Below, one piece after another: positions 1-64,000 of a DNA stretch of 64,000 bases (position 1 is its first letter; the number at the start of each line of letters is the position of its first letter). The notes below the pieces were generated by a model. It ran no database searches and was not told the origin of the DNA. It worked only from the letters and a program-made list of their open reading frames with translations. The position numbers were made by a program, and so were the translations under genes. Source of the DNA: Candidatus Latescibacterota bacterium (lineage in GTDB: Bacteria > Latescibacterota > UBA2968 > UBA8231); NCBI GenBank assembly GCA_965215195.1, contig CBDCDC010000002.1, forward strand, positions 1,536,001 to 1,600,000, given 5' to 3'.

Positions 1-125
1 GCGCGGGCATCCTCATCAATTCCTCGCGCGGCATCCTCTACGCCTCCCAAGGCAGCGATTTTGCGGCCGCGGCCCGGCAGGCGACCCTAACCCTGCGCGA
101 CGCCATCAACGCCCACCGCCCCTGA
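1..125 (+). CDS. pyrF: Orotidine-5'-phosphate decarboxylase, 3' end (partial at window edge)
   Basis: Frame from nt 3 reads AGILINSSRGILYASQGSDFAAAARQATLTLRDAINAHRP*. INSSRGILYAS is the typical C-terminal motif of subfamily-2 OMP decarboxylases. Confidence 0.85.
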   Translation, partial: AGILINSSRGILYASQGSDFAAAARQATLTLRDAINAHRP

Positions 126-171
126 GCCGTTGTTGCCATCGTCCATAGCTATCTCTATTTTTCTAACGAGT

Positions 172-249
172 CGGGGTGTGGCGCAGTCCGGTTAGCGCAC
201 CTGCTTTGGGAGCAGGATGTCGTCGGTTCGAATCCGACCACCCCGACCA
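172..249 (+). tRNA. tRNA-Pro(TGG)
   Basis: CGGGGTG/CACCCCG acceptor stem, anticodon stem CCTGC-TTTGGGA-GCAGG, GTTCGAATC T-loop, encoded CCA end. Confidence 0.97.
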
Positions 250-323
250 CAACTTTCCTTCCAGCACCCCTCCCCTCGCACAGCCCAATTCGCGGCACTA
301 GATTGCTCAACTGGAGGCTCGCC

Positions 324-529
324 ATGTCCAAAACAGTTACCCTGCGCCTCAATAGCGCTTTCGCATCATGGCCGAACGCGACAATCGCCCCTTGGCCAAC
401 TTTATTGAAACTGCGCTCCTCCGCTATTTGGAGAGCGAGGAGTACGTGGATGAGTTCGAGATGACAGAGATCCGCGCCAACCGCAGCCTGAATGCCAGCA
501 TTGAGCGGGGCTTGGCCGATCGACAATAA
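324..529 (+). pseudogene. CopG/ribbon-helix-helix antitoxin-like regulator, frameshifted
   Basis: GGAGG RBS, then MSKTVTLRLN; the sequence continues in another frame as RFRIMAERDNRPLANFIETALLRYLESEEYVDEFEMTEIRAN. No toxin gene follows. Confidence 0.65.
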
Positions 530-573
530 TCGCTACGATCGACTAGGAACCAACTTCACCGCGAGGATCAACT

Positions 574-1911
574 ATGGCACGAGAAATCAAGGCTTTGCTC
601 GACGAAGAAATCGCTGCTTACGCAGCGCGCAACCCCCGCTCGCAGGCGATGTTTGCGCGGGCCAAGCAATCGCTGCCGGGCGGCAACACTCGCACCGGCG
701 TCCACATCGACCCTTTTCCCCTATACGCCGACCGCGGCGAGGGCGCCTATCTCTACGACATCGACAGCCACCGCCTGATCGACTTCGTCAACAACAACAC
801 GGCCCTGCCCTTGGGCCACGCCCATCCCGCCATCGTCGCTGCCTTGCGGGAACAAATCGCCCGCGGCACCGGGTTTTCGCGGCCCCTCGCCCTCGAAGTG
901 GAGGTGGTCGAACTGCTCCGCGCGCGCATGCCCGCGCTGGAGAAAGTGCGCTTTTGCTCCTCGGGCACCGAAGCCGTACTCAACGCCCTGCGCGCAGCGC
1001 GGGCGCATACCGGGCGCACCAAGATCGCCAAGTTCGAGGGGGCTTATCACGGCATAGACGACAGCGCACTAGTGAGCTACTTGCCGCCGCTGGGGCCTGA
1101 ACTGGGGCCGGCTGGCAAGCCGCAGGGCGTGGCCTCGTCGGCCGGGCTGATGGCCCACACCCTCGACGAGGTGGTCGTGCTGCCGTTCAACGACCCGGCG
1201 GCCTGCGCCGAGATCATCGGCGACAACGCCCAAGACCTAGCCGCCGTGATCGTGGATCCGCTCTCCACAGCCGCTGGGCTGGCCCTGCCAAAGGCCGGTT
1301 TTTTGTCGAGCCTGCGCGACGCGACCACCCGCGCCAATGCCCTGCTGATCTTCGACGAAATCGTCAGCTTCCGCTTCGGCCCGGGCGGGACGCACACGGC
1401 CTATCAAGTGCGGCCCGATCTGGTCTGTTTGGGCAAGGTAATCGCCGGTGGGACGCCCGGCGCGGCCTTCGGCGGTCGCGCCGACGCCATGAGCCTATAC
1501 GACCCAGCCGACGGGCCGCAGATCCAACAGTCCGGGACCTTCAACGCCAACCCCATCGCTCTAGTCGCCGGCTTGCAGACCCTCCAAGCACTGACCGCAG
1601 AGGCTTACGAGCAGATGGAAGGGCTGGCGCGTCGGGCGGCTGAGGGATTGCAGGCCGCGTTTGGCGAGGCCGGGGTCGCCGTGCAGGTGGTCGTGGCCGG
1701 GTCCATATTCCGGCTGTATTTCCTCGAACAGCCGCCGCGCAATTTCCGCGAAGCAGCGCAAGACGACGCGCAGATGCACCGCTGGTTGTTTTTCGCCCTG
1801 CTCAACAGGGGGCTGTACACGCGGATGGGCGGCAATGTGTCGCTGGCAACCGAGACTCACCACATCGACGCACTGGTGCAGGGGGTGCGCGAGGTGGTGC
1901 AAGTGCTGTAA
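574..1911 (+). CDS. Class III PLP-dependent aminotransferase (glutamate-1-semialdehyde aminomutase-like)
   Basis: Motifs SGTEAVLNALRAARAHTGR, FEGAYHG, LLIFDEIVSFR, PDLVCLGKVIAGG (PLP lysine), SGTFNANP. Confidence 0.9.
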   Translation: MAREIKALLDEEIAAYAARNPRSQAMFARAKQSLPGGNTRTGVHIDPFPLYADRGEGAYLYDIDSHRLIDFVNNNTALPLGHAHPAIVAALREQIARGTGFSRPLALEVEVVELLRARMPALEKVRFCSSGTEAVLNALRAARAHTGRTKIAKFEGAYHGIDDSALVSYLPPLGPELGPAGKPQGVASSAGLMAHTLDEVVVLPFNDPAACAEIIGDNAQDLAAVIVDPLSTAAGLALPKAGFLSSLRDATTRANALLIFDEIVSFRFGPGGTHTAYQVRPDLVCLGKVIAGGTPGAAFGGRADAMSLYDPADGPQIQQSGTFNANPIALVAGLQTLQALTAEAYEQMEGLARRAAEGLQAAFGEAGVAVQVVVAGSIFRLYFLEQPPRNFREAAQDDAQMHRWLFFALLNRGLYTRMGGNVSLATETHHIDALVQGVREVVQVL

Positions 1912-1974
1912 CGCGGGCGCATGGCGGCGCACACTCCTGTGGGTACGCTAGTGCTTGATGGTAGGACACTGATC

Positions 1975-2021
1975 GATGCTTCGCTTCACCTCGGCTGTTC
2001 ACGCCTGAAGGCGCGGTGAAC
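1975..2021. repeat. REP-like hairpin element (GTCACGCC-TAAA-GGCG family)
   Basis: GTTCACGCCTGAAGGCGCGGTGAAC; nt 1975-1990 is the exact reverse complement of 47664-47679. Confidence 0.6.
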
Positions 2022-2068
2022 TCGCGCCTAGCGCGCAGGCCCTGACGATATAGGAGAACGGAGAGCGA

Positions 2069-3055
2069 ATGAGTACCACGAAAAAATGGCTGCTGTGCGC
2101 TCTGTTGACCGCTTGCGGGCAGCCGGATGACGCGCCCGATACACTCAAGATCGGCTACGTCATTAACTTCATGTCGCACGAGTGGTATCAAAACATCAGC
2201 AAATCGGCGACAGCGCGGGCAGCCGAGTTGGGCGTCGAGCTGATCGTCGCGGATGCCAACCTCGACGTGGCGGCGCAAATTTCCAAGGCCGAAAACTTGC
2301 TCGCCCAAGGGGTAAAGGTGCTGATTTTGTCGCCGGTTGACGCCAAGGCCATGGGGCCAGTGGTGCGGCAGGCCAAGGCCGCGGGTGCTAAAGTGATTAC
2401 CGAATCCAACCCCGTGCCCGAGGCCGACAGCTACGTGGGGATCGACAACTACGCCGGTGGGGTCAAGGCCGGCGAGTGGTTTGCCGGCTACGCAGCGGAA
2501 AAGGGCCTCAACCCCAAGATCCTCATCGTCGGCTTCCCCAACTTCGAGGACTGCCGGCAGCGGGTCGCCGGCTTCAAAGACGCACTCGCCGCTTCGGGCT
2601 TGCCCTACCAGATCGTCCAAGAAGTCGATGGGCAGGGCCTCAAGGAAAAGGCGTTCAAAGTGGCGCAGGACGCGCTAACGGCCAACCCGCACATCAACGC
2701 GATCTACGGCATCAACGACGATTCGACGACCGGCGGCATGGCGGCCTACAAAGCTGCGGGCCTCGACGAAGCGGCCCTGACCGCAATCGGCTTCGGCTTC
2801 GAGGGCACCGTGGGCCAGACGGCCCTCACCGGCGACACGCCTTACGCAGCGGCCCTAGCGATGTTTCCCAACTTCGTGGGCGCGGCCCTGATTGACGCGG
2901 CCCTGCAGTTGAGCAAGGGGAAGCCGCTACCCGCCCACTACGAGACGCCGACCATCGTCGTCACCCGCGACAATCTCAGCCGCTTCTACGACGTGAGCAC
3001 CGAGCCGCCCTTCGCCCTCAAGGTAGATGCAGTGCGGGCCTTGATGCCGCAATGA
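2069..3055 (+). CDS. Sugar ABC transporter substrate-binding lipoprotein (RbsB-like)
   Basis: Lipobox LLTAC; periplasmic-binding motifs YVGIDNYAGG and AIYGINDD; first gene of the ABC operon. Confidence 0.9.
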   Translation: MSTTKKWLLCALLTACGQPDDAPDTLKIGYVINFMSHEWYQNISKSATARAAELGVELIVADANLDVAAQISKAENLLAQGVKVLILSPVDAKAMGPVVRQAKAAGAKVITESNPVPEADSYVGIDNYAGGVKAGEWFAGYAAEKGLNPKILIVGFPNFEDCRQRVAGFKDALAASGLPYQIVQEVDGQGLKEKAFKVAQDALTANPHINAIYGINDDSTTGGMAAYKAAGLDEAALTAIGFGFEGTVGQTALTGDTPYAAALAMFPNFVGAALIDAALQLSKGKPLPAHYETPTIVVTRDNLSRFYDVSTEPPFALKVDAVRALMPQ

Positions 3056-4023
3056 GCCGCTTGCTCGCACGGGTGCTCCACAGCGAGCAGGCCGGGCTGT
3101 TGCTGGCGCTGGTCTTGCTCTGCGTGGGGATTTCGCTGCTGACGCCGGTCTTCTTTACGGCCGTCAATATCAAGAACGTGCTGCGCGACGCCTCGCTGGT
3201 GGCCATCGCCGGGATCGGCATGGTGATGATCATCCTGCTCGGCGAGATCGACCTCAGCGTCGGCTCAACCCAAGCGGTGGCCGGGATCATGGCGGTGGCC
3301 GTGCTCAATCAGTTTGAGAGCGTGGCGCTGGCGCTGGGAGCCGCGCTAGCAGCCGGGGCGCTCGTCGGCCTGTGCAACGGACTGTTGGTCACCAAGGCCG
3401 GCATCAACTCCCTGATCGCGACCTTGGGCATGATGGCGATTTTGCGCGGCGCGGCCATGGTCAGCACCCAAGCGGTATCGATCCAGGGCAAAGTACAAGG
3501 CTTCGTCGAAGTGGGAACCGGATACTTGGGGCCGATCCCCATCCCGGTGCTGGTGACTTTTATCCTCTTCGGGCTGTTTTACTACGTGCTGCACCACACC
3601 ATCCTCGGCCGCTACATCTACGCCATCGGCGGCAATATCCAAGCGGCGCGGCTCGCGGGCTTGGCCGTCGATCGCACGCGCGTCTTGGTCTTTGTGCTCG
3701 GCGGGGTGCTGGCGGCACTGAGTGCCTTTATCTTGGCCTCGCGCCTCAACTCCGGGCAGCCGAATGCCGGCTTGGGGTTTGAGTTGCAGGTGATCGCCGC
3801 GGTGATCTTGGGCGGCATCAGCCTGACGGGCGGGGTGGGTACGCTCGGCGGTGCCTTTATCGGCATCCTGATTCTGACGGTGCTCTCCAACGGCTTGGTG
3901 CTTTTGAACGTGTCGTCCTTTTACCACGATATTGCGCGCGGTGCGGTGATTATCCTCGCCGTGTATCTGGACACCCGGCGCAAGCAAAGCCTCCTGCGGC
4001 GGCTACTCGCCCCCCCAACATGA
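3052..4023 (+). CDS. Sugar ABC transporter permease (RbsC-like)
   Basis: Hydrophobic; GEIDLSVGS, GRYIYAIGGN, ELQVIAAVILGGISLTGG motifs; ATGA overlap with the upstream gene. Confidence 0.92.
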   Translation: MSRLLARVLHSEQAGLLLALVLLCVGISLLTPVFFTAVNIKNVLRDASLVAIAGIGMVMIILLGEIDLSVGSTQAVAGIMAVAVLNQFESVALALGAALAAGALVGLCNGLLVTKAGINSLIATLGMMAILRGAAMVSTQAVSIQGKVQGFVEVGTGYLGPIPIPVLVTFILFGLFYYVLHHTILGRYIYAIGGNIQAARLAGLAVDRTRVLVFVLGGVLAALSAFILASRLNSGQPNAGLGFELQVIAAVILGGISLTGGVGTLGGAFIGILILTVLSNGLVLLNVSSFYHDIARGAVIILAVYLDTRRKQSLLRRLLAPPT

Positions 4024-5510
4024 CGCCGCTGCTCTCCTTAGAGGATATCCACAAGCGCTTCCCGGGCGTCTATGCGCTCAGAGGCGTTGACTTTGCGGTG
4101 CGGCCGGGGGAAGTCCACGCGCTGGTCGGCGAAAACGGCGCGGGCAAGAGCACCTTGATCAAAATTGCGGCCGGCGTGTACCGCCGCGACCGGGGCCGCT
4201 ACCACATCGCCGGCCGTCCCGCAGACATCCGCCATCCGCGCCAAGCCCTAGACCACGGGCTTGCGGTCGTTTACCAAGAGCTAGAGCTAGTCCCTTCCCT
4301 GTCGGTGGCCGAGAATTTGTTCTTCGGTCGCCTGCCGCACGGACGCGGTGGGCGCGTCCAGTGGAACGCGCTCTACGCCGCTTCGGCAATGCTACTGGCC
4401 GAGGTCGGGCTAGCGGTCAATCCCCAGACCAAGGTCGGCCACCTCGGCGTAGCCGCACAGCAATTGGTCGAGATCGCACGGGCCCTGGCGTGCGACGCCC
4501 AAGTAATCGTCATGGACGAGCCAACCTCGGCCCTGAGTACGCGCGAGATCGACAAGCTCTTTGCGCTCATCGCCCGGCTCAAGGCGCGGGGCGTGGGCGT
4601 GATCTACGTATCGCACAAGCTCGCCGAGGTCATGGCGCTGGCCGACCGAGTGACGGTCCTGCGCGACGGAGCGCGCGTCGCCTGCGAACAGGCCGCCGAC
4701 CTCAACGAGGAGCAGCTCATCGCGCTGATGGTTGGGCGGGCGTTGGGCCAGGGTTTTCCCGCGGCCGGGCGCACGCCGGGGCCGGGTGCGCTGGAAGTGG
4801 AGGGGCTGACCACGGACCGGGTGCGGGATATTTCCTTCCGGGTGTGCGCTGGAGAAATTGTCGGGTTTTCCGGGCTGATGGGCGCGGGGCGGACGGAACT
4901 AGCGCGGGCCGTGATGGGCGCGGATCGCCGCCGCGCTGGAACGGTCACCATCGGCGGGGTCGCTGTGCCAGCAAACGCACCGCCGCGGGCGCGCACCTTG
5001 GGGCTGGGACTGGTGCCGGAGGATCGCCGGGCCGACGGCCTCTTCGCCCAGCAGAGCGTGCGCGCAAACGCGAGTATTGCGGCCTTAGAGCAGTTCTGCC
5101 GCGCTGGCCACGTGCAAGTAGGAGCAGAGCGGCAGCAGGTCGGCGCACTCGTGGCGCGCCTGCGCGTGCGTCCCCCCGACCAAGAGCAGACCATCGCCCG
5201 GCTCAGTGGCGGCAATCAGCAAAAGGCACTGCTGGCCCGCTGGCTGCTCAAGGAAAACTTGCAGGTGCTGCTCGTCGATGAGCCGACTCGAGGGATCGAT
5301 GTTGGGGCCAAGGCCGAGATTTATCAATTGCTAAACGAGCTGGCGCACCAAGGGCTGGCAATCGCGGTCTTCTCCTCGGAAATGCCCGAAATTTTGGGAC
5401 TGTGCGACCGGGTGTACGTGATGCGCGAGGGGCGAATTGCCGCCGAATACGCACGGGCCGAGGCCACGCCGGAAAAACTCTTGGCCAGCGCCCTGCCCAG
5501 CGCCAGCTAA
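4020..5510 (+). CDS. Sugar ABC transporter ATP-binding protein (RbsA-like, two ABC domains)
   Basis: GENGAGKST Walker A, MDEPT, LSGGNQQK, DEPTRGIDVGAKAEIY. Confidence 0.95.
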   Translation: MTPLLSLEDIHKRFPGVYALRGVDFAVRPGEVHALVGENGAGKSTLIKIAAGVYRRDRGRYHIAGRPADIRHPRQALDHGLAVVYQELELVPSLSVAENLFFGRLPHGRGGRVQWNALYAASAMLLAEVGLAVNPQTKVGHLGVAAQQLVEIARALACDAQVIVMDEPTSALSTREIDKLFALIARLKARGVGVIYVSHKLAEVMALADRVTVLRDGARVACEQAADLNEEQLIALMVGRALGQGFPAAGRTPGPGALEVEGLTTDRVRDISFRVCAGEIVGFSGLMGAGRTELARAVMGADRRRAGTVTIGGVAVPANAPPRARTLGLGLVPEDRRADGLFAQQSVRANASIAALEQFCRAGHVQVGAERQQVGALVARLRVRPPDQEQTIARLSGGNQQKALLARWLLKENLQVLLVDEPTRGIDVGAKAEIYQLLNELAHQGLAIAVFSSEMPEILGLCDRVYVMREGRIAAEYARAEATPEKLLASALPSAS

Positions 5511-5541
5511 ACCCTTCATCCCCAGCAAAGAGAGGTGCAAC

Positions 5542-6582
5542 GTGAAAATCCTAATCACCGGCGGCACCGGCCGCGTCGGAGCCAATTTGGCGAAAGCCCT
5601 GCTCGACAAAGGGCACGCTATCCGCTCGTTTGTCTATCCCGGCGACCAAAGCCGCGCCCACAAGCTCGACGGCTTTGAGCGCGTCGAGACCATCGAAGGC
5701 GATTTGCGCAATCTCGCCGACGTGCGCCGTGCGGTCGAAGGAGTCGATGCAGTGTACCACATTGCCGCAGCCTTTGGCGGCCCCTTCGACAACCGCGAAT
5801 ACCTCGAAATCAACGGCATGGGCACCATCAACCTGCTGGAGTCCATCCGCGAGCTGACGCCCGACCTACATCGGCTGGTGTACGCCTGTACCGAGGCGAT
5901 TTACTGGAGCAATCCCTACAACGGCCGCTGCTTTGAAGAGCCGATCCGCGAAGATCAGGTCGCCCGCTACCAGACGATGCCTTACTTCCTGACCAAGTGG
6001 ATCGGCGAGGAACTGGTGATGAGCTATCACTTGCAGTTCGGGCTGCCGTCGGTGACCACGCGCTTTGCCACGATTATTGAGCCGGGGGAATTTCTCGACG
6101 AAAATGGCTTGCCGCATCTGTTCTTGTTGGGGCCGGTTTACGAGCGGTGCAAGGACCAAGAGGGGGCCTTTGCCGAGGCGATCAGGGCACTGTGGACAGG
6201 CGAGGACCAGTTCTTGCTGGCGCGGAATCCAGACGGGCGGCCCTATAAGCAGCAATTTGCCGACGTGCGCGACATCGTCCAAGGGCTGGTGTTGGCACTG
6301 GAGCGGGACGAGGCCGTGGGCGAGGTGTTCAATCTGGGCGGGGCCGCCCTGTTCGATTGGGGCGCAGCCGTGCCCTATCTCGCCGATCGTTTCGGGCTGG
6401 GCTACGTTGAGGCGCGGCGACCGGATTGGAACTACTTTGAGTTGGATTTGACCAACATCGAGGAAAAGTTGGGGTTTGCACCCAAGCACGACTTGGCGAG
6501 CATACTCGATGCGGCTGAGGCCATGCGGCGCGGGGAGGACGTGGGAATCATTCCAACGGGAGTGCGGTTCGGGAGGGCGTAG
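5542..6582 (+). CDS. NAD-dependent epimerase/dehydratase (extended SDR)
   Basis: GTG start after GAGG; ILITGGTGRVG, YFLTK (YxxxK), DVRDIV, GEVFNLGG. Confidence 0.85.
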   Translation: MKILITGGTGRVGANLAKALLDKGHAIRSFVYPGDQSRAHKLDGFERVETIEGDLRNLADVRRAVEGVDAVYHIAAAFGGPFDNREYLEINGMGTINLLESIRELTPDLHRLVYACTEAIYWSNPYNGRCFEEPIREDQVARYQTMPYFLTKWIGEELVMSYHLQFGLPSVTTRFATIIEPGEFLDENGLPHLFLLGPVYERCKDQEGAFAEAIRALWTGEDQFLLARNPDGRPYKQQFADVRDIVQGLVLALERDEAVGEVFNLGGAALFDWGAAVPYLADRFGLGYVEARRPDWNYFELDLTNIEEKLGFAPKHDLASILDAAEAMRRGEDVGIIPTGVRFGRA

Positions 6583-6656
6583 ACGACCCTTGTCGCTTAG
6601 ACAACCACAGAGGGGGGAATGGCTTCTACGGAATTTCCCTTTGTGAGGAGAGCGAG

Positions 6657-8273
6657 ATGATCGAAGGACACCAAGTACTAGCCAGCCGCGGCGCTGTGGC
6701 CGCCCAGCAGCCGACCGCGGCGCGCATTGGCGCGCACATATTGGCCCAAGGCGGCAACGCCATGGATGCGGCCGCGGCCACCAGTTTGGCCTGCTGCATG
6801 TTGGCCCCCCAATCCAACGGCATCGGCGGCTATATGTCGGCCGCGGTGGTTTTGCAAGGTTCCACCGGCCGCATCTGGTCGCTTGACGCCAATGCCGTAG
6901 CTCCGGCTGCCGCTCACGAGCACATGTACGACATCCTGCCGGCTCGCCGCGCCAGCAAGGACCTAAACGAAAGGGAATACGCCTGCAGTGTGCGCGACGA
7001 TGCCAATGTGTACGGCCCCCAGTCCGTGGCCGTTCCCGGCCAAATGGCTGGCATGGGGTTTTTGCACGAGCGCTGGGGACAATTGCCTTGGGCCGCGATT
7101 GTCGCTCCGGCCCAAGGACTGCTCGCCGATGGCTTTCCCTACGGCCCGGCCCTTGCCCGTACCATTCGCGACCAAGCGGCCATCCTGCGCCGCTTTCCCG
7201 CAACGTTTAGCCACCTCGCGCCGCAAGGCGAGTTGCCCAGCCCGGACGACATTTGGCATCGCCCCGACATGGAGCGCACCCTAGCGCGTTTGGCCCAAGC
7301 TGGCTGGCGCGAATTTTACTGCGGCGAATTGGGCCGCACCATCGGCGATTATGTCCAAGTTAGCGGCGGCGCTCTCACCCGTCGGGATATGGCCAACTTT
7401 GCGCCGCGCCTGACCGAGCCGTACCAAATCACCTACCGCGACGTGCCAGTGTACGGGCCGATTTTGCCCAACGGCTGCCTCTCCGCCCTCCAGATTCTGC
7501 ACATGCTGGAATGCCTACCCGTGCTGCCCGACAGCCAAGCCCTGTATTGGCATCAGCTCGCCGAAGTCGTCAAACAGGCTTGGCGCGACCGTCTGCGCTA
7601 CATCGGCGACCCCGATTTCGTGGATGTGCCGGTGGAGCGTCTGCTGAGCAAGGACTACGCGGCCGGTCGCGTTGAGGCCCTGCGGCAATTCCCCGAGCAG
7701 GTCAATCAGCAGGTGTACGAAGCCTCGGGTCCGGCTGTGTCCGAAACTTTGCACGTATCGGCTGCGGACGCCGAGGGCAATCTGGTCGGCATCACCATCA
7801 CCCAAGGCGGGGCCTTTGGCTCCTGTTTTACCGTGCCGAGCACGGGCATTATCCTGGGCCACGGCATGTGCCGTTTGGACCCCCGCCCCGGCCGGGCCAA
7901 TTCCGTGGCTCCGCACAAGCGTCCGCTCAACAACGTAGTCCCCATGATCTTGCGCCTGCCCCAGCGCGACGTGGCCATCGGCCTACCCGGCGGTCGCCGC
8001 ATCATCAGCGTCGGGGCCCAACTCGGACAGCGCATTATCGACTTCAACGCCACCGCCTTGGGAGCAGCCACGGCCCCCCGACTCAACGCCGAAGCGCAAG
8101 AGCCACTCGAACTCAAGCGCGGCATCGATCCGGCGATTGTGCAGGCCCTGCGAGAAATGGGGCACCGGGTGCAGGTGCGAGAAGAGGTGGCCGGCGGCGC
8201 ACACGGGGCCGAGATCCTCAAAAGCGAAGGCAAAGTGCGCGCCGGAGGCAATGGCTGGGCCGCGGGCGCGTAA
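6657..8273 (+). CDS. ggt: Gamma-glutamyltransferase family protein
   Basis: GGNAMDAAAA, NGIGG, VAVPG, FYCGELG, ETLHVSAADAEGN (nucleophile Thr), ANSVAPHKRP, PGGRRI. Confidence 0.88.
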   Translation: MIEGHQVLASRGAVAAQQPTAARIGAHILAQGGNAMDAAAATSLACCMLAPQSNGIGGYMSAAVVLQGSTGRIWSLDANAVAPAAAHEHMYDILPARRASKDLNEREYACSVRDDANVYGPQSVAVPGQMAGMGFLHERWGQLPWAAIVAPAQGLLADGFPYGPALARTIRDQAAILRRFPATFSHLAPQGELPSPDDIWHRPDMERTLARLAQAGWREFYCGELGRTIGDYVQVSGGALTRRDMANFAPRLTEPYQITYRDVPVYGPILPNGCLSALQILHMLECLPVLPDSQALYWHQLAEVVKQAWRDRLRYIGDPDFVDVPVERLLSKDYAAGRVEALRQFPEQVNQQVYEASGPAVSETLHVSAADAEGNLVGITITQGGAFGSCFTVPSTGIILGHGMCRLDPRPGRANSVAPHKRPLNNVVPMILRLPQRDVAIGLPGGRRIISVGAQLGQRIIDFNATALGAATAPRLNAEAQEPLELKRGIDPAIVQALREMGHRVQVREEVAGGAHGAEILKSEGKVRAGGNGWAAGA

Positions 8274-8297
8274 TCACCCTTGCCGTGGGTGATTTTC
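8272..8297 (+). terminator. Putative intrinsic terminator after ggt
   Basis: Stem AATCACCC/GGGTGATT followed by a short T run. Confidence 0.35.
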
Positions 8298-8314
8298 ACC
8301 CATATCATGGGTAT

Positions 8315-9544
8315 ATGAACGCGAATCAACTGCTGCCTCGATTTGCTTCTGCGAGCGTGGAGCGAGCGCTGCGGGTCATGCCCGTGGCCGTTCTTACCGG
8401 CGCAAGGCAGACCGGCAAGAGCACCCTCGCCCGCATGCATCCCATCGGGGCAGACCGGTCTTACTTCACCTTGGACGATTACGGCGTCCTCGAGCAGGCC
8501 CAACGCGAACCGGCCGCTCTGGCCGCTCGGGCCGCGAAGATCACGCTTGACGAGATACAGCGGGTGCCACATCTGCTGCTCGCCATCAAGCGCCTCGTCG
8601 ACGAAAATCGAGTTGCTGGCCGTTTCCTCCTGACTGGATCGGCGAATCTGCTGCTTATGAAGGAGGTGGGCGAAACACTAGCTGGCCGCGCTAGCTACTT
8701 GACGCTCTGGCCCATGACCCGTCGCGAGCAACGCGGGTTGGCTAGGCCTGGTCTGTGGACGGAGCTCGTAGATGCGCCCCCTAGCGCATGGCGGGATGTG
8801 CTGCTCGCCGAGCCAGCCGAAGCAGAGCCGTGGCAGGCCCTTGCTCGACGCGGAGGGTATCCCGTCCCGGCCTATGAGTTAATAGATGATGACGACCGGC
8901 GGCTGTGGTTCGAAGGCTACGCGGCTACCTACTTGGAGCGGGACATCCCGCGTCTGTCCTCCATCGCAAGCATAATCGACCTGCGGAGGTTGATGACGGC
9001 AGCCTGTCTGCGCGTTGGGGGGCTATTAAACCAAGCAGACCTAGCCCGGGACGTGCATCTTGCACCCTCCACAGTGCAGCGCTATCTCAACTTGCTAGCG
9101 GTGTCGTTCCAGCTAGTGCGATTGCCAGCCTATGCTGTCAACAGGACGAAACGGCTAGTCAAGTCATCCAAACTCTACTGGAGCGACACCGGGCTGGCTT
9201 TGCACTTAGCGGGCGATATACATCCTCGCGGCGCACACCTAGAGAACATAGTGCTCTGCGATCTGCTCGCTTGGGCTTCTACTCGCGTCGCAAGAACGGA
9301 GATTCTCTTTTGGCGGACGACCAAAGGAGCCGAGGTCGATTTCGTCCTCGAAACGGGCCGGCGTCTGCTGCCCGTAGAAGTGAAAGCCGCCGCGAGCGTC
9401 CATCCCGGGGACGTGCGACATCTGCATACGTTCCTAGATGAATACTCCGATATGGCGCAGGGTGGGATCGTTCTCTACGATGGCGAGGAAACGTTCTGGC
9501 TCACCGAGCGCGTTCTCGCCGCGCCGTGGTGGCGCGTGGTTTGA
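8315..9544 (+). CDS. AAA+ ATPase (AAA_14 + DUF4143)
   Basis: TGARQTGKSTL, LDEIQR, FLLTGSA, KRLVKSSKLYWSDTG, EVDFVLE..PVEVK. Confidence 0.9.
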   Translation: MNANQLLPRFASASVERALRVMPVAVLTGARQTGKSTLARMHPIGADRSYFTLDDYGVLEQAQREPAALAARAAKITLDEIQRVPHLLLAIKRLVDENRVAGRFLLTGSANLLLMKEVGETLAGRASYLTLWPMTRREQRGLARPGLWTELVDAPPSAWRDVLLAEPAEAEPWQALARRGGYPVPAYELIDDDDRRLWFEGYAATYLERDIPRLSSIASIIDLRRLMTAACLRVGGLLNQADLARDVHLAPSTVQRYLNLLAVSFQLVRLPAYAVNRTKRLVKSSKLYWSDTGLALHLAGDIHPRGAHLENIVLCDLLAWASTRVARTEILFWRTTKGAEVDFVLETGRRLLPVEVKAAASVHPGDVRHLHTFLDEYSDMAQGGIVLYDGEETFWLTERVLAAPWWRVV

Positions 9545-9568
9545 AGGGAATAACGATCGTTATTCCCT
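9545..9568. repeat. Perfect 24-bp palindrome
   Basis: AGGGAATAACGATCGTTATTCCCT, directly after the ATPase stop codon. Confidence 0.7.
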
Positions 9569-9570
9569 AC

Positions 9571-9583
9571 TGCGTAACGTCAG
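9571..9583. mobile_element. Solo terminal inverted repeat TGCGTAACGTCAG
   Basis: Identical to the 13-bp TIR that bounds 47186-47710. Confidence 0.6.
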
Positions 9584-9608
9584 TGAGGAAGTACAACGGA
9601 GAACAAAA

Positions 9609-10739
9609 ATGAAAATTACTGATCTGCAGGTGATGCGAATGGGGTCGGAAGGAACCAACAATTGGATGTTCGTGAAAATCGAGACCGACGCCGGCATTCA
9701 TGGCTGGGGCGAGGCGAGTTTGCAGTACAAAGACGACGCCTTGCTCGGCGAATTTGCGGCCTTCAAGCGCTTTCTGCTGGGCAAAAATCCGTTTGAGATC
9801 GAGCGGATCTGGACCTCGCTGTACCGGCGCGTGACGTGGTCGGGTGGCCCGGTGACCACGAGTGCGATCAGTGCGATTGATCTAGCGCTGTGGGACATTA
9901 AAGGCAAAGCCTTGGGCGTCCCGGTGTACGAATTATTGGGCGGCAAATCGCACGACAAAATTCGCATGTACGCCAATGGCTGGCCGCGCAAGGACAACAC
10001 GCCTGAAGGGATTGCCGAGGGTGTAAAACGGGTAGTCGATCAGGGCTATGAGGCGTTGAAGTTCTATCCTTTTAGAGGCGCACAGGTGGCCACCATCGAG
10101 CGCATTCAGCACGGCGTCGCCTTGGTGGAAGCGGTGCGCGAAGCGGCCGGGTCGCAAATCGAAATAGGAATAGACATTCGCGCACGCTTAAATATATGGA
10201 GCGCACGACGGGTGGCGCAGGAATTAGAACCCTACAACATTGCGTGGATGGAAGAGCCGATTTTGTGGGACAATCCAGCAGCACTGGCGCAATTTGCCCG
10301 CGAAGTAAATGTGCCAATTGCAACGGGTGAGCAGCTATACACTCGCTGGGACTTCCGCGCACTGTTGGAACTGAATGCAGTCGGGATTATTCAGCCGGAT
10401 ATTTGTCATGCCGGCGGCATCACCGAATTGAAGAAAATCGCCGCCATGGCCGAAACGTATTACGTGACAGTCGCCCCACACAATTCCAATGGGCCGATTT
10501 CAACAGTCGCCAGCCTGCATTTGGATCTGTGCATTCACAACAGTTTGATGCAGGAAATTTTTGTGTCGTCGATCGAGCGATACAACAAGGTGCTTACGCA
10601 ACCTATTAAAGTAATCGATGGCCACTGTGTGCCACCAGAAGGGCCGGGTTGGGGCGTAGAGTTGCGAGAGGATATTGTGGAACAACATCCGCCAAAGTCG
10701 TTTACGCCGATTGAGTCTGAACCGTATGTGGAATTTTAA
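9609..10739 (+). CDS. Mandelate racemase/muconate lactonizing family enzyme (galactonate dehydratase-like)
   Basis: FVKIETDAGIHGWGE, SAIDLALWDIKGKALGVPVYELLGG, WMEEP, IATGEQ, IIQPDICHAGG, APHN, PEGPGWGV. Confidence 0.9.
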   Translation: MKITDLQVMRMGSEGTNNWMFVKIETDAGIHGWGEASLQYKDDALLGEFAAFKRFLLGKNPFEIERIWTSLYRRVTWSGGPVTTSAISAIDLALWDIKGKALGVPVYELLGGKSHDKIRMYANGWPRKDNTPEGIAEGVKRVVDQGYEALKFYPFRGAQVATIERIQHGVALVEAVREAAGSQIEIGIDIRARLNIWSARRVAQELEPYNIAWMEEPILWDNPAALAQFAREVNVPIATGEQLYTRWDFRALLELNAVGIIQPDICHAGGITELKKIAAMAETYYVTVAPHNSNGPISTVASLHLDLCIHNSLMQEIFVSSIERYNKVLTQPIKVIDGHCVPPEGPGWGVELREDIVEQHPPKSFTPIESEPYVEF

Positions 10740-11180
10740 TTAGAGCAACTCAACCTTTTGTACACTGCATATATGGCCGAAGTCCCTGCTGTTGAATGTG
10801 AGCATTGCGTCTATACGGACGTTGGGGTCAGCAAGGATAGCGCAGAGAACGGCATCTACGAGACTCATAGCATTGCGTTGGCGTTGAGTTTTGGCCTGTG
10901 CAAGCACCTCTTCATACGCATCGAGGCGATAGGGGGAATCATCTAGCAACACGGTGTCACGAGCGCGAAGAACACTCTCGAACCGCACAATCGTCTCTGG
11001 CCTTCTAACAAACCGCGTGTTAATAGTCTCGTACAGGATTGGCCACGGGACGACAACCGAAAGGGCTTCCAGCAAGTCTTGTTTTTTGCAGGCATCGCCG
11101 TGATGCTGATCACGCGGGTTAAAAAGCGCAAAGAAGAAGCCTGAGTCCACTAAAAGCGTGTTATTAGAAGGCCCGATCAT
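10740..11180 (-). CDS. PIN-domain (VapC-like) ribonuclease
   Basis: LLVDSGFFFALFNPRDQHH, ILYET, MSLVDAV, MLTFNSRDF; conserved PIN acidic residues present. Confidence 0.8.
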   Translation of the reverse strand: MIGPSNNTLLVDSGFFFALFNPRDQHHGDACKKQDLLEALSVVVPWPILYETINTRFVRRPETIVRFESVLRARDTVLLDDSPYRLDAYEEVLAQAKTQRQRNAMSLVDAVLCAILADPNVRIDAMLTFNSRDFGHICSVQKVELL

Positions 11181-11484
11181 CGCTGTCGGCCTCGTGCATT
11201 CCGAAACCATCCCAAGGGGGGCTTTTGCGTCGGCCAATTATGAATCGGCCCTTCGTTTCCCCGTTGTCTCTATAAATAACATATATCCGCGCGCGTCTGT
11301 TCAGCGGGACCGCTTTCTCTATCTCGGCCTTGAGAGACGCAAGCACATCCCCTGCGTGGGAAAACGAGAACCACGCGACGCTATTACCGCATTCCTTTGC
11401 ATTGTGCTCATCGAGCCAAGCGTACAGGCTTTCGTAATCGCCTGTCACACCGAGGTCGTAAGACATCCAAACAATACTCTCCAT
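11164..11484 (-). CDS. Small protein with Cas2/VapD-like ferredoxin-fold signature
   Basis: AGGAG RBS; IVWMSYDLGVTGDYESLYAWL resembles the (I/V)SYDL...DY..LY N-terminus; overlaps the PIN gene start. Confidence 0.6.
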   Translation of the reverse strand: MESIVWMSYDLGVTGDYESLYAWLDEHNAKECGNSVAWFSFSHAGDVLASLKAEIEKAVPLNRRARIYVIYRDNGETKGRFIIGRRKSPPWDGFGMHEADSDDRAF

Positions 11485-11509
11485 TCGCTCACTCCTTTCG
11501 CATGGGGGC

Positions 11510-12475
11510 TTACGTTCTCGTCGCCATAATCTCGGCCGCTTCAATCTGATCCACTAGCGCAACCGAGTGAATCACGTCGCGGATGTCGGTAATCGGCTGC
11601 CGGTTTTCAACCACGCAATCGACGAAGTGCTCGTGCATGGTCAAGACCCCTTCGTAGCGGGGCACGTCGTCTTGGGGCACCCCGTCGATTTCCCAGCCGC
11701 CGAGGGTGCGGACTTGGTTGTCCTCGTGGATTTCGATTTCACTCGGAATTTTCACGTAGCAGCCAATGCCCACGCCGTGCAGCTCTGAGCGCAGCACCCG
11801 CCCGCCAGAGGCGCGGTTGCCGAGCATCACGCCGGTAGCGCGGTTGTCAAAGCGCACCAACGCGGTGTAGTGGTCGAAGCCGGTGCCGCCGAACTTGTCT
11901 TGATAGGCCGTAACTTCCACTGGCTCGCCGCCGGCCATGTAGCGCAGCAGATCGACGATGTGGATCAGGTCGTTCCACAAGGTCGTGGAGAACTCGTCTC
12001 CGCGCTGTGGAAGCTGTTTGTTGAAGGTCGTCGTCGCCAGCGACACCGGGCCTTTGGCCGCCACGATGCGCATGGCCTCGCGGGTGACGGCCGCGTAGCG
12101 GCGCTGGAGACCGACCATCACCCAGACGCCGTGGCGCTCGGCAGCCTCTAAAATCGCCCGGGTCTCGTCGCTGTTAGCCCCAGGCGGTTTTTCGATAAAC
12201 AGGTGCTTGCCGGCGGCGATGCAGTCGAGGGCCGGCCGTAGGAGCCACTGCTCGTTCATCACGCAATAGACGATGTCCGGGTCGATCTCGTCGAGCATGG
12301 CGCGGTGGTCTTGGTACGTGCGCGTAAAGCCGTACTTTGCGACCACTTGCCTGAGACGCTCCTCGTCCAATTCGCAAACCGCGGCCATTTCCACGCGGTC
12401 GGCGAGGCGATGGACCGATGGGTAGTGGGCGCTCTGACCGCGGCCCCCCGCGCCGATAAATCCCGCTTTAAGCAT
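11510..12475 (-). CDS. Gfo/Idh/MocA family oxidoreductase
   Basis: KAGFIGAGGRG, AGKHLFIEKPPG, IHIVDLLRY. Confidence 0.88.
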   Translation of the reverse strand: MLKAGFIGAGGRGQSAHYPSVHRLADRVEMAAVCELDEERLRQVVAKYGFTRTYQDHRAMLDEIDPDIVYCVMNEQWLLRPALDCIAAGKHLFIEKPPGANSDETRAILEAAERHGVWVMVGLQRRYAAVTREAMRIVAAKGPVSLATTTFNKQLPQRGDEFSTTLWNDLIHIVDLLRYMAGGEPVEVTAYQDKFGGTGFDHYTALVRFDNRATGVMLGNRASGGRVLRSELHGVGIGCYVKIPSEIEIHEDNQVRTLGGWEIDGVPQDDVPRYEGVLTMHEHFVDCVVENRQPITDIRDVIHSVALVDQIEAAEIMATRT

Positions 12476-13307
12476 GATCTTCTCCTTTTTGGCACAAAGC
12501 CGTAAAAAAGCGCACGTCAATCCGCGCCAAGTCGATGACGCTTTCCACTGGCTCGCCGCTGTACTCGCTGTGGAAGCTGACCGGGCCGGCAAAGTCCAGC
12601 CGCTGCAAGGTCGCGATCACGGCCGGCCAATCGACAAAGCCCTGCCCCATCCGCACGACGCCGGTGGCGGGCTCACCCTGCTTGGTAATGCTCAAAGAGC
12701 GCTGGCGGGCCAGATCCTTAAAAGCGACCACACACAAGTGCGAACGCACGATGTCGAGGGCCATGGCGATCGGCTCGCCGCACAGGGCCAAGTGCCCAGG
12801 GTCGGCGAAGACGCCCACGTATTGCGGGTCGCAGTCGCGGACGATGTTCATGGCGGCGCAGGCATTGAGGCCCATGGACGCGCCCGAATGATTGTGGATA
12901 GCGGTTTTGACGCCGTACTTTTCCGACAGCCCTTGAAACCCCTGCACAAAGCCGCGCACCTCGTCTAACTGCGTCCAGTAGGGCACGTCCGGCCGCCAGT
13001 GCCAGTAGCCTAACTTGACGTGAGCCACGCCGGCCGCGCCCAAAGCCGCGTAATACCTTTCCGCGTAGTCCATGTCCGGCCGGTTGAAGTCGCCCGGGGC
13101 CGTGACCAAGGGGATACAGAGGCCGGCGCTGGCAAAGCGGCACTCAGCCTCTGGCAGGGCCGTGGCTACATTGGCCGGGTTGACCGGGTAGCCGTCGCGT
13201 ACGCACAGGTCGGCCCCCTGCACGCCAATGGCCTGCAAGGCGTCGATGAGTTGCGGAACACTAAGGCCCTCTAAGTGCTTGGTAAATGCGATATACGTCA
13301 GGTTCAC
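12468..13307 (-). CDS. Sugar phosphate isomerase/epimerase (xylose isomerase-like TIM barrel)
   Basis: GTG start after AGGAG; IHNHSG, FADPGH, AFKD, MGQGFVDW, SFHSEY. Confidence 0.82.
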   Translation of the reverse strand: MNLTYIAFTKHLEGLSVPQLIDALQAIGVQGADLCVRDGYPVNPANVATALPEAECRFASAGLCIPLVTAPGDFNRPDMDYAERYYAALGAAGVAHVKLGYWHWRPDVPYWTQLDEVRGFVQGFQGLSEKYGVKTAIHNHSGASMGLNACAAMNIVRDCDPQYVGVFADPGHLALCGEPIAMALDIVRSHLCVVAFKDLARQRSLSITKQGEPATGVVRMGQGFVDWPAVIATLQRLDFAGPVSFHSEYSGEPVESVIDLARIDVRFFTALCQKGEDHA

Positions 13308-13331
13308 AATGTGCGCTCCTTTTTCATTTAG

Positions 13332-13360
13332 TTGACAAAGCGTGGTAAGGGTATCAAAAT
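13332..13360 (+). promoter_or_regulatory. Putative sigma70 promoter for the PhyH gene
   Basis: TTGACA-17 nt-CAAAAT in an AT-rich divergent intergenic region. Confidence 0.35.
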
Positions 13361-13379
13361 ACCGGCCAAGTGCCAACGA

Positions 13380-13504
13380 CTTAACTACACGACACCAATA
13401 CCTTGTCGTTGATGGGCGATGAGTCCGGGATCGAGGGCGGGACGCCCTCGACGAGGGCAAGATGCCCTCGATCCGAGGGTAAGGCCCTACTATCGTGTAC
13501 TTAG
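13380..13504. mobile_element. MITE with IS4-family (IS10 group)-like ends
   Basis: Ends CTTAACTACACGACAC and TCGTGTACTTAG; flanked by direct repeat GCCAACGA(C) at 13372 and 13505; internal GAGGGC..GCCCTC hairpins. Confidence 0.7.
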
Positions 13505-13534
13505 GCCAACGACTTAAACGGAGCCAGTCGAATT

Positions 13535-14464
13535 ATGGAAGCAGTCAAAATGGAACCCAGCCCCCCAATTGAGGTCCCCAAGCTACTCGCGCCGGCCCAA
13601 GTGCAGTCCTTTATCGACGACGGCTATCTCGTCGTGCCGGGCCTGATGGAAGAAGCCGAGCTCGGCGAACTCAAACGCGACCTCGTCAATGTGGCGCGCG
13701 GCCGCTACGAGTGCGATAACATTGAGCCGGTCGATCCCGCCCTCAGCGAGCAAGCGGTGCTGGAAAGCATCCTCTGCATCCACCAGCCACACTACGTCAG
13801 TCCGGTCATCGAAAAGTACGTCCGCCACCCCAAGATATGCGGCGTCCTGAGCCAGATCACGGCCGCGCACCTGCCCTTTTGGGACGGCAGCGTCAAGTGC
13901 ATGCAGTCCATGTACTTTGTCAAGCCGCCCAACTTCCAAGGGCAGGCTTGGCACCAAGACGAGATCTACATCCCCACGCGGGATCGCTCGCTTATTGGCG
14001 CGTGGATCGCCGTGGACGACGCCACCGTAGCCAACGGCTGCCTGTACGTCATTCCGGGGTCACACCGGCCCGGCTACCTCTACCCGCAGCGGCCCCACGA
14101 AAACCCGGACGAGTTCGACTTCGCGCCCGAGAGCTACGGCTTTGACGAGCGCGTTGAGACCCCGGTTGAAGTGGAGGCCGGTACTCTCGTGTTCTTCAAC
14201 GGCTATCTCCTCCACCGCTCGTACAAAAACCGCGGCCACACCTATCGCCGCGTCTTGGTCAACCACTACTGCAATGCTTGGAGCCTGTTGCCTTGGAGCC
14301 TTGAAGAGGGCGAGTCGCCCGCCCGCGCCGACCGGCGCAACATCGTGCCGGTGGCCGGCATCGACCCCTACGCCTGGAAGGGCTATCAAACGCCGGCCAA
14401 GTCCGTGGGGCTGCGGCACTGCAAGGCCATCGACGAGGTCCGCGCCGGCCGCGACAAGCCCTAA
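13535..14464 (+). CDS. Phytanoyl-CoA dioxygenase (PhyH) family Fe(II)/2OG dioxygenase
   Basis: FIDDGYLVV, AWHQD (HxD), AWIAVDDATVANGCLYVIPGSH, LLHRS. Confidence 0.9.
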   Translation: MEAVKMEPSPPIEVPKLLAPAQVQSFIDDGYLVVPGLMEEAELGELKRDLVNVARGRYECDNIEPVDPALSEQAVLESILCIHQPHYVSPVIEKYVRHPKICGVLSQITAAHLPFWDGSVKCMQSMYFVKPPNFQGQAWHQDEIYIPTRDRSLIGAWIAVDDATVANGCLYVIPGSHRPGYLYPQRPHENPDEFDFAPESYGFDERVETPVEVEAGTLVFFNGYLLHRSYKNRGHTYRRVLVNHYCNAWSLLPWSLEEGESPARADRRNIVPVAGIDPYAWKGYQTPAKSVGLRHCKAIDEVRAGRDKP

Positions 14465-14591
14465 CCATTGACCGCAGCGACCTTTGGATAATGGGCACGT
14501 TGGTGACCATCGCCGTCATCAAACTCTGACCGCGCACCCCACCCGCAGCCCCCGGACCATGGCTTACTGCTGCGTTCATCTGCGGATACAT

Positions 14592-15761
14592 CTAATGCGG
14601 CTCGGCCGGCAGACAAGCTCTAACCTCGTCAAAGAACGTCTTAAAGGAGCCTGTGGCGGCGCGTTCCCAACGGTCGAAGGTCGCTTGCAGCACTTCTAGC
14701 CAACGCTCTTGTGGCAGGCTTTGCACCGCTAGGCAGACGTAATAGGCATCGGTCAAGGCCAAGCCGCGCCGTCCATGCACGAGGGCTTGCTCCATGCGCT
14801 CGACCCATGGCGCCATCGCGGGCAAGGCTTCGACGCACTTGGCCTTGTGCTGGACAAAGTTGGCCAAGTGCTTGACCAAGCTCCGGCTAACGTCGTGCCG
14901 CTTGGCCGTGCCGGATACGTCGCCGAGGTCCAACTCCCCCCGGCGATACAATTCCAACAACTGTTGGGTGAGCGTGGGTTGCTTCACAGCAACGGTCGCT
15001 TGCCGAGCGTGGCGCAAGCCGCTGGTGAGGGCCGACATCTCGTGGCAGCAGTTGAGCCAGCGCACACCTTGGGCGACCACGCGGCGCATGGACGCGCCCG
15101 GGCCGACGGCCGTGCCCATGGCCTTGCCGCTGGCAGCGCAAGCGGCACCCACGCGGCTGAAGGCCGCCTGCACGCGCTCGTGGTCTATGTGGGGGACGCC
15201 GGCGCGCTCGACGCCGTAGCTGTGCGCCAAGTCGCTCGGCCCCACGAAGAGCAGGTCGATCCCTTCGACTGCGGCAATCGCTTCCACCTCCTCCACGCCC
15301 TCGGCGTCTTCGATCATCACGCCGAGCAGGGTCTCGGCATCGGCCCTTGCCATGTACTCGGCGGGGTCCAGCGTACCGTAGTGCGAATCCCGGCCACAGC
15401 CCATGCCGCGCAAGCCCAGCGGCCGGAACTTGGCCATCCGCACGAAAGCCCGCGCTTCGTCGGCGCTCTTGCAATGGGGCCAAACCAGTCCCCCGGCCCC
15501 CAACTCCAGCGGCTTAATCACTTGGTTGTACGGCCCCTTGGGGATGCGGATCACTGAATCGACCCCGGTGGCCCGCGCCGCCAAAATCAGGTGCGACAGT
15601 GCGTTCAGCCCGAGATGGGAATGCTCCATGTCGATCCAGACGCAGCCAAAGCCGGCTTGCGCCGCGAGCTCAACTACAACTGGGTCGAAGAGCCGGTTGA
15701 TTTCGACTGCCTCCACGGTCGCTCCTCCGAGCAGGGCGGCCTTGGTCTGGTTGGTTTTCAC
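14592..15761 (-). CDS. HpcH/HpaI aldolase fused to an uncharacterised ~125-aa C-terminal domain
   Basis: WIDMEHS, KFRPLGLRG, MIED..GVEEVEAIAAVEGIDLLFVGPSDL, followed by an extra helical tail. Confidence 0.82.
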   Translation of the reverse strand: MKTNQTKAALLGGATVEAVEINRLFDPVVVELAAQAGFGCVWIDMEHSHLGLNALSHLILAARATGVDSVIRIPKGPYNQVIKPLELGAGGLVWPHCKSADEARAFVRMAKFRPLGLRGMGCGRDSHYGTLDPAEYMARADAETLLGVMIEDAEGVEEVEAIAAVEGIDLLFVGPSDLAHSYGVERAGVPHIDHERVQAAFSRVGAACAASGKAMGTAVGPGASMRRVVAQGVRWLNCCHEMSALTSGLRHARQATVAVKQPTLTQQLLELYRRGELDLGDVSGTAKRHDVSRSLVKHLANFVQHKAKCVEALPAMAPWVERMEQALVHGRRGLALTDAYYVCLAVQSLPQERWLEVLQATFDRWERAATGSFKTFFDEVRACLPAEPH

Positions 15762-15963
15762 GATGCCTCCTCAAATTGTGGCAACACGTCGCGGCCAAAC
15801 TACGCGATGGTTTGCCGGATCGCCGCCGGTGGGATGCCCAGCGCCCCAGTGCCCATAGTGCCCGCCGTAAAAGTAGTAGAATCTCACGGATCGCTTTCGC
15901 AGTGCGTTTTTTCTATATTCGCCCACCTGTCAACGCCCATTGTAAAACCACAGGAGACCTGTT

Positions 15964-16695
15964 ATGGCAGCAAGTGGACCCGTTCCCACCGCCCGCGCCC
16001 AAGGCCGCGGCCCAACCATCTGGCTGGCTGGCTCGCCCGACGAACTAAAGGAGTGGATGCCCCTCGGGATCGCCGGAATCGTCACCAACACGGTGGTGCT
16101 CAACCAATACGCCAAACAATGCGGCTCGGTCATCGGCCTGATAGAGCAATACGTCGCGCTCACCGACAAGCCCATAGTGGTGGAAATCGACGGCCATTGC
16201 GTTGAAGAGCTTCTAGAAGTCGGGCGAGTTTTCACCAACTTGTCCGAGCAAATCATCCTCAAGATCCCCTGCAACGTCAACGGACTCAAGGCGTTTAGCA
16301 TCCTCAAGGACCAAGGCGTCGAGACCTTCTGCACCACGGTGTTCTCACTGACGCAAGCCGCGGCCGTCGCCCAAGCCGGGGTTGATCACATCTTGCCGTT
16401 TTGCGAGCCGGTCAAGGAAGTGGGCGGCGACCCGACCAAGCTGATTCGCGAGTGCGCCCAGATGTTCAGCGACTGGGGCCAGCGCCCCTTCATTATGGCC
16501 GCCCTCATCCGCTCGGTGGAGACCGCGCACGCGGCCTTCCGCGACGGGGCCGACGAGCTGGTCACCATGTGGACGGTGTACCGCGACATGATGGATCACC
16601 CGCTGACCGCGCAGTGGAACAAGACCTTTATGGACGAGTGGATCGACATGCACCAGAGCGGATTGTTGGCGGGAGTGCCGGTCCGCGCCCATTGA
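15964..16695 (+). CDS. Transaldolase/fructose-6-phosphate aldolase family protein (divergent)
   Basis: GIVTN, IILKIP (Schiff-base Lys), TTVFSLTQAAAVAQAG, MAALIRS, HPLT. Confidence 0.8.
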   Translation: MAASGPVPTARAQGRGPTIWLAGSPDELKEWMPLGIAGIVTNTVVLNQYAKQCGSVIGLIEQYVALTDKPIVVEIDGHCVEELLEVGRVFTNLSEQIILKIPCNVNGLKAFSILKDQGVETFCTTVFSLTQAAAVAQAGVDHILPFCEPVKEVGGDPTKLIRECAQMFSDWGQRPFIMAALIRSVETAHAAFRDGADELVTMWTVYRDMMDHPLTAQWNKTFMDEWIDMHQSGLLAGVPVRAH

Positions 16696-16708
16696 CCGCG
16701 ACGCGCCT

Positions 16709-17494
16709 TCACCCGCGCTCAGCCGGGATCTGGCGCAGCAGTTCGCTCCAAGCCGCGCCCAGATCCATCACGTCCCCGCCGCAAATTACCAAGTCGCAAC
16801 CCGCGTCCATGGCGGCCGTAAGCAGTGGCCCCGGCAAGGTGAAGATGCCGCTCAGCTTGCCGGCGGCCCGCGCCTTGGCCAAACACGAGAGCACGGCCTC
16901 GCGCAGACCGGGATCGCCCATCTGGCCGGTGCAGCCCATGCTGACGGCCAAATCGCTCGGCCCCATGAAGATCCCAGCGAGGCCCTCCACAGCCACTATT
17001 TCATCGACATTCGCCACGGCCTCCACAGTCTCAATCTGCACAAAGAGATGGGTGCGCGCATTGGCGCGGGCTAGGGCCTCGTGCAGGTTTTCCAGCCCAA
17101 AACCCATGCCGCGCGTGCGCACGTTGAAGCCGCGCCGACCCAACGGCGGGTACTTGCCCACCTCGACGATGCGGCGCGCGTACTCCGCATCGTCCACCAT
17201 CGGGACGAGCACGATCCGCGCCCCGATTTCGAGTGCCCGCAGCACGTGGTGGCGCTCGCCATCGGGCAGGCGAATGAGGGGGAAAATGCCGCCGGCCTCC
17301 GCAGCCAAGCACAAGGTCTCGGCCCGCTCAAAGCCGACCGGGCCGTGTTCGCTTTCGATCCACACCGCTTCAAAACCGACCTGCGCCGCCAGCGAGACGA
17401 GCAGGGGCGAGGCGCTGTTGACGGTGACGCCGCGGACCCGGCGCGGGCGACCGGCCCGATCTAAGAATACGTCGTCGGTGATTTTTAAGGTCAT
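16709..17494 (-). CDS. HpcH/HpaI aldolase family protein
   Basis: WIESEHG, KYPPLGRRG, VQIETVEAVANVDEIVAVEG, FMGPSDL. Confidence 0.9.
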   Translation of the reverse strand: MTLKITDDVFLDRAGRPRRVRGVTVNSASPLLVSLAAQVGFEAVWIESEHGPVGFERAETLCLAAEAGGIFPLIRLPDGERHHVLRALEIGARIVLVPMVDDAEYARRIVEVGKYPPLGRRGFNVRTRGMGFGLENLHEALARANARTHLFVQIETVEAVANVDEIVAVEGLAGIFMGPSDLAVSMGCTGQMGDPGLREAVLSCLAKARAAGKLSGIFTLPGPLLTAAMDAGCDLVICGGDVMDLGAAWSELLRQIPAERG

Positions 17495-17623
17495 AAGAGC
17501 CGTTTCTCTTGTTTGAAGTCGCCTCAATATAGGGCTATTTTCCCGGCCTCCCAATGCGAATAGCTAAAGCGACCTGTCCCCGCGCCGTTCCACGGATGAG
17601 TACTAACCAATGGTGCTAGTGGG

Positions 17624-18056
17624 CTACAAGCTCAAGCCCAGCTTGCCGACGACGATCCAGCGGGGATTGGACCGCCCTTTTCGACCCACCTGCTTCGGCG
17701 GACGCCCCTCCCAGAGCGGATGGATCAACTCGATGCCATAGCTATCGATCACGCCTAAGGAGGTGGGGTCCGCTCGAAAGCGATCGGTCCAGTCTGCATG
17801 GGCGGCAAACAGGCGAAACAAGCGGGTGCGGTCAGGCAGGCGCGGAAAAAAGGCGAGCCAATCGCGCGCTAACCAGCGCTTCACCGCGCCTTTAGGCGTG
17901 ACTAAAACGCCCGTTTGCCGCCGCCTTTGAGCGCATACAGAACCGTTAGGGCCACCGTTTCGCTAGGATATAAGGCGGCTTGGGGGGTTGGGGCACATCG
18001 CCCATCGGGTTGTCGATCCGAGAGAACAGGGCTATTATAAACTCGGCCGGGGTCAT
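17624..18056 (-). pseudogene. Transposase pseudogene (IS982-like), frameshifted and truncated
   Basis: MTPAEFIIALF...(frameshift)ALYPSETVALTVLYALKGGGKRAF[insertion]RWLARDWLAFFPRLPDRTRLFRLF...VIDSYGIELIHP...GRKGRSN.RWIV.GKL. Confidence 0.75.
17879..17902. repeat. 24-nt REP-like element inserted in the transposase remnant
   Basis: CTTCACCGCGCCTTTAGGCGTGAC interrupts the RAF(Y)RWL coding sequence after a TA. Confidence 0.65.
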
Positions 18057-18528
18057 GGGACGCTCCTTCGCTGGAAGGTGGGCAAACCTCAGCGTAGGAA
18101 CTACCTTGACCACGGTCAACTCACTAGCACCATTGGTTGAAATTTCAAATATCCCTTGATTTGTTCACTCAGCGACCATAGGATACAAGGCCGTGAGATG
18201 TTGTGTCTGTCTGTTGCGCTCATCGTAAAGCGCGTGGCGCACCGAATACACCACCGATTCTCGACCTGCTAAAAAATGTTACGTAAGTCATTAAAAAAAC
18301 AATAACTTACCCCCCCCCCTCGAAATTCTGCTCAAGTGCTCAAGCGCTAGATTCCCTACTGCTCAAGCACTGGCGACGGTTCCCAAGCGGCCGTTTGGCG
18401 ATCCGTCCCACCCCGCGCCGCATGTTGCCCATGCGGCCTTCGTCTGTACGCCGTGACCGTCGTCCGCCATGGCGGCCGGTTCCGGTTCCTCTCTATCCAC
18501 CCCTTTATTTCGTAGAAGGAGGCAAACA

Positions 18529-20043
18529 ATGCCTTTATGGAAGCGAGTAAACGCTTGGCTAGTCCTCGTTTTAGGCGTAGTGGCCTGTTCCGATCCGCCG
18601 GTCGCGCCGGTGCCGGCGGGCAAAGCCCTCGGGCAGGCCGAAGCCGATAGCACACAGTCGGACGCTGCGACCGGTAGCCCCGCGCTAGAAGTCGGCTCGT
18701 TTGCCGATGCCAACCTAGAGCTTGCGGTGCGGCGGACGCTGAACAAGCCCGAAGGCCCGCTGACCGCCGACGATTTGGCGTCCCTGACGAAGCTCGACGT
18801 AGAATGGCAAGACGTCTCAGGTATTGAGAGCTTGGCCGGCCTCGAACACGCGACGGCGCTGGACACGCTGAACCTGTGGGGCAACCAGATTGTGGATTTG
18901 AGTCCATTGTCGGGGTTGACCAGCCTGACCCACCTGAACTTAGGGCACAATCAGGTGGTGGATGTGGGTGCGTTGGCGGGCTTGACCAATTTGAAATGGC
19001 TGAGTCTGTGGGGCAATGAGGTGGCGGACGTGAGTCCGTTGGCCGGCTTGACGAAGCTGACGTACCTGAACCTGTGGGGCAACCAGATTGAAGCGGTGAG
19101 TGCGTTGGCGGGGTTGACGAAGCTGATCTCGCTGGACTTGGGGCACAACGCGGTGGCAGATGTGCGGCCGTTGGATGACCTGACCCGGCTGGACTAGCTG
19201 GGCTTGGTGGACAATCTCATTCGCCAACCGGACCTCGCCGCACAGGTGCCCACCTTGATAGAAGGAGACGTCACGGTCTCCGTCGTCCTGCCGAACCCGC
19301 AACCACCGGCTCCACCCCCGGCTCCACCCCCGACTCCGGCTCCACCCCCGGCCCCGGTAGTCGTCTCGTTCGCCAACGCCCACTTAGAGCATGAGGTGCG
19401 GCTGAGACTGAGTAAACCGACAGGCGAACTTACATCCGCGGATCTGGCGTCCCTAACGCGGCTTGACCTAACCGGTCTAAGCATTCAGAGCTTGGCCGGC
19501 TTCGAACACATGACGGCGCTGACTTGGCTGGACCTGTCCGGCAACGCGGCTCTTGCGGATGTGAGTCCGTTGTTGAGCCTGACCAAGTTGAAAACGCTGA
19601 GTCTGAGTGAAACGGCCATTACGGATGCGGAGGTGGCTTCGCTGGCGAGCCTGACCAACCTGACATCTCTGACTCTGGCTGTCACGGCCATTACGGATGC
19701 GGGGGTGGCTTCGCTGTTGAGCCTGACCAAGTTGAAAACGCTGAATCTGGGTGTCACGGCCATTACAGATGCGGGGGTGGCTTCGCTGGCGAGCCTGACC
19801 AATCTGCAAACGCTGCGTCTGCATAACACGGCCATTACAGATGCGGGGGTGGCTTCGCTGGCGAGCCTGACCAACCTGCAAGATCTGTATCTGAATAGCA
19901 CGTCCATTACGGATGTGAGTCCGTTGCTCAGTCTGACCAAGTTGAAAACGCTGTGGCTGTTTAGCGTTACCACCCTCAGTGCCGAGTCAATCAACACACA
20001 CATCCCCGCCCTCGAAGCAAAAGGCGTTACGGTCCACCGATAA
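18529..20043 (+). CDS. Internalin-like leucine-rich repeat lipoprotein with an in-frame TAG at 19195-19197 (probable pseudogene or truncated form)
   Basis: AAGGAGG RBS, lipobox GVVAC, cap FADANLELAVRRTL, 22-aa LRRs, Pro-rich linker, second cap and 24-aa LRRs. ORFs 18469-19197 and 19204-20043 share one frame. Confidence 0.85.
19306..19356 (+). repeat. CCGGCTCCACCC tandem repeats encoding a PAPP linker
   Basis: Three copies of the 12-mer. Confidence 0.75.
19612..19920 (+). repeat. 72-nt coding tandem repeats (24-aa LRR units)
   Basis: ACGGCCATTAC(G/A)GATGCGG(A/G)GGTGGCTTCGCTG...GAGCCTGACC repeated four times at near identity. Confidence 0.85.
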
Positions 20044-20054
20044 TGAAAACCCTC

Positions 20055-20182
20055 AGAAGCTGTTGAGTTAAAACGAATATCGGTAACATCAGGCGATTTT
20101 ACGGGGATTTCAGCACCCTGGGGCTTATACGGCTGAAATCAGCCCTTTTCCGTAGATTATTCCGAATAACTCAACAGCTTCT
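20055..20182. mobile_element. 128-bp MITE with IS5-like ends
   Basis: Perfect 16-bp TIR AGAAGCTGTTGAGTTA/TAACTCAACAGCTTCT; internal IR GATTTCAGC/GCTGAAATC; no ORF. Confidence 0.7.
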
Positions 20183-20199
20183 TACTCAGGAGTCCTATC

Positions 20200-20904
20200 G
20201 TGATACCACTAGACTACGGGCGCTCGTTTGTAATCGGCAACGGCCCGGAAAACGAGGTGCGGTTCTGGGTTGAGTCGCGGACGCGCATCCTCGACGAAGC
20301 CTCCGGCCGCAGCGAGGACTACGTGCAAGTGGGATCGTGCAAGAGCGAGCACACCTTTGCCAAAGAAAATCTCCTGCACGAGGACAACTACGACTTCCTG
20401 CCGGTCTTTGGCCCGGAGTGGTCGGTCGTCTATCGGCGTCACGCCTATCTGCGAGACAGCTATCGAGAAATCCGCCGCTCCGAGGAGTGGTGGAACGGGC
20501 AGCAGTACCATTTGATAGCTGGGAGCGATGTGGAGGAACTGACCAGCAATGCGGCCGTGCGCGAGGCAACCTACGACTCGGTGCCAATCGCGGCGCAAAC
20601 CCAAGTGCGCAACGAGGACACTGGGTTGCAGGCAATCGTGGAGTACCCAGTCAAGACCATGAACACCAATCGCGCCAACGATATGTACCAAGTTGACAGC
20701 GGCCCGCTGGCCTTCCCGGACCTGAGCCAGCGCCACGCCCGCCACGTCGATGCCCTATCCCTCGCCTTTGTGGTCTTTAATGCGCCGCACTTTGCCGACT
20801 TCGTCCTCGAAGCACCGACCCGCGTAGGCGACGAGCAGGTATATCACTATTCAAAGTTAGTGTCCCTGCCGGCGGTAAACAGGCTCTACGCGGTGCGCGG
20901 ATAA
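20200..20904 (+). CDS. Hypothetical protein
   Basis: AGGAG RBS, GTG start, host-like codon usage, 234 aa; no motif recognised. Confidence 0.7.
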   Translation: MIPLDYGRSFVIGNGPENEVRFWVESRTRILDEASGRSEDYVQVGSCKSEHTFAKENLLHEDNYDFLPVFGPEWSVVYRRHAYLRDSYREIRRSEEWWNGQQYHLIAGSDVEELTSNAAVREATYDSVPIAAQTQVRNEDTGLQAIVEYPVKTMNTNRANDMYQVDSGPLAFPDLSQRHARHVDALSLAFVVFNAPHFADFVLEAPTRVGDEQVYHYSKLVSLPAVNRLYAVRG

Positions 20905-20972
20905 CACGATGGCAGCACCCAAAGCCCCTCGGAAAAGAGACGCAACAAGCGACTTGATGAGGGTTGGTTTAG

Positions 20973-21075
20973 CTTAGTACACGACACTAAAGTTTCCGCG
21001 AGCGTTTTTCACAGGGTGAGACGCTCTTGATCTCCGCACAAGGGTCGGTGCCGGAGTTTTCAGACAGCTTCTTAG
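20973..21075. mobile_element. Nested MITE end remnants
   Basis: CTTAGTACACGACACTAA (IS10-group-like end) at 20973. The reverse complement of 21057-21075 matches 46994-47012 (CTAAGAAGC(T/G)GTCTGAAAA) at 18/19. Confidence 0.5.
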
Positions 21076-21202
21076 AGCGTTGACGAGGACGCCCTCAATG
21101 AAGCGGCAGTCCTTGCCAAGACCACTCACTCCATTACTTTATATGCTTTCTTTTGCGCCATTGGAGGCGCAAAATTCACTCATTTTTAATTGGGAGAGAT
21201 CC

Positions 21203-23920
<2,718 letters not shown>

Positions 23921-23931
23921 GCGCATTACGT

Positions 23932-23970
23932 CTTCACCGCGCCTAAAGGCGTGAACAAGGCGCGGTGAAG
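23932..23970. repeat. REP-like hairpin, possible terminator or mRNA stabiliser
   Basis: 13-bp perfect IR CTTCACCGCGCCT/AGGCGCGGTGAAG; same family as 1997, 17879, 47119 and 47624. Confidence 0.65.
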
Positions 23971-24083
23971 CTAACATTCCTCGTGCTGGCTTAGTGATTG
24001 GTGGTCCGTTCCCTGGGGCTGGCCACTAATCACTAATACCAGTACCCGACCTAGCATCGGCGACCCAGTCGCAAGGAGGCACC

Positions 24084-25070
24084 ATGTACAGAGTAGGAGT
24101 CATAGGCTGCCGGGGCATTGGCAATCGGCACGCCCGCGGGGCCGAGAGCCTAGAAAACGCCGAGGTCGTGGCCGGTTGCGACCTCGTGCCGGCGCAACGC
24201 GACGAATTTGCAGCCCAGTTCGAAGCGACCAATTCCAAACTAAAAATGTACGCCGACTACCGGGAGATGCTGGAAAAAGCCCAGCTCGACATCGTCACGG
24301 TGGCCACCGGCGACAACCGGCACACCGACTTGGTGGTGGCCGCGGCCGAAGCCGGTGTCAAGGGGATTTTCTGCGAAAAGCCACTGGCCACCAGCGTGGA
24401 GGACGCCGACCGCATGGTGGCGGCCGCGGAACGCCACAACGCCTTGCTGTCCGTCGATCACACGCGCCGCTGGATGCCCGTCTGGCATCGCTGCCGCGAA
24501 CTGGTGGCCGCGGGCGAGATTGGCGACGTGAGAGCGGTCTTGTGCGAGCACTACGGCACGCGCTCAATGCTGTTCCGCAACGGCACCCACCTGCTCGACG
24601 CCATCATGTGGTTCGCCGGCAGTAGCCCCGAGTGGCTCGTCGCCGAGCTAGAGGACGGATACGCAGACTACAACGAGTACCGCGGCGACGGCGGACACGA
24701 CCCAGCCACCGAGCCGAGCGCCAATGCCTACATCCATTTCGCCAACGGCGTACGCGGGATCTACCTCGGAGAAAAACAGACCCCCAACCGACTCGACTTC
24801 ACTGTGTCGGGCACCACGGGGAGCATTTTCATCGAGCGGGAAGGCGACGCGTACATCGAGCGAGCCGGAGAGCGGGAGCCGGTTGAACCGCGCCAGTGGA
24901 AAGTGGATGGAATCGAAGCGGGCGTACATGAACTTGTGCACACGCTCGACGGCGAAGGTGAGCTGTCGTGTACTGGCCGAGACGGTCTGACCGTGGTGGA
25001 GATGATGATCGCCTGCCTGCAATCGCAGCAGCAGAACAACGCAAAAGTCGCGCTGCCGCTGCCTAGATAG
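24084..25070 (+). CDS. Gfo/Idh/MocA family oxidoreductase
   Basis: VGVIGCRGIG, FCEKPLA, GTHLLD. Confidence 0.9.
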   Translation: MYRVGVIGCRGIGNRHARGAESLENAEVVAGCDLVPAQRDEFAAQFEATNSKLKMYADYREMLEKAQLDIVTVATGDNRHTDLVVAAAEAGVKGIFCEKPLATSVEDADRMVAAAERHNALLSVDHTRRWMPVWHRCRELVAAGEIGDVRAVLCEHYGTRSMLFRNGTHLLDAIMWFAGSSPEWLVAELEDGYADYNEYRGDGGHDPATEPSANAYIHFANGVRGIYLGEKQTPNRLDFTVSGTTGSIFIEREGDAYIERAGEREPVEPRQWKVDGIEAGVHELVHTLDGEGELSCTGRDGLTVVEMMIACLQSQQQNNAKVALPLPR

Positions 25071-25207
25071 GCACTCGCGGACGAGCGGCCGCGACCGCTG
25101 GGAAGCGCAAGCGCCGGTGCCTACCGAACGCGAAATTGGCGATTTGCACGAATTCGCGCCCTGACCGTACACTGCCCCGCCACGCCGCATTGAGGCGTCC
25201 TCACTGT

Positions 25208-27199
25208 ATGCGCACTTTCTTTTTTCTCGCCCTAACTGCGCCTCTGTTGGTCCCAAGCTCTGGCTGGAGTCTAACCATCTATCGCATCGGTGGATCCGCT
25301 AAGGCCCCACCCCCGGAAGCAGAGCTAGCAGGAGTGGAATTCGCGCCGCTGACTTGGGCGGCGGCCGCCCAGGGGTTCGACGGAAAGATGCAAGGGCTGG
25401 CACTGGGGGAAGTGAGAATCGCGCCCGTACTGGTTTCCCCGAATGACAACCTCATCCTCACCGCCTCGGCTAGAGGAGGTGGCCCGGCCGGCTTTGCCAT
25501 CAAACGCGGGCAGAACCTGTACGGAGTGCTCGTGGCGGATCAATTGGTCGACAAAATTGCCGACGGAGACCCAACCACTGCTTTTCGCCTCGTCGATGAC
25601 CAAGGGCTGGCGAGGTTCTCTTCCGCTTCACCTGGAACCTTCCTGCTCGATTTGGGATGGCACTTTCCCATAAACAGGATTCGCTTCTATCCCACGCCCC
25701 AGTATACAGGACGCAATGTCGAGGAATTTGTCGTCCAAGTCGTAGAGGGCAGCTCCACCGGAGCCGTTGGATCGAGGACGGCCAACTGGCAGAAAATATT
25801 CAATGCTCTCTTCCCCGACGGCACCCGCAGCCAGAGCGTGGCGGGTGCGCCGCGAGACGAGTGGACAGTTGATGTCGTAGGCGCGGTGTCGCCCAATCGG
25901 CAGCAGCTCGTCGATTTTCTCTTTCCCACCCGCACGGTCGAGTACGTGGCGCTGACCGTTGCCGGGCAAGAAATGTGGGAAGTCGCCGAATTGGAAGTCT
26001 ATGGCGAGGGCTACGTGCCTCGGGCACTCTACCAATCCAAGGTGCTGGATTTGGGCGCGACCTCAACCTTGGGGACGCTCCGCTGGACCGGCTGCAAAGA
26101 CGGCGATGCCCACGTCGAAATCCGCACCCGCAGCGGCTCGGACCCGGACCCCAACCGCTACTGGCGCTTCACTGGCCGCGACGATGAGAAGACCTTCCTC
26201 GACGATGAAGGCCAGCCCCTAACCCACACCGCCCACCAAAGCCTGTCCTTTGGCCAAGGCCCCATCACCCCAGATCTGGACCACTGGAGCGACTGGTCGG
26301 GAGGCTACTCCTTCGCCGACAGCTTGGGAACTCCCATGACCTCGCCCGGGCCGCAGCGCTTCGTGCAACTACAAGTCGCTTTCGCCACCAAGGACGGGCA
26401 GGCCGGGGAGCTCGAGCTAGTGGAGTTGCTCATCTCCCGGCCGCCGGTGAGCGGTCCAGTGGTCGCCGAGGTCTGGCCGGTGGCAGTGGAGCCGGCCGCG
26501 GTGACGAGCTTTGTCTATGCCTTGCGGCCGGAACTGGGGCGGGCGACCAGCGGCTTCGATCAGCTCGTGCTGGAGACCTCGGGTCGGTTTGTCGGGGTGG
26601 ATTCGGTGCGGATCAATCAGGAGCGGCAGGCTCTTGTGCTGGCGGAGCCGCTCCAGGACCAGCGGCTGGTGGTGGCCCTGCCGCGGCTGGGGCCGGCCGA
26701 CAACCAGAAAGTGGTGGAGCTGTTCTTTCAAGCCCAGAGCTTCCACTTTGGCACTTGGTTCCACGGGGCGGTGTTCGACTCGGAGCGGCCCCTAGCGGTG
26801 GGGCAGCGGGTGGAGGCGGGCGATGCGCTTTTTCAGCTAGAGGGCAATCAAGTGTGGGTGGGCATCCAGCTAGACCGTGGGCTGCTGCAGCAAGTGGGGG
26901 TGGCAACGCCGCTACTCACGCCCAATGGGGACGGGGTCAACGACGCAGTGGCCATCGAATACACCGTGCTCAAGTTGGCCCGAGCTGGGGCGGTGGAGGT
27001 GACCGTTTTCGATATAGCGGGGCACCGGGTGCGACAGCTCTACGAGGGCCGCGATCGCAGCGGCCGGTACGGTCGGTGGTGGGACGGCCGAGGCGCGGAC
27101 GGTCGGGTGGTGGGGCCGGGTTTGTATGTATATCGAGTGCGCGTTGCCGCCGATCAGGGCTGGGAACAGCGCAGCGGCCTCATTCCCGTCGCGTATTAG
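25208..27199 (+). CDS. Secreted protein with discoidin-like region and TPNGDGxND/FlgD-Ig C-terminal domain (paralog 1)
   Basis: Signal peptide; LTIYRIGG, DGDPTT, LDLG..FPINRIRFYP, ELEVYGEGYVP, IRTRSG.DPDP.RYWR, TPNGDGVND, WDGR...PGLYVYRV. Confidence 0.85.
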   Translation: MRTFFFLALTAPLLVPSSGWSLTIYRIGGSAKAPPPEAELAGVEFAPLTWAAAAQGFDGKMQGLALGEVRIAPVLVSPNDNLILTASARGGGPAGFAIKRGQNLYGVLVADQLVDKIADGDPTTAFRLVDDQGLARFSSASPGTFLLDLGWHFPINRIRFYPTPQYTGRNVEEFVVQVVEGSSTGAVGSRTANWQKIFNALFPDGTRSQSVAGAPRDEWTVDVVGAVSPNRQQLVDFLFPTRTVEYVALTVAGQEMWEVAELEVYGEGYVPRALYQSKVLDLGATSTLGTLRWTGCKDGDAHVEIRTRSGSDPDPNRYWRFTGRDDEKTFLDDEGQPLTHTAHQSLSFGQGPITPDLDHWSDWSGGYSFADSLGTPMTSPGPQRFVQLQVAFATKDGQAGELELVELLISRPPVSGPVVAEVWPVAVEPAAVTSFVYALRPELGRATSGFDQLVLETSGRFVGVDSVRINQERQALVLAEPLQDQRLVVALPRLGPADNQKVVELFFQAQSFHFGTWFHGAVFDSERPLAVGQRVEAGDALFQLEGNQVWVGIQLDRGLLQQVGVATPLLTPNGDGVNDAVAIEYTVLKLARAGAVEVTVFDIAGHRVRQLYEGRDRSGRYGRWWDGRGADGRVVGPGLYVYRVRVAADQGWEQRSGLIPVAY

Positions 27200-27244
27200 C
27201 CGCTTGAGAAAACTGGCCCGGCCAACCCACTACCTATTATTCTA

Positions 27245-27273
27245 TTGATTTGCTACTTAAATTTCTTTATAAC
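27245..27273 (+). promoter_or_regulatory. Putative sigma70 promoter
   Basis: TTGATT-17 nt-TATAAC in an AT-rich leader. Confidence 0.45.
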
Positions 27274-27445
27274 AACACATAGTTCGCCCGTCGTTTAGAA
27301 TCTATTATTCCCACGGAAAGCGTGAAGTCACAAAAGAAAGGAGGGAATGAGCAAAGAAGTTGCGAATTTAGCTCAAACTCCATGGATGAAAAGAGGTGGG
27401 GTGGTTGTTTATGTCTCCTATCCATCATTGAGAAAGGAAAAAACA

Positions 27446-28333
27446 ATGGCACGTCGCATCATGGTCGCTGCTCTAGCGTTCACTCTGATCGCAGGAGGTA
27501 GCGCATCCGCACATTCCCCCGAAGGCGAAATTTTTAGCGCCTTCCAGTGGCCCCCAGGTCTCGAGCCCGTACTAGACGGAGTTGGCAGTGAGTACGGTAT
27601 CATTCCCGAGCCCTACTGGCAGACCACGGAACAATTCCCTGACACCCAAGGCGGCCGGGATATCGATCCGTCGAATTTCGACGCCAAGGCCACGATAACC
27701 TACAGTCTCGGCACCAACTTGATCTACGCGTACAGCGAGGTGTTCGACGACATCAGCATACCGCCCGACACTTGGCAGTTCATGATTGATGCCGACCACA
27801 GCGGGGGCGATTGCTATCCCGACACCGACGACAATGCGCGCTGGCACGCCTCGGCCTGCCAGCAGTACGAGGTGTACAACCACATTCCCGGGGAGGAGGG
27901 AGACGACCCCGTCCACTTCTTCTGGGGGACCGCTACTTGGCTGCCCGAGGAGGGCTGGTACAACATAACATGCACCTTTGACGGCGAGAAAGACGGTCCG
28001 GGCACGGTCTATCGGGAAGTGCAGTTTATGCCCCTCAACGACCTCAACTCCCCGGCTGGAGCAGCAGAGTCCGTCACCCACACCCTGGCCGAGGGCGAGA
28101 TCATAGGGCTCGGGTACAACTGGATGGACTACGACGAAGTGGGCCGCGAGGTTCAGGGGGGCGGCTGGCAGGCCTTCTACAACCTGAGCCAGCACGACCG
28201 GATGTACCGCAGTGGCGACGGTGCCTGCGACTTTTTCCTAGCCCCCGTGGATGAGACGGTCGATTTCAGCGCGATTCCCTCCGCGGTCGAGGCCACGACC
28301 TGGGGCCGGATAAAGACCGGATTCGTCCACTAG
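27446..28333 (+). CDS. Secreted acidic protein (DOMON/CBM9-like) with C-terminal TWGxIK motif
   Basis: AAGGA RBS, signal peptide, PVLDG, EVFDD, MIDADHSGG; ends SAVEATTWGRIKTGFVH. Confidence 0.75.
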   Translation: MARRIMVAALAFTLIAGGSASAHSPEGEIFSAFQWPPGLEPVLDGVGSEYGIIPEPYWQTTEQFPDTQGGRDIDPSNFDAKATITYSLGTNLIYAYSEVFDDISIPPDTWQFMIDADHSGGDCYPDTDDNARWHASACQQYEVYNHIPGEEGDDPVHFFWGTATWLPEEGWYNITCTFDGEKDGPGTVYREVQFMPLNDLNSPAGAAESVTHTLAEGEIIGLGYNWMDYDEVGREVQGGGWQAFYNLSQHDRMYRSGDGACDFFLAPVDETVDFSAIPSAVEATTWGRIKTGFVH

Positions 28334-28371
28334 CCATCCCTCACGCCCGAGGAGATAGCCTGCTATCTTCC

Positions 28372-28406
28372 GCCGCCTGGCACATGGTTCCAGTGTGCCA
28401 GGCGGC
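28372..28406. terminator. Strong intergenic hairpin (terminator or mRNA stabiliser)
   Basis: 13-bp stem GCCGCCTGGCACA/TGTGCCAGGCGGC; no U-tract. Confidence 0.45.
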
Positions 28407-28432
28407 ATCCTAGAAGCCGAAGAGTTTCGCGG

Positions 28433-30376
28433 ATGCGGCTCTCAATCCTCCTATCGACACTGATCCCAACCCTCGCTTGGGGACTCACCATATATCGCAT
28501 CGGCGGCACTCCAGATTACGCCCACCCGCTGGCGGACAGTACAGGAGTCGAGATCGTCGAGCTGACTTGGGAGGAGTTCGCCCAAGACCCCAAGCTGGAG
28601 GCACGGGGAGTGCGCACCAGTGAGGCGGGGAGTCTCGTGCCTGTATTCGTCAGTCCAGACGAGAATCTGTCCTTGGGCGCTATCGAGCGGGGCGAGGGCA
28701 AAAAATTCTATCCCGAACAGCGATTTGGGTCGTCCGATGGCGCTGGTCCCCGGGGCCACAAGTACGGCACCATTGCCAAAAACGATTTCACCGACTGGAC
28801 CGTGGACGGCGATCCAACCACCTACATGTGGCCGTCTGATCTGCTCACCGACCGACTGAACCCCAAGCTCGTCCTGTTCTTGGGCGCTACTTTTCCAGTG
28901 AATCGGGTCGTGGTCTATCCCCGTCGGGATCACCCCGAGCGCTACGTCGAGGACTATACCCTGTACGCGTGGCGCGAGGGCCAAGTCATGGGGCTGCACC
29001 GCAATTCGGGCGACGGACAAATAGTGGCGCGGGGCCGCGAAAATCGGGATCCAGTCATTGACATGCGGTTTCCCACCGCGGTCGTCGATCGGCTCATGTT
29101 CAATATCGACAACTTCGACGAGCCGTACATGGCGAACCGAATGTGGGAAATAGCCGAGTTCGAAATATACGGCGAGGGGTACGTGCCCAAAGGGTTGTAC
29201 ACTTCCAAGGCCCTTGAACTGGACGCCGCGTCCAGTCTGGGCGAAATCCGCTTTTGCGGCTTCAAGGACCGCGACGCCAAATTGCGGATTCGCACCCGCA
29301 GCGGCAGCGACGAAGACCCCGAGCGCTACTGGCGTCTCACCGGTCGCGGCGACGAAAGAAGTTTTCTCAAGGACAACGGTCAGCCCCTGACGCGCTCGGA
29401 TTACAACAACCTGCAGGGCGGCAAGGGCGGGATTACCACGGACTTAGACAACTGGAGCTTCTGGTCGGGGCCCTACGACTTGGCCGACAGTCTGGGGACC
29501 CCAATCACCTCCCCGAGTCCGCGGCAGTTTTTCCAGCTCCAGCTCGAGTTCTTGCCCGAGGGTTTGGACGGAGCCGGCGTGGATTTTATCGAGTTTCACA
29601 TCACGCAACCGCCGGTGGCCGGGCGCGTGATCGGAGAAATTTGGCCCACCGAAGTGGCCCCGGGCCAAGAGACTCCCTTCGTCTATGCCATGCTGCCGAC
29701 CTTTTTCGGGGGCGAGGGCGGGTTTGACCAGATCGTGCTGGAGACGACCGGGCAGTTTACCGGCGTGGATTCAGTTCGCATCAACGAGGAGCGGCTCCAA
29801 GATCGAGAATGGGAATTACTCGCACCGCTCCAAGACCAGCGGCTCGTGCTGTCCCTGCCGCGGATAGACCGCACCAAGAGCGGCAGACTGGTGGAGGTCT
29901 TCTTTCAGGGACGGGCATTCCGCTTTGGCACCGTATTCTCCGGGCAGGTTTTCGACGGCCAACGGCCTCTCGAAGTAGGGCAGTTCGTGGAGGACGGAGA
30001 TGCGACCTTCCGACTCGACAGCAACCAACGCTCCGTGGGCATCGCCCTGAACGGCCATATCGTCAGCAAGGTGGCGGCGAATCCGCGGGTGGTGACGCCC
30101 AACGACGACGGGGTCAACGACGAGGTGCGCATCGAGTACACCTTGCTGGAACTAGCCGGCGTCGGACAGGTGAAAGTGAGTATATTCGATCTGGCCGGCC
30201 ACCAAGTGCGCCAAGTGTACGCGGGAGAGGACAGCAGCGGCCAACACGCGCAACTGTGGGACGGTCTGGGCGCAGGCGAGCAGGTAGTGGCGCCGGGGGT
30301 CTATCTGTATCGGGTGCAAGTGGATACGGATGCCGGACGGGAAGAGCGCAATGGTCTGGTTGCGGTAGTTTTTTAG
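28433..30376 (+). CDS. Secreted FlgD-Ig-tail protein (paralog 2)
   Basis: Signal peptide; LTIYRIGG, DGDPTT, WEIAEFEIYGEGYVP, IRTRSGSDEDPERYWR, SPSPRQFFQ, TPNDDGVND, PGVYLYRV. Confidence 0.85.
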   Translation: MRLSILLSTLIPTLAWGLTIYRIGGTPDYAHPLADSTGVEIVELTWEEFAQDPKLEARGVRTSEAGSLVPVFVSPDENLSLGAIERGEGKKFYPEQRFGSSDGAGPRGHKYGTIAKNDFTDWTVDGDPTTYMWPSDLLTDRLNPKLVLFLGATFPVNRVVVYPRRDHPERYVEDYTLYAWREGQVMGLHRNSGDGQIVARGRENRDPVIDMRFPTAVVDRLMFNIDNFDEPYMANRMWEIAEFEIYGEGYVPKGLYTSKALELDAASSLGEIRFCGFKDRDAKLRIRTRSGSDEDPERYWRLTGRGDERSFLKDNGQPLTRSDYNNLQGGKGGITTDLDNWSFWSGPYDLADSLGTPITSPSPRQFFQLQLEFLPEGLDGAGVDFIEFHITQPPVAGRVIGEIWPTEVAPGQETPFVYAMLPTFFGGEGGFDQIVLETTGQFTGVDSVRINEERLQDREWELLAPLQDQRLVLSLPRIDRTKSGRLVEVFFQGRAFRFGTVFSGQVFDGQRPLEVGQFVEDGDATFRLDSNQRSVGIALNGHIVSKVAANPRVVTPNDDGVNDEVRIEYTLLELAGVGQVKVSIFDLAGHQVRQVYAGEDSSGQHAQLWDGLGAGEQVVAPGVYLYRVQVDTDAGREERNGLVAVVF

Positions 30377-30393
30377 GGGCCTCTACCGCTGGT

Positions 30394-30525
30394 CTTCGTA
30401 CACGACCCCTAAAGTAGGCGACACTTACTTTGAGTACGCCTTTTCTGCGGTTTCCGCTGGGTCCAGGATCGAGGGCGTCTCGCCCTCGATCCTTGGCAGG
30501 CTGAGGGCTGGTGTCGGGTAGTAAG
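30394..30525. mobile_element. MITE with IS4-family (IS10 group)-like ends
   Basis: Ends CTTCGTACACGACCCC and GGTGTCGGGTAGTAAG; flanks ACCGCTGGT/ACCTCTGGT (9-bp TSD, one mismatch); internal hairpin GGATCGAGGGCG-TCT-CGCCCTCGATCC. Confidence 0.65.
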
Positions 30526-30637
30526 ACCTCTGGTACACTTTTGCTTTGTTGCCCAGCTCTGCTACCGGCTATCCACTCCCTCTGCTGTCTGACCGGCCAC
30601 GTAACGCTATGCAGATTTCTTCTGAGGGAGGGTACAA

Positions 30638-31501
30638 ATGGACAATTTTCATCTCAGATGGTGGGGCTGCGGTGCGTTCGACGTCCTCCTCGACGACGTC
30701 AACATCGCCTTCGATCCCTATCTATTCGGCGAAAATCTCGCCAAGGCCGAAGCCGTTTACGACTATATCTTCATAAGTCACGAGCACTTCGACCACTGCC
30801 ATCCCCAAACCCTGCGCAAGCTCTGCCAAGGCGATCGCTTTAAGAAGCTCTTCGTTCCCATTGGCTGCTTGACCCCCAACGAGCCCATTGACGAGCAGTA
30901 CGGCGATGCGGCCTTCGCCCGGGATCTGCCCATCACCAAGCACATCCCGGCGGACCTAGTACAAGTGGCCTATCCCCATCCCAAGTACATGGCCGACGAC
31001 AAGCGCAGCTTTCCCGGTCCCTTTGAATTCGACTTGGGGCCGATCCACGTGGAGGTGATCGAAAGCGGAGAAAGCGCCCGACCCGACCTCCCGACCTGCG
31101 GTTATTTAGTCGCGCACGCAGAAAAGGATCTCTCCTTCTACCACACCGGCGATTTGGGCGCTGTATTCCCGGCGCTAAAAAAACTAAAGGGACGGGTGGA
31201 CTACCTCATCCACATGAAGACGCCCCTCGGCGAGCTGGTCGATTACGTCGAACCTCAATTCGTCGTTCCCACGCACTACCGCACCGACCGCGAGACCGAG
31301 CCCATTCCCGCCGGCCACTGGCCGCCCAATCTGACGGATGTCAACGCCTTTCTCGAAGACTTGCGAGAGCAAGTCGAAGGCCGGGCCCAGCTCCTTCCCT
31401 TCACCGCCCCCATTCTATACGAAGTAGAAATGCCGCAAAAAAAGGTGAAGTGGGAGTGGGAATGGTTCAATTCTTGGACCGTTCCCCTGTGGAGGGACTG
31501 A
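30638..31501 (+). CDS. Metallo-beta-lactamase fold hydrolase (UlaG-like)
   Basis: FDPY, ISHEHFDHCH (HxHxDH), FYHTGD, VPTHY. Confidence 0.85.
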   Translation: MDNFHLRWWGCGAFDVLLDDVNIAFDPYLFGENLAKAEAVYDYIFISHEHFDHCHPQTLRKLCQGDRFKKLFVPIGCLTPNEPIDEQYGDAAFARDLPITKHIPADLVQVAYPHPKYMADDKRSFPGPFEFDLGPIHVEVIESGESARPDLPTCGYLVAHAEKDLSFYHTGDLGAVFPALKKLKGRVDYLIHMKTPLGELVDYVEPQFVVPTHYRTDRETEPIPAGHWPPNLTDVNAFLEDLREQVEGRAQLLPFTAPILYEVEMPQKKVKWEWEWFNSWTVPLWRD

Positions 31502-33607
31502 ATGAAAATTTGCTGCTTTTTGGCGGTCGCGCTTTCGTGGTCCGCTGCCCTCGCACAGACCATCACCGTTGGCCAAGGTCCGCGGCAGTGGCAGGACGGA
31601 GGCGGAGGGATCAACCCGCAGTTCCCAGTATCGACCACCGAACTCGCCACCGGCAACACCCCGGGCGGCGTCATTGATTTCGATTCCGAACCTGGGTGGA
31701 TCTTCCTGCAGCAGATTGATCCCGGCAGGAATCTGGCCCTCGGTGCGGAGGACAGAGGTGGGGGCATGAGCTCGCCCCTGCCCTCGATCTCCGATCTAGC
31801 GCTAGAGTCCATGATAGACGGCAAGTCGGAAACCGCTTTTCGCCGCAAGGCTACGACGGCCGGAGCGTTAGTCATCGCCCGCGGCATCATTATGGATTTG
31901 GACCTGGGGGCGCGCTTTGGCGTCAACCGGATCCGGTTCTTTCCGCGCAACACCGTGCGCGAGGCCCCGGACTTCAAGTTTGAAAACGACTTCATGCGGG
32001 GCTACTCCTTGGCCCTAAACGACGGCAGCGAGGAGACCTCGGTAGAGGGCCGACCGCAGTACCTCAATCTCATAAGGGTGGAGGACAATATCGAAGCGGT
32101 CGTCGATCTAAAAATCCCGCTCCAGTACGTGCGCTTTATCCGGCTCAAGTCCGAGTCGAATATCGGTTTTGAGGTCGACGAAATCGAGACCTACGGCTCT
32201 GGTTTCGTGCCCGAAGCCCAGTACCTGTCCGACATCTTCGACTTGCAGGATCTGGCCATCTGGGGCAACCTGCGCTGGGCCGAGCGCCGCGAAGGCGTAC
32301 CCGGGCTTTCGGATATCCGCGTTTTCACGCGCTCGGGCCGCGACGAAACCCCCTACGTCTTCAACCGGCTGAACGCCAATCAGCTAGGCGTGCCTTGGAA
32401 GGCGGATGCCCAAGTCGATGAAATCCTCCTAGACGCCCTGTCCGTTGACGAGGCTTTTGACCTGTTCAATTCCCAGCCCCAAGCAACTAGGCAAAACCTC
32501 ATTCTCTCCCAAGCCGACTACGAAGCCCTCGCAGACCAGCAAAAAGCGCCCTTGAGAGACGATGTGGTCAACTGGAGCACTTGGTCCCCCCCCTATCCGG
32601 CAGAGGGACGGAGTGCGGTGGGGACCCCCATCATCTCGCCGGGACCGCGGCGCTACTTCCAGTTCAGAATCGACTTTGCCAGCCGCGATCTGAGTTCGGG
32701 CAGCGGCGTTGATTCCCTGTCTTTCGATTTTGCCAGCCCCGTGCCGGCCGAGCGCATCGTCGGCGAAATTTTCCCCCGGGATGTGCCGGCCGGCGAAGTG
32801 GTGGAATTCACCTATGGAATCTGGGCCGGGCTGCGGCCGCAGGACACCAGCTTCAATCGCTTTGAGATCGCCACGCCGAGCGTCCTCGAAGAGATCGGCC
32901 GCATAGAACTGCGCGATGCACAGGACCATCTCATCCGCGGAGAGGATCTCGCGGTCCGACTCAGCGAGATCCAGCCCCCCTTTATCAGGGGCGACTTCAG
33001 CATCGAGAGCGCGGCCGACGGTCGCGTCGTCGTCGGTTTCCCGCCATTGACCAATGGCGATCTTCTCAAGATCACCTTCAAGACCTCGGTGCTGAGGTTC
33101 GGGCAGACCTTTGCCGGCCGCGCCTTCCTCGCGGACCCGGCGCGCGAGGAAGGGGGCCAACTGCCCCAGCAAGTCGTGCCGGGCAACGCCGCCCAGCTCG
33201 CGCCAGATGACGTGGATCCGCGCCCGGTGGGCAGCGAAGATCTGACCTTGGTGGATAATAGCCTCTCGGTGCGCACGGCCATCGAGGGTTCGCTGCTCGG
33301 CCAGATCCGGGTAGTGCCCCCGACCTTCACCCCCAACCGGGACGGAGTCAATGATGCCGCGGTTATCCACTACGATGTGCTGCGGCTGGGCGTGGCCGCT
33401 CCGCTGCGGGTAGAGATCTGCGATCTGAGCGGCCGCTCAATCGCCGCCTTTGCCAACGACCGGGCGAGCGGCCGCTTCTCGATTGGGTGGGACGGGAGCG
33501 ATTCGCACGGCAACGCAGTGCCGCCCGGCCTCTACTTGTTCCGCGTTTTTCTCGACACCAATGCAGGCTCTGACGCAAAGACCGGGGTCGTTGGGGTGGT
33601 GTACTGA
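31502..33607 (+). CDS. Secreted FlgD-Ig-tail protein (paralog 3)
   Basis: Signal peptide; LDLGARFGVNRIRFFP, EIETYGSGFVP, TRSGRD, WSTWS, ISPGPRRYFQ, FTPNRDGVND, PPGLYLFRV. Confidence 0.85.
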   Translation: MKICCFLAVALSWSAALAQTITVGQGPRQWQDGGGGINPQFPVSTTELATGNTPGGVIDFDSEPGWIFLQQIDPGRNLALGAEDRGGGMSSPLPSISDLALESMIDGKSETAFRRKATTAGALVIARGIIMDLDLGARFGVNRIRFFPRNTVREAPDFKFENDFMRGYSLALNDGSEETSVEGRPQYLNLIRVEDNIEAVVDLKIPLQYVRFIRLKSESNIGFEVDEIETYGSGFVPEAQYLSDIFDLQDLAIWGNLRWAERREGVPGLSDIRVFTRSGRDETPYVFNRLNANQLGVPWKADAQVDEILLDALSVDEAFDLFNSQPQATRQNLILSQADYEALADQQKAPLRDDVVNWSTWSPPYPAEGRSAVGTPIISPGPRRYFQFRIDFASRDLSSGSGVDSLSFDFASPVPAERIVGEIFPRDVPAGEVVEFTYGIWAGLRPQDTSFNRFEIATPSVLEEIGRIELRDAQDHLIRGEDLAVRLSEIQPPFIRGDFSIESAADGRVVVGFPPLTNGDLLKITFKTSVLRFGQTFAGRAFLADPAREEGGQLPQQVVPGNAAQLAPDDVDPRPVGSEDLTLVDNSLSVRTAIEGSLLGQIRVVPPTFTPNRDGVNDAAVIHYDVLRLGVAAPLRVEICDLSGRSIAAFANDRASGRFSIGWDGSDSHGNAVPPGLYLFRVFLDTNAGSDAKTGVVGVVY

Positions 33608-33688
33608 ATTTCGCGGCTTTTGCCAAGCGGCTGGAGCGCAACCTAGAAGTTTTCGCCGACGCCAAGGCGATCTGCGGAGGGATTTTTC

Positions 33689-36424
33689 ATGCAGCACTAC
33701 TTGACGCATCTGCTGGCCGGCGGGCTAGTCCTCGCGTGCCTAGATGGGGTCTGGGCGCAGGATTACGGCACCCGCTTGGGGGTGCAGCGCGGGGGTCGAG
33801 TCTCGTACGAACCGCAGGGGCCGGGCGTGCTCTTTGGCGCACTGGATCCCACGGTCAAGCGCTGGTACGTGCCCCAAGAACTCTACAGCGAGTACCGCTG
33901 GCAGACGTGGCAGTACACCAACTACGCACGCGACAAGTACCAGCGCTACGTATCCACGGCCCTCGAAGGCGATTACCTCTACGACCTGTACGGCAACTTT
34001 GTCACGCAGGGTTGGCTGATTTACGATATGCGCCGACAACAGCCCGCCGAATTCGGCAGCACGGTTTTTAAGGACAGCCGCTACGGCGGCTGGTTCAACC
34101 GCGTCCTCATCGCTTCGGACACCAAGGACCAGTACCACTACGCCGTGACGATCGGCGACCGCATCCGCACGACCCTGACGCCCCTGACCTTCTCAAAGCC
34201 GGCCTTCAGCGGCATCCAAGCCGACTTCGCCTCGGACAAGTACCAAGCCACGGTCCTCATGTCGCGCATCAGCAACCCCAACCCCCCTACTAGCGCCGGG
34301 GTGACGGGCATAACCAATACCACGGACTTCGTCGGCGGCCAACTCACCGGCCAACTCGGCGATTTTGTCACCGTGGGTGCCACCTACCTCAACGCCCATC
34401 ACTCCAATACCCTGCTGGAGAGCTTTATCGGCAGCCGCTTCCGCGGCGACCTCACTGTCGATCAGAACGGCACCGCCATCAATCGGATCGAAATCGTGCT
34501 CCAAGACGACTCGCCCGCAGACGGAGAGGGCGGGGCCGCCCTGTTCTCGCAGAATGTCATCATCACCTCGGTGGAGGACTTTGCCACCCTCGGCCGCGAG
34601 ACCGTCACCGGCAAGGAGATCAACTTTGTCCCCCTCATCCAAGGCGGTTTTCAACGGCAGGGTTTTCTCGCCGCCGACGGGGATGAGCGCATCCGCCTGA
34701 TCTACGATTTCTCCGACCGCTCGTACTCGGGGCCCGACCCGGCGACCATCGTCGAAGTAACCTTTGAATTAGTGCTGGCCAACGACTACAAGGTGTCCAT
34801 GACCTCGAACAACCAGCTCGACAACGACGAAACCCCCCATCCACTGGAGATCGCCCGGGCCGACGGCAATGTGCGCGACACCTCGAACCAACAGGTGGTG
34901 CGCTTTGCGTACGGCCTGCCCACGGCCAACCAGATTTTCGGCTTGCACCTGCGGACGACTAGGCTACTCGGTTTTGACACCTATGCCGAGTACGCGGTCA
35001 ACCACCAGTTCCGCAAGTACCCCAACTCCACGCTGGGCGAGCTGAACGAGGAGCACGAGTCGTCCGCTAGGCGGGCGGAGGCCTGGATAGTCAATGTGTC
35101 GCGCAGCGAATATCCCTTGTTCGCCTACGGCGAGGCCTTCAGCATGGAACGGCACTATGCGACCCACATTTTTCTCAGCGACCAGCGAGGCTCCTTTGAC
35201 TACTCAACGCGGACTCGGTTATTCGAGTTCGTCGAAGACAACGACGACCAAGACCGCATCCCAGACTGGGGGCGCTCAAACCAGATTGGCCCGGACACCG
35301 AGGTCTTCCCGGGCTGGGACGAGAACAACGACTTTATCAACGACTTCAACCAAAACGACAATCGGGTGCGCGAAAACCAAATTCCCGACTACGAAGAGCC
35401 TTTTTTGCGCTACCACAGCGATCGGCCCGAATTCCTCTTTGGCATCGACTTGAACAACAACGGCTGGATCGACCGCTTTGAAAACGACGAGCAGCCCGAC
35501 TTTCCCTACAAGCGGGACCACCGCGGGTACAATGTGTACGGCGGCCTACACCTCGCGCCGGAAGCGCGCTTGACCATAGGGCGCACTCGGCAGTGGCTGC
35601 TCTCGGCGGCTCAGCGCAACGAAACCAGTTACGCGCTCTTCACCTTGGACCGGGACATGGCCGGCTTTGGGCGCATACGGGTTTTCGACTTCCTAAAAAA
35701 GGCGCGCGACAACATAGCCGACGACCGCATCGCGCCCCTCCCCTATTTCAGAGGGCCGCAGCTACCCGTCAAGGATGTCCTGCCGGCCCAAGACACTTGG
35801 ATCAACACCCTGTGGCTGGGATTTGACTACGCGGGCATCCCCTCCTTAAAGGTGGAAAACAAGCTCAAGTACGAGTTTATGCACCAGTTGCTCGCCGAGG
35901 AGACCTTGGCCGAGCAGAGTGCCCGCAAGGACGCGCACTTCTTCGGCCTGATCAACAAAGCCGCCTATTCCCTGAACCTACTAAGCGTGAATTTCCTGCC
36001 GTCGGTTAAGAGCGAGTACCTAATAGATCAGCCCTTTCTCAAGACGGAAGACAAACGCAAACACTGGTCGCCGAGTTTCTTCCTCATCGCCCGTCTGCCC
36101 CTGATGCCGCGCACCCAGTTTGAGGCCGGCCTCGAACAGAGTTTCAAATGGGAGTTGCGGGCCGACGAGGACGAATTGGTGGAGCTGCGGGCCGAGGGCG
36201 TGGAAACCGGCGATTTCGGCGAGACCATCTTGGCGGTCCAGACCACCAATACCACCGACTACCTCGGCTACAAATTGGTCACCCAGCTCGGTTTTCTGTA
36301 CGAGCGCAGAGGGCTGGAAGTGGTGCAAAAAAGGGCCGTGGAAGGCGCTGACGACGCCTTTGCGCTGGGGGATCGGACGGCGACGGGTTTCACCACCTTT
36401 ATCACCATTTACGCCGGCCTCTAA
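33689..36424 (+). CDS. Large exported protein with Dx[DN]xDG Ca-binding motifs and probable C-terminal beta-barrel (copy A)
   Basis: Signal peptide ending WA-QDYG; DNDDQDRIPD, PGWDENNDFINDFNQNDN, GIDLNNNGWIDRFE; amphipathic strands; ends FITIYAGL. Confidence 0.75.
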   Translation: MQHYLTHLLAGGLVLACLDGVWAQDYGTRLGVQRGGRVSYEPQGPGVLFGALDPTVKRWYVPQELYSEYRWQTWQYTNYARDKYQRYVSTALEGDYLYDLYGNFVTQGWLIYDMRRQQPAEFGSTVFKDSRYGGWFNRVLIASDTKDQYHYAVTIGDRIRTTLTPLTFSKPAFSGIQADFASDKYQATVLMSRISNPNPPTSAGVTGITNTTDFVGGQLTGQLGDFVTVGATYLNAHHSNTLLESFIGSRFRGDLTVDQNGTAINRIEIVLQDDSPADGEGGAALFSQNVIITSVEDFATLGRETVTGKEINFVPLIQGGFQRQGFLAADGDERIRLIYDFSDRSYSGPDPATIVEVTFELVLANDYKVSMTSNNQLDNDETPHPLEIARADGNVRDTSNQQVVRFAYGLPTANQIFGLHLRTTRLLGFDTYAEYAVNHQFRKYPNSTLGELNEEHESSARRAEAWIVNVSRSEYPLFAYGEAFSMERHYATHIFLSDQRGSFDYSTRTRLFEFVEDNDDQDRIPDWGRSNQIGPDTEVFPGWDENNDFINDFNQNDNRVRENQIPDYEEPFLRYHSDRPEFLFGIDLNNNGWIDRFENDEQPDFPYKRDHRGYNVYGGLHLAPEARLTIGRTRQWLLSAAQRNETSYALFTLDRDMAGFGRIRVFDFLKKARDNIADDRIAPLPYFRGPQLPVKDVLPAQDTWINTLWLGFDYAGIPSLKVENKLKYEFMHQLLAEETLAEQSARKDAHFFGLINKAAYSLNLLSVNFLPSVKSEYLIDQPFLKTEDKRKHWSPSFFLIARLPLMPRTQFEAGLEQSFKWELRADEDELVELRAEGVETGDFGETILAVQTTNTTDYLGYKLVTQLGFLYERRGLEVVQKRAVEGADDAFALGDRTATGFTTFITIYAGL

Positions 36425-39138
36425 TGATGCGCGAGACCCTCTCCGCCCTTGCGCTCCTAACACTGGCTGGGACCAGCGTCAGTGCCCAAGACTACGGCAA
36501 TCGCTTGGGGCAGGGGCGCGGCGAAGACGTGCAATTCCCGACCACGGGCCCCAGCATCCTCTCGGCTGCGCTCGATCCCCGGGTGCAAAAGTGGTACTTG
36601 CCCCAGGAACTCTACGGCGAATACCGGCTGAATCAGTGGTCGTACACCAACTACGCGAGGGATTTCTACCGGCGCTACCTGCAGCCAGACTTGGAAGGGG
36701 ACTACTTCTACGATCTGTTTGGCCGCCGCGTCATGCACGGGTGGCTGATCTACGAGGCGAGAAAAGAACAACCCCGAGCCTCGGAGGGCAACAGCCTGCT
36801 CAAATCCCCGCTCTACGGCGGCAATTTTCAGAACTTGACCATCTCTTCCGACGCCAAGGGACAGTACCGCTACGCCCTGACCGTCGGCAACGAGATTCGC
36901 ACCACTCTCACGCCCATGACTTTCAACAAGGCCGTCTTCAACGGCATCCAGTTCGATTATCTGGCGGACCGCTACGCCGGCACCGTGCTCCTTTCGCGCG
37001 TCAGCGCACCGCTGGTGGCCACCTCGGACTTTGGCGTGGGACTCACCAACGCCACAGAATTGAAAGCCGGACGGGCAACGGTCCAAGTCGGCGACCGCGT
37101 CACCCTCGGCGGCACCTACGTCAACACCCACAACAGCCGCGCCACCCTAGAGCGCTTTGCCGGCAATATGTTCAAGGGCTTTCTCACCACCGATCAGGCC
37201 GCCAACGCCGTCTCCTTCGTGGAAATCCGCCTCGGCGACGATTCGCCCGCAGATGGCGAGGGCGGGGCCATTCTCTTTGCCGAAAACGCCATCCTCGAGG
37301 ACGTCACTGGCCACACTTGGGAAAGCACCCAAGTCGGTTATACCCCGGTGCGGACGGGCGGCCAGTTGCGCGATGGGTTTCCCGTGGCCGACGGCAACGA
37401 GCGCATGATCCTGCGCTACAACCTCGAAACCCTCGCTGCGGCGAGAATTGTGCAGGTTGATGGCGAGCCTAGCCTATCGCCCACCACAGTTGATTCCCTC
37501 GCCGAGGTGCGCTTCGAATTGGTGCTGGCCAACGACTACCGGATCGAGATTACCTCGGACCGCCAGACCAACATCGAGGGCCAACCAGTCTTTCTGCCGG
37601 TGCAGAGCGCTCCGCGCAACGTCAAGGACACCTCCAATCGGCGCACCGTGCGCTTCGACTACGGCCTGCCCACGGCCAATCAGATCGCTGGTTTCACCGC
37701 AGCGGTCCACGAATTGTGGGGCTTCAACCTGTACGCGGAAGTGAACGTCAACCACCGCTTTGTCCAGTATCCCAGCCCGCTGCTGGAGACCCATCGGATC
37801 GCCGCCAAGAGGGCGGACGCATGGATGGTCAATCTGTCGCAGATTCGCTCCCCCTATTTTTTTCACCTCGAAGCTTTCAGCATGGATCCAAATTACACCA
37901 CGAGCATCTTTATGACCGAGACCAACGGGCGGACCGACTTTGCCGACGAAGAGACCTTTTTCTACGACTACGTCGACGACAACGACGACCAAGACCGCTT
38001 TCCCGACCAGAAGCGCCGCTGGCAGTCAATCGCGCTGAGCGGCAGCCAGACCGGCGAAGGCGCGGCCGACCCGTCCGTATTCCCCGGTTGGGACGAAAAC
38101 GGCGACTTCATCTCGGACTTCAACCAGAACGACAACCCAGTGCGCCGCAACTCGATTGCGGACTACGAGGAGCCCTTCCTGCGCTTTAGCGCCGATCGGC
38201 CGGAGTTTCTCTTTGGCATCGATCTCAACAACAACGGCTGGATCGACCGCTTTGAAGACGACGCCGACCCGGATTATCCCTACGACCGGGATCACCGGGG
38301 CTACAATGTGTACGGCGGCGTCGACGTGCTTCCCCAGATGCGCCTGACGGCCGGGCAGACGCGGCAGTGGCGGCTGTCCTCGGGCCGGCGCAGCGAGGTA
38401 GCGTACGGGCTTTTCACCTTTGAGCGCGATTGGGCCGCCTTGGGCCGGCTGCGCGTCTTCGAGCACGTGAAGAAAGTGCGCGACAACATAGCGGACGACC
38501 GCATTGCCGCGCCGAAATTCTTCCGCGATTCCCAAGCTACGGTCGAAGACCCGCTGCCGGCTCAGAACACTTGGATTAATACATTCTGGCTGGGCTTTGA
38601 CTACGCGCGCCTAGCTCCATTGTACCTGTCCAACAAGTTCAAGTACGAATTCCTCCACCAGCGCGACAAACAGCAGGTACTCGACGAGCGCGGCGCACGG
38701 CGCAATGCGCGCTTTGTCGGCTTGGTCAACAAGGCGGATTGTGGCTTTGCGGTCGGCAAGTTCCACGTCCGACCGCGCCTCAAAAACGAATTCTTCTGGG
38801 ACGTCCCCTACCTAAAGGAGGCGGAGAAACGCCACTGGTGGAAGCAGATGCTATCCCTCAGCGTCAAATTCCCCATCCTCAAACGCTCGTGGATCGAGAC
38901 GGGCCTGGAGCAGGTATTCACCACCGACTTGGGGGTGGCAGCCGGGCTGCACACGGGCGATGCGCGCCAGACGGTTCTGGCGTTGCAGCTAACCAATTAC
39001 GGGACCTACGTGGGCTATCGCTCGATCATGCAGTTTGGCCTGCGCTACGACCGGGACCGATTTGAGCGCCGCGGTGCGAAGCCCGAGACCAAGACGGGCA
39101 GCCTCGTCTTTCTCTCTTTCTACACCGGGCTAAAATAG
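36424..39138 (+). CDS. Large exported protein, paralog of 33689-36424 (copy B)
   Basis: TAATG overlap; same motif order (WY.PQELY.EYR, YTNYARD, LEGDY.YDL, DDSPADGEGGA, YGLPTANQI, DYEEPFLR..DRPEFLFGIDLNNNGWIDRFE); ends FLSFYTGLK. Confidence 0.75.
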   Translation: MMRETLSALALLTLAGTSVSAQDYGNRLGQGRGEDVQFPTTGPSILSAALDPRVQKWYLPQELYGEYRLNQWSYTNYARDFYRRYLQPDLEGDYFYDLFGRRVMHGWLIYEARKEQPRASEGNSLLKSPLYGGNFQNLTISSDAKGQYRYALTVGNEIRTTLTPMTFNKAVFNGIQFDYLADRYAGTVLLSRVSAPLVATSDFGVGLTNATELKAGRATVQVGDRVTLGGTYVNTHNSRATLERFAGNMFKGFLTTDQAANAVSFVEIRLGDDSPADGEGGAILFAENAILEDVTGHTWESTQVGYTPVRTGGQLRDGFPVADGNERMILRYNLETLAAARIVQVDGEPSLSPTTVDSLAEVRFELVLANDYRIEITSDRQTNIEGQPVFLPVQSAPRNVKDTSNRRTVRFDYGLPTANQIAGFTAAVHELWGFNLYAEVNVNHRFVQYPSPLLETHRIAAKRADAWMVNLSQIRSPYFFHLEAFSMDPNYTTSIFMTETNGRTDFADEETFFYDYVDDNDDQDRFPDQKRRWQSIALSGSQTGEGAADPSVFPGWDENGDFISDFNQNDNPVRRNSIADYEEPFLRFSADRPEFLFGIDLNNNGWIDRFEDDADPDYPYDRDHRGYNVYGGVDVLPQMRLTAGQTRQWRLSSGRRSEVAYGLFTFERDWAALGRLRVFEHVKKVRDNIADDRIAAPKFFRDSQATVEDPLPAQNTWINTFWLGFDYARLAPLYLSNKFKYEFLHQRDKQQVLDERGARRNARFVGLVNKADCGFAVGKFHVRPRLKNEFFWDVPYLKEAEKRHWWKQMLSLSVKFPILKRSWIETGLEQVFTTDLGVAAGLHTGDARQTVLALQLTNYGTYVGYRSIMQFGLRYDRDRFERRGAKPETKTGSLVFLSFYTGLK

Positions 39139-39150
39139 AAAAGGTGTACC

Positions 39151-41667
39151 ATGCTACATACGTATTGCGCGATCTATCTGCTAGGCGCGGTGCTCGGGTG
39201 TGGTGCGGTCGCGGCTCAGGATGGCTATGCGATCCGCGGCGACCGGATCATCACCGAGGGCGAGGACGCGTGGCGGCAATGGCTCTTCCCGGTCGGCACG
39301 ATCGACTTCGACGCCCAAGGCGTCCGGCCCCACTTCGTGGCCCGGGACATCAATGCCAGCCTCGACGCCCAGCACTTTCCGCTCGAAGCTGCGGACGACG
39401 AAAAGGGGGGCATCCACGCGGCCGGGTCCAACGCGGCCGCCGCTGCCAACATCCTCGATGGCGATCCTTTGACCTATTGGGAACCGAATCTCGACGATCC
39501 GCCCGATCGGTGGTGGGTGGTGATCGACCTCGGACGCATGGTGCCGGCCACGCGCCTTGTCCTGCGCTTTGCCGCCGCAGGGCAGGGCGATCCATTCTAC
39601 CACTTCCGGGTGCTGGCAGCCAACGGCGACGCCCGTCTCGGTGCCAGCGACAATCTCGACTACCACCTCGTTGGCCGCACTAGGCGGCCCAATCTCGACC
39701 AGCGGGAATTCGCCTTTGCGCTGAGTCCCTTTTCCCCAGCCGACCCATCCTTTACCGGGGATGCCGTGCGCTTCATCCAAGTGGTGATGACCGACAGCCG
39801 CTTGGGCAAGGCCGAGGAAGTGGCCGACCTAGAGGCGTACCAAGCCCTGTCCGCGTCCGCGCAAGGCGATGTGGACTATTTCGGCCGCAGCCGCTCGGGG
39901 CGCGAGTGGGGTCTCGACGAAGCGACCTATCAGTTGCTCGATCCGTCCGAACGAGGCTCAATCCGCTATTACCGCCGCGAACAGCCCCGCCTCGCCGAGC
40001 TCGAGGTCCGCACGGTGGGAGAAAATATCGCCTTAGGCCTGCTGCCGCGCGGCGGGGCCATAGAGGCGGATGGCAGCAATCTCGGCAAGAGCGTCGACGG
40101 AAACTACGCGACCTACTACAACTTTCAGGGTGGATACACGGCCGAGGCTTCAAACCGAGAGCGCCGCACGGTTTTCGACCTAGGCTCGCTCTACTGGATC
40201 GACCGCATCCAGATCCTCACCGCCCATCCGCCCAACCCCAGTGGCACGCTGCGCTCGTACCGCGCCAAGGTGTCGGACGGCTCTCTAGCCCCAGACGGAA
40301 CCTTGGCGTGGACCCAAGTGGCCCACCGGCCGGAGAAAAGCCAGCATCGGTGGCAGGAGCTGCACTTCGAGTTGATCAAGGGCCGCTTCCTCATCTTCGA
40401 TTACCTAGTCCACCTCGGTGGCTCGCAGTCCTCCATAGGGGAGTTTATGGTCTTCGGCGAGGGGTATCAGCCCGAAGTGGTGCTGGAATCGCCCCTGATC
40501 GACTTGGGCAACTCCAGAAACCTGACTACCCTCCACTGGCAGGGGCACACCCCGCCCGGCACCCGCATTGAGCTAGCCACCCGCACCGGCGACCAGATCA
40601 AAACCATCACCCACTACTTCAGAAAAGACGGCACCGAGATCACCGAGCAAAAATACAACAAAACGATCGCCGCCCTGCGGGGTCCCACGACCGAGGAGGT
40701 CGTCGTCGAAGAAGAGACCTGGAGTAGCTGGAGCCAGCCGCACGCGGCCTCGGGCGAAGAGGTCACTTCGCCTTCCCCGCGCCGCTTTATGAAGGCGCAG
40801 GTCAAGCTGTTCAGCGACTATCCAGATCGCTTTGCCCAGCTAGCGCAGCTCGAAGTGCGCTTTGCCCAGCCGTGGGTGGAGCGGGCGTGGGGCGAGGTGT
40901 ATCCGGTACACGTAGAGCGTTTAGGCGCAGAGACCCCGCTGACCTTTTTCGTGCGAGCGGAACAACGTTCCAGCGATCCGGGCATTGACGAGGTGCTACT
41001 CATCAATTCAAACGAGGTGCCGTTGAGCCTGCAGAGCATCCGTCTCGGCCCTGCGGCCGCAGTGGCCGGGGGACGCGGGCGGCCCGTCGAGCTGTCGGGG
41101 GTGGAGGTGCGCCCGACCGGGGACGATTCGCTGTGGGTGCGGCTGCCCGAGGTCGTCCCGCGCAACGAGGTAGTGGCCCTAGAGGTTTCTACCACGCTCT
41201 TCGGGCACGGGGCCTCGTTTGCCGGACGAGTGGGCAACCGCGACAATTCGGGTGCTTGGCAGCGGGTGGAAGCCGGCGATGCAGTGGAGGAGGTAGAGAG
41301 CCAGGTTTTGCGGGTGCTGGCACCAGAGGGTCAGGTGGGTCTGTCCAGCTTGCAACTCAGCGCACAGGTGGTGACCCCCAATGGGGACGGGGTCAATGAG
41401 GCCGCGACCTTGCACTTTGAGGTGTTGCGGATGGACGGGGCCCAGTCCGTGCTGGTGTCGGTGTACGATCTGTCGGGTCGCCGGGTGTGGGAATTAGAGG
41501 AGGAGCGCGCCCGGGCGAGCGGTCTGTACAAAGTAGCATGGCCGGGCGTGGACCACGCGGGCGCACCCGTGCGGCCGGGGGTGTACTTGTTGCGCGTAGA
41601 GGTAGAAGCGGATGCGGATGTGGATGTAGAGGCCGCTTTGGTGCGTGCAGTGTACGTGGCTTATTGA
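39151..41667 (+). CDS. Secreted FlgD-Ig-tail protein with two discoidin/F5-8-like regions (paralog 4)
   Basis: Signal peptide; ANILDGDPLTYWEP, WWVVIDLGR, FDLGSLYWIDRI, EFMVFGEGYQP, TRTG, WSSWS, SPSPRRF, VTPNGDGVNE, PGVYLLRV. Confidence 0.85.
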   Translation: MLHTYCAIYLLGAVLGCGAVAAQDGYAIRGDRIITEGEDAWRQWLFPVGTIDFDAQGVRPHFVARDINASLDAQHFPLEAADDEKGGIHAAGSNAAAAANILDGDPLTYWEPNLDDPPDRWWVVIDLGRMVPATRLVLRFAAAGQGDPFYHFRVLAANGDARLGASDNLDYHLVGRTRRPNLDQREFAFALSPFSPADPSFTGDAVRFIQVVMTDSRLGKAEEVADLEAYQALSASAQGDVDYFGRSRSGREWGLDEATYQLLDPSERGSIRYYRREQPRLAELEVRTVGENIALGLLPRGGAIEADGSNLGKSVDGNYATYYNFQGGYTAEASNRERRTVFDLGSLYWIDRIQILTAHPPNPSGTLRSYRAKVSDGSLAPDGTLAWTQVAHRPEKSQHRWQELHFELIKGRFLIFDYLVHLGGSQSSIGEFMVFGEGYQPEVVLESPLIDLGNSRNLTTLHWQGHTPPGTRIELATRTGDQIKTITHYFRKDGTEITEQKYNKTIAALRGPTTEEVVVEEETWSSWSQPHAASGEEVTSPSPRRFMKAQVKLFSDYPDRFAQLAQLEVRFAQPWVERAWGEVYPVHVERLGAETPLTFFVRAEQRSSDPGIDEVLLINSNEVPLSLQSIRLGPAAAVAGGRGRPVELSGVEVRPTGDDSLWVRLPEVVPRNEVVALEVSTTLFGHGASFAGRVGNRDNSGAWQRVEAGDAVEEVESQVLRVLAPEGQVGLSSLQLSAQVVTPNGDGVNEAATLHFEVLRMDGAQSVLVSVYDLSGRRVWELEEERARASGLYKVAWPGVDHAGAPVRPGVYLLRVEVEADADVDVEAALVRAVYVAY

Positions 41668-41673
41668 TTTTCT

Positions 41674-41985
41674 CAGCGCCGGGTTGACCGTGATCGATGG
41701 CGGCTCCTGCGCTGTCCTACGCCGTGTAGGCCCCCATCGGTGGCGGCTTCGGGCCGTCCGCGTGGCCGCGTCAAACGACAGGCCCGCGGGGAGCCCCGAC
41801 ACGCGATAGGTTATCTCTCCCTCACCGCCCGTAGCTTCCGGCAGTACCAAATCGGTAATCGCCGTACCATCGGTGTGACCTCCCCGGCAAAACCGAAGGC
41901 CATCTCGTCGTCGCTGTCGGAATCGGCCTCCGGTGGCGTCGCGCCGTCGTCGTCCGTAATCGTACCCGTCGCCTCGGCCAGCAGT
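41674..41985 (-). pseudogene. Degraded adhesin fragment (Calx-beta end plus putative Ig/He_PIG domain)
   Basis: EATGTITDDD...FGFAGEV, then LVLPEATGGEGEITYRVSGLPAGLSFDAATRT...ITVNPAL, across several frameshifts. Confidence 0.6.
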
Positions 41986-42035
41986 GCGTGGGAATGGTCG
42001 GCGCGGGCGGTCTCAGCACCGGGTGTGCGGGCATT

Positions 42036-42317
42036 TCAGCCGGGCAAGCGCGACAAGATCAGCGTGCCCAGGGCTAACAGGGTGGTCAACTGGATGCCGA
42101 TAAGCCAGCGAAAATCTCGGCGTTGCTCCTGCCGTAATGCGGCCAACTCTTGGCGCATCTCCTGCCGAAGTTCGCGGCCTTGCTCGGTAATGGCTTGCTC
42201 AATGCGGTCGAGGCGGGCGTTGGTCTGGCGGCCTTGCTCGGTCAACTGCTCGGCAATGCCTTCCAGCCGGCCAATGCGGAGGTCGTGATCTTGGGCTTGG
42301 GTAATGGGTTCGCTCAT
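42036..42317 (-). CDS. Small coiled-coil protein with C-terminal TM helix (DUF1640/XhlA-like)
   Basis: AAGGAGG RBS; MSEPITQAQDHDLRIGRLEGIAEQL...RWLIGIQLTTLLALGTLIL; paralog of 47224-47454. Confidence 0.75.
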   Translation of the reverse strand: MSEPITQAQDHDLRIGRLEGIAEQLTEQGRQTNARLDRIEQAITEQGRELRQEMRQELAALRQEQRRDFRWLIGIQLTTLLALGTLILSRLPG

Positions 42318-42336
42318 GGCGATACCTCCTTAAAGC

Positions 42337-42390
42337 GCACCAACCCGGCGCGGCCGGCGCGCAAGAGAGGCGGCCGCGCCGGGTTGGTGC
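42337..42390. repeat. 20-bp perfect inverted repeat directly upstream of an RBS
   Basis: GCACCAACCCGGCGCGGCCG (42337-42356) / CGGCCGCGCCGGGTTGGTGC (42371-42390). Confidence 0.75.
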
Positions 42391-42459
42391 TGTCTGTATG
42401 TCGTCGGGGCCACGGGCGAAGAAAGATAGGCTTCGGTGCAGGGAGTGCAAGCGCAGCAC

Positions 42460-42948
42460 GGCTTCCGCGTGTTGATGCAATACAAGGCGATTCGGCTGAT
42501 TGAGATAGACGGCCAGCGCATCCTCGACGCGGGGCCTGTGCGCCGTTGATACAGCGGCCGGCTGGTGTGGCTGCCGAGGCGTGTGTGAACCGGGCGCAGC
42601 AGGTGCCGATGGCCGAGCCCCTCAAGGCCAATTATCTGGCCGACCTTGCAGTTTTGAGCGGGTTGGTATATAACTTAGAAACGATTATGGCCATCATCGC
42701 GGAGGAGACCATGTGCGAATCGTCGGTAGTGTACTATTTCACGGAGAAGGCCCTTGAGCAAAAAAAGAAAAAGTACGCTCGAAGCTATTCTCGAAGTCTT
42801 GGAGATTCGCTTTGGTCTGGGTGCGGCGCACCCTCTAGCGGACCGCATAGCCGCCATTGACGATGTGCAGCGGCTCAAGCAGTTGCATCGGGCAGCCTCG
42901 AGGCCTTCAGGTGCCTGTTGGACGCCGACGAGTAGGGCCACCGCGTAA
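42460..42948 (+). pseudogene. Rpn-family (recombination-promoting nuclease/putative transposase) C-terminal remnant
   Basis: QYKAIRLIEIDGQRIL...LAVLSGLVY...MCESSVV...ILEVLEIRFG...IAAIDDVQRLKQLHRAA, spread over shifted frames. Confidence 0.6.
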
Positions 42949-42986
42949 CGTCAGTTATTGATTTTCTTATCGACGCGGGATTCTAG

Positions 42987-44840
42987 ATGCAGTGTGCAAA
43001 AGGACGCCTCTTGGTTCTCGCCCTAGCGGCCAACGCGCTGGTTCTGCACTCGGGTATGGGCTTGACCATATACCGAATCGGCGACCAAGCCCTATCTCCG
43101 CCGCCCCAAGGCGCGGACCTAGTGCAGTTGAGTTGGGAGGAGGCATCGCAGGGCGCGGACGGCGCGTGGGATGGGCTCGTCCTAGAAAACGGACAGCTTG
43201 CTCCCATACGAGTTCGGCCAGATGAAAACCTATCCCTTTCGGCCATTGCCCGAGGGGGTGGACCGCGCGGGCAAAAGTACCCCAACGTTGAGCCGCAGAC
43301 CGAGATCACCGACTGGACGGCCGACGGCGATCCCACAACCGCCTTTCGCGATACGGATGCGGCCCATCGGGGCATGGGCAACCAGCTAACCATGTACCTC
43401 GGCGGGCGCTTCCCCGTGAGCCGAGTCCGCTTTTATCCCTCGCCGCAATCGTCCGGGCTCATCATCGAAAAATTCAAGCTGACCGCTTCCGACCAAAAGG
43501 GACGTGCCGCGGTGATCGGGTTGGTGTCGAACAATACGCACCCGACCGTGGTTTTGACCTTCCCGAGCCGCATCGTCGATCGGCTCCAGCTAAACGTGCA
43601 TTCCTCTAGATCCAGAGTCGGGGACTGGTTTCCCTGGGAAATCGCCGAGTTCGAAGTGTACGGCGAGGGCTTCGTGCCAGAGGCGACCTTCCAGTCTCAA
43701 GTTTTCGACTTAGACGCACCTGCCACCGTAGGCCCCTTGCGCTGGTCCGGTTTCAGGGATCCCGACGCCCGAGTCAATATCCGCACCCGCAGCGGTCGCG
43801 ATCCAGATCCCAATCGCTATTGGCGCTACACCGGTCGCGGGGACGAGATCACCTTTCGCACACCGCAGGGTGCGCCCATGACCCAAGCGGACTACGAAAA
43901 ACTCCGCGGCGGTCAACCCCCCATAACCGCGGATCTCGACAACTGGAGCGCGTGGTCCGGCCCGTACGCCACCAGCGCCGCCATCGTCTCGCCGAGCCCG
44001 CGCCAGTTCCTGCAAGTGCAGGTCGGGTTCGTGCCCAAGGGATTCCACGGCGGCGGCGTGGATTTCGTAGAGTTCCGGGTAACTCAGCCCCCGCTCAGCG
44101 GCCCGATCGTGGGCGAGGTCTGGCCCGAACACGCGGTCCCGGGAGCCGTGACGCCGTTTGTGTATGCCTTGCTGCCCGAGTTGAGTCCAGAGACGAGCGG
44201 GTTTGATCGCCTAGTAGTGGAGACGACGGGACGCTTTGCCGCGGTCGATTCAGTGCGGATAAACGAGGAGCGGATAGCGGTGGAGGCAGCAGTTGAGGCC
44301 GAGCGGATGGCCCTGTCGCTGCCGCGGATGGGAGCGGCGGACAACCAGAAACTCGTGGAGGTTTTCTTTCAGGCGCAGGTGTTTCACTTCGGCACGTCGT
44401 TCGCCGGCCAGGTCTTCGACTCGCAGCGGCCTATGGAAGTGGCCCAGCAAGTAGTGCCTGGAAATGCCACTTTCCGGCTGGATGGCGACCAGCTCTCGGT
44501 GGGCGTTCAGCTCGCTGGTCCGCTCTTGCAGCAGGTGGCCGTACAACCGCCGGTGCTCACGCCCAATGGGGACGGCATCAACGACCGGACGAAAATTGCG
44601 TACACCTTGCTGAGATTGGCGGACGAAGGCGAAGTGGCGGTCGAAATTTTCGCCCTCTCGGGTCGCTTGGTGCGGAAGCTCTACAGCGGTCGAGAACGCA
44701 GCGGGCACTACCTGCGGCTGTGGGACGGACGCGGCGATGATGGCGCAGTGGTCGCGCCGGGATTGTATCTGGTCCAAGTGCGCTTGGACGCAGACCGCGG
44801 GATCACCAAGGACAGCGGTATCATTGCGGTGGCCTACTGA
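42987..44840 (+). CDS. Secreted FlgD-Ig-tail protein (paralog 5)
   Basis: Signal peptide; LTIYRIG, DGDPTT, WEIAEFEVYGEGFVP, IRTRSGRDPDPNRYWR, LTPNGDGIND, APGLYLVQV; ends IAVAY. Confidence 0.85.
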   Translation: MQCAKGRLLVLALAANALVLHSGMGLTIYRIGDQALSPPPQGADLVQLSWEEASQGADGAWDGLVLENGQLAPIRVRPDENLSLSAIARGGGPRGQKYPNVEPQTEITDWTADGDPTTAFRDTDAAHRGMGNQLTMYLGGRFPVSRVRFYPSPQSSGLIIEKFKLTASDQKGRAAVIGLVSNNTHPTVVLTFPSRIVDRLQLNVHSSRSRVGDWFPWEIAEFEVYGEGFVPEATFQSQVFDLDAPATVGPLRWSGFRDPDARVNIRTRSGRDPDPNRYWRYTGRGDEITFRTPQGAPMTQADYEKLRGGQPPITADLDNWSAWSGPYATSAAIVSPSPRQFLQVQVGFVPKGFHGGGVDFVEFRVTQPPLSGPIVGEVWPEHAVPGAVTPFVYALLPELSPETSGFDRLVVETTGRFAAVDSVRINEERIAVEAAVEAERMALSLPRMGAADNQKLVEVFFQAQVFHFGTSFAGQVFDSQRPMEVAQQVVPGNATFRLDGDQLSVGVQLAGPLLQQVAVQPPVLTPNGDGINDRTKIAYTLLRLADEGEVAVEIFALSGRLVRKLYSGRERSGHYLRLWDGRGDDGAVVAPGLYLVQVRLDADRGITKDSGIIAVAY

Positions 44841-44854
44841 TTTCAGGGTCGGCA

Positions 44855-46906
44855 CTAAAACATATACTGCCACAAATTGCCCACCATGCCGGTGCAATAA
44901 TCAATCACCAGCCAAGTGCCGGCCACCACAAAAGCCCCCAAGATCATACCGATGAAAAACAGGCGGGTTTGCCGGTAGAGCCGCACCCCGCCGTACTGCA
45001 GCACCAAGCTCTTGATCAACCAAGCCAAGAAGACATTGAACCACATCACCGAAGTGGTGAAAACCGTGCCGCTGATGGCCAAGCCCAGCGGGTGAATCGG
45101 CCACCACAAGACCCGCTGTTGCAACGTCACCAAAAACCACATTACTCCGGCACCAAGGCCAGTAAAAAACCACTCCCCAATCCCTATAGTAGCAGGGCTC
45201 TGAATCATCGCGGCTATGTACCGCAGGCCGGTGCTGGACGAACTCTGCCACCACCAGCCCGGCAGATTGAGCCCTCCGTAGTTGTACGACAGGTAGAGCA
45301 TCATCCAATACGCCCCCACCAAGGTCACCACAATCGCCAGCATCATAGCCCAGAACAGACCGCGCTTGCGGCCTTTGACGACTTCGTGGGCCATTTTCAG
45401 CCCGTTGGCGCACGAGGCCATGGGAAAGGTCACCAGATCGGCCGTCCACGGATAGGTGTAGGCCAGCCCGGTCAGACCGCCTGCCCCCAGTCGAGAGACC
45501 CCTAGGCTGGAGATGACAAAATCCGGCGGGATCAGGGGGGCCCGCACCAGCGCCACCCCGGCTTCCACCACGATTCGGCTCAACGCTATAAAGATCAAAA
45601 ACGCGACCGCTAAAAACAGGGGAATCACCAGCAGGGGAATGCCCGAAGCCTCCAGCCACACCCCCATGACCACCAGCCCACCCACCAGCCCCAGCACGGC
45701 CGTGCGATACGACATGATCTCATCGGCATCCACTGCGGTTGCACTGCGTCCGAGGGCCTTGGCGAACACAGCGCGCAAATGGGTGCGCGCCCGCCACAGG
45801 GTGAGCAGGGCGAACATCAGCATGGCCCCCAAGGCTTGGTGGGTCAGGTACGGGGCCTGGGGATTGCTGAACCAGCCCAGCTTGGCCGCGCTGTGGATCC
45901 CGATGGTATTGAAGACGCCCTGCTGAATCTGGGTCAATAGGTAGAATACCCAGATGCCCAAGGCCAGCTCGCGGCTGATGAAGTAGGAAAAACCGAGTAG
46001 GGAAAAAGACAGCTGGAAGCGAAAGCCGACCGTGCCCCGAAACGCATTGAACCCGGTGGCCAGATTAAATTCCGGGAACACGGGATAATAGCTGTGGATC
46101 GCATTGCACGTGATAACCACCAAAGGGACGGCAAATCCTATCCACATCTGGGGCCGGCGCAACAGGGACGGAACCCCGAATCTGCCGGGCGAATTCTCAT
46201 CTTCGTCCTCGACCATGGCCATAGGGGCCTGCATCATCGGGTAGAGCAGCCGCTCGTGCTCGACCCACTGCCGGCGCATCATCACCATCATGCAGATCGA
46301 CACCAAGTACAGGGCCAGCAGAAAGACGGTCCAGTAACATAGCGGCTCTACCCAAGCGGCCCACGGAATGGGTTGCCCCTTGATAAACAGCCCCTCGTAG
46401 AACCCTTGGATCACCTCCTCGTCCCGGGGGGCGATCCAGTGCGGCACGTGCGGCTGAATGAGTTCGGCCCAGTTGTTCTCGGGCGAGGCAAAGTAGAACA
46501 CATTGGTAATCATGGGCAACAGGTGCGAGACCATGCCAAAAGTGGGCAGAGAAGCCGAGATGATCATCATCACGTAGATCAGGGTCAGCTCCTCCCGCCG
46601 CAGGGCCATAGCGCGGGCGAGGGCCTTTAGCGCGAGGTTGGCCAGCACCAGATAGAACAAGAGAAACAGGGCCACTGGGGTGCTGAAGGCCCAAGCCATG
46701 AACGAGCCTTTGATGATGCAATTGGCATAGATGGTGCCGGTGCTGATCAAGGCGCACAGCACCGTCCCAATGCCAAAGGCTCGCAGGGTAGAGCCCGAGC
46801 TAAAACTCTCGGGTTCTCGTTCTTTTTGGCCGAAAAATTCCCCCGCTGCTCTAGCCCGATTCACGTTCTTGGCTCCAAGTAAATCAGCGTCTTCCGAAGC
46901 TCCCAT
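44855..46906 (-). CDS. Polytopic membrane protein, DUF6785/6784-like (OPT-like putative transporter); start uncertain
   Basis: Many TM helices; RQWVEHERLLYPMMQAP, SRIVVEAG, WWPIHPLG, KSLVLQYGG, FFIGMILG. Confidence 0.75.
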   Translation of the reverse strand: MGASEDADLLGAKNVNRARAAGEFFGQKEREPESFSSGSTLRAFGIGTVLCALISTGTIYANCIIKGSFMAWAFSTPVALFLLFYLVLANLALKALARAMALRREELTLIYVMMIISASLPTFGMVSHLLPMITNVFYFASPENNWAELIQPHVPHWIAPRDEEVIQGFYEGLFIKGQPIPWAAWVEPLCYWTVFLLALYLVSICMMVMMRRQWVEHERLLYPMMQAPMAMVEDEDENSPGRFGVPSLLRRPQMWIGFAVPLVVITCNAIHSYYPVFPEFNLATGFNAFRGTVGFRFQLSFSLLGFSYFISRELALGIWVFYLLTQIQQGVFNTIGIHSAAKLGWFSNPQAPYLTHQALGAMLMFALLTLWRARTHLRAVFAKALGRSATAVDADEIMSYRTAVLGLVGGLVVMGVWLEASGIPLLVIPLFLAVAFLIFIALSRIVVEAGVALVRAPLIPPDFVISSLGVSRLGAGGLTGLAYTYPWTADLVTFPMASCANGLKMAHEVVKGRKRGLFWAMMLAIVVTLVGAYWMMLYLSYNYGGLNLPGWWWQSSSSTGLRYIAAMIQSPATIGIGEWFFTGLGAGVMWFLVTLQQRVLWWPIHPLGLAISGTVFTTSVMWFNVFLAWLIKSLVLQYGGVRLYRQTRLFFIGMILGAFVVAGTWLVIDYCTGMVGNLWQYMF

Positions 46907-47223
46907 GGCCAAAAGTGGAGCAAGCCGTAGGGGTCGCCTCGGTTTGGCCAATGGGTCCAGCGGATGGTATTATAGGGATTGCGATACGCGACACTAAGAA
47001 GCGGTCTGAAAATTCCGCGAACCGTCCCTTGTGTGCAGGGACGAGGGCGTCGCGCCCGCGAAAAACACTCCATCCGAGGGCCGCTCAACCGCTACTCAAC
47101 GCGGTCCGCCGGGGGTTTGTCACGCCTAAAGTTTCCGCCGGGTGCGCGGGCAGCCTGCCCGCCAACAGAGGCTATGGTTTATCAACTGACGTTACGCATC
47201 TGTGCGTCCATGCCGCGAGTGGG

Positions 47224-47454
47224 TTAATTCAGCTTCAACAGGATGGACACTAATAAACCCACTATGCCGAACTGAATGCCGATAAGCCAGCGGACGCTTG
47301 TGCGTAGCTCGCGGATATCTTGCCGCAGTTGGCGGCCTTGCTCGCTCATGGTGCGTTGTATATCGTCCAAGCGGCGGTCAAGCTGCTCGGCTATGCCTTC
47401 CAGCCGCCCTATACGACGGTCGTGGTCTTGAGCTTGGGTAATGGGTTCGCTCAT
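47224..47454 (-). CDS. Small coiled-coil protein with C-terminal TM helix (passenger gene)
   Basis: AAGGAG RBS; MSEPITQAQDHDRRIGRLEGIAEQL...RWLIGIQFGIVGLLVSILLKLN. Confidence 0.78.
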   Translation of the reverse strand: MSEPITQAQDHDRRIGRLEGIAEQLDRRLDDIQRTMSEQGRQLRQDIRELRTSVRWLIGIQFGIVGLLVSILLKLN

Positions 47455-47623
47455 GGTCGTTTCTCCTTTGGTTATGGGGTTGTGCCCCAGTGGGGCGGGT
47501 TCGTGGGTTAGCGGCGTAGTCGCCGTAATGATCAATCGCGGTCATTTTGGGTGTTCCTTGGCTCTGTTCCATCGTATCGATCTTAGAGGCCCTCTGATCA
47601 CAGCGGCCCTAACAAAACTGGAT

Positions 47624-47679
47624 GTCACGCCTAAAAGCCTGCGCCCGTGAAAACGGATGGCGCGGTGAAGCGAAGCATC
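47624..47679. repeat. REP-like element
   Basis: GTCACGCCTAAA...GGCGCGGTGAAGCGAAGCATC; same family as 1975, 17879 and 23932. Confidence 0.55.
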
Positions 47680-47902
47680 TCATGCCTAAAACACCCGTGC
47701 GTAACGTCAGTTATCAATTCAAAAAATTAATACCGCATTCGCATTCAAGGGCCTCCTACCATCGAGCACGAAAGGGGTCGCGTCCTACGCGCCCAGAGTA
47801 TAGGGCTTGCAAAAAACCTATGTCAATTTTTTATGGGGATCAGCGCGATACATGGAGACAGATGCCAAGCAGGGCCGCGGGCGACTTGGGGGATATTCCC
47901 GG

Positions 47903-49711
47903 ATGAAGGGTGGCGCTTTACTGGTCCTGCTCGTCGGGTGCGACTCCACGCTCGAAGAAGGCGCTGATTTGCCAGACCATCGCGCTGTACAAAGTCAGAT
48001 GCAACTCGGCTCAGAACCCGCCATTCAATTCGCCGACGTAAGTGCAGAGAGCGGCCTAAACTTCGTCAATGTCTCGGGCAGTGCGGCACAAGACTACGTC
48101 CTCGAGTCCATGTCGGCCGGCGCCGCTTTCCTCGACTACGACGGGGACGGATACCAAGATCTCTTCGTGGTCAATGGGACTCGGCTGCAAGGGTCTCCTT
48201 TAGGGGCGAAAAACAGACTCTTCCACAATGAGCCGGGCACGGGCCGGACGCGCATATTTCGGCCAGTGGAAGCCGATCTGGGCGCTGGCGGCTGGGGCAT
48301 GGGTTGCGCTGCGGGCGACTACGACAACGATGGCGACGTGGATTTGTACGCGACCTATTGGGGGCCCAACCAGCTCTACCGCAACGATGGCGACGGGCAC
48401 TTTGCCGAGCGGGCACAAAAGGCTGGCGTGGCCGATGCGCGCTGGGGCTCCAGCGCGGCTTTCGGCGACCTCGACGCAGATGGATTGCTGGATCTATACG
48501 TGGCCAACTACCTCGAATTCGACTTGCGCCGACCTCCCGGCGGCGGTGGAAAGTGCCTGTACAAAGGGCTGTACGTCTTCTGCGGTCCCGCGTACGCGCC
48601 GCGCCAAGCGGACCGGCTCTACCGCAATAAGGGCGATGGCAGCTTTGCGGATGTCAGCGCTGCCACCGGCGTAAGCGCTCGGTCCCTGCCGGCGCTGGGC
48701 GTGGTCTTCGGCGACTTGGATGCGGACGGGGATCAGGACATCTACGTGGCCAATGACGGGGAGGCGAACCTGCTTTTTCGCAACGATGGAGACTGGCGTT
48801 TGGCCGAAGTGGCCACGCGGGCCGGCGTGGCTTACAGCAAGGACGGGGTGGCCCAAGCCAGCATGGGCGTCCATGCCGGCGACTTTGACAACGACGGGGA
48901 TCTGGACCTGTTCGCGACCAATTTCTCCGAGGAACTCAATACCCTCTATCGGAACGAGGGGAGCGGGCTATTCCGCGACGCCACCATTGAGGTCGGCTTG
49001 GGCGGGATCGCGCGGCCCCTGCTGGGCTGGAGCACGGGTTTTGCCGACTTTGACAAGGATGGCTGGCTAGATCTATTCGTAGCCAACGGCCACCTCTATC
49101 CGCAATTGGACCGGCATTTTTTGGGGTTTTTCTATGCCCAGCGCAATTTGCTCTACCACAACCGGGGCGACCGATTTGTCGAGGTCGGGGAAAACAGCGG
49201 TGCGGGCTGGAGGATTGAAAAAGTCAGCCGCGCCGCGGCCCTGAGCGACTTTGACAACGACGGGGACATCGACCTGTTCGTCGTGAATCTCAACGACTCT
49301 CCGACCTTGTTGCGCAACGACAGCGGCGACCGCAACAACTGGCTGGGTCTGGAACTGGTGGGCGTGGAGAGCAACCGGGACGCTATCGGCGCTCAAGTGC
49401 GGGTACAGGCCGGCGACCTCGAACAGGTGCGGGAGGTGCGCCGGGGCTACGGCTTTCAGGCCCAGCACGATCCGCGCCTGCTGTTCGGCCTCGGACCGCA
49501 CGAGCGGGTAGATTGGGTCGAGATCCGCTGGCCCTCGGGCCGGCGTCAGGTGCTGCGGAACCCGCCCCTGCGGCGCTACCTAACGGTGCGCGAAGCTACC
49601 AATCCAGCCACTGCCACAAGCGAGGAGGATCAAAATGCGCATCGTAACCCGTCCCGCCGTCCTGCTCGTAGCGTTAGTTCTTCCGTCTGCGGGGATCGCC
49701 CACGAAAATAG
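47903..49711 (+). CDS. CRTAC1-family lipoprotein (FG-GAP repeats plus ASPIC/UnbV)
   Basis: Lipobox LVGC; repeated DYDNDGDxDL; NNWLGLELVG..SNRDAIGA; LFGLG..VEIRWPSG. Confidence 0.9.
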   Translation: MKGGALLVLLVGCDSTLEEGADLPDHRAVQSQMQLGSEPAIQFADVSAESGLNFVNVSGSAAQDYVLESMSAGAAFLDYDGDGYQDLFVVNGTRLQGSPLGAKNRLFHNEPGTGRTRIFRPVEADLGAGGWGMGCAAGDYDNDGDVDLYATYWGPNQLYRNDGDGHFAERAQKAGVADARWGSSAAFGDLDADGLLDLYVANYLEFDLRRPPGGGGKCLYKGLYVFCGPAYAPRQADRLYRNKGDGSFADVSAATGVSARSLPALGVVFGDLDADGDQDIYVANDGEANLLFRNDGDWRLAEVATRAGVAYSKDGVAQASMGVHAGDFDNDGDLDLFATNFSEELNTLYRNEGSGLFRDATIEVGLGGIARPLLGWSTGFADFDKDGWLDLFVANGHLYPQLDRHFLGFFYAQRNLLYHNRGDRFVEVGENSGAGWRIEKVSRAAALSDFDNDGDIDLFVVNLNDSPTLLRNDSGDRNNWLGLELVGVESNRDAIGAQVRVQAGDLEQVREVRRGYGFQAQHDPRLLFGLGPHERVDWVEIRWPSGRRQVLRNPPLRRYLTVREATNPATATSEEDQNAHRNPSRRPARSVSSSVCGDRPRK

Positions 49712-50210
49712 TGATCCCCGCACCCAAGCCGCTATCGGCCTTTCTGTCCTCGACCGAGGGATAAGCCTGTGGCTGGTCCGTCCCAAGACGATGTTGGGCC
49801 TTGAGTTGGATTATCTCGAATTAACTTGGGACGAGGTGACTTATGCCTCCTCAGTGGGACCAGTAAAACATAGAACGAGTCGCGTCCGCGCTGCTCTGAC
49901 CCTAAAACGTCAAGTCTCGCAGGGTCAAGTCTCCAAATTCGTGTATCTAACGGTCTATGGAGAGGACGTGGACGACGAATGGAAAGAAGGCGTCCGTCTC
50001 AATGAGGGGGATAATGGCCCAGAGATCGGCTTAGGTGGACTATGGCGCCCCATGAAGAAAGTGAGCGTATCGATCAGACAGGGATGGGCCTTTGAAAAAG
50101 GCGAGAAGTTAGCGATAGTTAGCGATAATTTCTCGCCGGAGAATACTAGTACGGAGACCTTTGCCATCCGCATGCAGGAAACCCGACTGTTGGTGCTTTT
50201 GCATTTCTGA
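49635..50210 (+). CDS. Putative small outer-membrane beta-barrel protein
   Basis: GAGGA RBS, signal peptide, amphipathic strands, C-terminal Phe. Confidence 0.55.
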   Translation: MRIVTRPAVLLVALVLPSAGIAHENSDPRTQAAIGLSVLDRGISLWLVRPKTMLGLELDYLELTWDEVTYASSVGPVKHRTSRVRAALTLKRQVSQGQVSKFVYLTVYGEDVDDEWKEGVRLNEGDNGPEIGLGGLWRPMKKVSVSIRQGWAFEKGEKLAIVSDNFSPENTSTETFAIRMQETRLLVLLHF

Positions 50211-50294
50211 GCAATCTGAAGCAGACGCCCAGCGCAATCTAGCCCGCATAATCCAAGCTGCCCGGCAGTCAGTGCCGCAGCCATAACTCGGACG

Positions 50295-50375
50295 CTTAGT
50301 ACACGGACACTAACGCATTCAATGGCGTCCTACCATCAAGCACTAACGCACCCACAGGAGGGGTCGTGTACTTAG
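50295..50375. mobile_element. 81-bp MITE with IS4-family (IS10 group)-like ends
   Basis: CTTAGTACACG...CGTGTACTTAG flanked by direct repeat CTCGGACG (50287, 50376). Interior 50327-50360 matches the reverse complement of 1934-1967 at 32/34. Confidence 0.75.
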
Positions 50376-50388
50376 CTCGGACGCAAGG

Positions 50389-52215
50389 CTATTCGTAGGA
50401 GATTTCCCTTCCTTCTTCGACCACCAGCACCGCATTCACTGGAAGATCCCGGAAGCGTTGCCGGAGACCGCCGGGCCATTCAACCTCGAGCAGGTCAATG
50501 GATTCCCGGGTGCCCAAGCCAATGTGGAGCCGGGGATCGCTGGCCGAGAGATAGCTGGACCCGCGGCGCACTTGGCGGATCTGGCTCCGGTCGCCAGAGA
50601 CCAGCCGCACCCTAGTGCCCACGGCATCTTTGTTGCCGCGCCTTCCCACTACCCTGATCATAGACCAATTCTGCGCATTGCCGTTCTCGTTGCGCACCAG
50701 TCTAGCCGCACCGCCGCAGTTGCTGACCAAGAGGTCGAGATCGCCGTCCGCGTCGTAGTCGCCAAAAGCCGCGCCTCGGCTGACTTGTTTGCGGGAAAAC
50801 CAGTCCCCGGAGGCGGCCGAGACATCGGCGTAGCGACAGGTTCCGTCGTTGCGGAAGAGTTGGTGCTCCTCGGCGTACTCCACGCCGGGCTGGAACAGGG
50901 CGATCCGGTCCAAGACGTGGCCATTGGCCACGTACAGATCGAGGTCGCCGTCGTTGTCGTAGTCGAAAAAATTCGTGCCAAAGCCGAGCAAGCGCCAGCT
51001 CGGCGGCCCCAAGCCCGCAACCGCGGTCACATCTTTGAAACGACCGGCGTCGTTGCGGTAGAGGGTGTTGGTCTCGTGGGAAAAATTGGTGACGAAGAGA
51101 TCGAAGTCGCCGTCGTTGTCGCAATCGCCAATATCCACGCCCATGCCGGCCTCGCCTTCGCCCCTCAGGTTGTAGCCCACGCCCACCTGCACGGCCACCT
51201 CGACAAAGGTGCCCTCGCCCTCGTTGTGGTAGAGGAAGTTGGCCACCCCGTCGTTGGCTACGTACAGATCTTGGTCGCCATCGGCGTCGTAGTCCCAAGC
51301 CAGCACCCCCAAGCCCTTGCCAGCGGGATTGGCGATACCGGCCTCAATGGACACGTCGGCGAAAGTGCCGTTGCCCTCGTTGTGGTAGAGCACATCGGGC
51401 ACGCCCTGGTACTCGCTGGGCGCACAATACGAGCGCGTACCGCGCCCGATGGCGCGCAGGCCCTCGGCATTGGTCTGGACGAAACCGCCGCAGACCTTGT
51501 TGGTGGCCATGGTGAAGTCGAGGTAGTTGGCGATGTACAGATCGAGCTGGCCGTCGTTGTCGTAGTCGAAAAAGGCCGCACTAGTGCTCCACTGGGGGGC
51601 TTGTACCCCGGCTGTGGTGGTCGCATCGGCAAACGCGCCGTCTCCTCGATTGCGGTATAGGGCATTGCGGCCGTAATTGGTCACGTAGAGGTCTTGGTCG
51701 CCGTCGTTGTCGTAGTCGGCCACCGCACATCCCATGCCGTAGCCCTTGTCGTCCACCCCGGCTGCGGCCCCCATCTCGACAAAGGTCCCGTCGCCCTCGT
51801 TGCGGTACAGGGCATTGCCCGAGACTTCCACGCCGGCTGCGGGTGCCAGAGACACTGCATAGGCCGCTGGATCCGCGGAGCGGGGTGTGCCGCTCGGTTG
51901 GGATCGACGCACCCAGTAGTAAGCCGAATCCCGCCGGGCGAGATTGACCGGCCGGACGTACGTGCCGCGCAAATCAAAGCCATTGACCAGATAGATATCC
52001 AGATCGCCATCCCCATCGAAATCCGCGAAAGCACCCCCGGCCCCCATGGTCTCGATGAGGAAATAATGCCCGGCCGCGCCGTTTTCATGCACAAAGGAAA
52101 TGCCCGAGTGGGGGGTCGCGTCGAGAAAGCGGACTTCGGGAGGCGGGGGGCGGCATCCTGCGATGCTGCCAAAGGCTAGCGCAAGTACCAGATGCCTTGG
52201 GCAGAAGAGCCGCAT
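50389..52215 (-). CDS. CRTAC1-family lipoprotein (FG-GAP repeats plus ASPIC/UnbV)
   Basis: Lipobox IAGC; GMGCAVADYDNDGDQDLY repeats; SYLSASDPRLHIGLG, EVEWPGG. Confidence 0.9.
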   Translation of the reverse strand: MRLFCPRHLVLALAFGSIAGCRPPPPEVRFLDATPHSGISFVHENGAAGHYFLIETMGAGGAFADFDGDGDLDIYLVNGFDLRGTYVRPVNLARRDSAYYWVRRSQPSGTPRSADPAAYAVSLAPAAGVEVSGNALYRNEGDGTFVEMGAAAGVDDKGYGMGCAVADYDNDGDQDLYVTNYGRNALYRNRGDGAFADATTTAGVQAPQWSTSAAFFDYDNDGQLDLYIANYLDFTMATNKVCGGFVQTNAEGLRAIGRGTRSYCAPSEYQGVPDVLYHNEGNGTFADVSIEAGIANPAGKGLGVLAWDYDADGDQDLYVANDGVANFLYHNEGEGTFVEVAVQVGVGYNLRGEGEAGMGVDIGDCDNDGDFDLFVTNFSHETNTLYRNDAGRFKDVTAVAGLGPPSWRLLGFGTNFFDYDNDGDLDLYVANGHVLDRIALFQPGVEYAEEHQLFRNDGTCRYADVSAASGDWFSRKQVSRGAAFGDYDADGDLDLLVSNCGGAARLVRNENGNAQNWSMIRVVGRRGNKDAVGTRVRLVSGDRSQIRQVRRGSSYLSASDPRLHIGLGTRESIDLLEVEWPGGLRQRFRDLPVNAVLVVEEGREISYE

Positions 52216-52221
52216 GCGGGC

Positions 52222-53883
52222 TTAATCTGCGGGAAGTTCAATTTGGGGAAGCACCTCTGCGAAGATGCGTACCTCGTCGGCGTATTCTTCCCTGAGTTGG
52301 GCCACCAATTGGTTGAAGCGTTGTTCGGTCTCCACGAGGCGCAGAATGGCCCTTATGCGCTCGTGCTCGTGCTCGAGGGAGCGCATAAGGCCACCGGTGC
52401 GGTCGTTGACGCGAAAAATGGAATAGCCGCCCTTCACGGCCACTGGACCGACCAGCTCGCCCAACTCCGCCTCCGTAGCGTAGCGCAACAATTCGCCATA
52501 TAGGCTCTTCTCGTACGAGTGGAGGTGTACTTGGCCCCTGTTTGCGGCCGCGCCGTAGCGCGTGCTCAGAGGGGCTAAATCAGCTATAGTTTCCCCTTGA
52601 TCTAAACGCCGGCGCAGCTTTTGGGCCCGCTCCACATCCTCTACTAAGACTTCCTCGATATATATCTCCACTGGGGTGCGGAACTTTTCGCGCTGGTCTT
52701 CGTAGTACTCGGCGATGGCTTCGTCCTCGATGACTATCCGCTCGCTGATCTCGACCCGGCGCAGCGCCATGATGAGCAATTGCTCGGCCTTGCGCTGTTT
52801 CCACCAGCGCATCTCCTCGCTATCCAAGTAGCCGGCCGACTTGGCCGCTTCCCAGACCATGGCCTTGGGAATGGGCAGCTTCCAAGCCGCGCGAATCACC
52901 TGCACACTGTCGCCTAGGGCGGGTTGTTCCTCGGCCTCGCGGAATGAAGCGATGTAATCGCCCACAGTTATTTGGCCGCCATGGTACGCAAAGAGCGGCG
53001 TACTGGCTTCTGCCGCAGAGAGCGGGGGATAGGTCGCGGCCGCGGCATCTTTGGCGACCAGCACGGCGAGTCCGGCCGATACGGGACGCAGGTCGAGAGT
53101 GGCTGCCTGCTCTTCGAGCAGGGCGCGGTGTTGGGCGACGAATTCTTCCTTCCACATGCTCTTGTAGAGTTCCTCGCGGTACTTGGCAAATTCGGCTTCT
53201 CGCTCGTCTGTGCAATAAATCAACTCAAAGCCGCCATCCACGGGCACAACCTCGGAAACAGCACCCGCACTCAAGGTGACAAAAACTTGCGGGGCAATGC
53301 CGGCCTGTACTGCGCTCACGCGATTGAGATACCCCAAGGGCCCTCCTCGGGGCGGGACTCGCCCGTCGCGGGAGTAGGTCTTGGCCAAGGAGTCGAGAGC
53401 TACTCCCTGCGCTAGGTGCCGGCGAATTTGCCGGGCTTCCTCCAAGCTATCGACCACCAGTCGGCTCAGGGACTTTTCGCGCTGGTACTGCCCCTGGTCA
53501 AAGCGCTGCCGCATTTCCTCGTTGGTGATCTCGATGCGGGCGTGTATGGTCTTGGCTTGGTAGGTATTGATCACTTTTTCGCGCAACCTTGCGGCCAGTT
53601 GCGCCCTAAACATCCGGGTCTGGTCCAGTCCGCGGGCCCGCGCCGCGCGGACTAGCAGCTTCTGGTCGATGAGCGACTGCAAGTAATCGCGGCGGGCTGC
53701 ATCACCGCTCTCCTTGGAGCGCAAACCAGGCCCCAGCGAAGCGATCAGCCGCTCCACGTCCTTCTTGTAAATGGGCTCGTCGCCCACTTGGGCGACGACG
53801 AGATGGACCGGGGCTTGCTCTTGTGCAGCACAGCCGAGCAGCACCAATCCCAAGTACAGGCTTGCGATCACCTTGCGCCACAT
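52222..53883 (-). CDS. Peptidyl-prolyl cis-trans isomerase lipoprotein (two parvulin/PpiC-type domains)
   Basis: Lipobox LLGC; VVAQVGDEPI; LAKTYS..GGPLGY; GELVGPV..GGYSIF. Confidence 0.8.
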   Translation of the reverse strand: MWRKVIASLYLGLVLLGCAAQEQAPVHLVVAQVGDEPIYKKDVERLIASLGPGLRSKESGDAARRDYLQSLIDQKLLVRAARARGLDQTRMFRAQLAARLREKVINTYQAKTIHARIEITNEEMRQRFDQGQYQREKSLSRLVVDSLEEARQIRRHLAQGVALDSLAKTYSRDGRVPPRGGPLGYLNRVSAVQAGIAPQVFVTLSAGAVSEVVPVDGGFELIYCTDEREAEFAKYREELYKSMWKEEFVAQHRALLEEQAATLDLRPVSAGLAVLVAKDAAAATYPPLSAAEASTPLFAYHGGQITVGDYIASFREAEEQPALGDSVQVIRAAWKLPIPKAMVWEAAKSAGYLDSEEMRWWKQRKAEQLLIMALRRVEISERIVIEDEAIAEYYEDQREKFRTPVEIYIEEVLVEDVERAQKLRRRLDQGETIADLAPLSTRYGAAANRGQVHLHSYEKSLYGELLRYATEAELGELVGPVAVKGGYSIFRVNDRTGGLMRSLEHEHERIRAILRLVETEQRFNQLVAQLREEYADEVRIFAEVLPQIELPAD

Positions 53884-54105
53884 AAACCCTCTAAGATGCG
53901 GTAAAAAATTGTCGGGGGGCGAAAATTGCGGTAAAATTAAGCGGGCGGCTTGGGCGAAAATGTAATTATCTCTCGTGCAAAGGACAAGAAACCAGCCGGT
54001 TTGTGGTATGGCCCGCAGGCAAGTACGAGAAGATCAAAACGCGAATTCTCGCACCTTCGCCTGCTTCGTCGCCTTGCAGCTATCCTGCTCCGCCAAAGGT
54101 TCCCC

Positions 54106-55692
54106 ATGACGACCCATACCCCCCGCAATCTATCCCGCCTCGGCGATGCCGGGCACTTCATCAGCACCTTCCGCGCCATTTATCTCAACAATCCCGACGG
54201 CCGCGCCTTTGCCTTCACCGCGCACCGCTACCTATGGCCCACCCGCTGGGAAGGCGATGGCCAAGTAATCCTCTTCGGCCCCGCAGGCAAGGAAGTGGCC
54301 CGCAGCCCGATCGCCGGCCAAGCCGAGTGCGCGACCGCACAGGTCCCGGCCGGGCAAAAAGGGGTGTACGCCGCCCGCATTGAGGGCTTGGGCTATCACC
54401 TGATGTGGTTTGAATGCACCCTAGCGCAGATGGTCATCGACTGCGGCGACTGGGAGCAGAGAACAGGGCGCGAAGAGACCTTCGACATGCACACCGTCAC
54501 CGTGCCGCGGCGCTGGTACTTCTTCGTGCCGGAGGGAGTGAACGAATTCCAAGTCGGCAGCCGGCACGGGGGTGCCCACCGCCAAGACTCGGGCTTGGTC
54601 GTCTTTACCCCCCGGGGCCAGCCGGTGGCCGCCCATTTCGGCAGCCGGCCGCGGCCGTGGGGGGCGTCCTTTACCGAGCGCTTCAACATGACGCCGGCTT
54701 GGGATATCGTCGACCAAGAACCGGAAATGCACGTCATGCGCATCGAGACCGATCCGGGCAGCACCGGCCGCTTCTGGTCCATCTGGCTGTGCGGCGGCGA
54801 CGGCCACTGCTATAGCCCGATGCAGATCTTGCTCAATGGAGTGCCCACCTATTTATCCTCTATGCCCGAACAGTGGTTCAACCCGCAGACCGGCCGACCG
54901 GCCCCGGTGGTGCAATACGACTTTCACGTCGGCCCCGCCCAGCGCACCAGCGAGACCTTCTGCGCGCCCAGTCCGCTCTTGGGCGATACCGATACCGGCA
55001 TGCGCGGGGCGCACGCGGTCTATGTACACAACCCGGAAAACCGCCCCTTCGACTTTTGCGCCACTGGCTACATTATCCCGCAGGACGAGTACCTCCCCGT
55101 GCAGTTCCGGGCCAGTGGCCCCCAAGGCCAAGCACTGGGCCAAGCCGCAGGCGCGTTCACCCACAAATCCCCACCAGAGCCAGCCCGGATCAGCGTCCCG
55201 GCCGCCGGTGCGGGCGCGTACAAGGTGGAGGTTGATGCCGCCCGTTGGTACGGCTGGAGCGAACCGACCATGGGCATGGTGCTGGCGGGCCATCCCACGG
55301 CCGACGGAGGGGCGCGGTTTTCCCTGATGCTGGCCTTGGGACGGCACTGGTTCTTCGGCGTACCCGCAGGGACTCGAGAATTCAGCGTGCGAATCAACTT
55401 GGCCGATCCCAACCACGTGTTGCACGTTGAAGTACACGGGCCGGACCGGATCGCCCAAGTTTTGTACGCGCCCGGCGGTGCGCCGCGGGAAGTCCGGGTG
55501 CCAGTGCCCGAGGGCTTGGACGGCAAGGTGTGGTTTTTACGGCTGTCAGTGGGCAGTGCCACCCGCCTACTCGGACAGGGGGCGCAGAACCGGCGCACCG
55601 TGCAAATCGACCCGGATGTCGAACTGCACGGCGTGCCCGGGTACATCGCCCCCACTTGGGAGCAGTGGTTCAATCCAGCAGAGATGAGCTGA
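54106..55692 (+). CDS. Hypothetical protein with internal duplication
   Basis: Host-like codon usage; the two halves share W(Y/F)F.VP.G..EF and GVP.Y....EQWFNP. Confidence 0.7.
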   Translation: MTTHTPRNLSRLGDAGHFISTFRAIYLNNPDGRAFAFTAHRYLWPTRWEGDGQVILFGPAGKEVARSPIAGQAECATAQVPAGQKGVYAARIEGLGYHLMWFECTLAQMVIDCGDWEQRTGREETFDMHTVTVPRRWYFFVPEGVNEFQVGSRHGGAHRQDSGLVVFTPRGQPVAAHFGSRPRPWGASFTERFNMTPAWDIVDQEPEMHVMRIETDPGSTGRFWSIWLCGGDGHCYSPMQILLNGVPTYLSSMPEQWFNPQTGRPAPVVQYDFHVGPAQRTSETFCAPSPLLGDTDTGMRGAHAVYVHNPENRPFDFCATGYIIPQDEYLPVQFRASGPQGQALGQAAGAFTHKSPPEPARISVPAAGAGAYKVEVDAARWYGWSEPTMGMVLAGHPTADGGARFSLMLALGRHWFFGVPAGTREFSVRINLADPNHVLHVEVHGPDRIAQVLYAPGGAPREVRVPVPEGLDGKVWFLRLSVGSATRLLGQGAQNRRTVQIDPDVELHGVPGYIAPTWEQWFNPAEMS

Positions 55693-55710
55693 GGTTGCGA
55701 ACTTTTAGCT

Positions 55711-56424
55711 TCAGCAGCAGCCCTTCACTTCCCGGTCGGAAGGCGCTTGACAGCGAATGAACTCGTAGAACAGCGCGCCGGCTCCAGCCCCCAGCACCGG
55801 ACCGACGATGTACGCAGCAAAAGCCGTCCATTCGCCGGCTGCCAAGGCCGGGCCTAAGCTGCGGGCTGGATTCATCGAGGCCCCACACAACGGCCCGGCG
55901 AACAGGGCCTCCAGCCCCACGGTGCCGCCAATGGCCAAACCGGCCGCCGGCCCCACAGCGCGAAAATCGGTCGCCATGCTCGTAATGACCAGCATCAGCA
56001 AAAAGGTCAGCATGAATTCCCACACAAGGGCCGTGGCGAACAGGCCGTCCACCGGCCGAGTGACCCCCAAGTTCAGCACCTGCCGAGGTTGCGCGGCGGC
56101 CAGTACCGACGACAAACTCGCCAGATGCACGTAGCTGGCGGCCACGGCCCCGGCGCACTGGGCCAAGATATAGGGCGCAATCTCTCTTTTGGGGAAATGC
56201 CGCGTCAGGGCAAACGCAAGGGTCACCGCTGGGTTGAAATGCGCCCCGGAAATGTGGCCGGTGGCATAGATCATCACCATAATGACCAGCCCAAATGTGG
56301 CGGCAACGCCCACATGGCTGACCGCCCCGCCGGAAATCTGGTCAATGGCCACGGCACCGCAGCCGGCAAAGACAAGGGCAAACGCGCCGATGAATTCGGC
56401 GGCGCATTTTCGCAATAGATTCAC
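55711..56424 (-). CDS. MIP/aquaporin family channel (NIP/AqpS-like)
   Basis: AEFIG, HISGAHFNPAVT, GASMNPARSLGPA; ends KGCC. Confidence 0.92.
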   Translation of the reverse strand: MNLLRKCAAEFIGAFALVFAGCGAVAIDQISGGAVSHVGVAATFGLVIMVMIYATGHISGAHFNPAVTLAFALTRHFPKREIAPYILAQCAGAVAASYVHLASLSSVLAAAQPRQVLNLGVTRPVDGLFATALVWEFMLTFLLMLVITSMATDFRAVGPAAGLAIGGTVGLEALFAGPLCGASMNPARSLGPALAAGEWTAFAAYIVGPVLGAGAGALFYEFIRCQAPSDREVKGCC

Positions 56425-56433
56425 AAGTGGTTC

Positions 56434-56733
56434 TCAGCGGGCGACCTGCCCCTCGAGTCGGACGCCCTCGTACTGTTGAATATGGTTGATAACCTCAAAC
56501 AAGTTGCGGGCTGGTGGGTTGCCATTTGGCCCGAACATGTGCCTGAGGCTCTCGCTGCCAAGCGCGTCGAACCCCATCGTCGCGTTGATATAGTCGCGCA
56601 GCACGACCTTGCCGGTGTCCACATCGCCGGCGAGCATACACCTAATGCCTTCTTTCACAAGTTCCTCTCGGAAGGCCGGGTCGCGCTGGACGCGGGCCTG
56701 TATCGTCTCTTTGACATTACGTGTCAGTGCCAT
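56434..56733 (-). CDS. Addiction-module antidote-like DNA-binding protein, apparently with a shortened HTH
   Basis: MALTR..KETIQAR.QRDPAFRE, GKVVLRDYINAT.GF, MFGPNGNP.ARNLF; no toxin gene adjacent. Confidence 0.7.
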   Translation of the reverse strand: MALTRNVKETIQARVQRDPAFREELVKEGIRCMLAGDVDTGKVVLRDYINATMGFDALGSESLRHMFGPNGNPPARNLFEVINHIQQYEGVRLEGQVAR

Positions 56734-56893
56734 ATCTCATAAAAATCTCCCGTGATACTGACTTTTTCACCTGTCAGAGGGATAGGGATTGAATCGGCGA
56801 TGGGCTGGCAACGCACCAGGCGTTTGTCTGTCCCTGAGTCGATTCAACTACGGGGTCTTGCCTAATGAAAGGCCAATCACTCTATTTTAGGGT

Positions 56894-57262
56894 ATGGAAA
56901 CAATACGTACCCTCTCTTGTAGGCTCGTGGTTCCGCCGCCGATGGCGACTCGTATTGAGGCCACGTTTACGGCCTTTGCCCATGCGTGCAAGTTCGTTGC
57001 CGATTGGGGCAACGAGCACAAGAAGCACCGGCAGTATGACCTGCATAAAGGCTGCTACCGGGTTATCCGGGACCAGTTGGGTCTTTCTGCCAACCTTGCG
57101 GTGCGGGCGATTGGGCGGGTGGCGCCTCGACTGGCGAATCCGAAAACCCGGCAGAGCCGGTTCAAGTCTGTGTCGATTGACTACGACGCTCGTATCTTCG
57201 CGCTGGACGTGGAAAGCGAAACGGTTAGTATTCGCCTGGAGGACCCACGATGTCTAACTTAG
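56894..57262 (+). pseudogene. tnpB: IS200/IS605-family TnpB N-terminal fragment (no RuvC or zinc finger)
   Basis: IRTLSCRL, AFAHAC, YRVIRDQLGLSANLAVRAI.RV, SIDYDARIF; truncated at ~120 aa. Confidence 0.7.
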
Positions 57263-57489
57263 ACCGCATTGAGATCAATCCCAGAGTCATGATGGGAAAA
57301 CCCGTGGTGAGAGGGACGCGCATTCCAGTAGATCTGATATTGAGAAAGCTGAGTGAGGGCGCGTCAGAAGACGATTTGCTCGACGCTTATCCTAGGCTCA
57401 CAGTAGAAGACATACGCGCAGCATTACATTATGCCGCAGCCGCGCTTGCCCTTGAAGAAACGATTTTTGTGCTCCCCGCAGGATCGTGA
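57250..57489 (+). CDS. DUF433 family antitoxin
   Basis: RIEINPRVMMGKPVVRGTRIPV...YPRLTVEDIRAALHYAA. Confidence 0.92.
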   Translation: MSNLDRIEINPRVMMGKPVVRGTRIPVDLILRKLSEGASEDDLLDAYPRLTVEDIRAALHYAAAALALEETIFVLPAGS

Positions 57490-57493
57490 TTTG

Positions 57494-57853
57494 ATGAATT
57501 TTCTCGTAGATGAGAGTTGTGATTTTGCTGTGGTGAGAGCGTTGCGCGATGAAGGATATGAAGTAACGGCTGTTGCGGAAGTTACGCCAGCAGCAGATGA
57601 TGAGGATGTTATTGGCCTTGCTTACGGTGAGGCCAAAATTCTTTTGACAGAGGACAAAGACTTTGGACGGCTGGTTTATGCTCATGCACATCCTTCAGGT
57701 GGCGTGATCTTAATCCGTTTTCCATCGAATATCCGCCGTATCTTGCCCGAAGTTATTTTGAATTTGGTTCGCGATATGGAAGAGCAATTGGCAAGTTGTT
57801 TTGTTGTTGTTGAACCCGGGCGCATTCGCATCAACAGGCGTACGGTTGAATGA
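57494..57853 (+). CDS. DUF5615 PIN-like toxin
   Basis: FLVDES, LRDEGYEV, DEDVI, ILLTEDKDFG; follows DUF433. Confidence 0.9.
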   Translation: MNFLVDESCDFAVVRALRDEGYEVTAVAEVTPAADDEDVIGLAYGEAKILLTEDKDFGRLVYAHAHPSGGVILIRFPSNIRRILPEVILNLVRDMEEQLASCFVVVEPGRIRINRRTVE

Positions 57854-57976
57854 ACCACACGGCGGCTCGCCTTGGCGCCCTCACACCTCCTGACTTTCTA
57901 GCGATCTGGTGCTGTTACAAATCAGCCTTTTTGGGGATGCTTGTAAGAACATAACACTCCCAACAATCGCTCAGGA

Positions 57977-59977
57977 CTATCGCCCCTGCAATCGCGTCAA
58001 CGCGCGCTGGGCCTTGGCGTACTCGGGAGCCAAGCTCAGGGTCAGGCGGTAGAACTCGGCCGCCTTGTCGAATTGGCCCAAGTCGTGGTAGGCCGCGCCC
58101 AGATTAAAGGCGATTAAGTGATTGCCGGGCGCGGCTTTTAGCGCCATGGCAAAATAATCCACCGCCCGTTCCAACGCCCCTTGCCGAACCTCGATCAAGC
58201 CCAGCTCATTGGCCGCCTGCGCCCGCACCTCGTCCCGGCTTAGCGCGGCCGCAAAAACTTCCCGGGCCTGCTCAATTGCCCCCATTTTCTTATAGACCTG
58301 TCCCAGCGACAGAAAAACCGCCGCGTCATCCCCTTTTGCCAAAACTCGGCCGTAGTGCTCGGCCGCTTGCTCGTATCGTCCCATAGTCCGGTATAGAGCC
58401 GCCAAGTTGAGGTGCAACCCCCGATCGTCGGGAGCTTGCGCCAAAGCTCGTCGATAAACCGCCTCGGCTTCGTCGTAGCGCCTCAGCGCGGCCAGCGCCG
58501 CACCCAGATTGTGGTGCGCCCGCAGGTAATTGGGATCGAGCTGCACGGCGGTCCCAAAGGAACGCACCGCAGCCGCGTACTGCCCCCGTTGGGCCTCGAC
58601 GCGCCCCAGAGCAAAGTGTATTTCCGCGTCGGCCAAGGGGTTGGCCGGCCGCAGGCCGGCGTTGGCGGCTAGCCCCAGCAAGGCGACGCAAGCCACACCG
58701 ATCCCCAAGGGACGCCACTGCCGCTCCCGCCCCTGGTCCACCAGCCAGACCAAGGCGTACCCGGCAAACAGCAGCAGCAGCGGCACGAGGGGCAGGCGAT
58801 AGCGGCCGGTAATAAAAAAGAGCAGCAGGGAGGCGCTGTACGCGCCGGTGCAAAGCAGCAGCAAACCCGCTGCGGGCCGATGCCGCCAAGCCAGCACCAT
58901 GCCCACAGCGGCCAAGGGGCCCAGCAGGCCAAAGGGAAAGGCAAAGTGGTGGGTTTTCCACAGTAAGACGCCCATCAGCCAAGAATAGGTGCGGGCGAAG
59001 TACGCGTCTTGGTTGCGTTTGATCTCCTCGCCCCGCATCAACAAGAACGCCTTGTACCCCAACAACCGCACAAAATCCCCAGGCGCACTAGCGATCCAGT
59101 CGCCGGCTTGCCGGTAGAAGTACGCCGAGCGCTCGGCGTACCCCCCATGGCCTGCGGCCAGCGGCTGCTCCATTAGGGCCTCCCATTCCGGCCCCGGGCG
59201 GATCCCCACCAAGCGGTCGTAATCGGGATGATTGCCCAAGTAGAAATTCACTCCGCCGTTCCAAGACACCGGGATGAACTCGCCGCTGACCGCCCAATTC
59301 CTCGCCGTCACTACGCCAACTACTGAACAGGTAGCCGCCGCAAAAAGCAGGCACCACGCCAGCTTGCTGCGCCCTGCTCGCTCGGTGCTCTTCCAGTACC
59401 ACAGGCCGGCGCAAGGGGCCAACAGGGCCGCATTGGGCACGGCGACTATGGCCAAGCCCTCAACGAGGCCCGCCGCTAGGGCCTGTCCCCATCCCCGGCC
59501 GGGCTGGAGCAGGACAAAGAGCAGCAGAAGATTGAGAAAAACGGCCAGCGCGGTGGGCAGCAACTCACCCTCAAAATAGATGGAGGGTCCGTATAGACAG
59601 GCCATGATCCCAGCGAGGAGACCGACTCGGGTGCCAAATACCGACCGGCCGATGCCAAAGACCAAGGCACAAGAGGCCGCTCCCAAGAGGAACTGAATAA
59701 AGCGGGGCGTCCAGTACAAGTCGCCGCAAACGGCATAGACTATGGCGAGGAAGTAGGGGTATAGAGGCGGCTGCCAAAAGGGCTTGTCCCCCACCCAAGA
59801 CACCTCGGCGAGCTGCCGCGCCTGGGCCACATAGGAGTGGGCGTCCACGACCGGTGCCGCGAAAAAGGGATGGTCCTCGCCGTGCTCCAGATAGACCAGA
59901 CGCACGGCCAACGCTAGGAGCAAGAGACCGCCCGCCACCCCCAGCTCGCGCCGGCCCATCCGGGCTGCTGAGCCCAT
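57977..59977 (-). CDS. GT-C (PMT_2/GT39-like) glycosyltransferase with C-terminal TPR repeats
   Basis: DAHSY, FWQPPLYPYFLA, RNW.VSGEF..NGGVNFYLGN, RYRLP, then multiple TPRs (AHHNLGAAL, IAFNLGAAY). Confidence 0.85.
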   Translation of the reverse strand: MGSAARMGRRELGVAGGLLLLALAVRLVYLEHGEDHPFFAAPVVDAHSYVAQARQLAEVSWVGDKPFWQPPLYPYFLAIVYAVCGDLYWTPRFIQFLLGAASCALVFGIGRSVFGTRVGLLAGIMACLYGPSIYFEGELLPTALAVFLNLLLLFVLLQPGRGWGQALAAGLVEGLAIVAVPNAALLAPCAGLWYWKSTERAGRSKLAWCLLFAAATCSVVGVVTARNWAVSGEFIPVSWNGGVNFYLGNHPDYDRLVGIRPGPEWEALMEQPLAAGHGGYAERSAYFYRQAGDWIASAPGDFVRLLGYKAFLLMRGEEIKRNQDAYFARTYSWLMGVLLWKTHHFAFPFGLLGPLAAVGMVLAWRHRPAAGLLLLCTGAYSASLLLFFITGRYRLPLVPLLLLFAGYALVWLVDQGRERQWRPLGIGVACVALLGLAANAGLRPANPLADAEIHFALGRVEAQRGQYAAAVRSFGTAVQLDPNYLRAHHNLGAALAALRRYDEAEAVYRRALAQAPDDRGLHLNLAALYRTMGRYEQAAEHYGRVLAKGDDAAVFLSLGQVYKKMGAIEQAREVFAAALSRDEVRAQAANELGLIEVRQGALERAVDYFAMALKAAPGNHLIAFNLGAAYHDLGQFDKAAEFYRLTLSLAPEYAKAQRALTRLQGR

Positions 59978-59990
59978 TGGCAGTTCACAA

Positions 59991-60003
59991 CTGACGTTAC
60001 GCA
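59991..60003. mobile_element. Solo left TIR CTGACGTTACGCA
   Basis: Identical to the TIR at 47186; preceded by TTCACAA (TTnnnAA-like target). Confidence 0.6.
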
Positions 60004-60099
60004 TCGTCGGGGTCCGTTGCGGCCATCACGCGTACAAGGCCGCTCAGCAGGTCCGCGTTATTCTTACACCGCACTCGCACCAGCGCCTGAACGGTGCCA

Positions 60100-61551
60100 C
60101 TATTCTCGGACGCCCGCTCCCCCACCCTCGCGTTTCCAAGTTTCCAACAAGGCGGCAAAGGCCAGCGCGATCCAAAAGTAACGAGCCTGCGAGTGAACAT
60201 CGACGAGGTTGACTATCAGCATGGCGATAAACGCGCTCAAAAAAGCGACTTTCCATATCGTCGCCGACGCGGACAGGCCGGATGCCGGCGCTGGCCACAT
60301 CACCGCCAACGCGTACGCGAGCAACGCCAGAAAGGGGAGCGCCCCCAGCAAACCCGCCTCAGCCAGCACTTTGAGATACCCGTTGTGAACGCCGAGAGCA
60401 GAGGTCTCGGAGAAACGCTGGACGAACTCCTTGCGGAACGTCCTGAATCCACTGCCCCCCACGGGGTTATCGAACCACAAATCTAGGGCAAATTTCCAGT
60501 TTTTGAGTCTCCAACTGTCTATATCGAGCCTGCCTGTATGTTTGACGTTGCTCTTTTCCTCACTAGGTCCTCTCACTTTCTCGTCCCACTCACCGGAGGC
60601 TATGACGAGGCGATCAAGTGCCGTAACGCCGGCCGGTAGCGTTTGCCAAAGCGATACCATCAGGGCGAAGATAGCGAGGCTTGTCAAAGCCAAAATCTTG
60701 ACGTGGTGAAACGCTCTCGTGTTCAGTGCCATGCGAACGACAAAAACGATGTACGCGATGAGAACGGCGAGCACACCCGAGCGGGAGCCGGTAAGCGTTA
60801 GGCCACAAAGAATCATGATTACGAGACCTGGGGCAATCAACTTGGGACGCATCCGCTCGGATTGCAGAAGGATGCCCATTCCCAGAGCATAAGCCAGTAT
60901 GGCAAACAGCCCTAGCCCGTTCAGGCCGTATGCGTTTCCGATTACTGTTTGGACGAATACGCGGCCATCCTTGGCGAACTCGGTGATGCTTTTCTGCACG
61001 AAAAGAAAGCCCTCCCAGTGCCGGTCTTCGCCATAGCGTCTCACACAATTTGGTACATCCGCGCATTTCAGCCCCAAGACATCGCTGCCGAAATAGAACT
61101 CAATCGCCGTCAGCAGGTAGAGGAGGCAGACTGCGCCCAATATCGTCCAAGCAAAGGACCGTATCCGCTCCTCCCGCCGCAAGGTTTCCACCACCATGGC
61201 GATGATTATCAGGTAGGTGGGCAGCCGGAGCAGGGCAAAGACGGAACGGGTTGAGTGGTCGCCCCACAGGAAGGACAGGGCCAAGGCCAGCAGGAACAGC
61301 GCGGCGAGACGTTGCGTCCAAGTGTCGGTCGCCATGCCGACCAAACCTCTGAAACCCTTTAGAACGAATGTCGCGACGAGGAACCCGCCGGTGATGGCCA
61401 CGAACAGGAGGATTTCGAGGACCTCTGACCAAGCTCTCAGCAGAGACTGAAAAGTCGCCTCCACAACCAAGGCGTAGCCCAGCAGCCAGCGCACCTCGCC
61501 GAGCAGGTGCAAGCCCCGTCCGCCGGTGGATGCCTCGGATTCCCTGCTCAC
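60100..61551 (-). CDS. O-antigen ligase/Wzy_C family membrane protein
   Basis: GTGA overlap with the upstream gene; LTLTGSRSG, R...W..ALDLW..NPVGGSGF, HNGYLKVLAEAGLLG. Confidence 0.85.
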   Translation of the reverse strand: MSRESEASTGGRGLHLLGEVRWLLGYALVVEATFQSLLRAWSEVLEILLFVAITGGFLVATFVLKGFRGLVGMATDTWTQRLAALFLLALALSFLWGDHSTRSVFALLRLPTYLIIIAMVVETLRREERIRSFAWTILGAVCLLYLLTAIEFYFGSDVLGLKCADVPNCVRRYGEDRHWEGFLFVQKSITEFAKDGRVFVQTVIGNAYGLNGLGLFAILAYALGMGILLQSERMRPKLIAPGLVIMILCGLTLTGSRSGVLAVLIAYIVFVVRMALNTRAFHHVKILALTSLAIFALMVSLWQTLPAGVTALDRLVIASGEWDEKVRGPSEEKSNVKHTGRLDIDSWRLKNWKFALDLWFDNPVGGSGFRTFRKEFVQRFSETSALGVHNGYLKVLAEAGLLGALPFLALLAYALAVMWPAPASGLSASATIWKVAFLSAFIAMLIVNLVDVHSQARYFWIALAFAALLETWKREGGGAGVRE

Positions 61552-63887
61552 TCGCTTCCCTCTGTTCGCCGCCACCGGCCGATTCGCGCACAGGTGTTCA
61601 ACAGGGCCAAGAGAACCGCGTACCAGACAACGAAGCCCCACGAGACCGTAGTCATGGATTCCATCTCGATCAGCAACACCGTCAGTATATGGCCCCCGGC
61701 GGCTAGGGTCACCACCGAGGCAGCGGCGTGGAAGAACAACTGGTACAGCACCCGATACAGGACTCCGAAAACGAACATCCCCATCACAATGCCCAGCGTA
61801 CCGAAGTTCGCGTACAGCTCCCCGAGCTGATGCACTTTGAAGGCGTTGACCTCGTTGCCCTCCGGCAGAAATCCGAAACGTTGCCCCAAGTCTTTCACGT
61901 CCTTGGGTTTGTCCTTGAAGACGGCTCGGGGAATGAGCTTGAACAGTATCGGGTAATAGGTCTCGCCATGCAGATACGGCACCATCTCCGGGGTCTGGCG
62001 GACGACCCAAGCGAGTGGCAGCAGCATGTCGAGGCGTGCGGCCGACGAGTCCACCGAACGCAGGGCACGGTCGAAGACGTCCCCCGTCCCGACGAATCCG
62101 GAGATGGTGCCGAGGTAGAGTGCCGCCTTCTGCGCTAGGGACGTATCGACGTGCGGTGCCCACGGGTTCCGGCCCTTGCTCCAATGCGTCTCGTTGTATG
62201 CGTGGACAGCCGGATCCCCCGCCCCCCCGCTCACGTAGTAGAGCGTCGCCGAGGCACCATCCACCAGCGAGGATCTGTCGCCTGCCGAGTCCAAGAGATC
62301 ACCAAGCCGGATGTGTACCCGCAAGCCCATCACCCACGCGGCCGACACCAAGTACTCAGCCCAGTTGTCTTCATCCGCCAAGACCAGTATCGTGTTTCCC
62401 GCTTGCATCCCCGCGAGCTCCATCCTTTGCGGCTCATCCGCCTCGGCTACCAAGAGCCGGCGCGTCCCGCTGTCGGAAGGCCCGATCTCCCACGTGGAGG
62501 CATCGCGCGTCCTCAGTTGCCATTCCCCATCCTTACCAATGGCGCGGAACCCCTCCCACGCCACGTGGGTTGTCAGTGGGTGGTACCTCGACGTGCGGGA
62601 GGCTCGCGTGAACAGGCCGGTGCGGACGCGCTCGATGGCGTAGGCCGGAAGCCGGACCTCGTACACACATCCACCGTCGGCCAAGGCTTGGCCTGATTCG
62701 AGGCTGAAGTCGAGGTTGTCGTAACCATACTCAATTCGGCGGTCGGGTAGGCTCCTCACGTCGACCGGAATCAGGTGCAGGAAGAATGCCAACTCGCCCC
62801 GGCCAACCGGGGGCGCACTACAGTTCCCGGGGCCCTTGTAGAAGTACCGCAAGGTGCCATCCCGGAAGGTCAGGTCATAGTCCGGCGTCTCGACGATCGG
62901 TGCGCCCGCTTTCATCCGCGCCTCGCGCAGGCTGAACTCGTTGGTCGAGGGGCGCCAAGACAACACGTCGCCCGCTTGGACCCCGTGCGTCCAGATCAAG
63001 GCGCGAAACTCTTCTCGTGTCGGCAGCACGACGAAGATCAGGATCGCCGCGGTGAGCACACCGCAGCCCACCAGCCGCCACGTCGGGTTGCGCAGAGCGA
63101 TAGCGCTGGCCATGAACAGGGCCAAGATCGCCTTCAGGGCATGGTTCGCCATACCGGTAGCCATGCCGAACAAAGTGTAGTAGGCCACCAATCCCCACAG
63201 CAGGCTCTTACCGGCGCGGCCGAGCTCTCTGCGCAGTTGCAGGTGGAACAGGATCAGGATGGACAAAACCGTGAACTGCCCGGCCAAGACGACGGAGAAG
63301 GCAATGGCCGGCGGCAGGAGCTCCTTCCCCGCATAGAACGCCACTACGGCGACATTGTCGAGGTAGAAGAACGGCACGCCGATCACGGCGAGGATGACCG
63401 CCATGACCATGGCGTACCGCCGACTCTCTCCCGGAAGCACGTTGATGCGCGGGAGCTTCCGGGCCAGCCACCCGTGGAACGGACCGAAGTACCCGGCCAG
63501 CAGGAGCAACCAACCGGTCAGAGCCAAGAGCAGCGCCGTATCAATGAGCGAATCGTCGATCCTCAACCCATTGAGCCACTCCCCGAAGAAGTCTCTGCGC
63601 AGGAAGATCGGTGCGCCGAAGTACAGCGCATACAGGAAGCCGTAGTACGGCATCAGAGAGTGGTGCCACTGCCGGTCCGAGGCCCACATCAGCGTCGGTA
63701 GCGCACAGAGCGCGATGAGCAGCCCGGCCAAGAGACGCTGCCACGGGGTCGGGCTCGCAGGGGCGTACAGGTTCAGGGCGAGGATCACCACGGCTACCAA
63801 GGTGGCGAGCAGGGCGACGCGCCGGTTGACAGGGCGCACGGCGGCCATTCCTCGAATAAGGCTGAAACTATGGCGGAGATTGGTCAT
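61548..63887 (-). CDS. Wzy-like polysaccharide polymerase membrane protein with a large inserted soluble region
   Basis: N-terminal TMs; C-terminal PYLHGETY..IPRAVFKDKP and LGELYANFGTLGIVMGM; ~270-aa soluble insert in between. Confidence 0.7.
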   Translation of the reverse strand: MTNLRHSFSLIRGMAAVRPVNRRVALLATLVAVVILALNLYAPASPTPWQRLLAGLLIALCALPTLMWASDRQWHHSLMPYYGFLYALYFGAPIFLRRDFFGEWLNGLRIDDSLIDTALLLALTGWLLLLAGYFGPFHGWLARKLPRINVLPGESRRYAMVMAVILAVIGVPFFYLDNVAVVAFYAGKELLPPAIAFSVVLAGQFTVLSILILFHLQLRRELGRAGKSLLWGLVAYYTLFGMATGMANHALKAILALFMASAIALRNPTWRLVGCGVLTAAILIFVVLPTREEFRALIWTHGVQAGDVLSWRPSTNEFSLREARMKAGAPIVETPDYDLTFRDGTLRYFYKGPGNCSAPPVGRGELAFFLHLIPVDVRSLPDRRIEYGYDNLDFSLESGQALADGGCVYEVRLPAYAIERVRTGLFTRASRTSRYHPLTTHVAWEGFRAIGKDGEWQLRTRDASTWEIGPSDSGTRRLLVAEADEPQRMELAGMQAGNTILVLADEDNWAEYLVSAAWVMGLRVHIRLGDLLDSAGDRSSLVDGASATLYYVSGGAGDPAVHAYNETHWSKGRNPWAPHVDTSLAQKAALYLGTISGFVGTGDVFDRALRSVDSSAARLDMLLPLAWVVRQTPEMVPYLHGETYYPILFKLIPRAVFKDKPKDVKDLGQRFGFLPEGNEVNAFKVHQLGELYANFGTLGIVMGMFVFGVLYRVLYQLFFHAAASVVTLAAGGHILTVLLIEMESMTTVSWGFVVWYAVLLALLNTCARIGRWRRTEGSE

Positions 63888-63982
63888 ACTTTCTTTTTTG
63901 GTTATCAACGCGGCAACGGCTGCCCTGCAGGGCCGCGCCACCTCAAAGGCGGCCAAGTCGCGCCTCTTGCGGATGAACACTC

Positions 63983-64000
63983 CTTAGTACACGCCACCTA
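63983..64000. mobile_element. IS10-group-like MITE/IS end at the window edge
   Basis: CTTAGTACACGCCACCTA; same end motif as 20973 and 50295. Confidence 0.5.

Follow-up and report, generated by a model that had tools for sequence, protein, structure and literature searches.

A repeated gene cassette of CBM32-like secreted proteins and predicted giant outer-membrane barrels in Candidatus Latescibacterota

A cassette encoding two kinds of secreted protein, F and S, together with a large predicted outer-membrane barrel, T, lies in a 64,000-nucleotide stretch of a Candidatus Latescibacterota genome (contig CBDCDC010000002.1; hereafter the window). The same gene set recurs across the genome, its F proteins fall into three classes, and T is linked to ExbB/ExbD genes at core loci. 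The cassette may represent an energised outer-membrane unit for the capture and uptake of glycans, a reading to which we give slightly less than an even chance (about 45%), binding and transport both being putative. On this reading T, an unclassified large barrel, is predicted to act as an energised receptor or transporter.

Organisation of the cassette

The core of the cassette in the window is S-F-F-T-T-F, with two local F duplicates (Table 1). A preliminary description of the span had the F and T genes right, including the existence, starts and common orientation (plus strand) of all five F reading frames, and overlooked the S gene and the metallo-beta-lactamase-fold gene. The F protein at 25208 comprises a signal peptide, a CBM32-like head, a stalk, an Ig-like region and a CHU_C/FlgD-Ig tail; its closest paralogue is the F protein at 42987, and among the relative loci L001-L017 it has an orthologue (at least 62% identity) only in L001-L003. 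A 1.3-kb gap with repeated DNA precedes the F gene at 42987, and the ATG of the S gene is preceded by a ribosome-binding site. The metallo-beta-lactamase-fold gene is kept in 14 of the 17 relative loci, and we infer that it is a locus-specific passenger or tailoring enzyme.

Table 1. Genes of the cassette and its neighbours, in positions of the window
Feature	Positions	Strand	Length or support
F protein, single-head class Y2, extra local copy	25208-27199	+	663 aa
S protein, secreted CBM9-like domain and C-terminal AVExxxWGxIK tail	27446-28333	+	
F protein, single-head class Y2, core subunit	28433-30376	+	647 aa
Metallo-beta-lactamase-fold hydrolase within the cassette	30638-31501	+	Pfam Lactamase_B_3, E 1.4e-11
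F protein, single-head class Y1	31502-33607	+	701 aa
T1, predicted outer-membrane beta-barrel	33689-36424	+	911 aa
T2, T1 paralogue; start overlaps T1 stop	36424-39138	+	904 aa
F protein, double-head class D, core subunit	39151-41667	+	838 aa; class D support 0.999
F protein, single-head class Y2, extra local copy	42987-44840	+	617 aa
DUF6785/DUF6784 membrane protein, recurrent cassette neighbour	44855-46951	-	Pfam E 7.8e-131
ASPIC/UnbV-FG-GAP protein, recurrent neighbour	47807-49711	+	
Second ASPIC/UnbV-FG-GAP protein, recurrent neighbour	50389-52215	-	
SurA/PrsA-like parvulin PPIase, most regular cassette neighbour	52222-53883	-	

Several neighbouring families are found near cassettes elsewhere in the genome. 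Within 10 kb of an F or T gene lie 34 of the 41 members of the parvulin PPIase family, 76 of 109 in a mixed ASPIC/TPR set, and 25 of 46 in the DUF6785/DUF6784 family, where the background is 22%. The PPIase is likely to be a dedicated chaperone of the cassettes. Glycoside hydrolases did not emerge as recurrent neighbours in the neighbourhood scan. In three metatranscriptomes, portions of the cassette genes are matched by contigs from related strains, mostly at 90-95% similarity, and one such contig extends over 28835-35269; S-bearing contigs are the deepest long pieces among those listed, and such contigs can neither rank genes nor prove transcription.

The F and S proteins

Eight motifs recur in all five F proteins in the order originally claimed when slightly relaxed patterns are used; under strict patterns the protein at 39151 lacks E.E.YG.G[YF].P and that at 25208 lacks SP.PR.[FY]. 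The C-termini of all five match Pfam CHU_C and FlgD_ig (E 5e-9 to 3e-5), some scores falling below the 27-bit cut-offs and CHU_C exceeding its own in two of the five, and CHU_C matches 86 of 90 F paralogues at E<=0.01. TIGR04131 scores 16-23 bits in four (cut-off 35) and has no match in the fifth. The motif TPN[GDR]DG.N[DE] is present in 80 of the 131 F proteins of the genome and in 0 of 1876 other ORFs of at least 400 aa, so its sharing among F proteins is not due to chance. The preliminary description took TPNGDG as the hallmark of type B sorting domains; it is not exclusive to them, being found also in a streptococcal C5a peptidase domain, and C5a peptidase and PorU have the same motif and fold as the F tail. 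The FlgD-like tail is not taken as a sign of flagellar function, as at least 150 such domains occur on diverse proteins in the genome.

The discoidin-like nature of the heads is supported by an F head profile that matches CBM32/F5-8 structures, with 7jnb the best (E 3.5e-14) and 89 solved sequences at E<=1. Of the five, only the protein at 39151, which has two such heads, matches Pfam F5/8 type C on its own (E 1.8e-9; two head motifs), and a Pfam match is obtained in 21 of 78 F heads. Discoidin domains are also able to bind lipids or proteins. The stalk matched nothing among PDB sequences, and its neighbours in the Atlas are unnamed or weak. No catalytic domain was matched by the F profiles, and a characterised enzyme family was rejected for F and T alike for want of any catalytic match. 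A lipobox-like pattern is found in 4 of the 131 F proteins.

Heads that diverge on a conserved stalk and tail, as first proposed, are only mildly apparent: mean identity among 127 F proteins is 36% in the tail, 24% in the head, 31% in stalk-A and 27% in the Ig region. What the F proteins do show is a division into a double-head class (D) and two single-head classes (Y1 and Y2). Exactly one double-head F is present in 24 of the 28 clusters with at least three F genes (permutation mean 11.7; 0 of 2000 permutations reach 24), and Y1 lies directly upstream of T far more often than Y2 (12 of 17 versus 1 of 24), an order also seen in relatives. The nearest paralogue lies in the same cluster for only 16 of 112 F proteins in multi-F clusters. 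The idea of a freely diversified adhesin array is therefore not sustained, since the five F proteins of the window comprise one member each of three subunit classes of long standing, together with two duplicates of local origin.

The 40 S proteins of the genome are CBM9-like 'TWGxIK' proteins. A profile of 33 S paralogues matches the CBM9 structure of a Thermotoga xylanase (1i82, E 5.8e-6), and Pfam CBM9_1 is found in 9 of the 33 at E<=0.1, the S protein of the window itself being without a match.

The T proteins

The twin proteins of about 900 aa are confirmed as T1 and T2, which are 48% identical over 916 columns and match no family in Pfam or NCBIfam. The earlier impression that they are barrel-like agrees with AlphaFold2, which predicts an outer-membrane barrel (T1 model from 133 sequences: pLDDT 85.9, pTM 0.83; single-sequence fold: pLDDT 29.7). 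The modelled barrel has 22-26 strands, 22 of them clear from residue 127 and up to four short ones before, behind an N-terminal segment of about 125 aa; a plug is not established, because residues 1-70 are of low confidence. A beta-sandwich is predicted to be inserted at about residues 241-409, a conserved acidic loop with invariant Asp/Asn spans about 487-610, and the modelled chain ends at its last strand, without C-terminal periplasmic domains. Ushers, in contrast, include such domains in their layout. A covariation analysis of 455 T sequences gave too noisy a signal to settle how the barrel closes.

The twins are not barrels of the PorP/SprF type that the preliminary description had in mind, as neither matches PF11751 or TIGR03519 and they have about 890 aa and at least 22 strands, compared with about 300 aa. 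Plug (PF07715) and TonB receptor barrel (PF00593) domains were not matched in T1, T2 or 46 homologues, whereas a true TonB receptor at 21080 of the window matches both. Usher Pfam families had no match in T1 or T2, no S-layer homology domain was matched, and the T profile gave 0 matches to PDB sequences at E<=10. Fold searches with the T model returned generic barrels only: SlpA gave the highest Foldseek TM-score (8ae1, 0.33) and the longest VIA alignment (7zgx; 423 residues, rmsd 6.2, Z 10.5), FimD (Z 14.1, rmsd 8.9, 335 aligned) was tied with unrelated barrels, and LptD reached Z 11.2 (rmsd 5.7, 361 aligned). Pfam SlpA_C (PF21620) falls on the same stretch in 9 of the 46 homologues (E 1.3e-8 to 0.014) and has no match in T1 or T2; all these matches are below the 35-bit cut-off (best 34.2 bits) and span about 75-125 of 656 positions, mapping to about 370-470 of the T model. 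In the Atlas, T1 neighbours 30 unnamed clusters, the nearest named one being DUF6029 at 0.89, which serves as a lead only. A search for T beyond the phylum returned 1228 clusters at 50% identity, without taxonomy, and a divergent query 9 unnamed matches. Records titled Gemmatimonadota were among the search results.

Repetition in the genome and in relatives

The cluster is real, as the preliminary description held, but not unique, being one of about 38 cassette copies. The genome encodes 131 F, 53 T and 40 S proteins, amounting to 7.7% of its DNA; T is present in 38 clusters, and F and T occur together in 35 of 59. The core composition is often retained, with 27 of the 38 T clusters holding a D and at least two other F genes, and 23 of these also an S gene. 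An F gene lies within 6 kb of 49 of the 53 T genes, compared with 39 of 406 other long ORFs, and F and T are co-located at 78 of 80 loci in relatives, so the families keep company well beyond the window. Across 31 pairs, similarity between T proteins follows that of neighbouring F proteins with rank correlations of 0.50 for the head, 0.46 for the Ig region and 0.16 for the tail, all inflated by shared descent.

Phylum-wide, T and F co-occur, being found in 101 and 104 of 161 genomes, respectively. One relative, G093, has 65 T matches (pieces included) against 2 F-stalk matches, and 25 of 32 full-length T genes had no F within 6 kb in 20 regions chosen from the best T matches of four genomes, a survey in which F proteins of high divergence could have escaped the stalk profile. 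With most sampled T genes of some relatives lacking a nearby F, T is unlikely to be only an anchor for F, which counts against the purely dedicated export or anchoring role first assigned to the twins. Cassette-bearing relatives include lake and groundwater genomes, by record title. The sponge symbionts in which glycoside hydrolases are enriched include Latescibacterota of class UBA2968 (PMC8163846).

Secretion and motor genes

The host genome (G000) encodes SprA, PorU and PorV over cut-off, so it has a T9SS translocon, and SprA is found in 156 of 161 phylum genomes. GldL, GldM and GldN were not found in G000, and GldM exceeded its cut-off in 0 of 61 genomes, both in searches without a positive control. 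PorP/SprF had no match in G000, and 8 of its 10 PorV-family genes lie more than 12 kb from cassettes. In a conserved core operon, T genes lie alongside those for ExbB/ExbD, for a TPR protein of giant size and for a lipoprotein resembling AgmX/TonB; the order of this operon, F-(PorV-like)-T-T-TPR-ExbB-ExbD-ExbD-DUF4159-lipoprotein, was seen whole or in part in G000, G093, G007, G010 and G014. F has its own PorV/PorP-like neighbour at these core loci. The AgmX/PglI domain is over cut-off in all three long forms of the lipoprotein scanned, and GltG/GltJ models score far under cut-off on the operon. ExbB/ExbD are absent from the locus in the window, motor linkage having been seen at the core loci only. 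Ordinary TonB plug domains number 20 in the same genome; the idea of T as a substitute for TonB receptors is not clearly supported, since plug counts overlap (4-30 in T-rich and 8-39 in T-free families).

Possible functions

In the proposed uptake unit, Sec would carry F over the inner membrane, and the single SprA translocon would pass it across the outer membrane by means of a type-B-like tail that stays uncleaved, with help from PorV/PorP-like barrels used in common. Three F proteins, one with a double head and two with single heads, would sit at or near T, with S as a putative source of further binding sites and the PPIase folding the cassette proteins, and T would be opened by an ExbB/ExbD motor that the cassettes share, together with TonB-like proteins. 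Each cassette may serve a separate ligand, as for SusC/SusD loci. The solo T genes (25 of 32) and the F-poor G093 would fit receptors that work singly and draw on one common motor. Against uptake stand the missing Plug/TonB-receptor match in T, a locus without ExbB/ExbD and the ordinary plug domains of the genome, as well as the want of recurrent glycoside hydrolases, unlike a typical PUL, and the capacity of discoidin domains for lipid or protein ligands.

It is possible, if rather doubtful, that T is instead a carrier and anchor, a giant functional analogue of PorP/SprF that accepts the three F proteins from SprA and presents them as an adhesin or surface coat, the ExbB/ExbD-TPR operon being the missing T9SS energy chain. 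The preliminary description came close to this. Type B cargo remains bound to its cognate barrel (PMC9143113; PMC12635249), and such retention would suit a carrier, as would the tight F-T linkage, the matching presence of both across the phylum, Y1 directly upstream of T, the lack of PorP/SprF with PorV-family genes mostly distant, and the Gld components not found. Yet the Gld searches had no positive control, T-rich but F-poor genomes and solo T genes exist, F at core loci already adjoins a PorV/PorP-like gene, and the F tail is the region that T similarity follows least. The barrel's size, near that of ushers and LptD, the fixed subunit set and the probably dedicated periplasmic chaperone beside most cassettes could suggest that T is itself a secretion or assembly pore, usher-like or two-partner-like, for F and S, which would polymerise as a fibre or lattice whose tip or minor subunits are F. 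This we consider improbable, because F has a T9SS-like tail in a genome with SprA, T ends at its last strand unlike ushers, the folds matched are those of barrels in general, unrelated ones scoring equally well, and T genes occur alone. Little credence attaches, too, to T as a passive porin or envelope scaffold, distant kin of Deinococcus SlpA, decorated by F and S with no energised step: SlpA tops the Foldseek scores and VIA alignment lengths and SlpA_C touches some homologues, but those matches are local, sub-cut-off and missing from T1 and T2, no S-layer homology domain was matched, and 53 diverged T copies and the ExbB/ExbD linkage would be left unexplained.

Comparison with known systems and significance

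Parts of the cassette resemble several known systems. T9SS type B cargo with its PorP/SprF carrier (SprB-SprF, PG1035-PorP; PMC9143113, PMC12618676) has the same Sec signal and CHU_C-like tail; in the cassette, too, a cargo gene immediately precedes the gene for a predicted outer-membrane barrel, in a host with SprA, PorU and PorV. It differs in the size of T, without a PorP match, in its three cargo classes, in F tails below the TIGR04131 cut-off, in a host where GldL/M/N were not found, and in the occurrence of T without cargo. Deinococcus SlpA (PMC9388160) is likewise a very large barrel with weak profile and fold similarity to T; it differs in that T matches it only locally and below threshold, is present in many copies per genome and has no S-layer homology domain match.

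Closer to the uptake reading, the SusC/SusD loci of Bacteroidota comprise dozens of paralogous barrel loci with surface glycan-binding partners, and shared ExbB/ExbD and TonB-like genes lie elsewhere. The cassettes are alike in their many barrel loci, putative glycan-binding partners and separate, shared motor loci, but show no Plug, TonB-receptor or SusD family match; their F partners are not lipoproteins and carry secretion tails, and hydrolases are not regular neighbours. Myxobacterial Agl-Glt motor cores resemble the core operon in an ExbB with two ExbD, a giant TPR protein and an AgmX/PglI C-terminal domain, whereas GltG/GltJ fall well short of their cut-offs, the outer-membrane partner, a giant barrel, is unrelated and the operon lies outside the window.

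No description of the cassette, nor of glycan uptake by Latescibacterota, was found in the literature searched. Novelty would lie in the barrel family and the cassette; what they probably do, capture with uptake or else display, has counterparts in known systems. More speculatively, and less probably than not, Latescibacterota could have evolved a second class of proton-driven importers in the outer membrane, distinct from TonB receptors, with T as the pore, its lid a lectin heterotrimer in place of a SusD lipoprotein, delivered by a T9SS without a Gld motor, for which the same ExbB/ExbD-TPR-AgmX module might also supply the power; a library of such units might then take up as much as about 8% of the genome. 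Each cassette part can be expressed from a single gene, which opens its structure and binding to experiment, and the system also offers a way to study the working of a T9SS translocon in a phylum where Gld motor genes were not found. With 53 copies, no family match and ties to both T9SS-type cargo and an ExbB/ExbD motor, the T family would be a new outer-membrane machine.

The locus and its copies

The preliminary description had reported five F proteins (secreted, with a discoidin/CBM32-like head, a stalk, an Ig-like region and a CHU_C/FlgD-Ig tail) flanking twin T proteins (predicted outer-membrane barrels of about 900 aa), and all seven ORFs lie where it had placed them. The motifs it listed occur in order in the five F proteins with two small exceptions, the five can be aligned over their full length, and each has a CHU_C/FlgD-Ig domain as its C-terminal end. 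T1 and T2 share 48% identity and match no family in Pfam or NCBIfam. The gene list for this span was incomplete, having overlooked a metallo-beta-lactamase-fold gene and the secreted CBM9-like protein S, which forms a cassette with an F trio and T. The window locus is a typical cassette copy plus two extra subunit genes, whose close orthologues are found only in the three nearest relatives.

Features of the window (window positions unless a host contig, C1 or C2, is named)
Feature	Position	Remarks
Leucine-rich-repeat ORFs	18469-20043	Tandem pair; a kind reported common in sponge symbionts
TonB-dependent receptor	21080-23920	Ordinary; 1.3 kb upstream of first F gene; intervening gene encodes a Gfo/Idh/MocA oxidoreductase
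F 25208	from 25208	Extra class Y2 copy; mutual nearest paralogue of 42987
S	27446-28333	CBM9-like domain; conserved tail at 28295-28333
F 28433	from 28433	Class Y2, core subunit
Intergenic repeat	30394-30525	About 130 bp; 30376-30640 has 96 blastn matches in the genome (up to 94% identity); possible miniature mobile element or structured RNA
Metallo-beta-lactamase-fold gene	30638-31501	
F 31502	from 31502	Class Y1, core subunit
T1	33689-36424	
T2	36424-39138	
F 39151	from 39151	Class D, core subunit
Gap between 39151 and 42987	41668-42986	Short repeat near 41755; multi-copy minus-strand ORF of about 90 aa, hydrophobic segment at C-terminus; degraded multi-copy stretch
F 42987	from 42987	Extra class Y2 copy; mutual nearest paralogue of 25208
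580-aa ORF	53950-55692	Divergent from PPIase gene; no match in Pfam or NCBIfam
T9SS genes	C1:252999-258908, C2:1738404-1743261	Loci L118, L126

The host genome (6.13 Mb in two contigs, 95.2% complete, 8.5% contamination) encodes 131 F, 53 T and 40 S proteins in six-frame ORF searches, counting F at E<1e-15 and S at 250 aa or more. These genes form 59 clusters that total 475 kb or 7.7% of the genome; T is present in 38 of them, and both F and T in 35. F lies within 6 kb of 49/53 T genes, against 39/406 for other ORFs at least 700 aa long. Co-location of F and T in other genomes had been set beforehand as the test of the proposal; F is present at 78 of 80 T loci in relatives (S at 64), the other two being contigs of just 7.5 and 4.3 kb. 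The nearest T1 matches (75-95% identity) are mostly labelled Candidatus Latescibacterota. Of 161 genomes of the phylum with a completeness of 70% or higher, 101 have T and 104 the F stalk, a pattern rather than a statistic, as kin genomes are not independent; family tallies match apart from one family lacking T, where F has three marginal matches (E about 1e-11).

The secreted subunits

In F the head belongs to the discoidin/CBM32 type, its best match in the PDB having E 3.5e-14, and Pfam matches 21 of 78 heads. For the stalk of about 290 aa, sequence and atlas neighbour searches found no known relative. The tail had been assigned to the type B (CHU_C) sorting domain of the T9SS. It is T9SS-like, with CHU_C matches in 86 and FlgD_ig matches in 85 of 90 tails, but type B is not proven: the score falls below the TIGR04131 cut-off, and the tail also matches FlgD, PorU and a C5a peptidase domain bearing the same PNGDG motif. 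Type B cargo remains anchored to its cognate barrel (PMC9143113; PMC12635249). Paillat et al. show that carrier recognition needs five type B motifs, which do not suffice for it (PMC12618676).

A tree of 127 F proteins (four short ones omitted, six without class) separates double-head class D (46) from single-head Y1 (17), Y2 (24), Xa (11; support weak, 0.61) and Xb (18) and basal O (5). Gene order is S-Xa-Xb-D-T or variants of S-Y2-D-Y1-T. Exactly one D is present in 24 of the 28 clusters holding three or more F (permutation mean 11.7), and the nearest paralogue lies within the same cluster for just 16/112 F; cassettes have thus mostly arisen by duplication of the whole unit, the set of three subunits staying constant, and these three would form a heterotrimer.

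The conserved AVExxxWGxIK tail of S also ends about 25 other host ORFs, unrelated secreted proteins among them, and has no family match in Pfam and NCBIfam scans; our guess is a candidate lineage-specific sorting signal. A secreted protein of 600-660 aa with a type A T9SS-like tail, not CBM9-like, recurs in the neighbourhood of T (L131, L133, L137, L138, L148, L111:11299-13203), including at loci that lack F, where it may replace F.

The barrel

The AlphaFold2 model of T (133 sequences; pLDDT 85.9, pTM 0.83) has 22 long strands that begin at model residue 127 and continue to the C-terminus; the segment ahead of them, modelled in part with low confidence, contains further short strands, giving 22-26 in total; strand counts of known barrels, like the organisation of PUL and Agl-Glt, are general background here. 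Because short turns alternate with long loops, an inserted beta-sandwich (T1 about 241-409) and an acidic loop (about 487-610) are predicted to face outward. The latter carries several invariant Asp/Asn and probably binds calcium. Comparison with known folds returned generic barrels only (Foldseek, best E 2e-7 to MtrB, TM at most 0.33; VIA, best Z 14.2, rmsd 12.6). Nine divergent homologues (P0280, P0137, P0140 and six others) repeatedly match a SlpA barrel profile weakly over one stretch, below cut-off; the Foldseek and VIA comparisons also point weakly to Deinococcus SlpA, and a deep relationship with it is possible.

Export route and motor operon

A search of the host for porK-N, sprA and porV had been proposed. 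SprA, PorU and seven PorV-family matches exceed cut-off, porU adjoining porV, and SprA is present in 156/161 phylum genomes; PorP/SprF, GldL, GldM and GldN were not found in the host, nor GldM over cut-off in any of 61 phylum genomes, soft absences since no control genome matched. The Latescibacterota T9SS may run without the Bacteroidota motor. Parts of a review raise a possible T9SS in other FCB phyla, with Latescibacterota unnamed there (PMC11285876).

Within 10 kb of F or T lie 34/41 parvulin PPIases, 20/21 members of a 250-aa lipoprotein family, 76/109 ASPIC/TPR proteins and 25/46 DUF6785 proteins of the host (background 22%), the profiles being seeded from neighbours and so biased toward nearby members. 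Of these, the window encodes the PPIase, DUF6785 and a pair of ASPIC proteins. Where T is most divergent, its loci also encode a giant TPR protein, ExbB, two ExbD, a DUF4159 membrane protein and the lipoprotein, which in some copies has a C-terminal AgmX/PglI domain, TonB-like and over cut-off. This core operon resembles Agl-Glt motor cores. The conserved TPR-ExbB-ExbD-DUF4159-lipoprotein operon is seen at L123, L124, L127, L142, L144 and L147. Its order recurs in three other genomes (G007, G010, G014) and, within the stretch examined, in a fourth (G093) without ExbB/ExbD, these two being called by eye from sequence ends in all four. A PorV/PorP-like barrel (sub-threshold matches) follows F at core loci.

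What the barrel may do

Were T purely an anchor or exporter of F, it would be expected to be no more numerous than F. In G093, T matches number 65 with fragments counted, and 2 of the 15 candidates scored match the stalk. Across 20 regions selected from four genomes, 25/32 complete T genes lack an F neighbour within 6 kb. It is therefore unlikely that T serves solely to anchor F. Of the T matches in G093, about a third are incomplete or broken into pieces, some containing stops, and may be decaying copies or assembly errors.

We tentatively favour a role for T as receptor or transporter, using a motor common to several loci (probability about 0.45), since T outnumbers F in some genomes, is linked to the motor and has lectin-type partners. 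Against this, T has no recognisable plug, hydrolases are not regular cassette neighbours in the neighbourhood scan, and T shows no trade-off with ordinary TonB receptors. The receptor/transporter reading nevertheless ranks above the carrier-anchor, which is somewhat less likely, and above T as an assembly pore or as a passive scaffold, both improbable.

The full-text literature searched, judged from listings and abstract openings and with few subscription journals covered, contained no description of barrel or cassette, and both are apparently undescribed. The cassette is real and conserved, a lineage-wide outer-membrane system of the Latescibacterota whose mechanism we infer.
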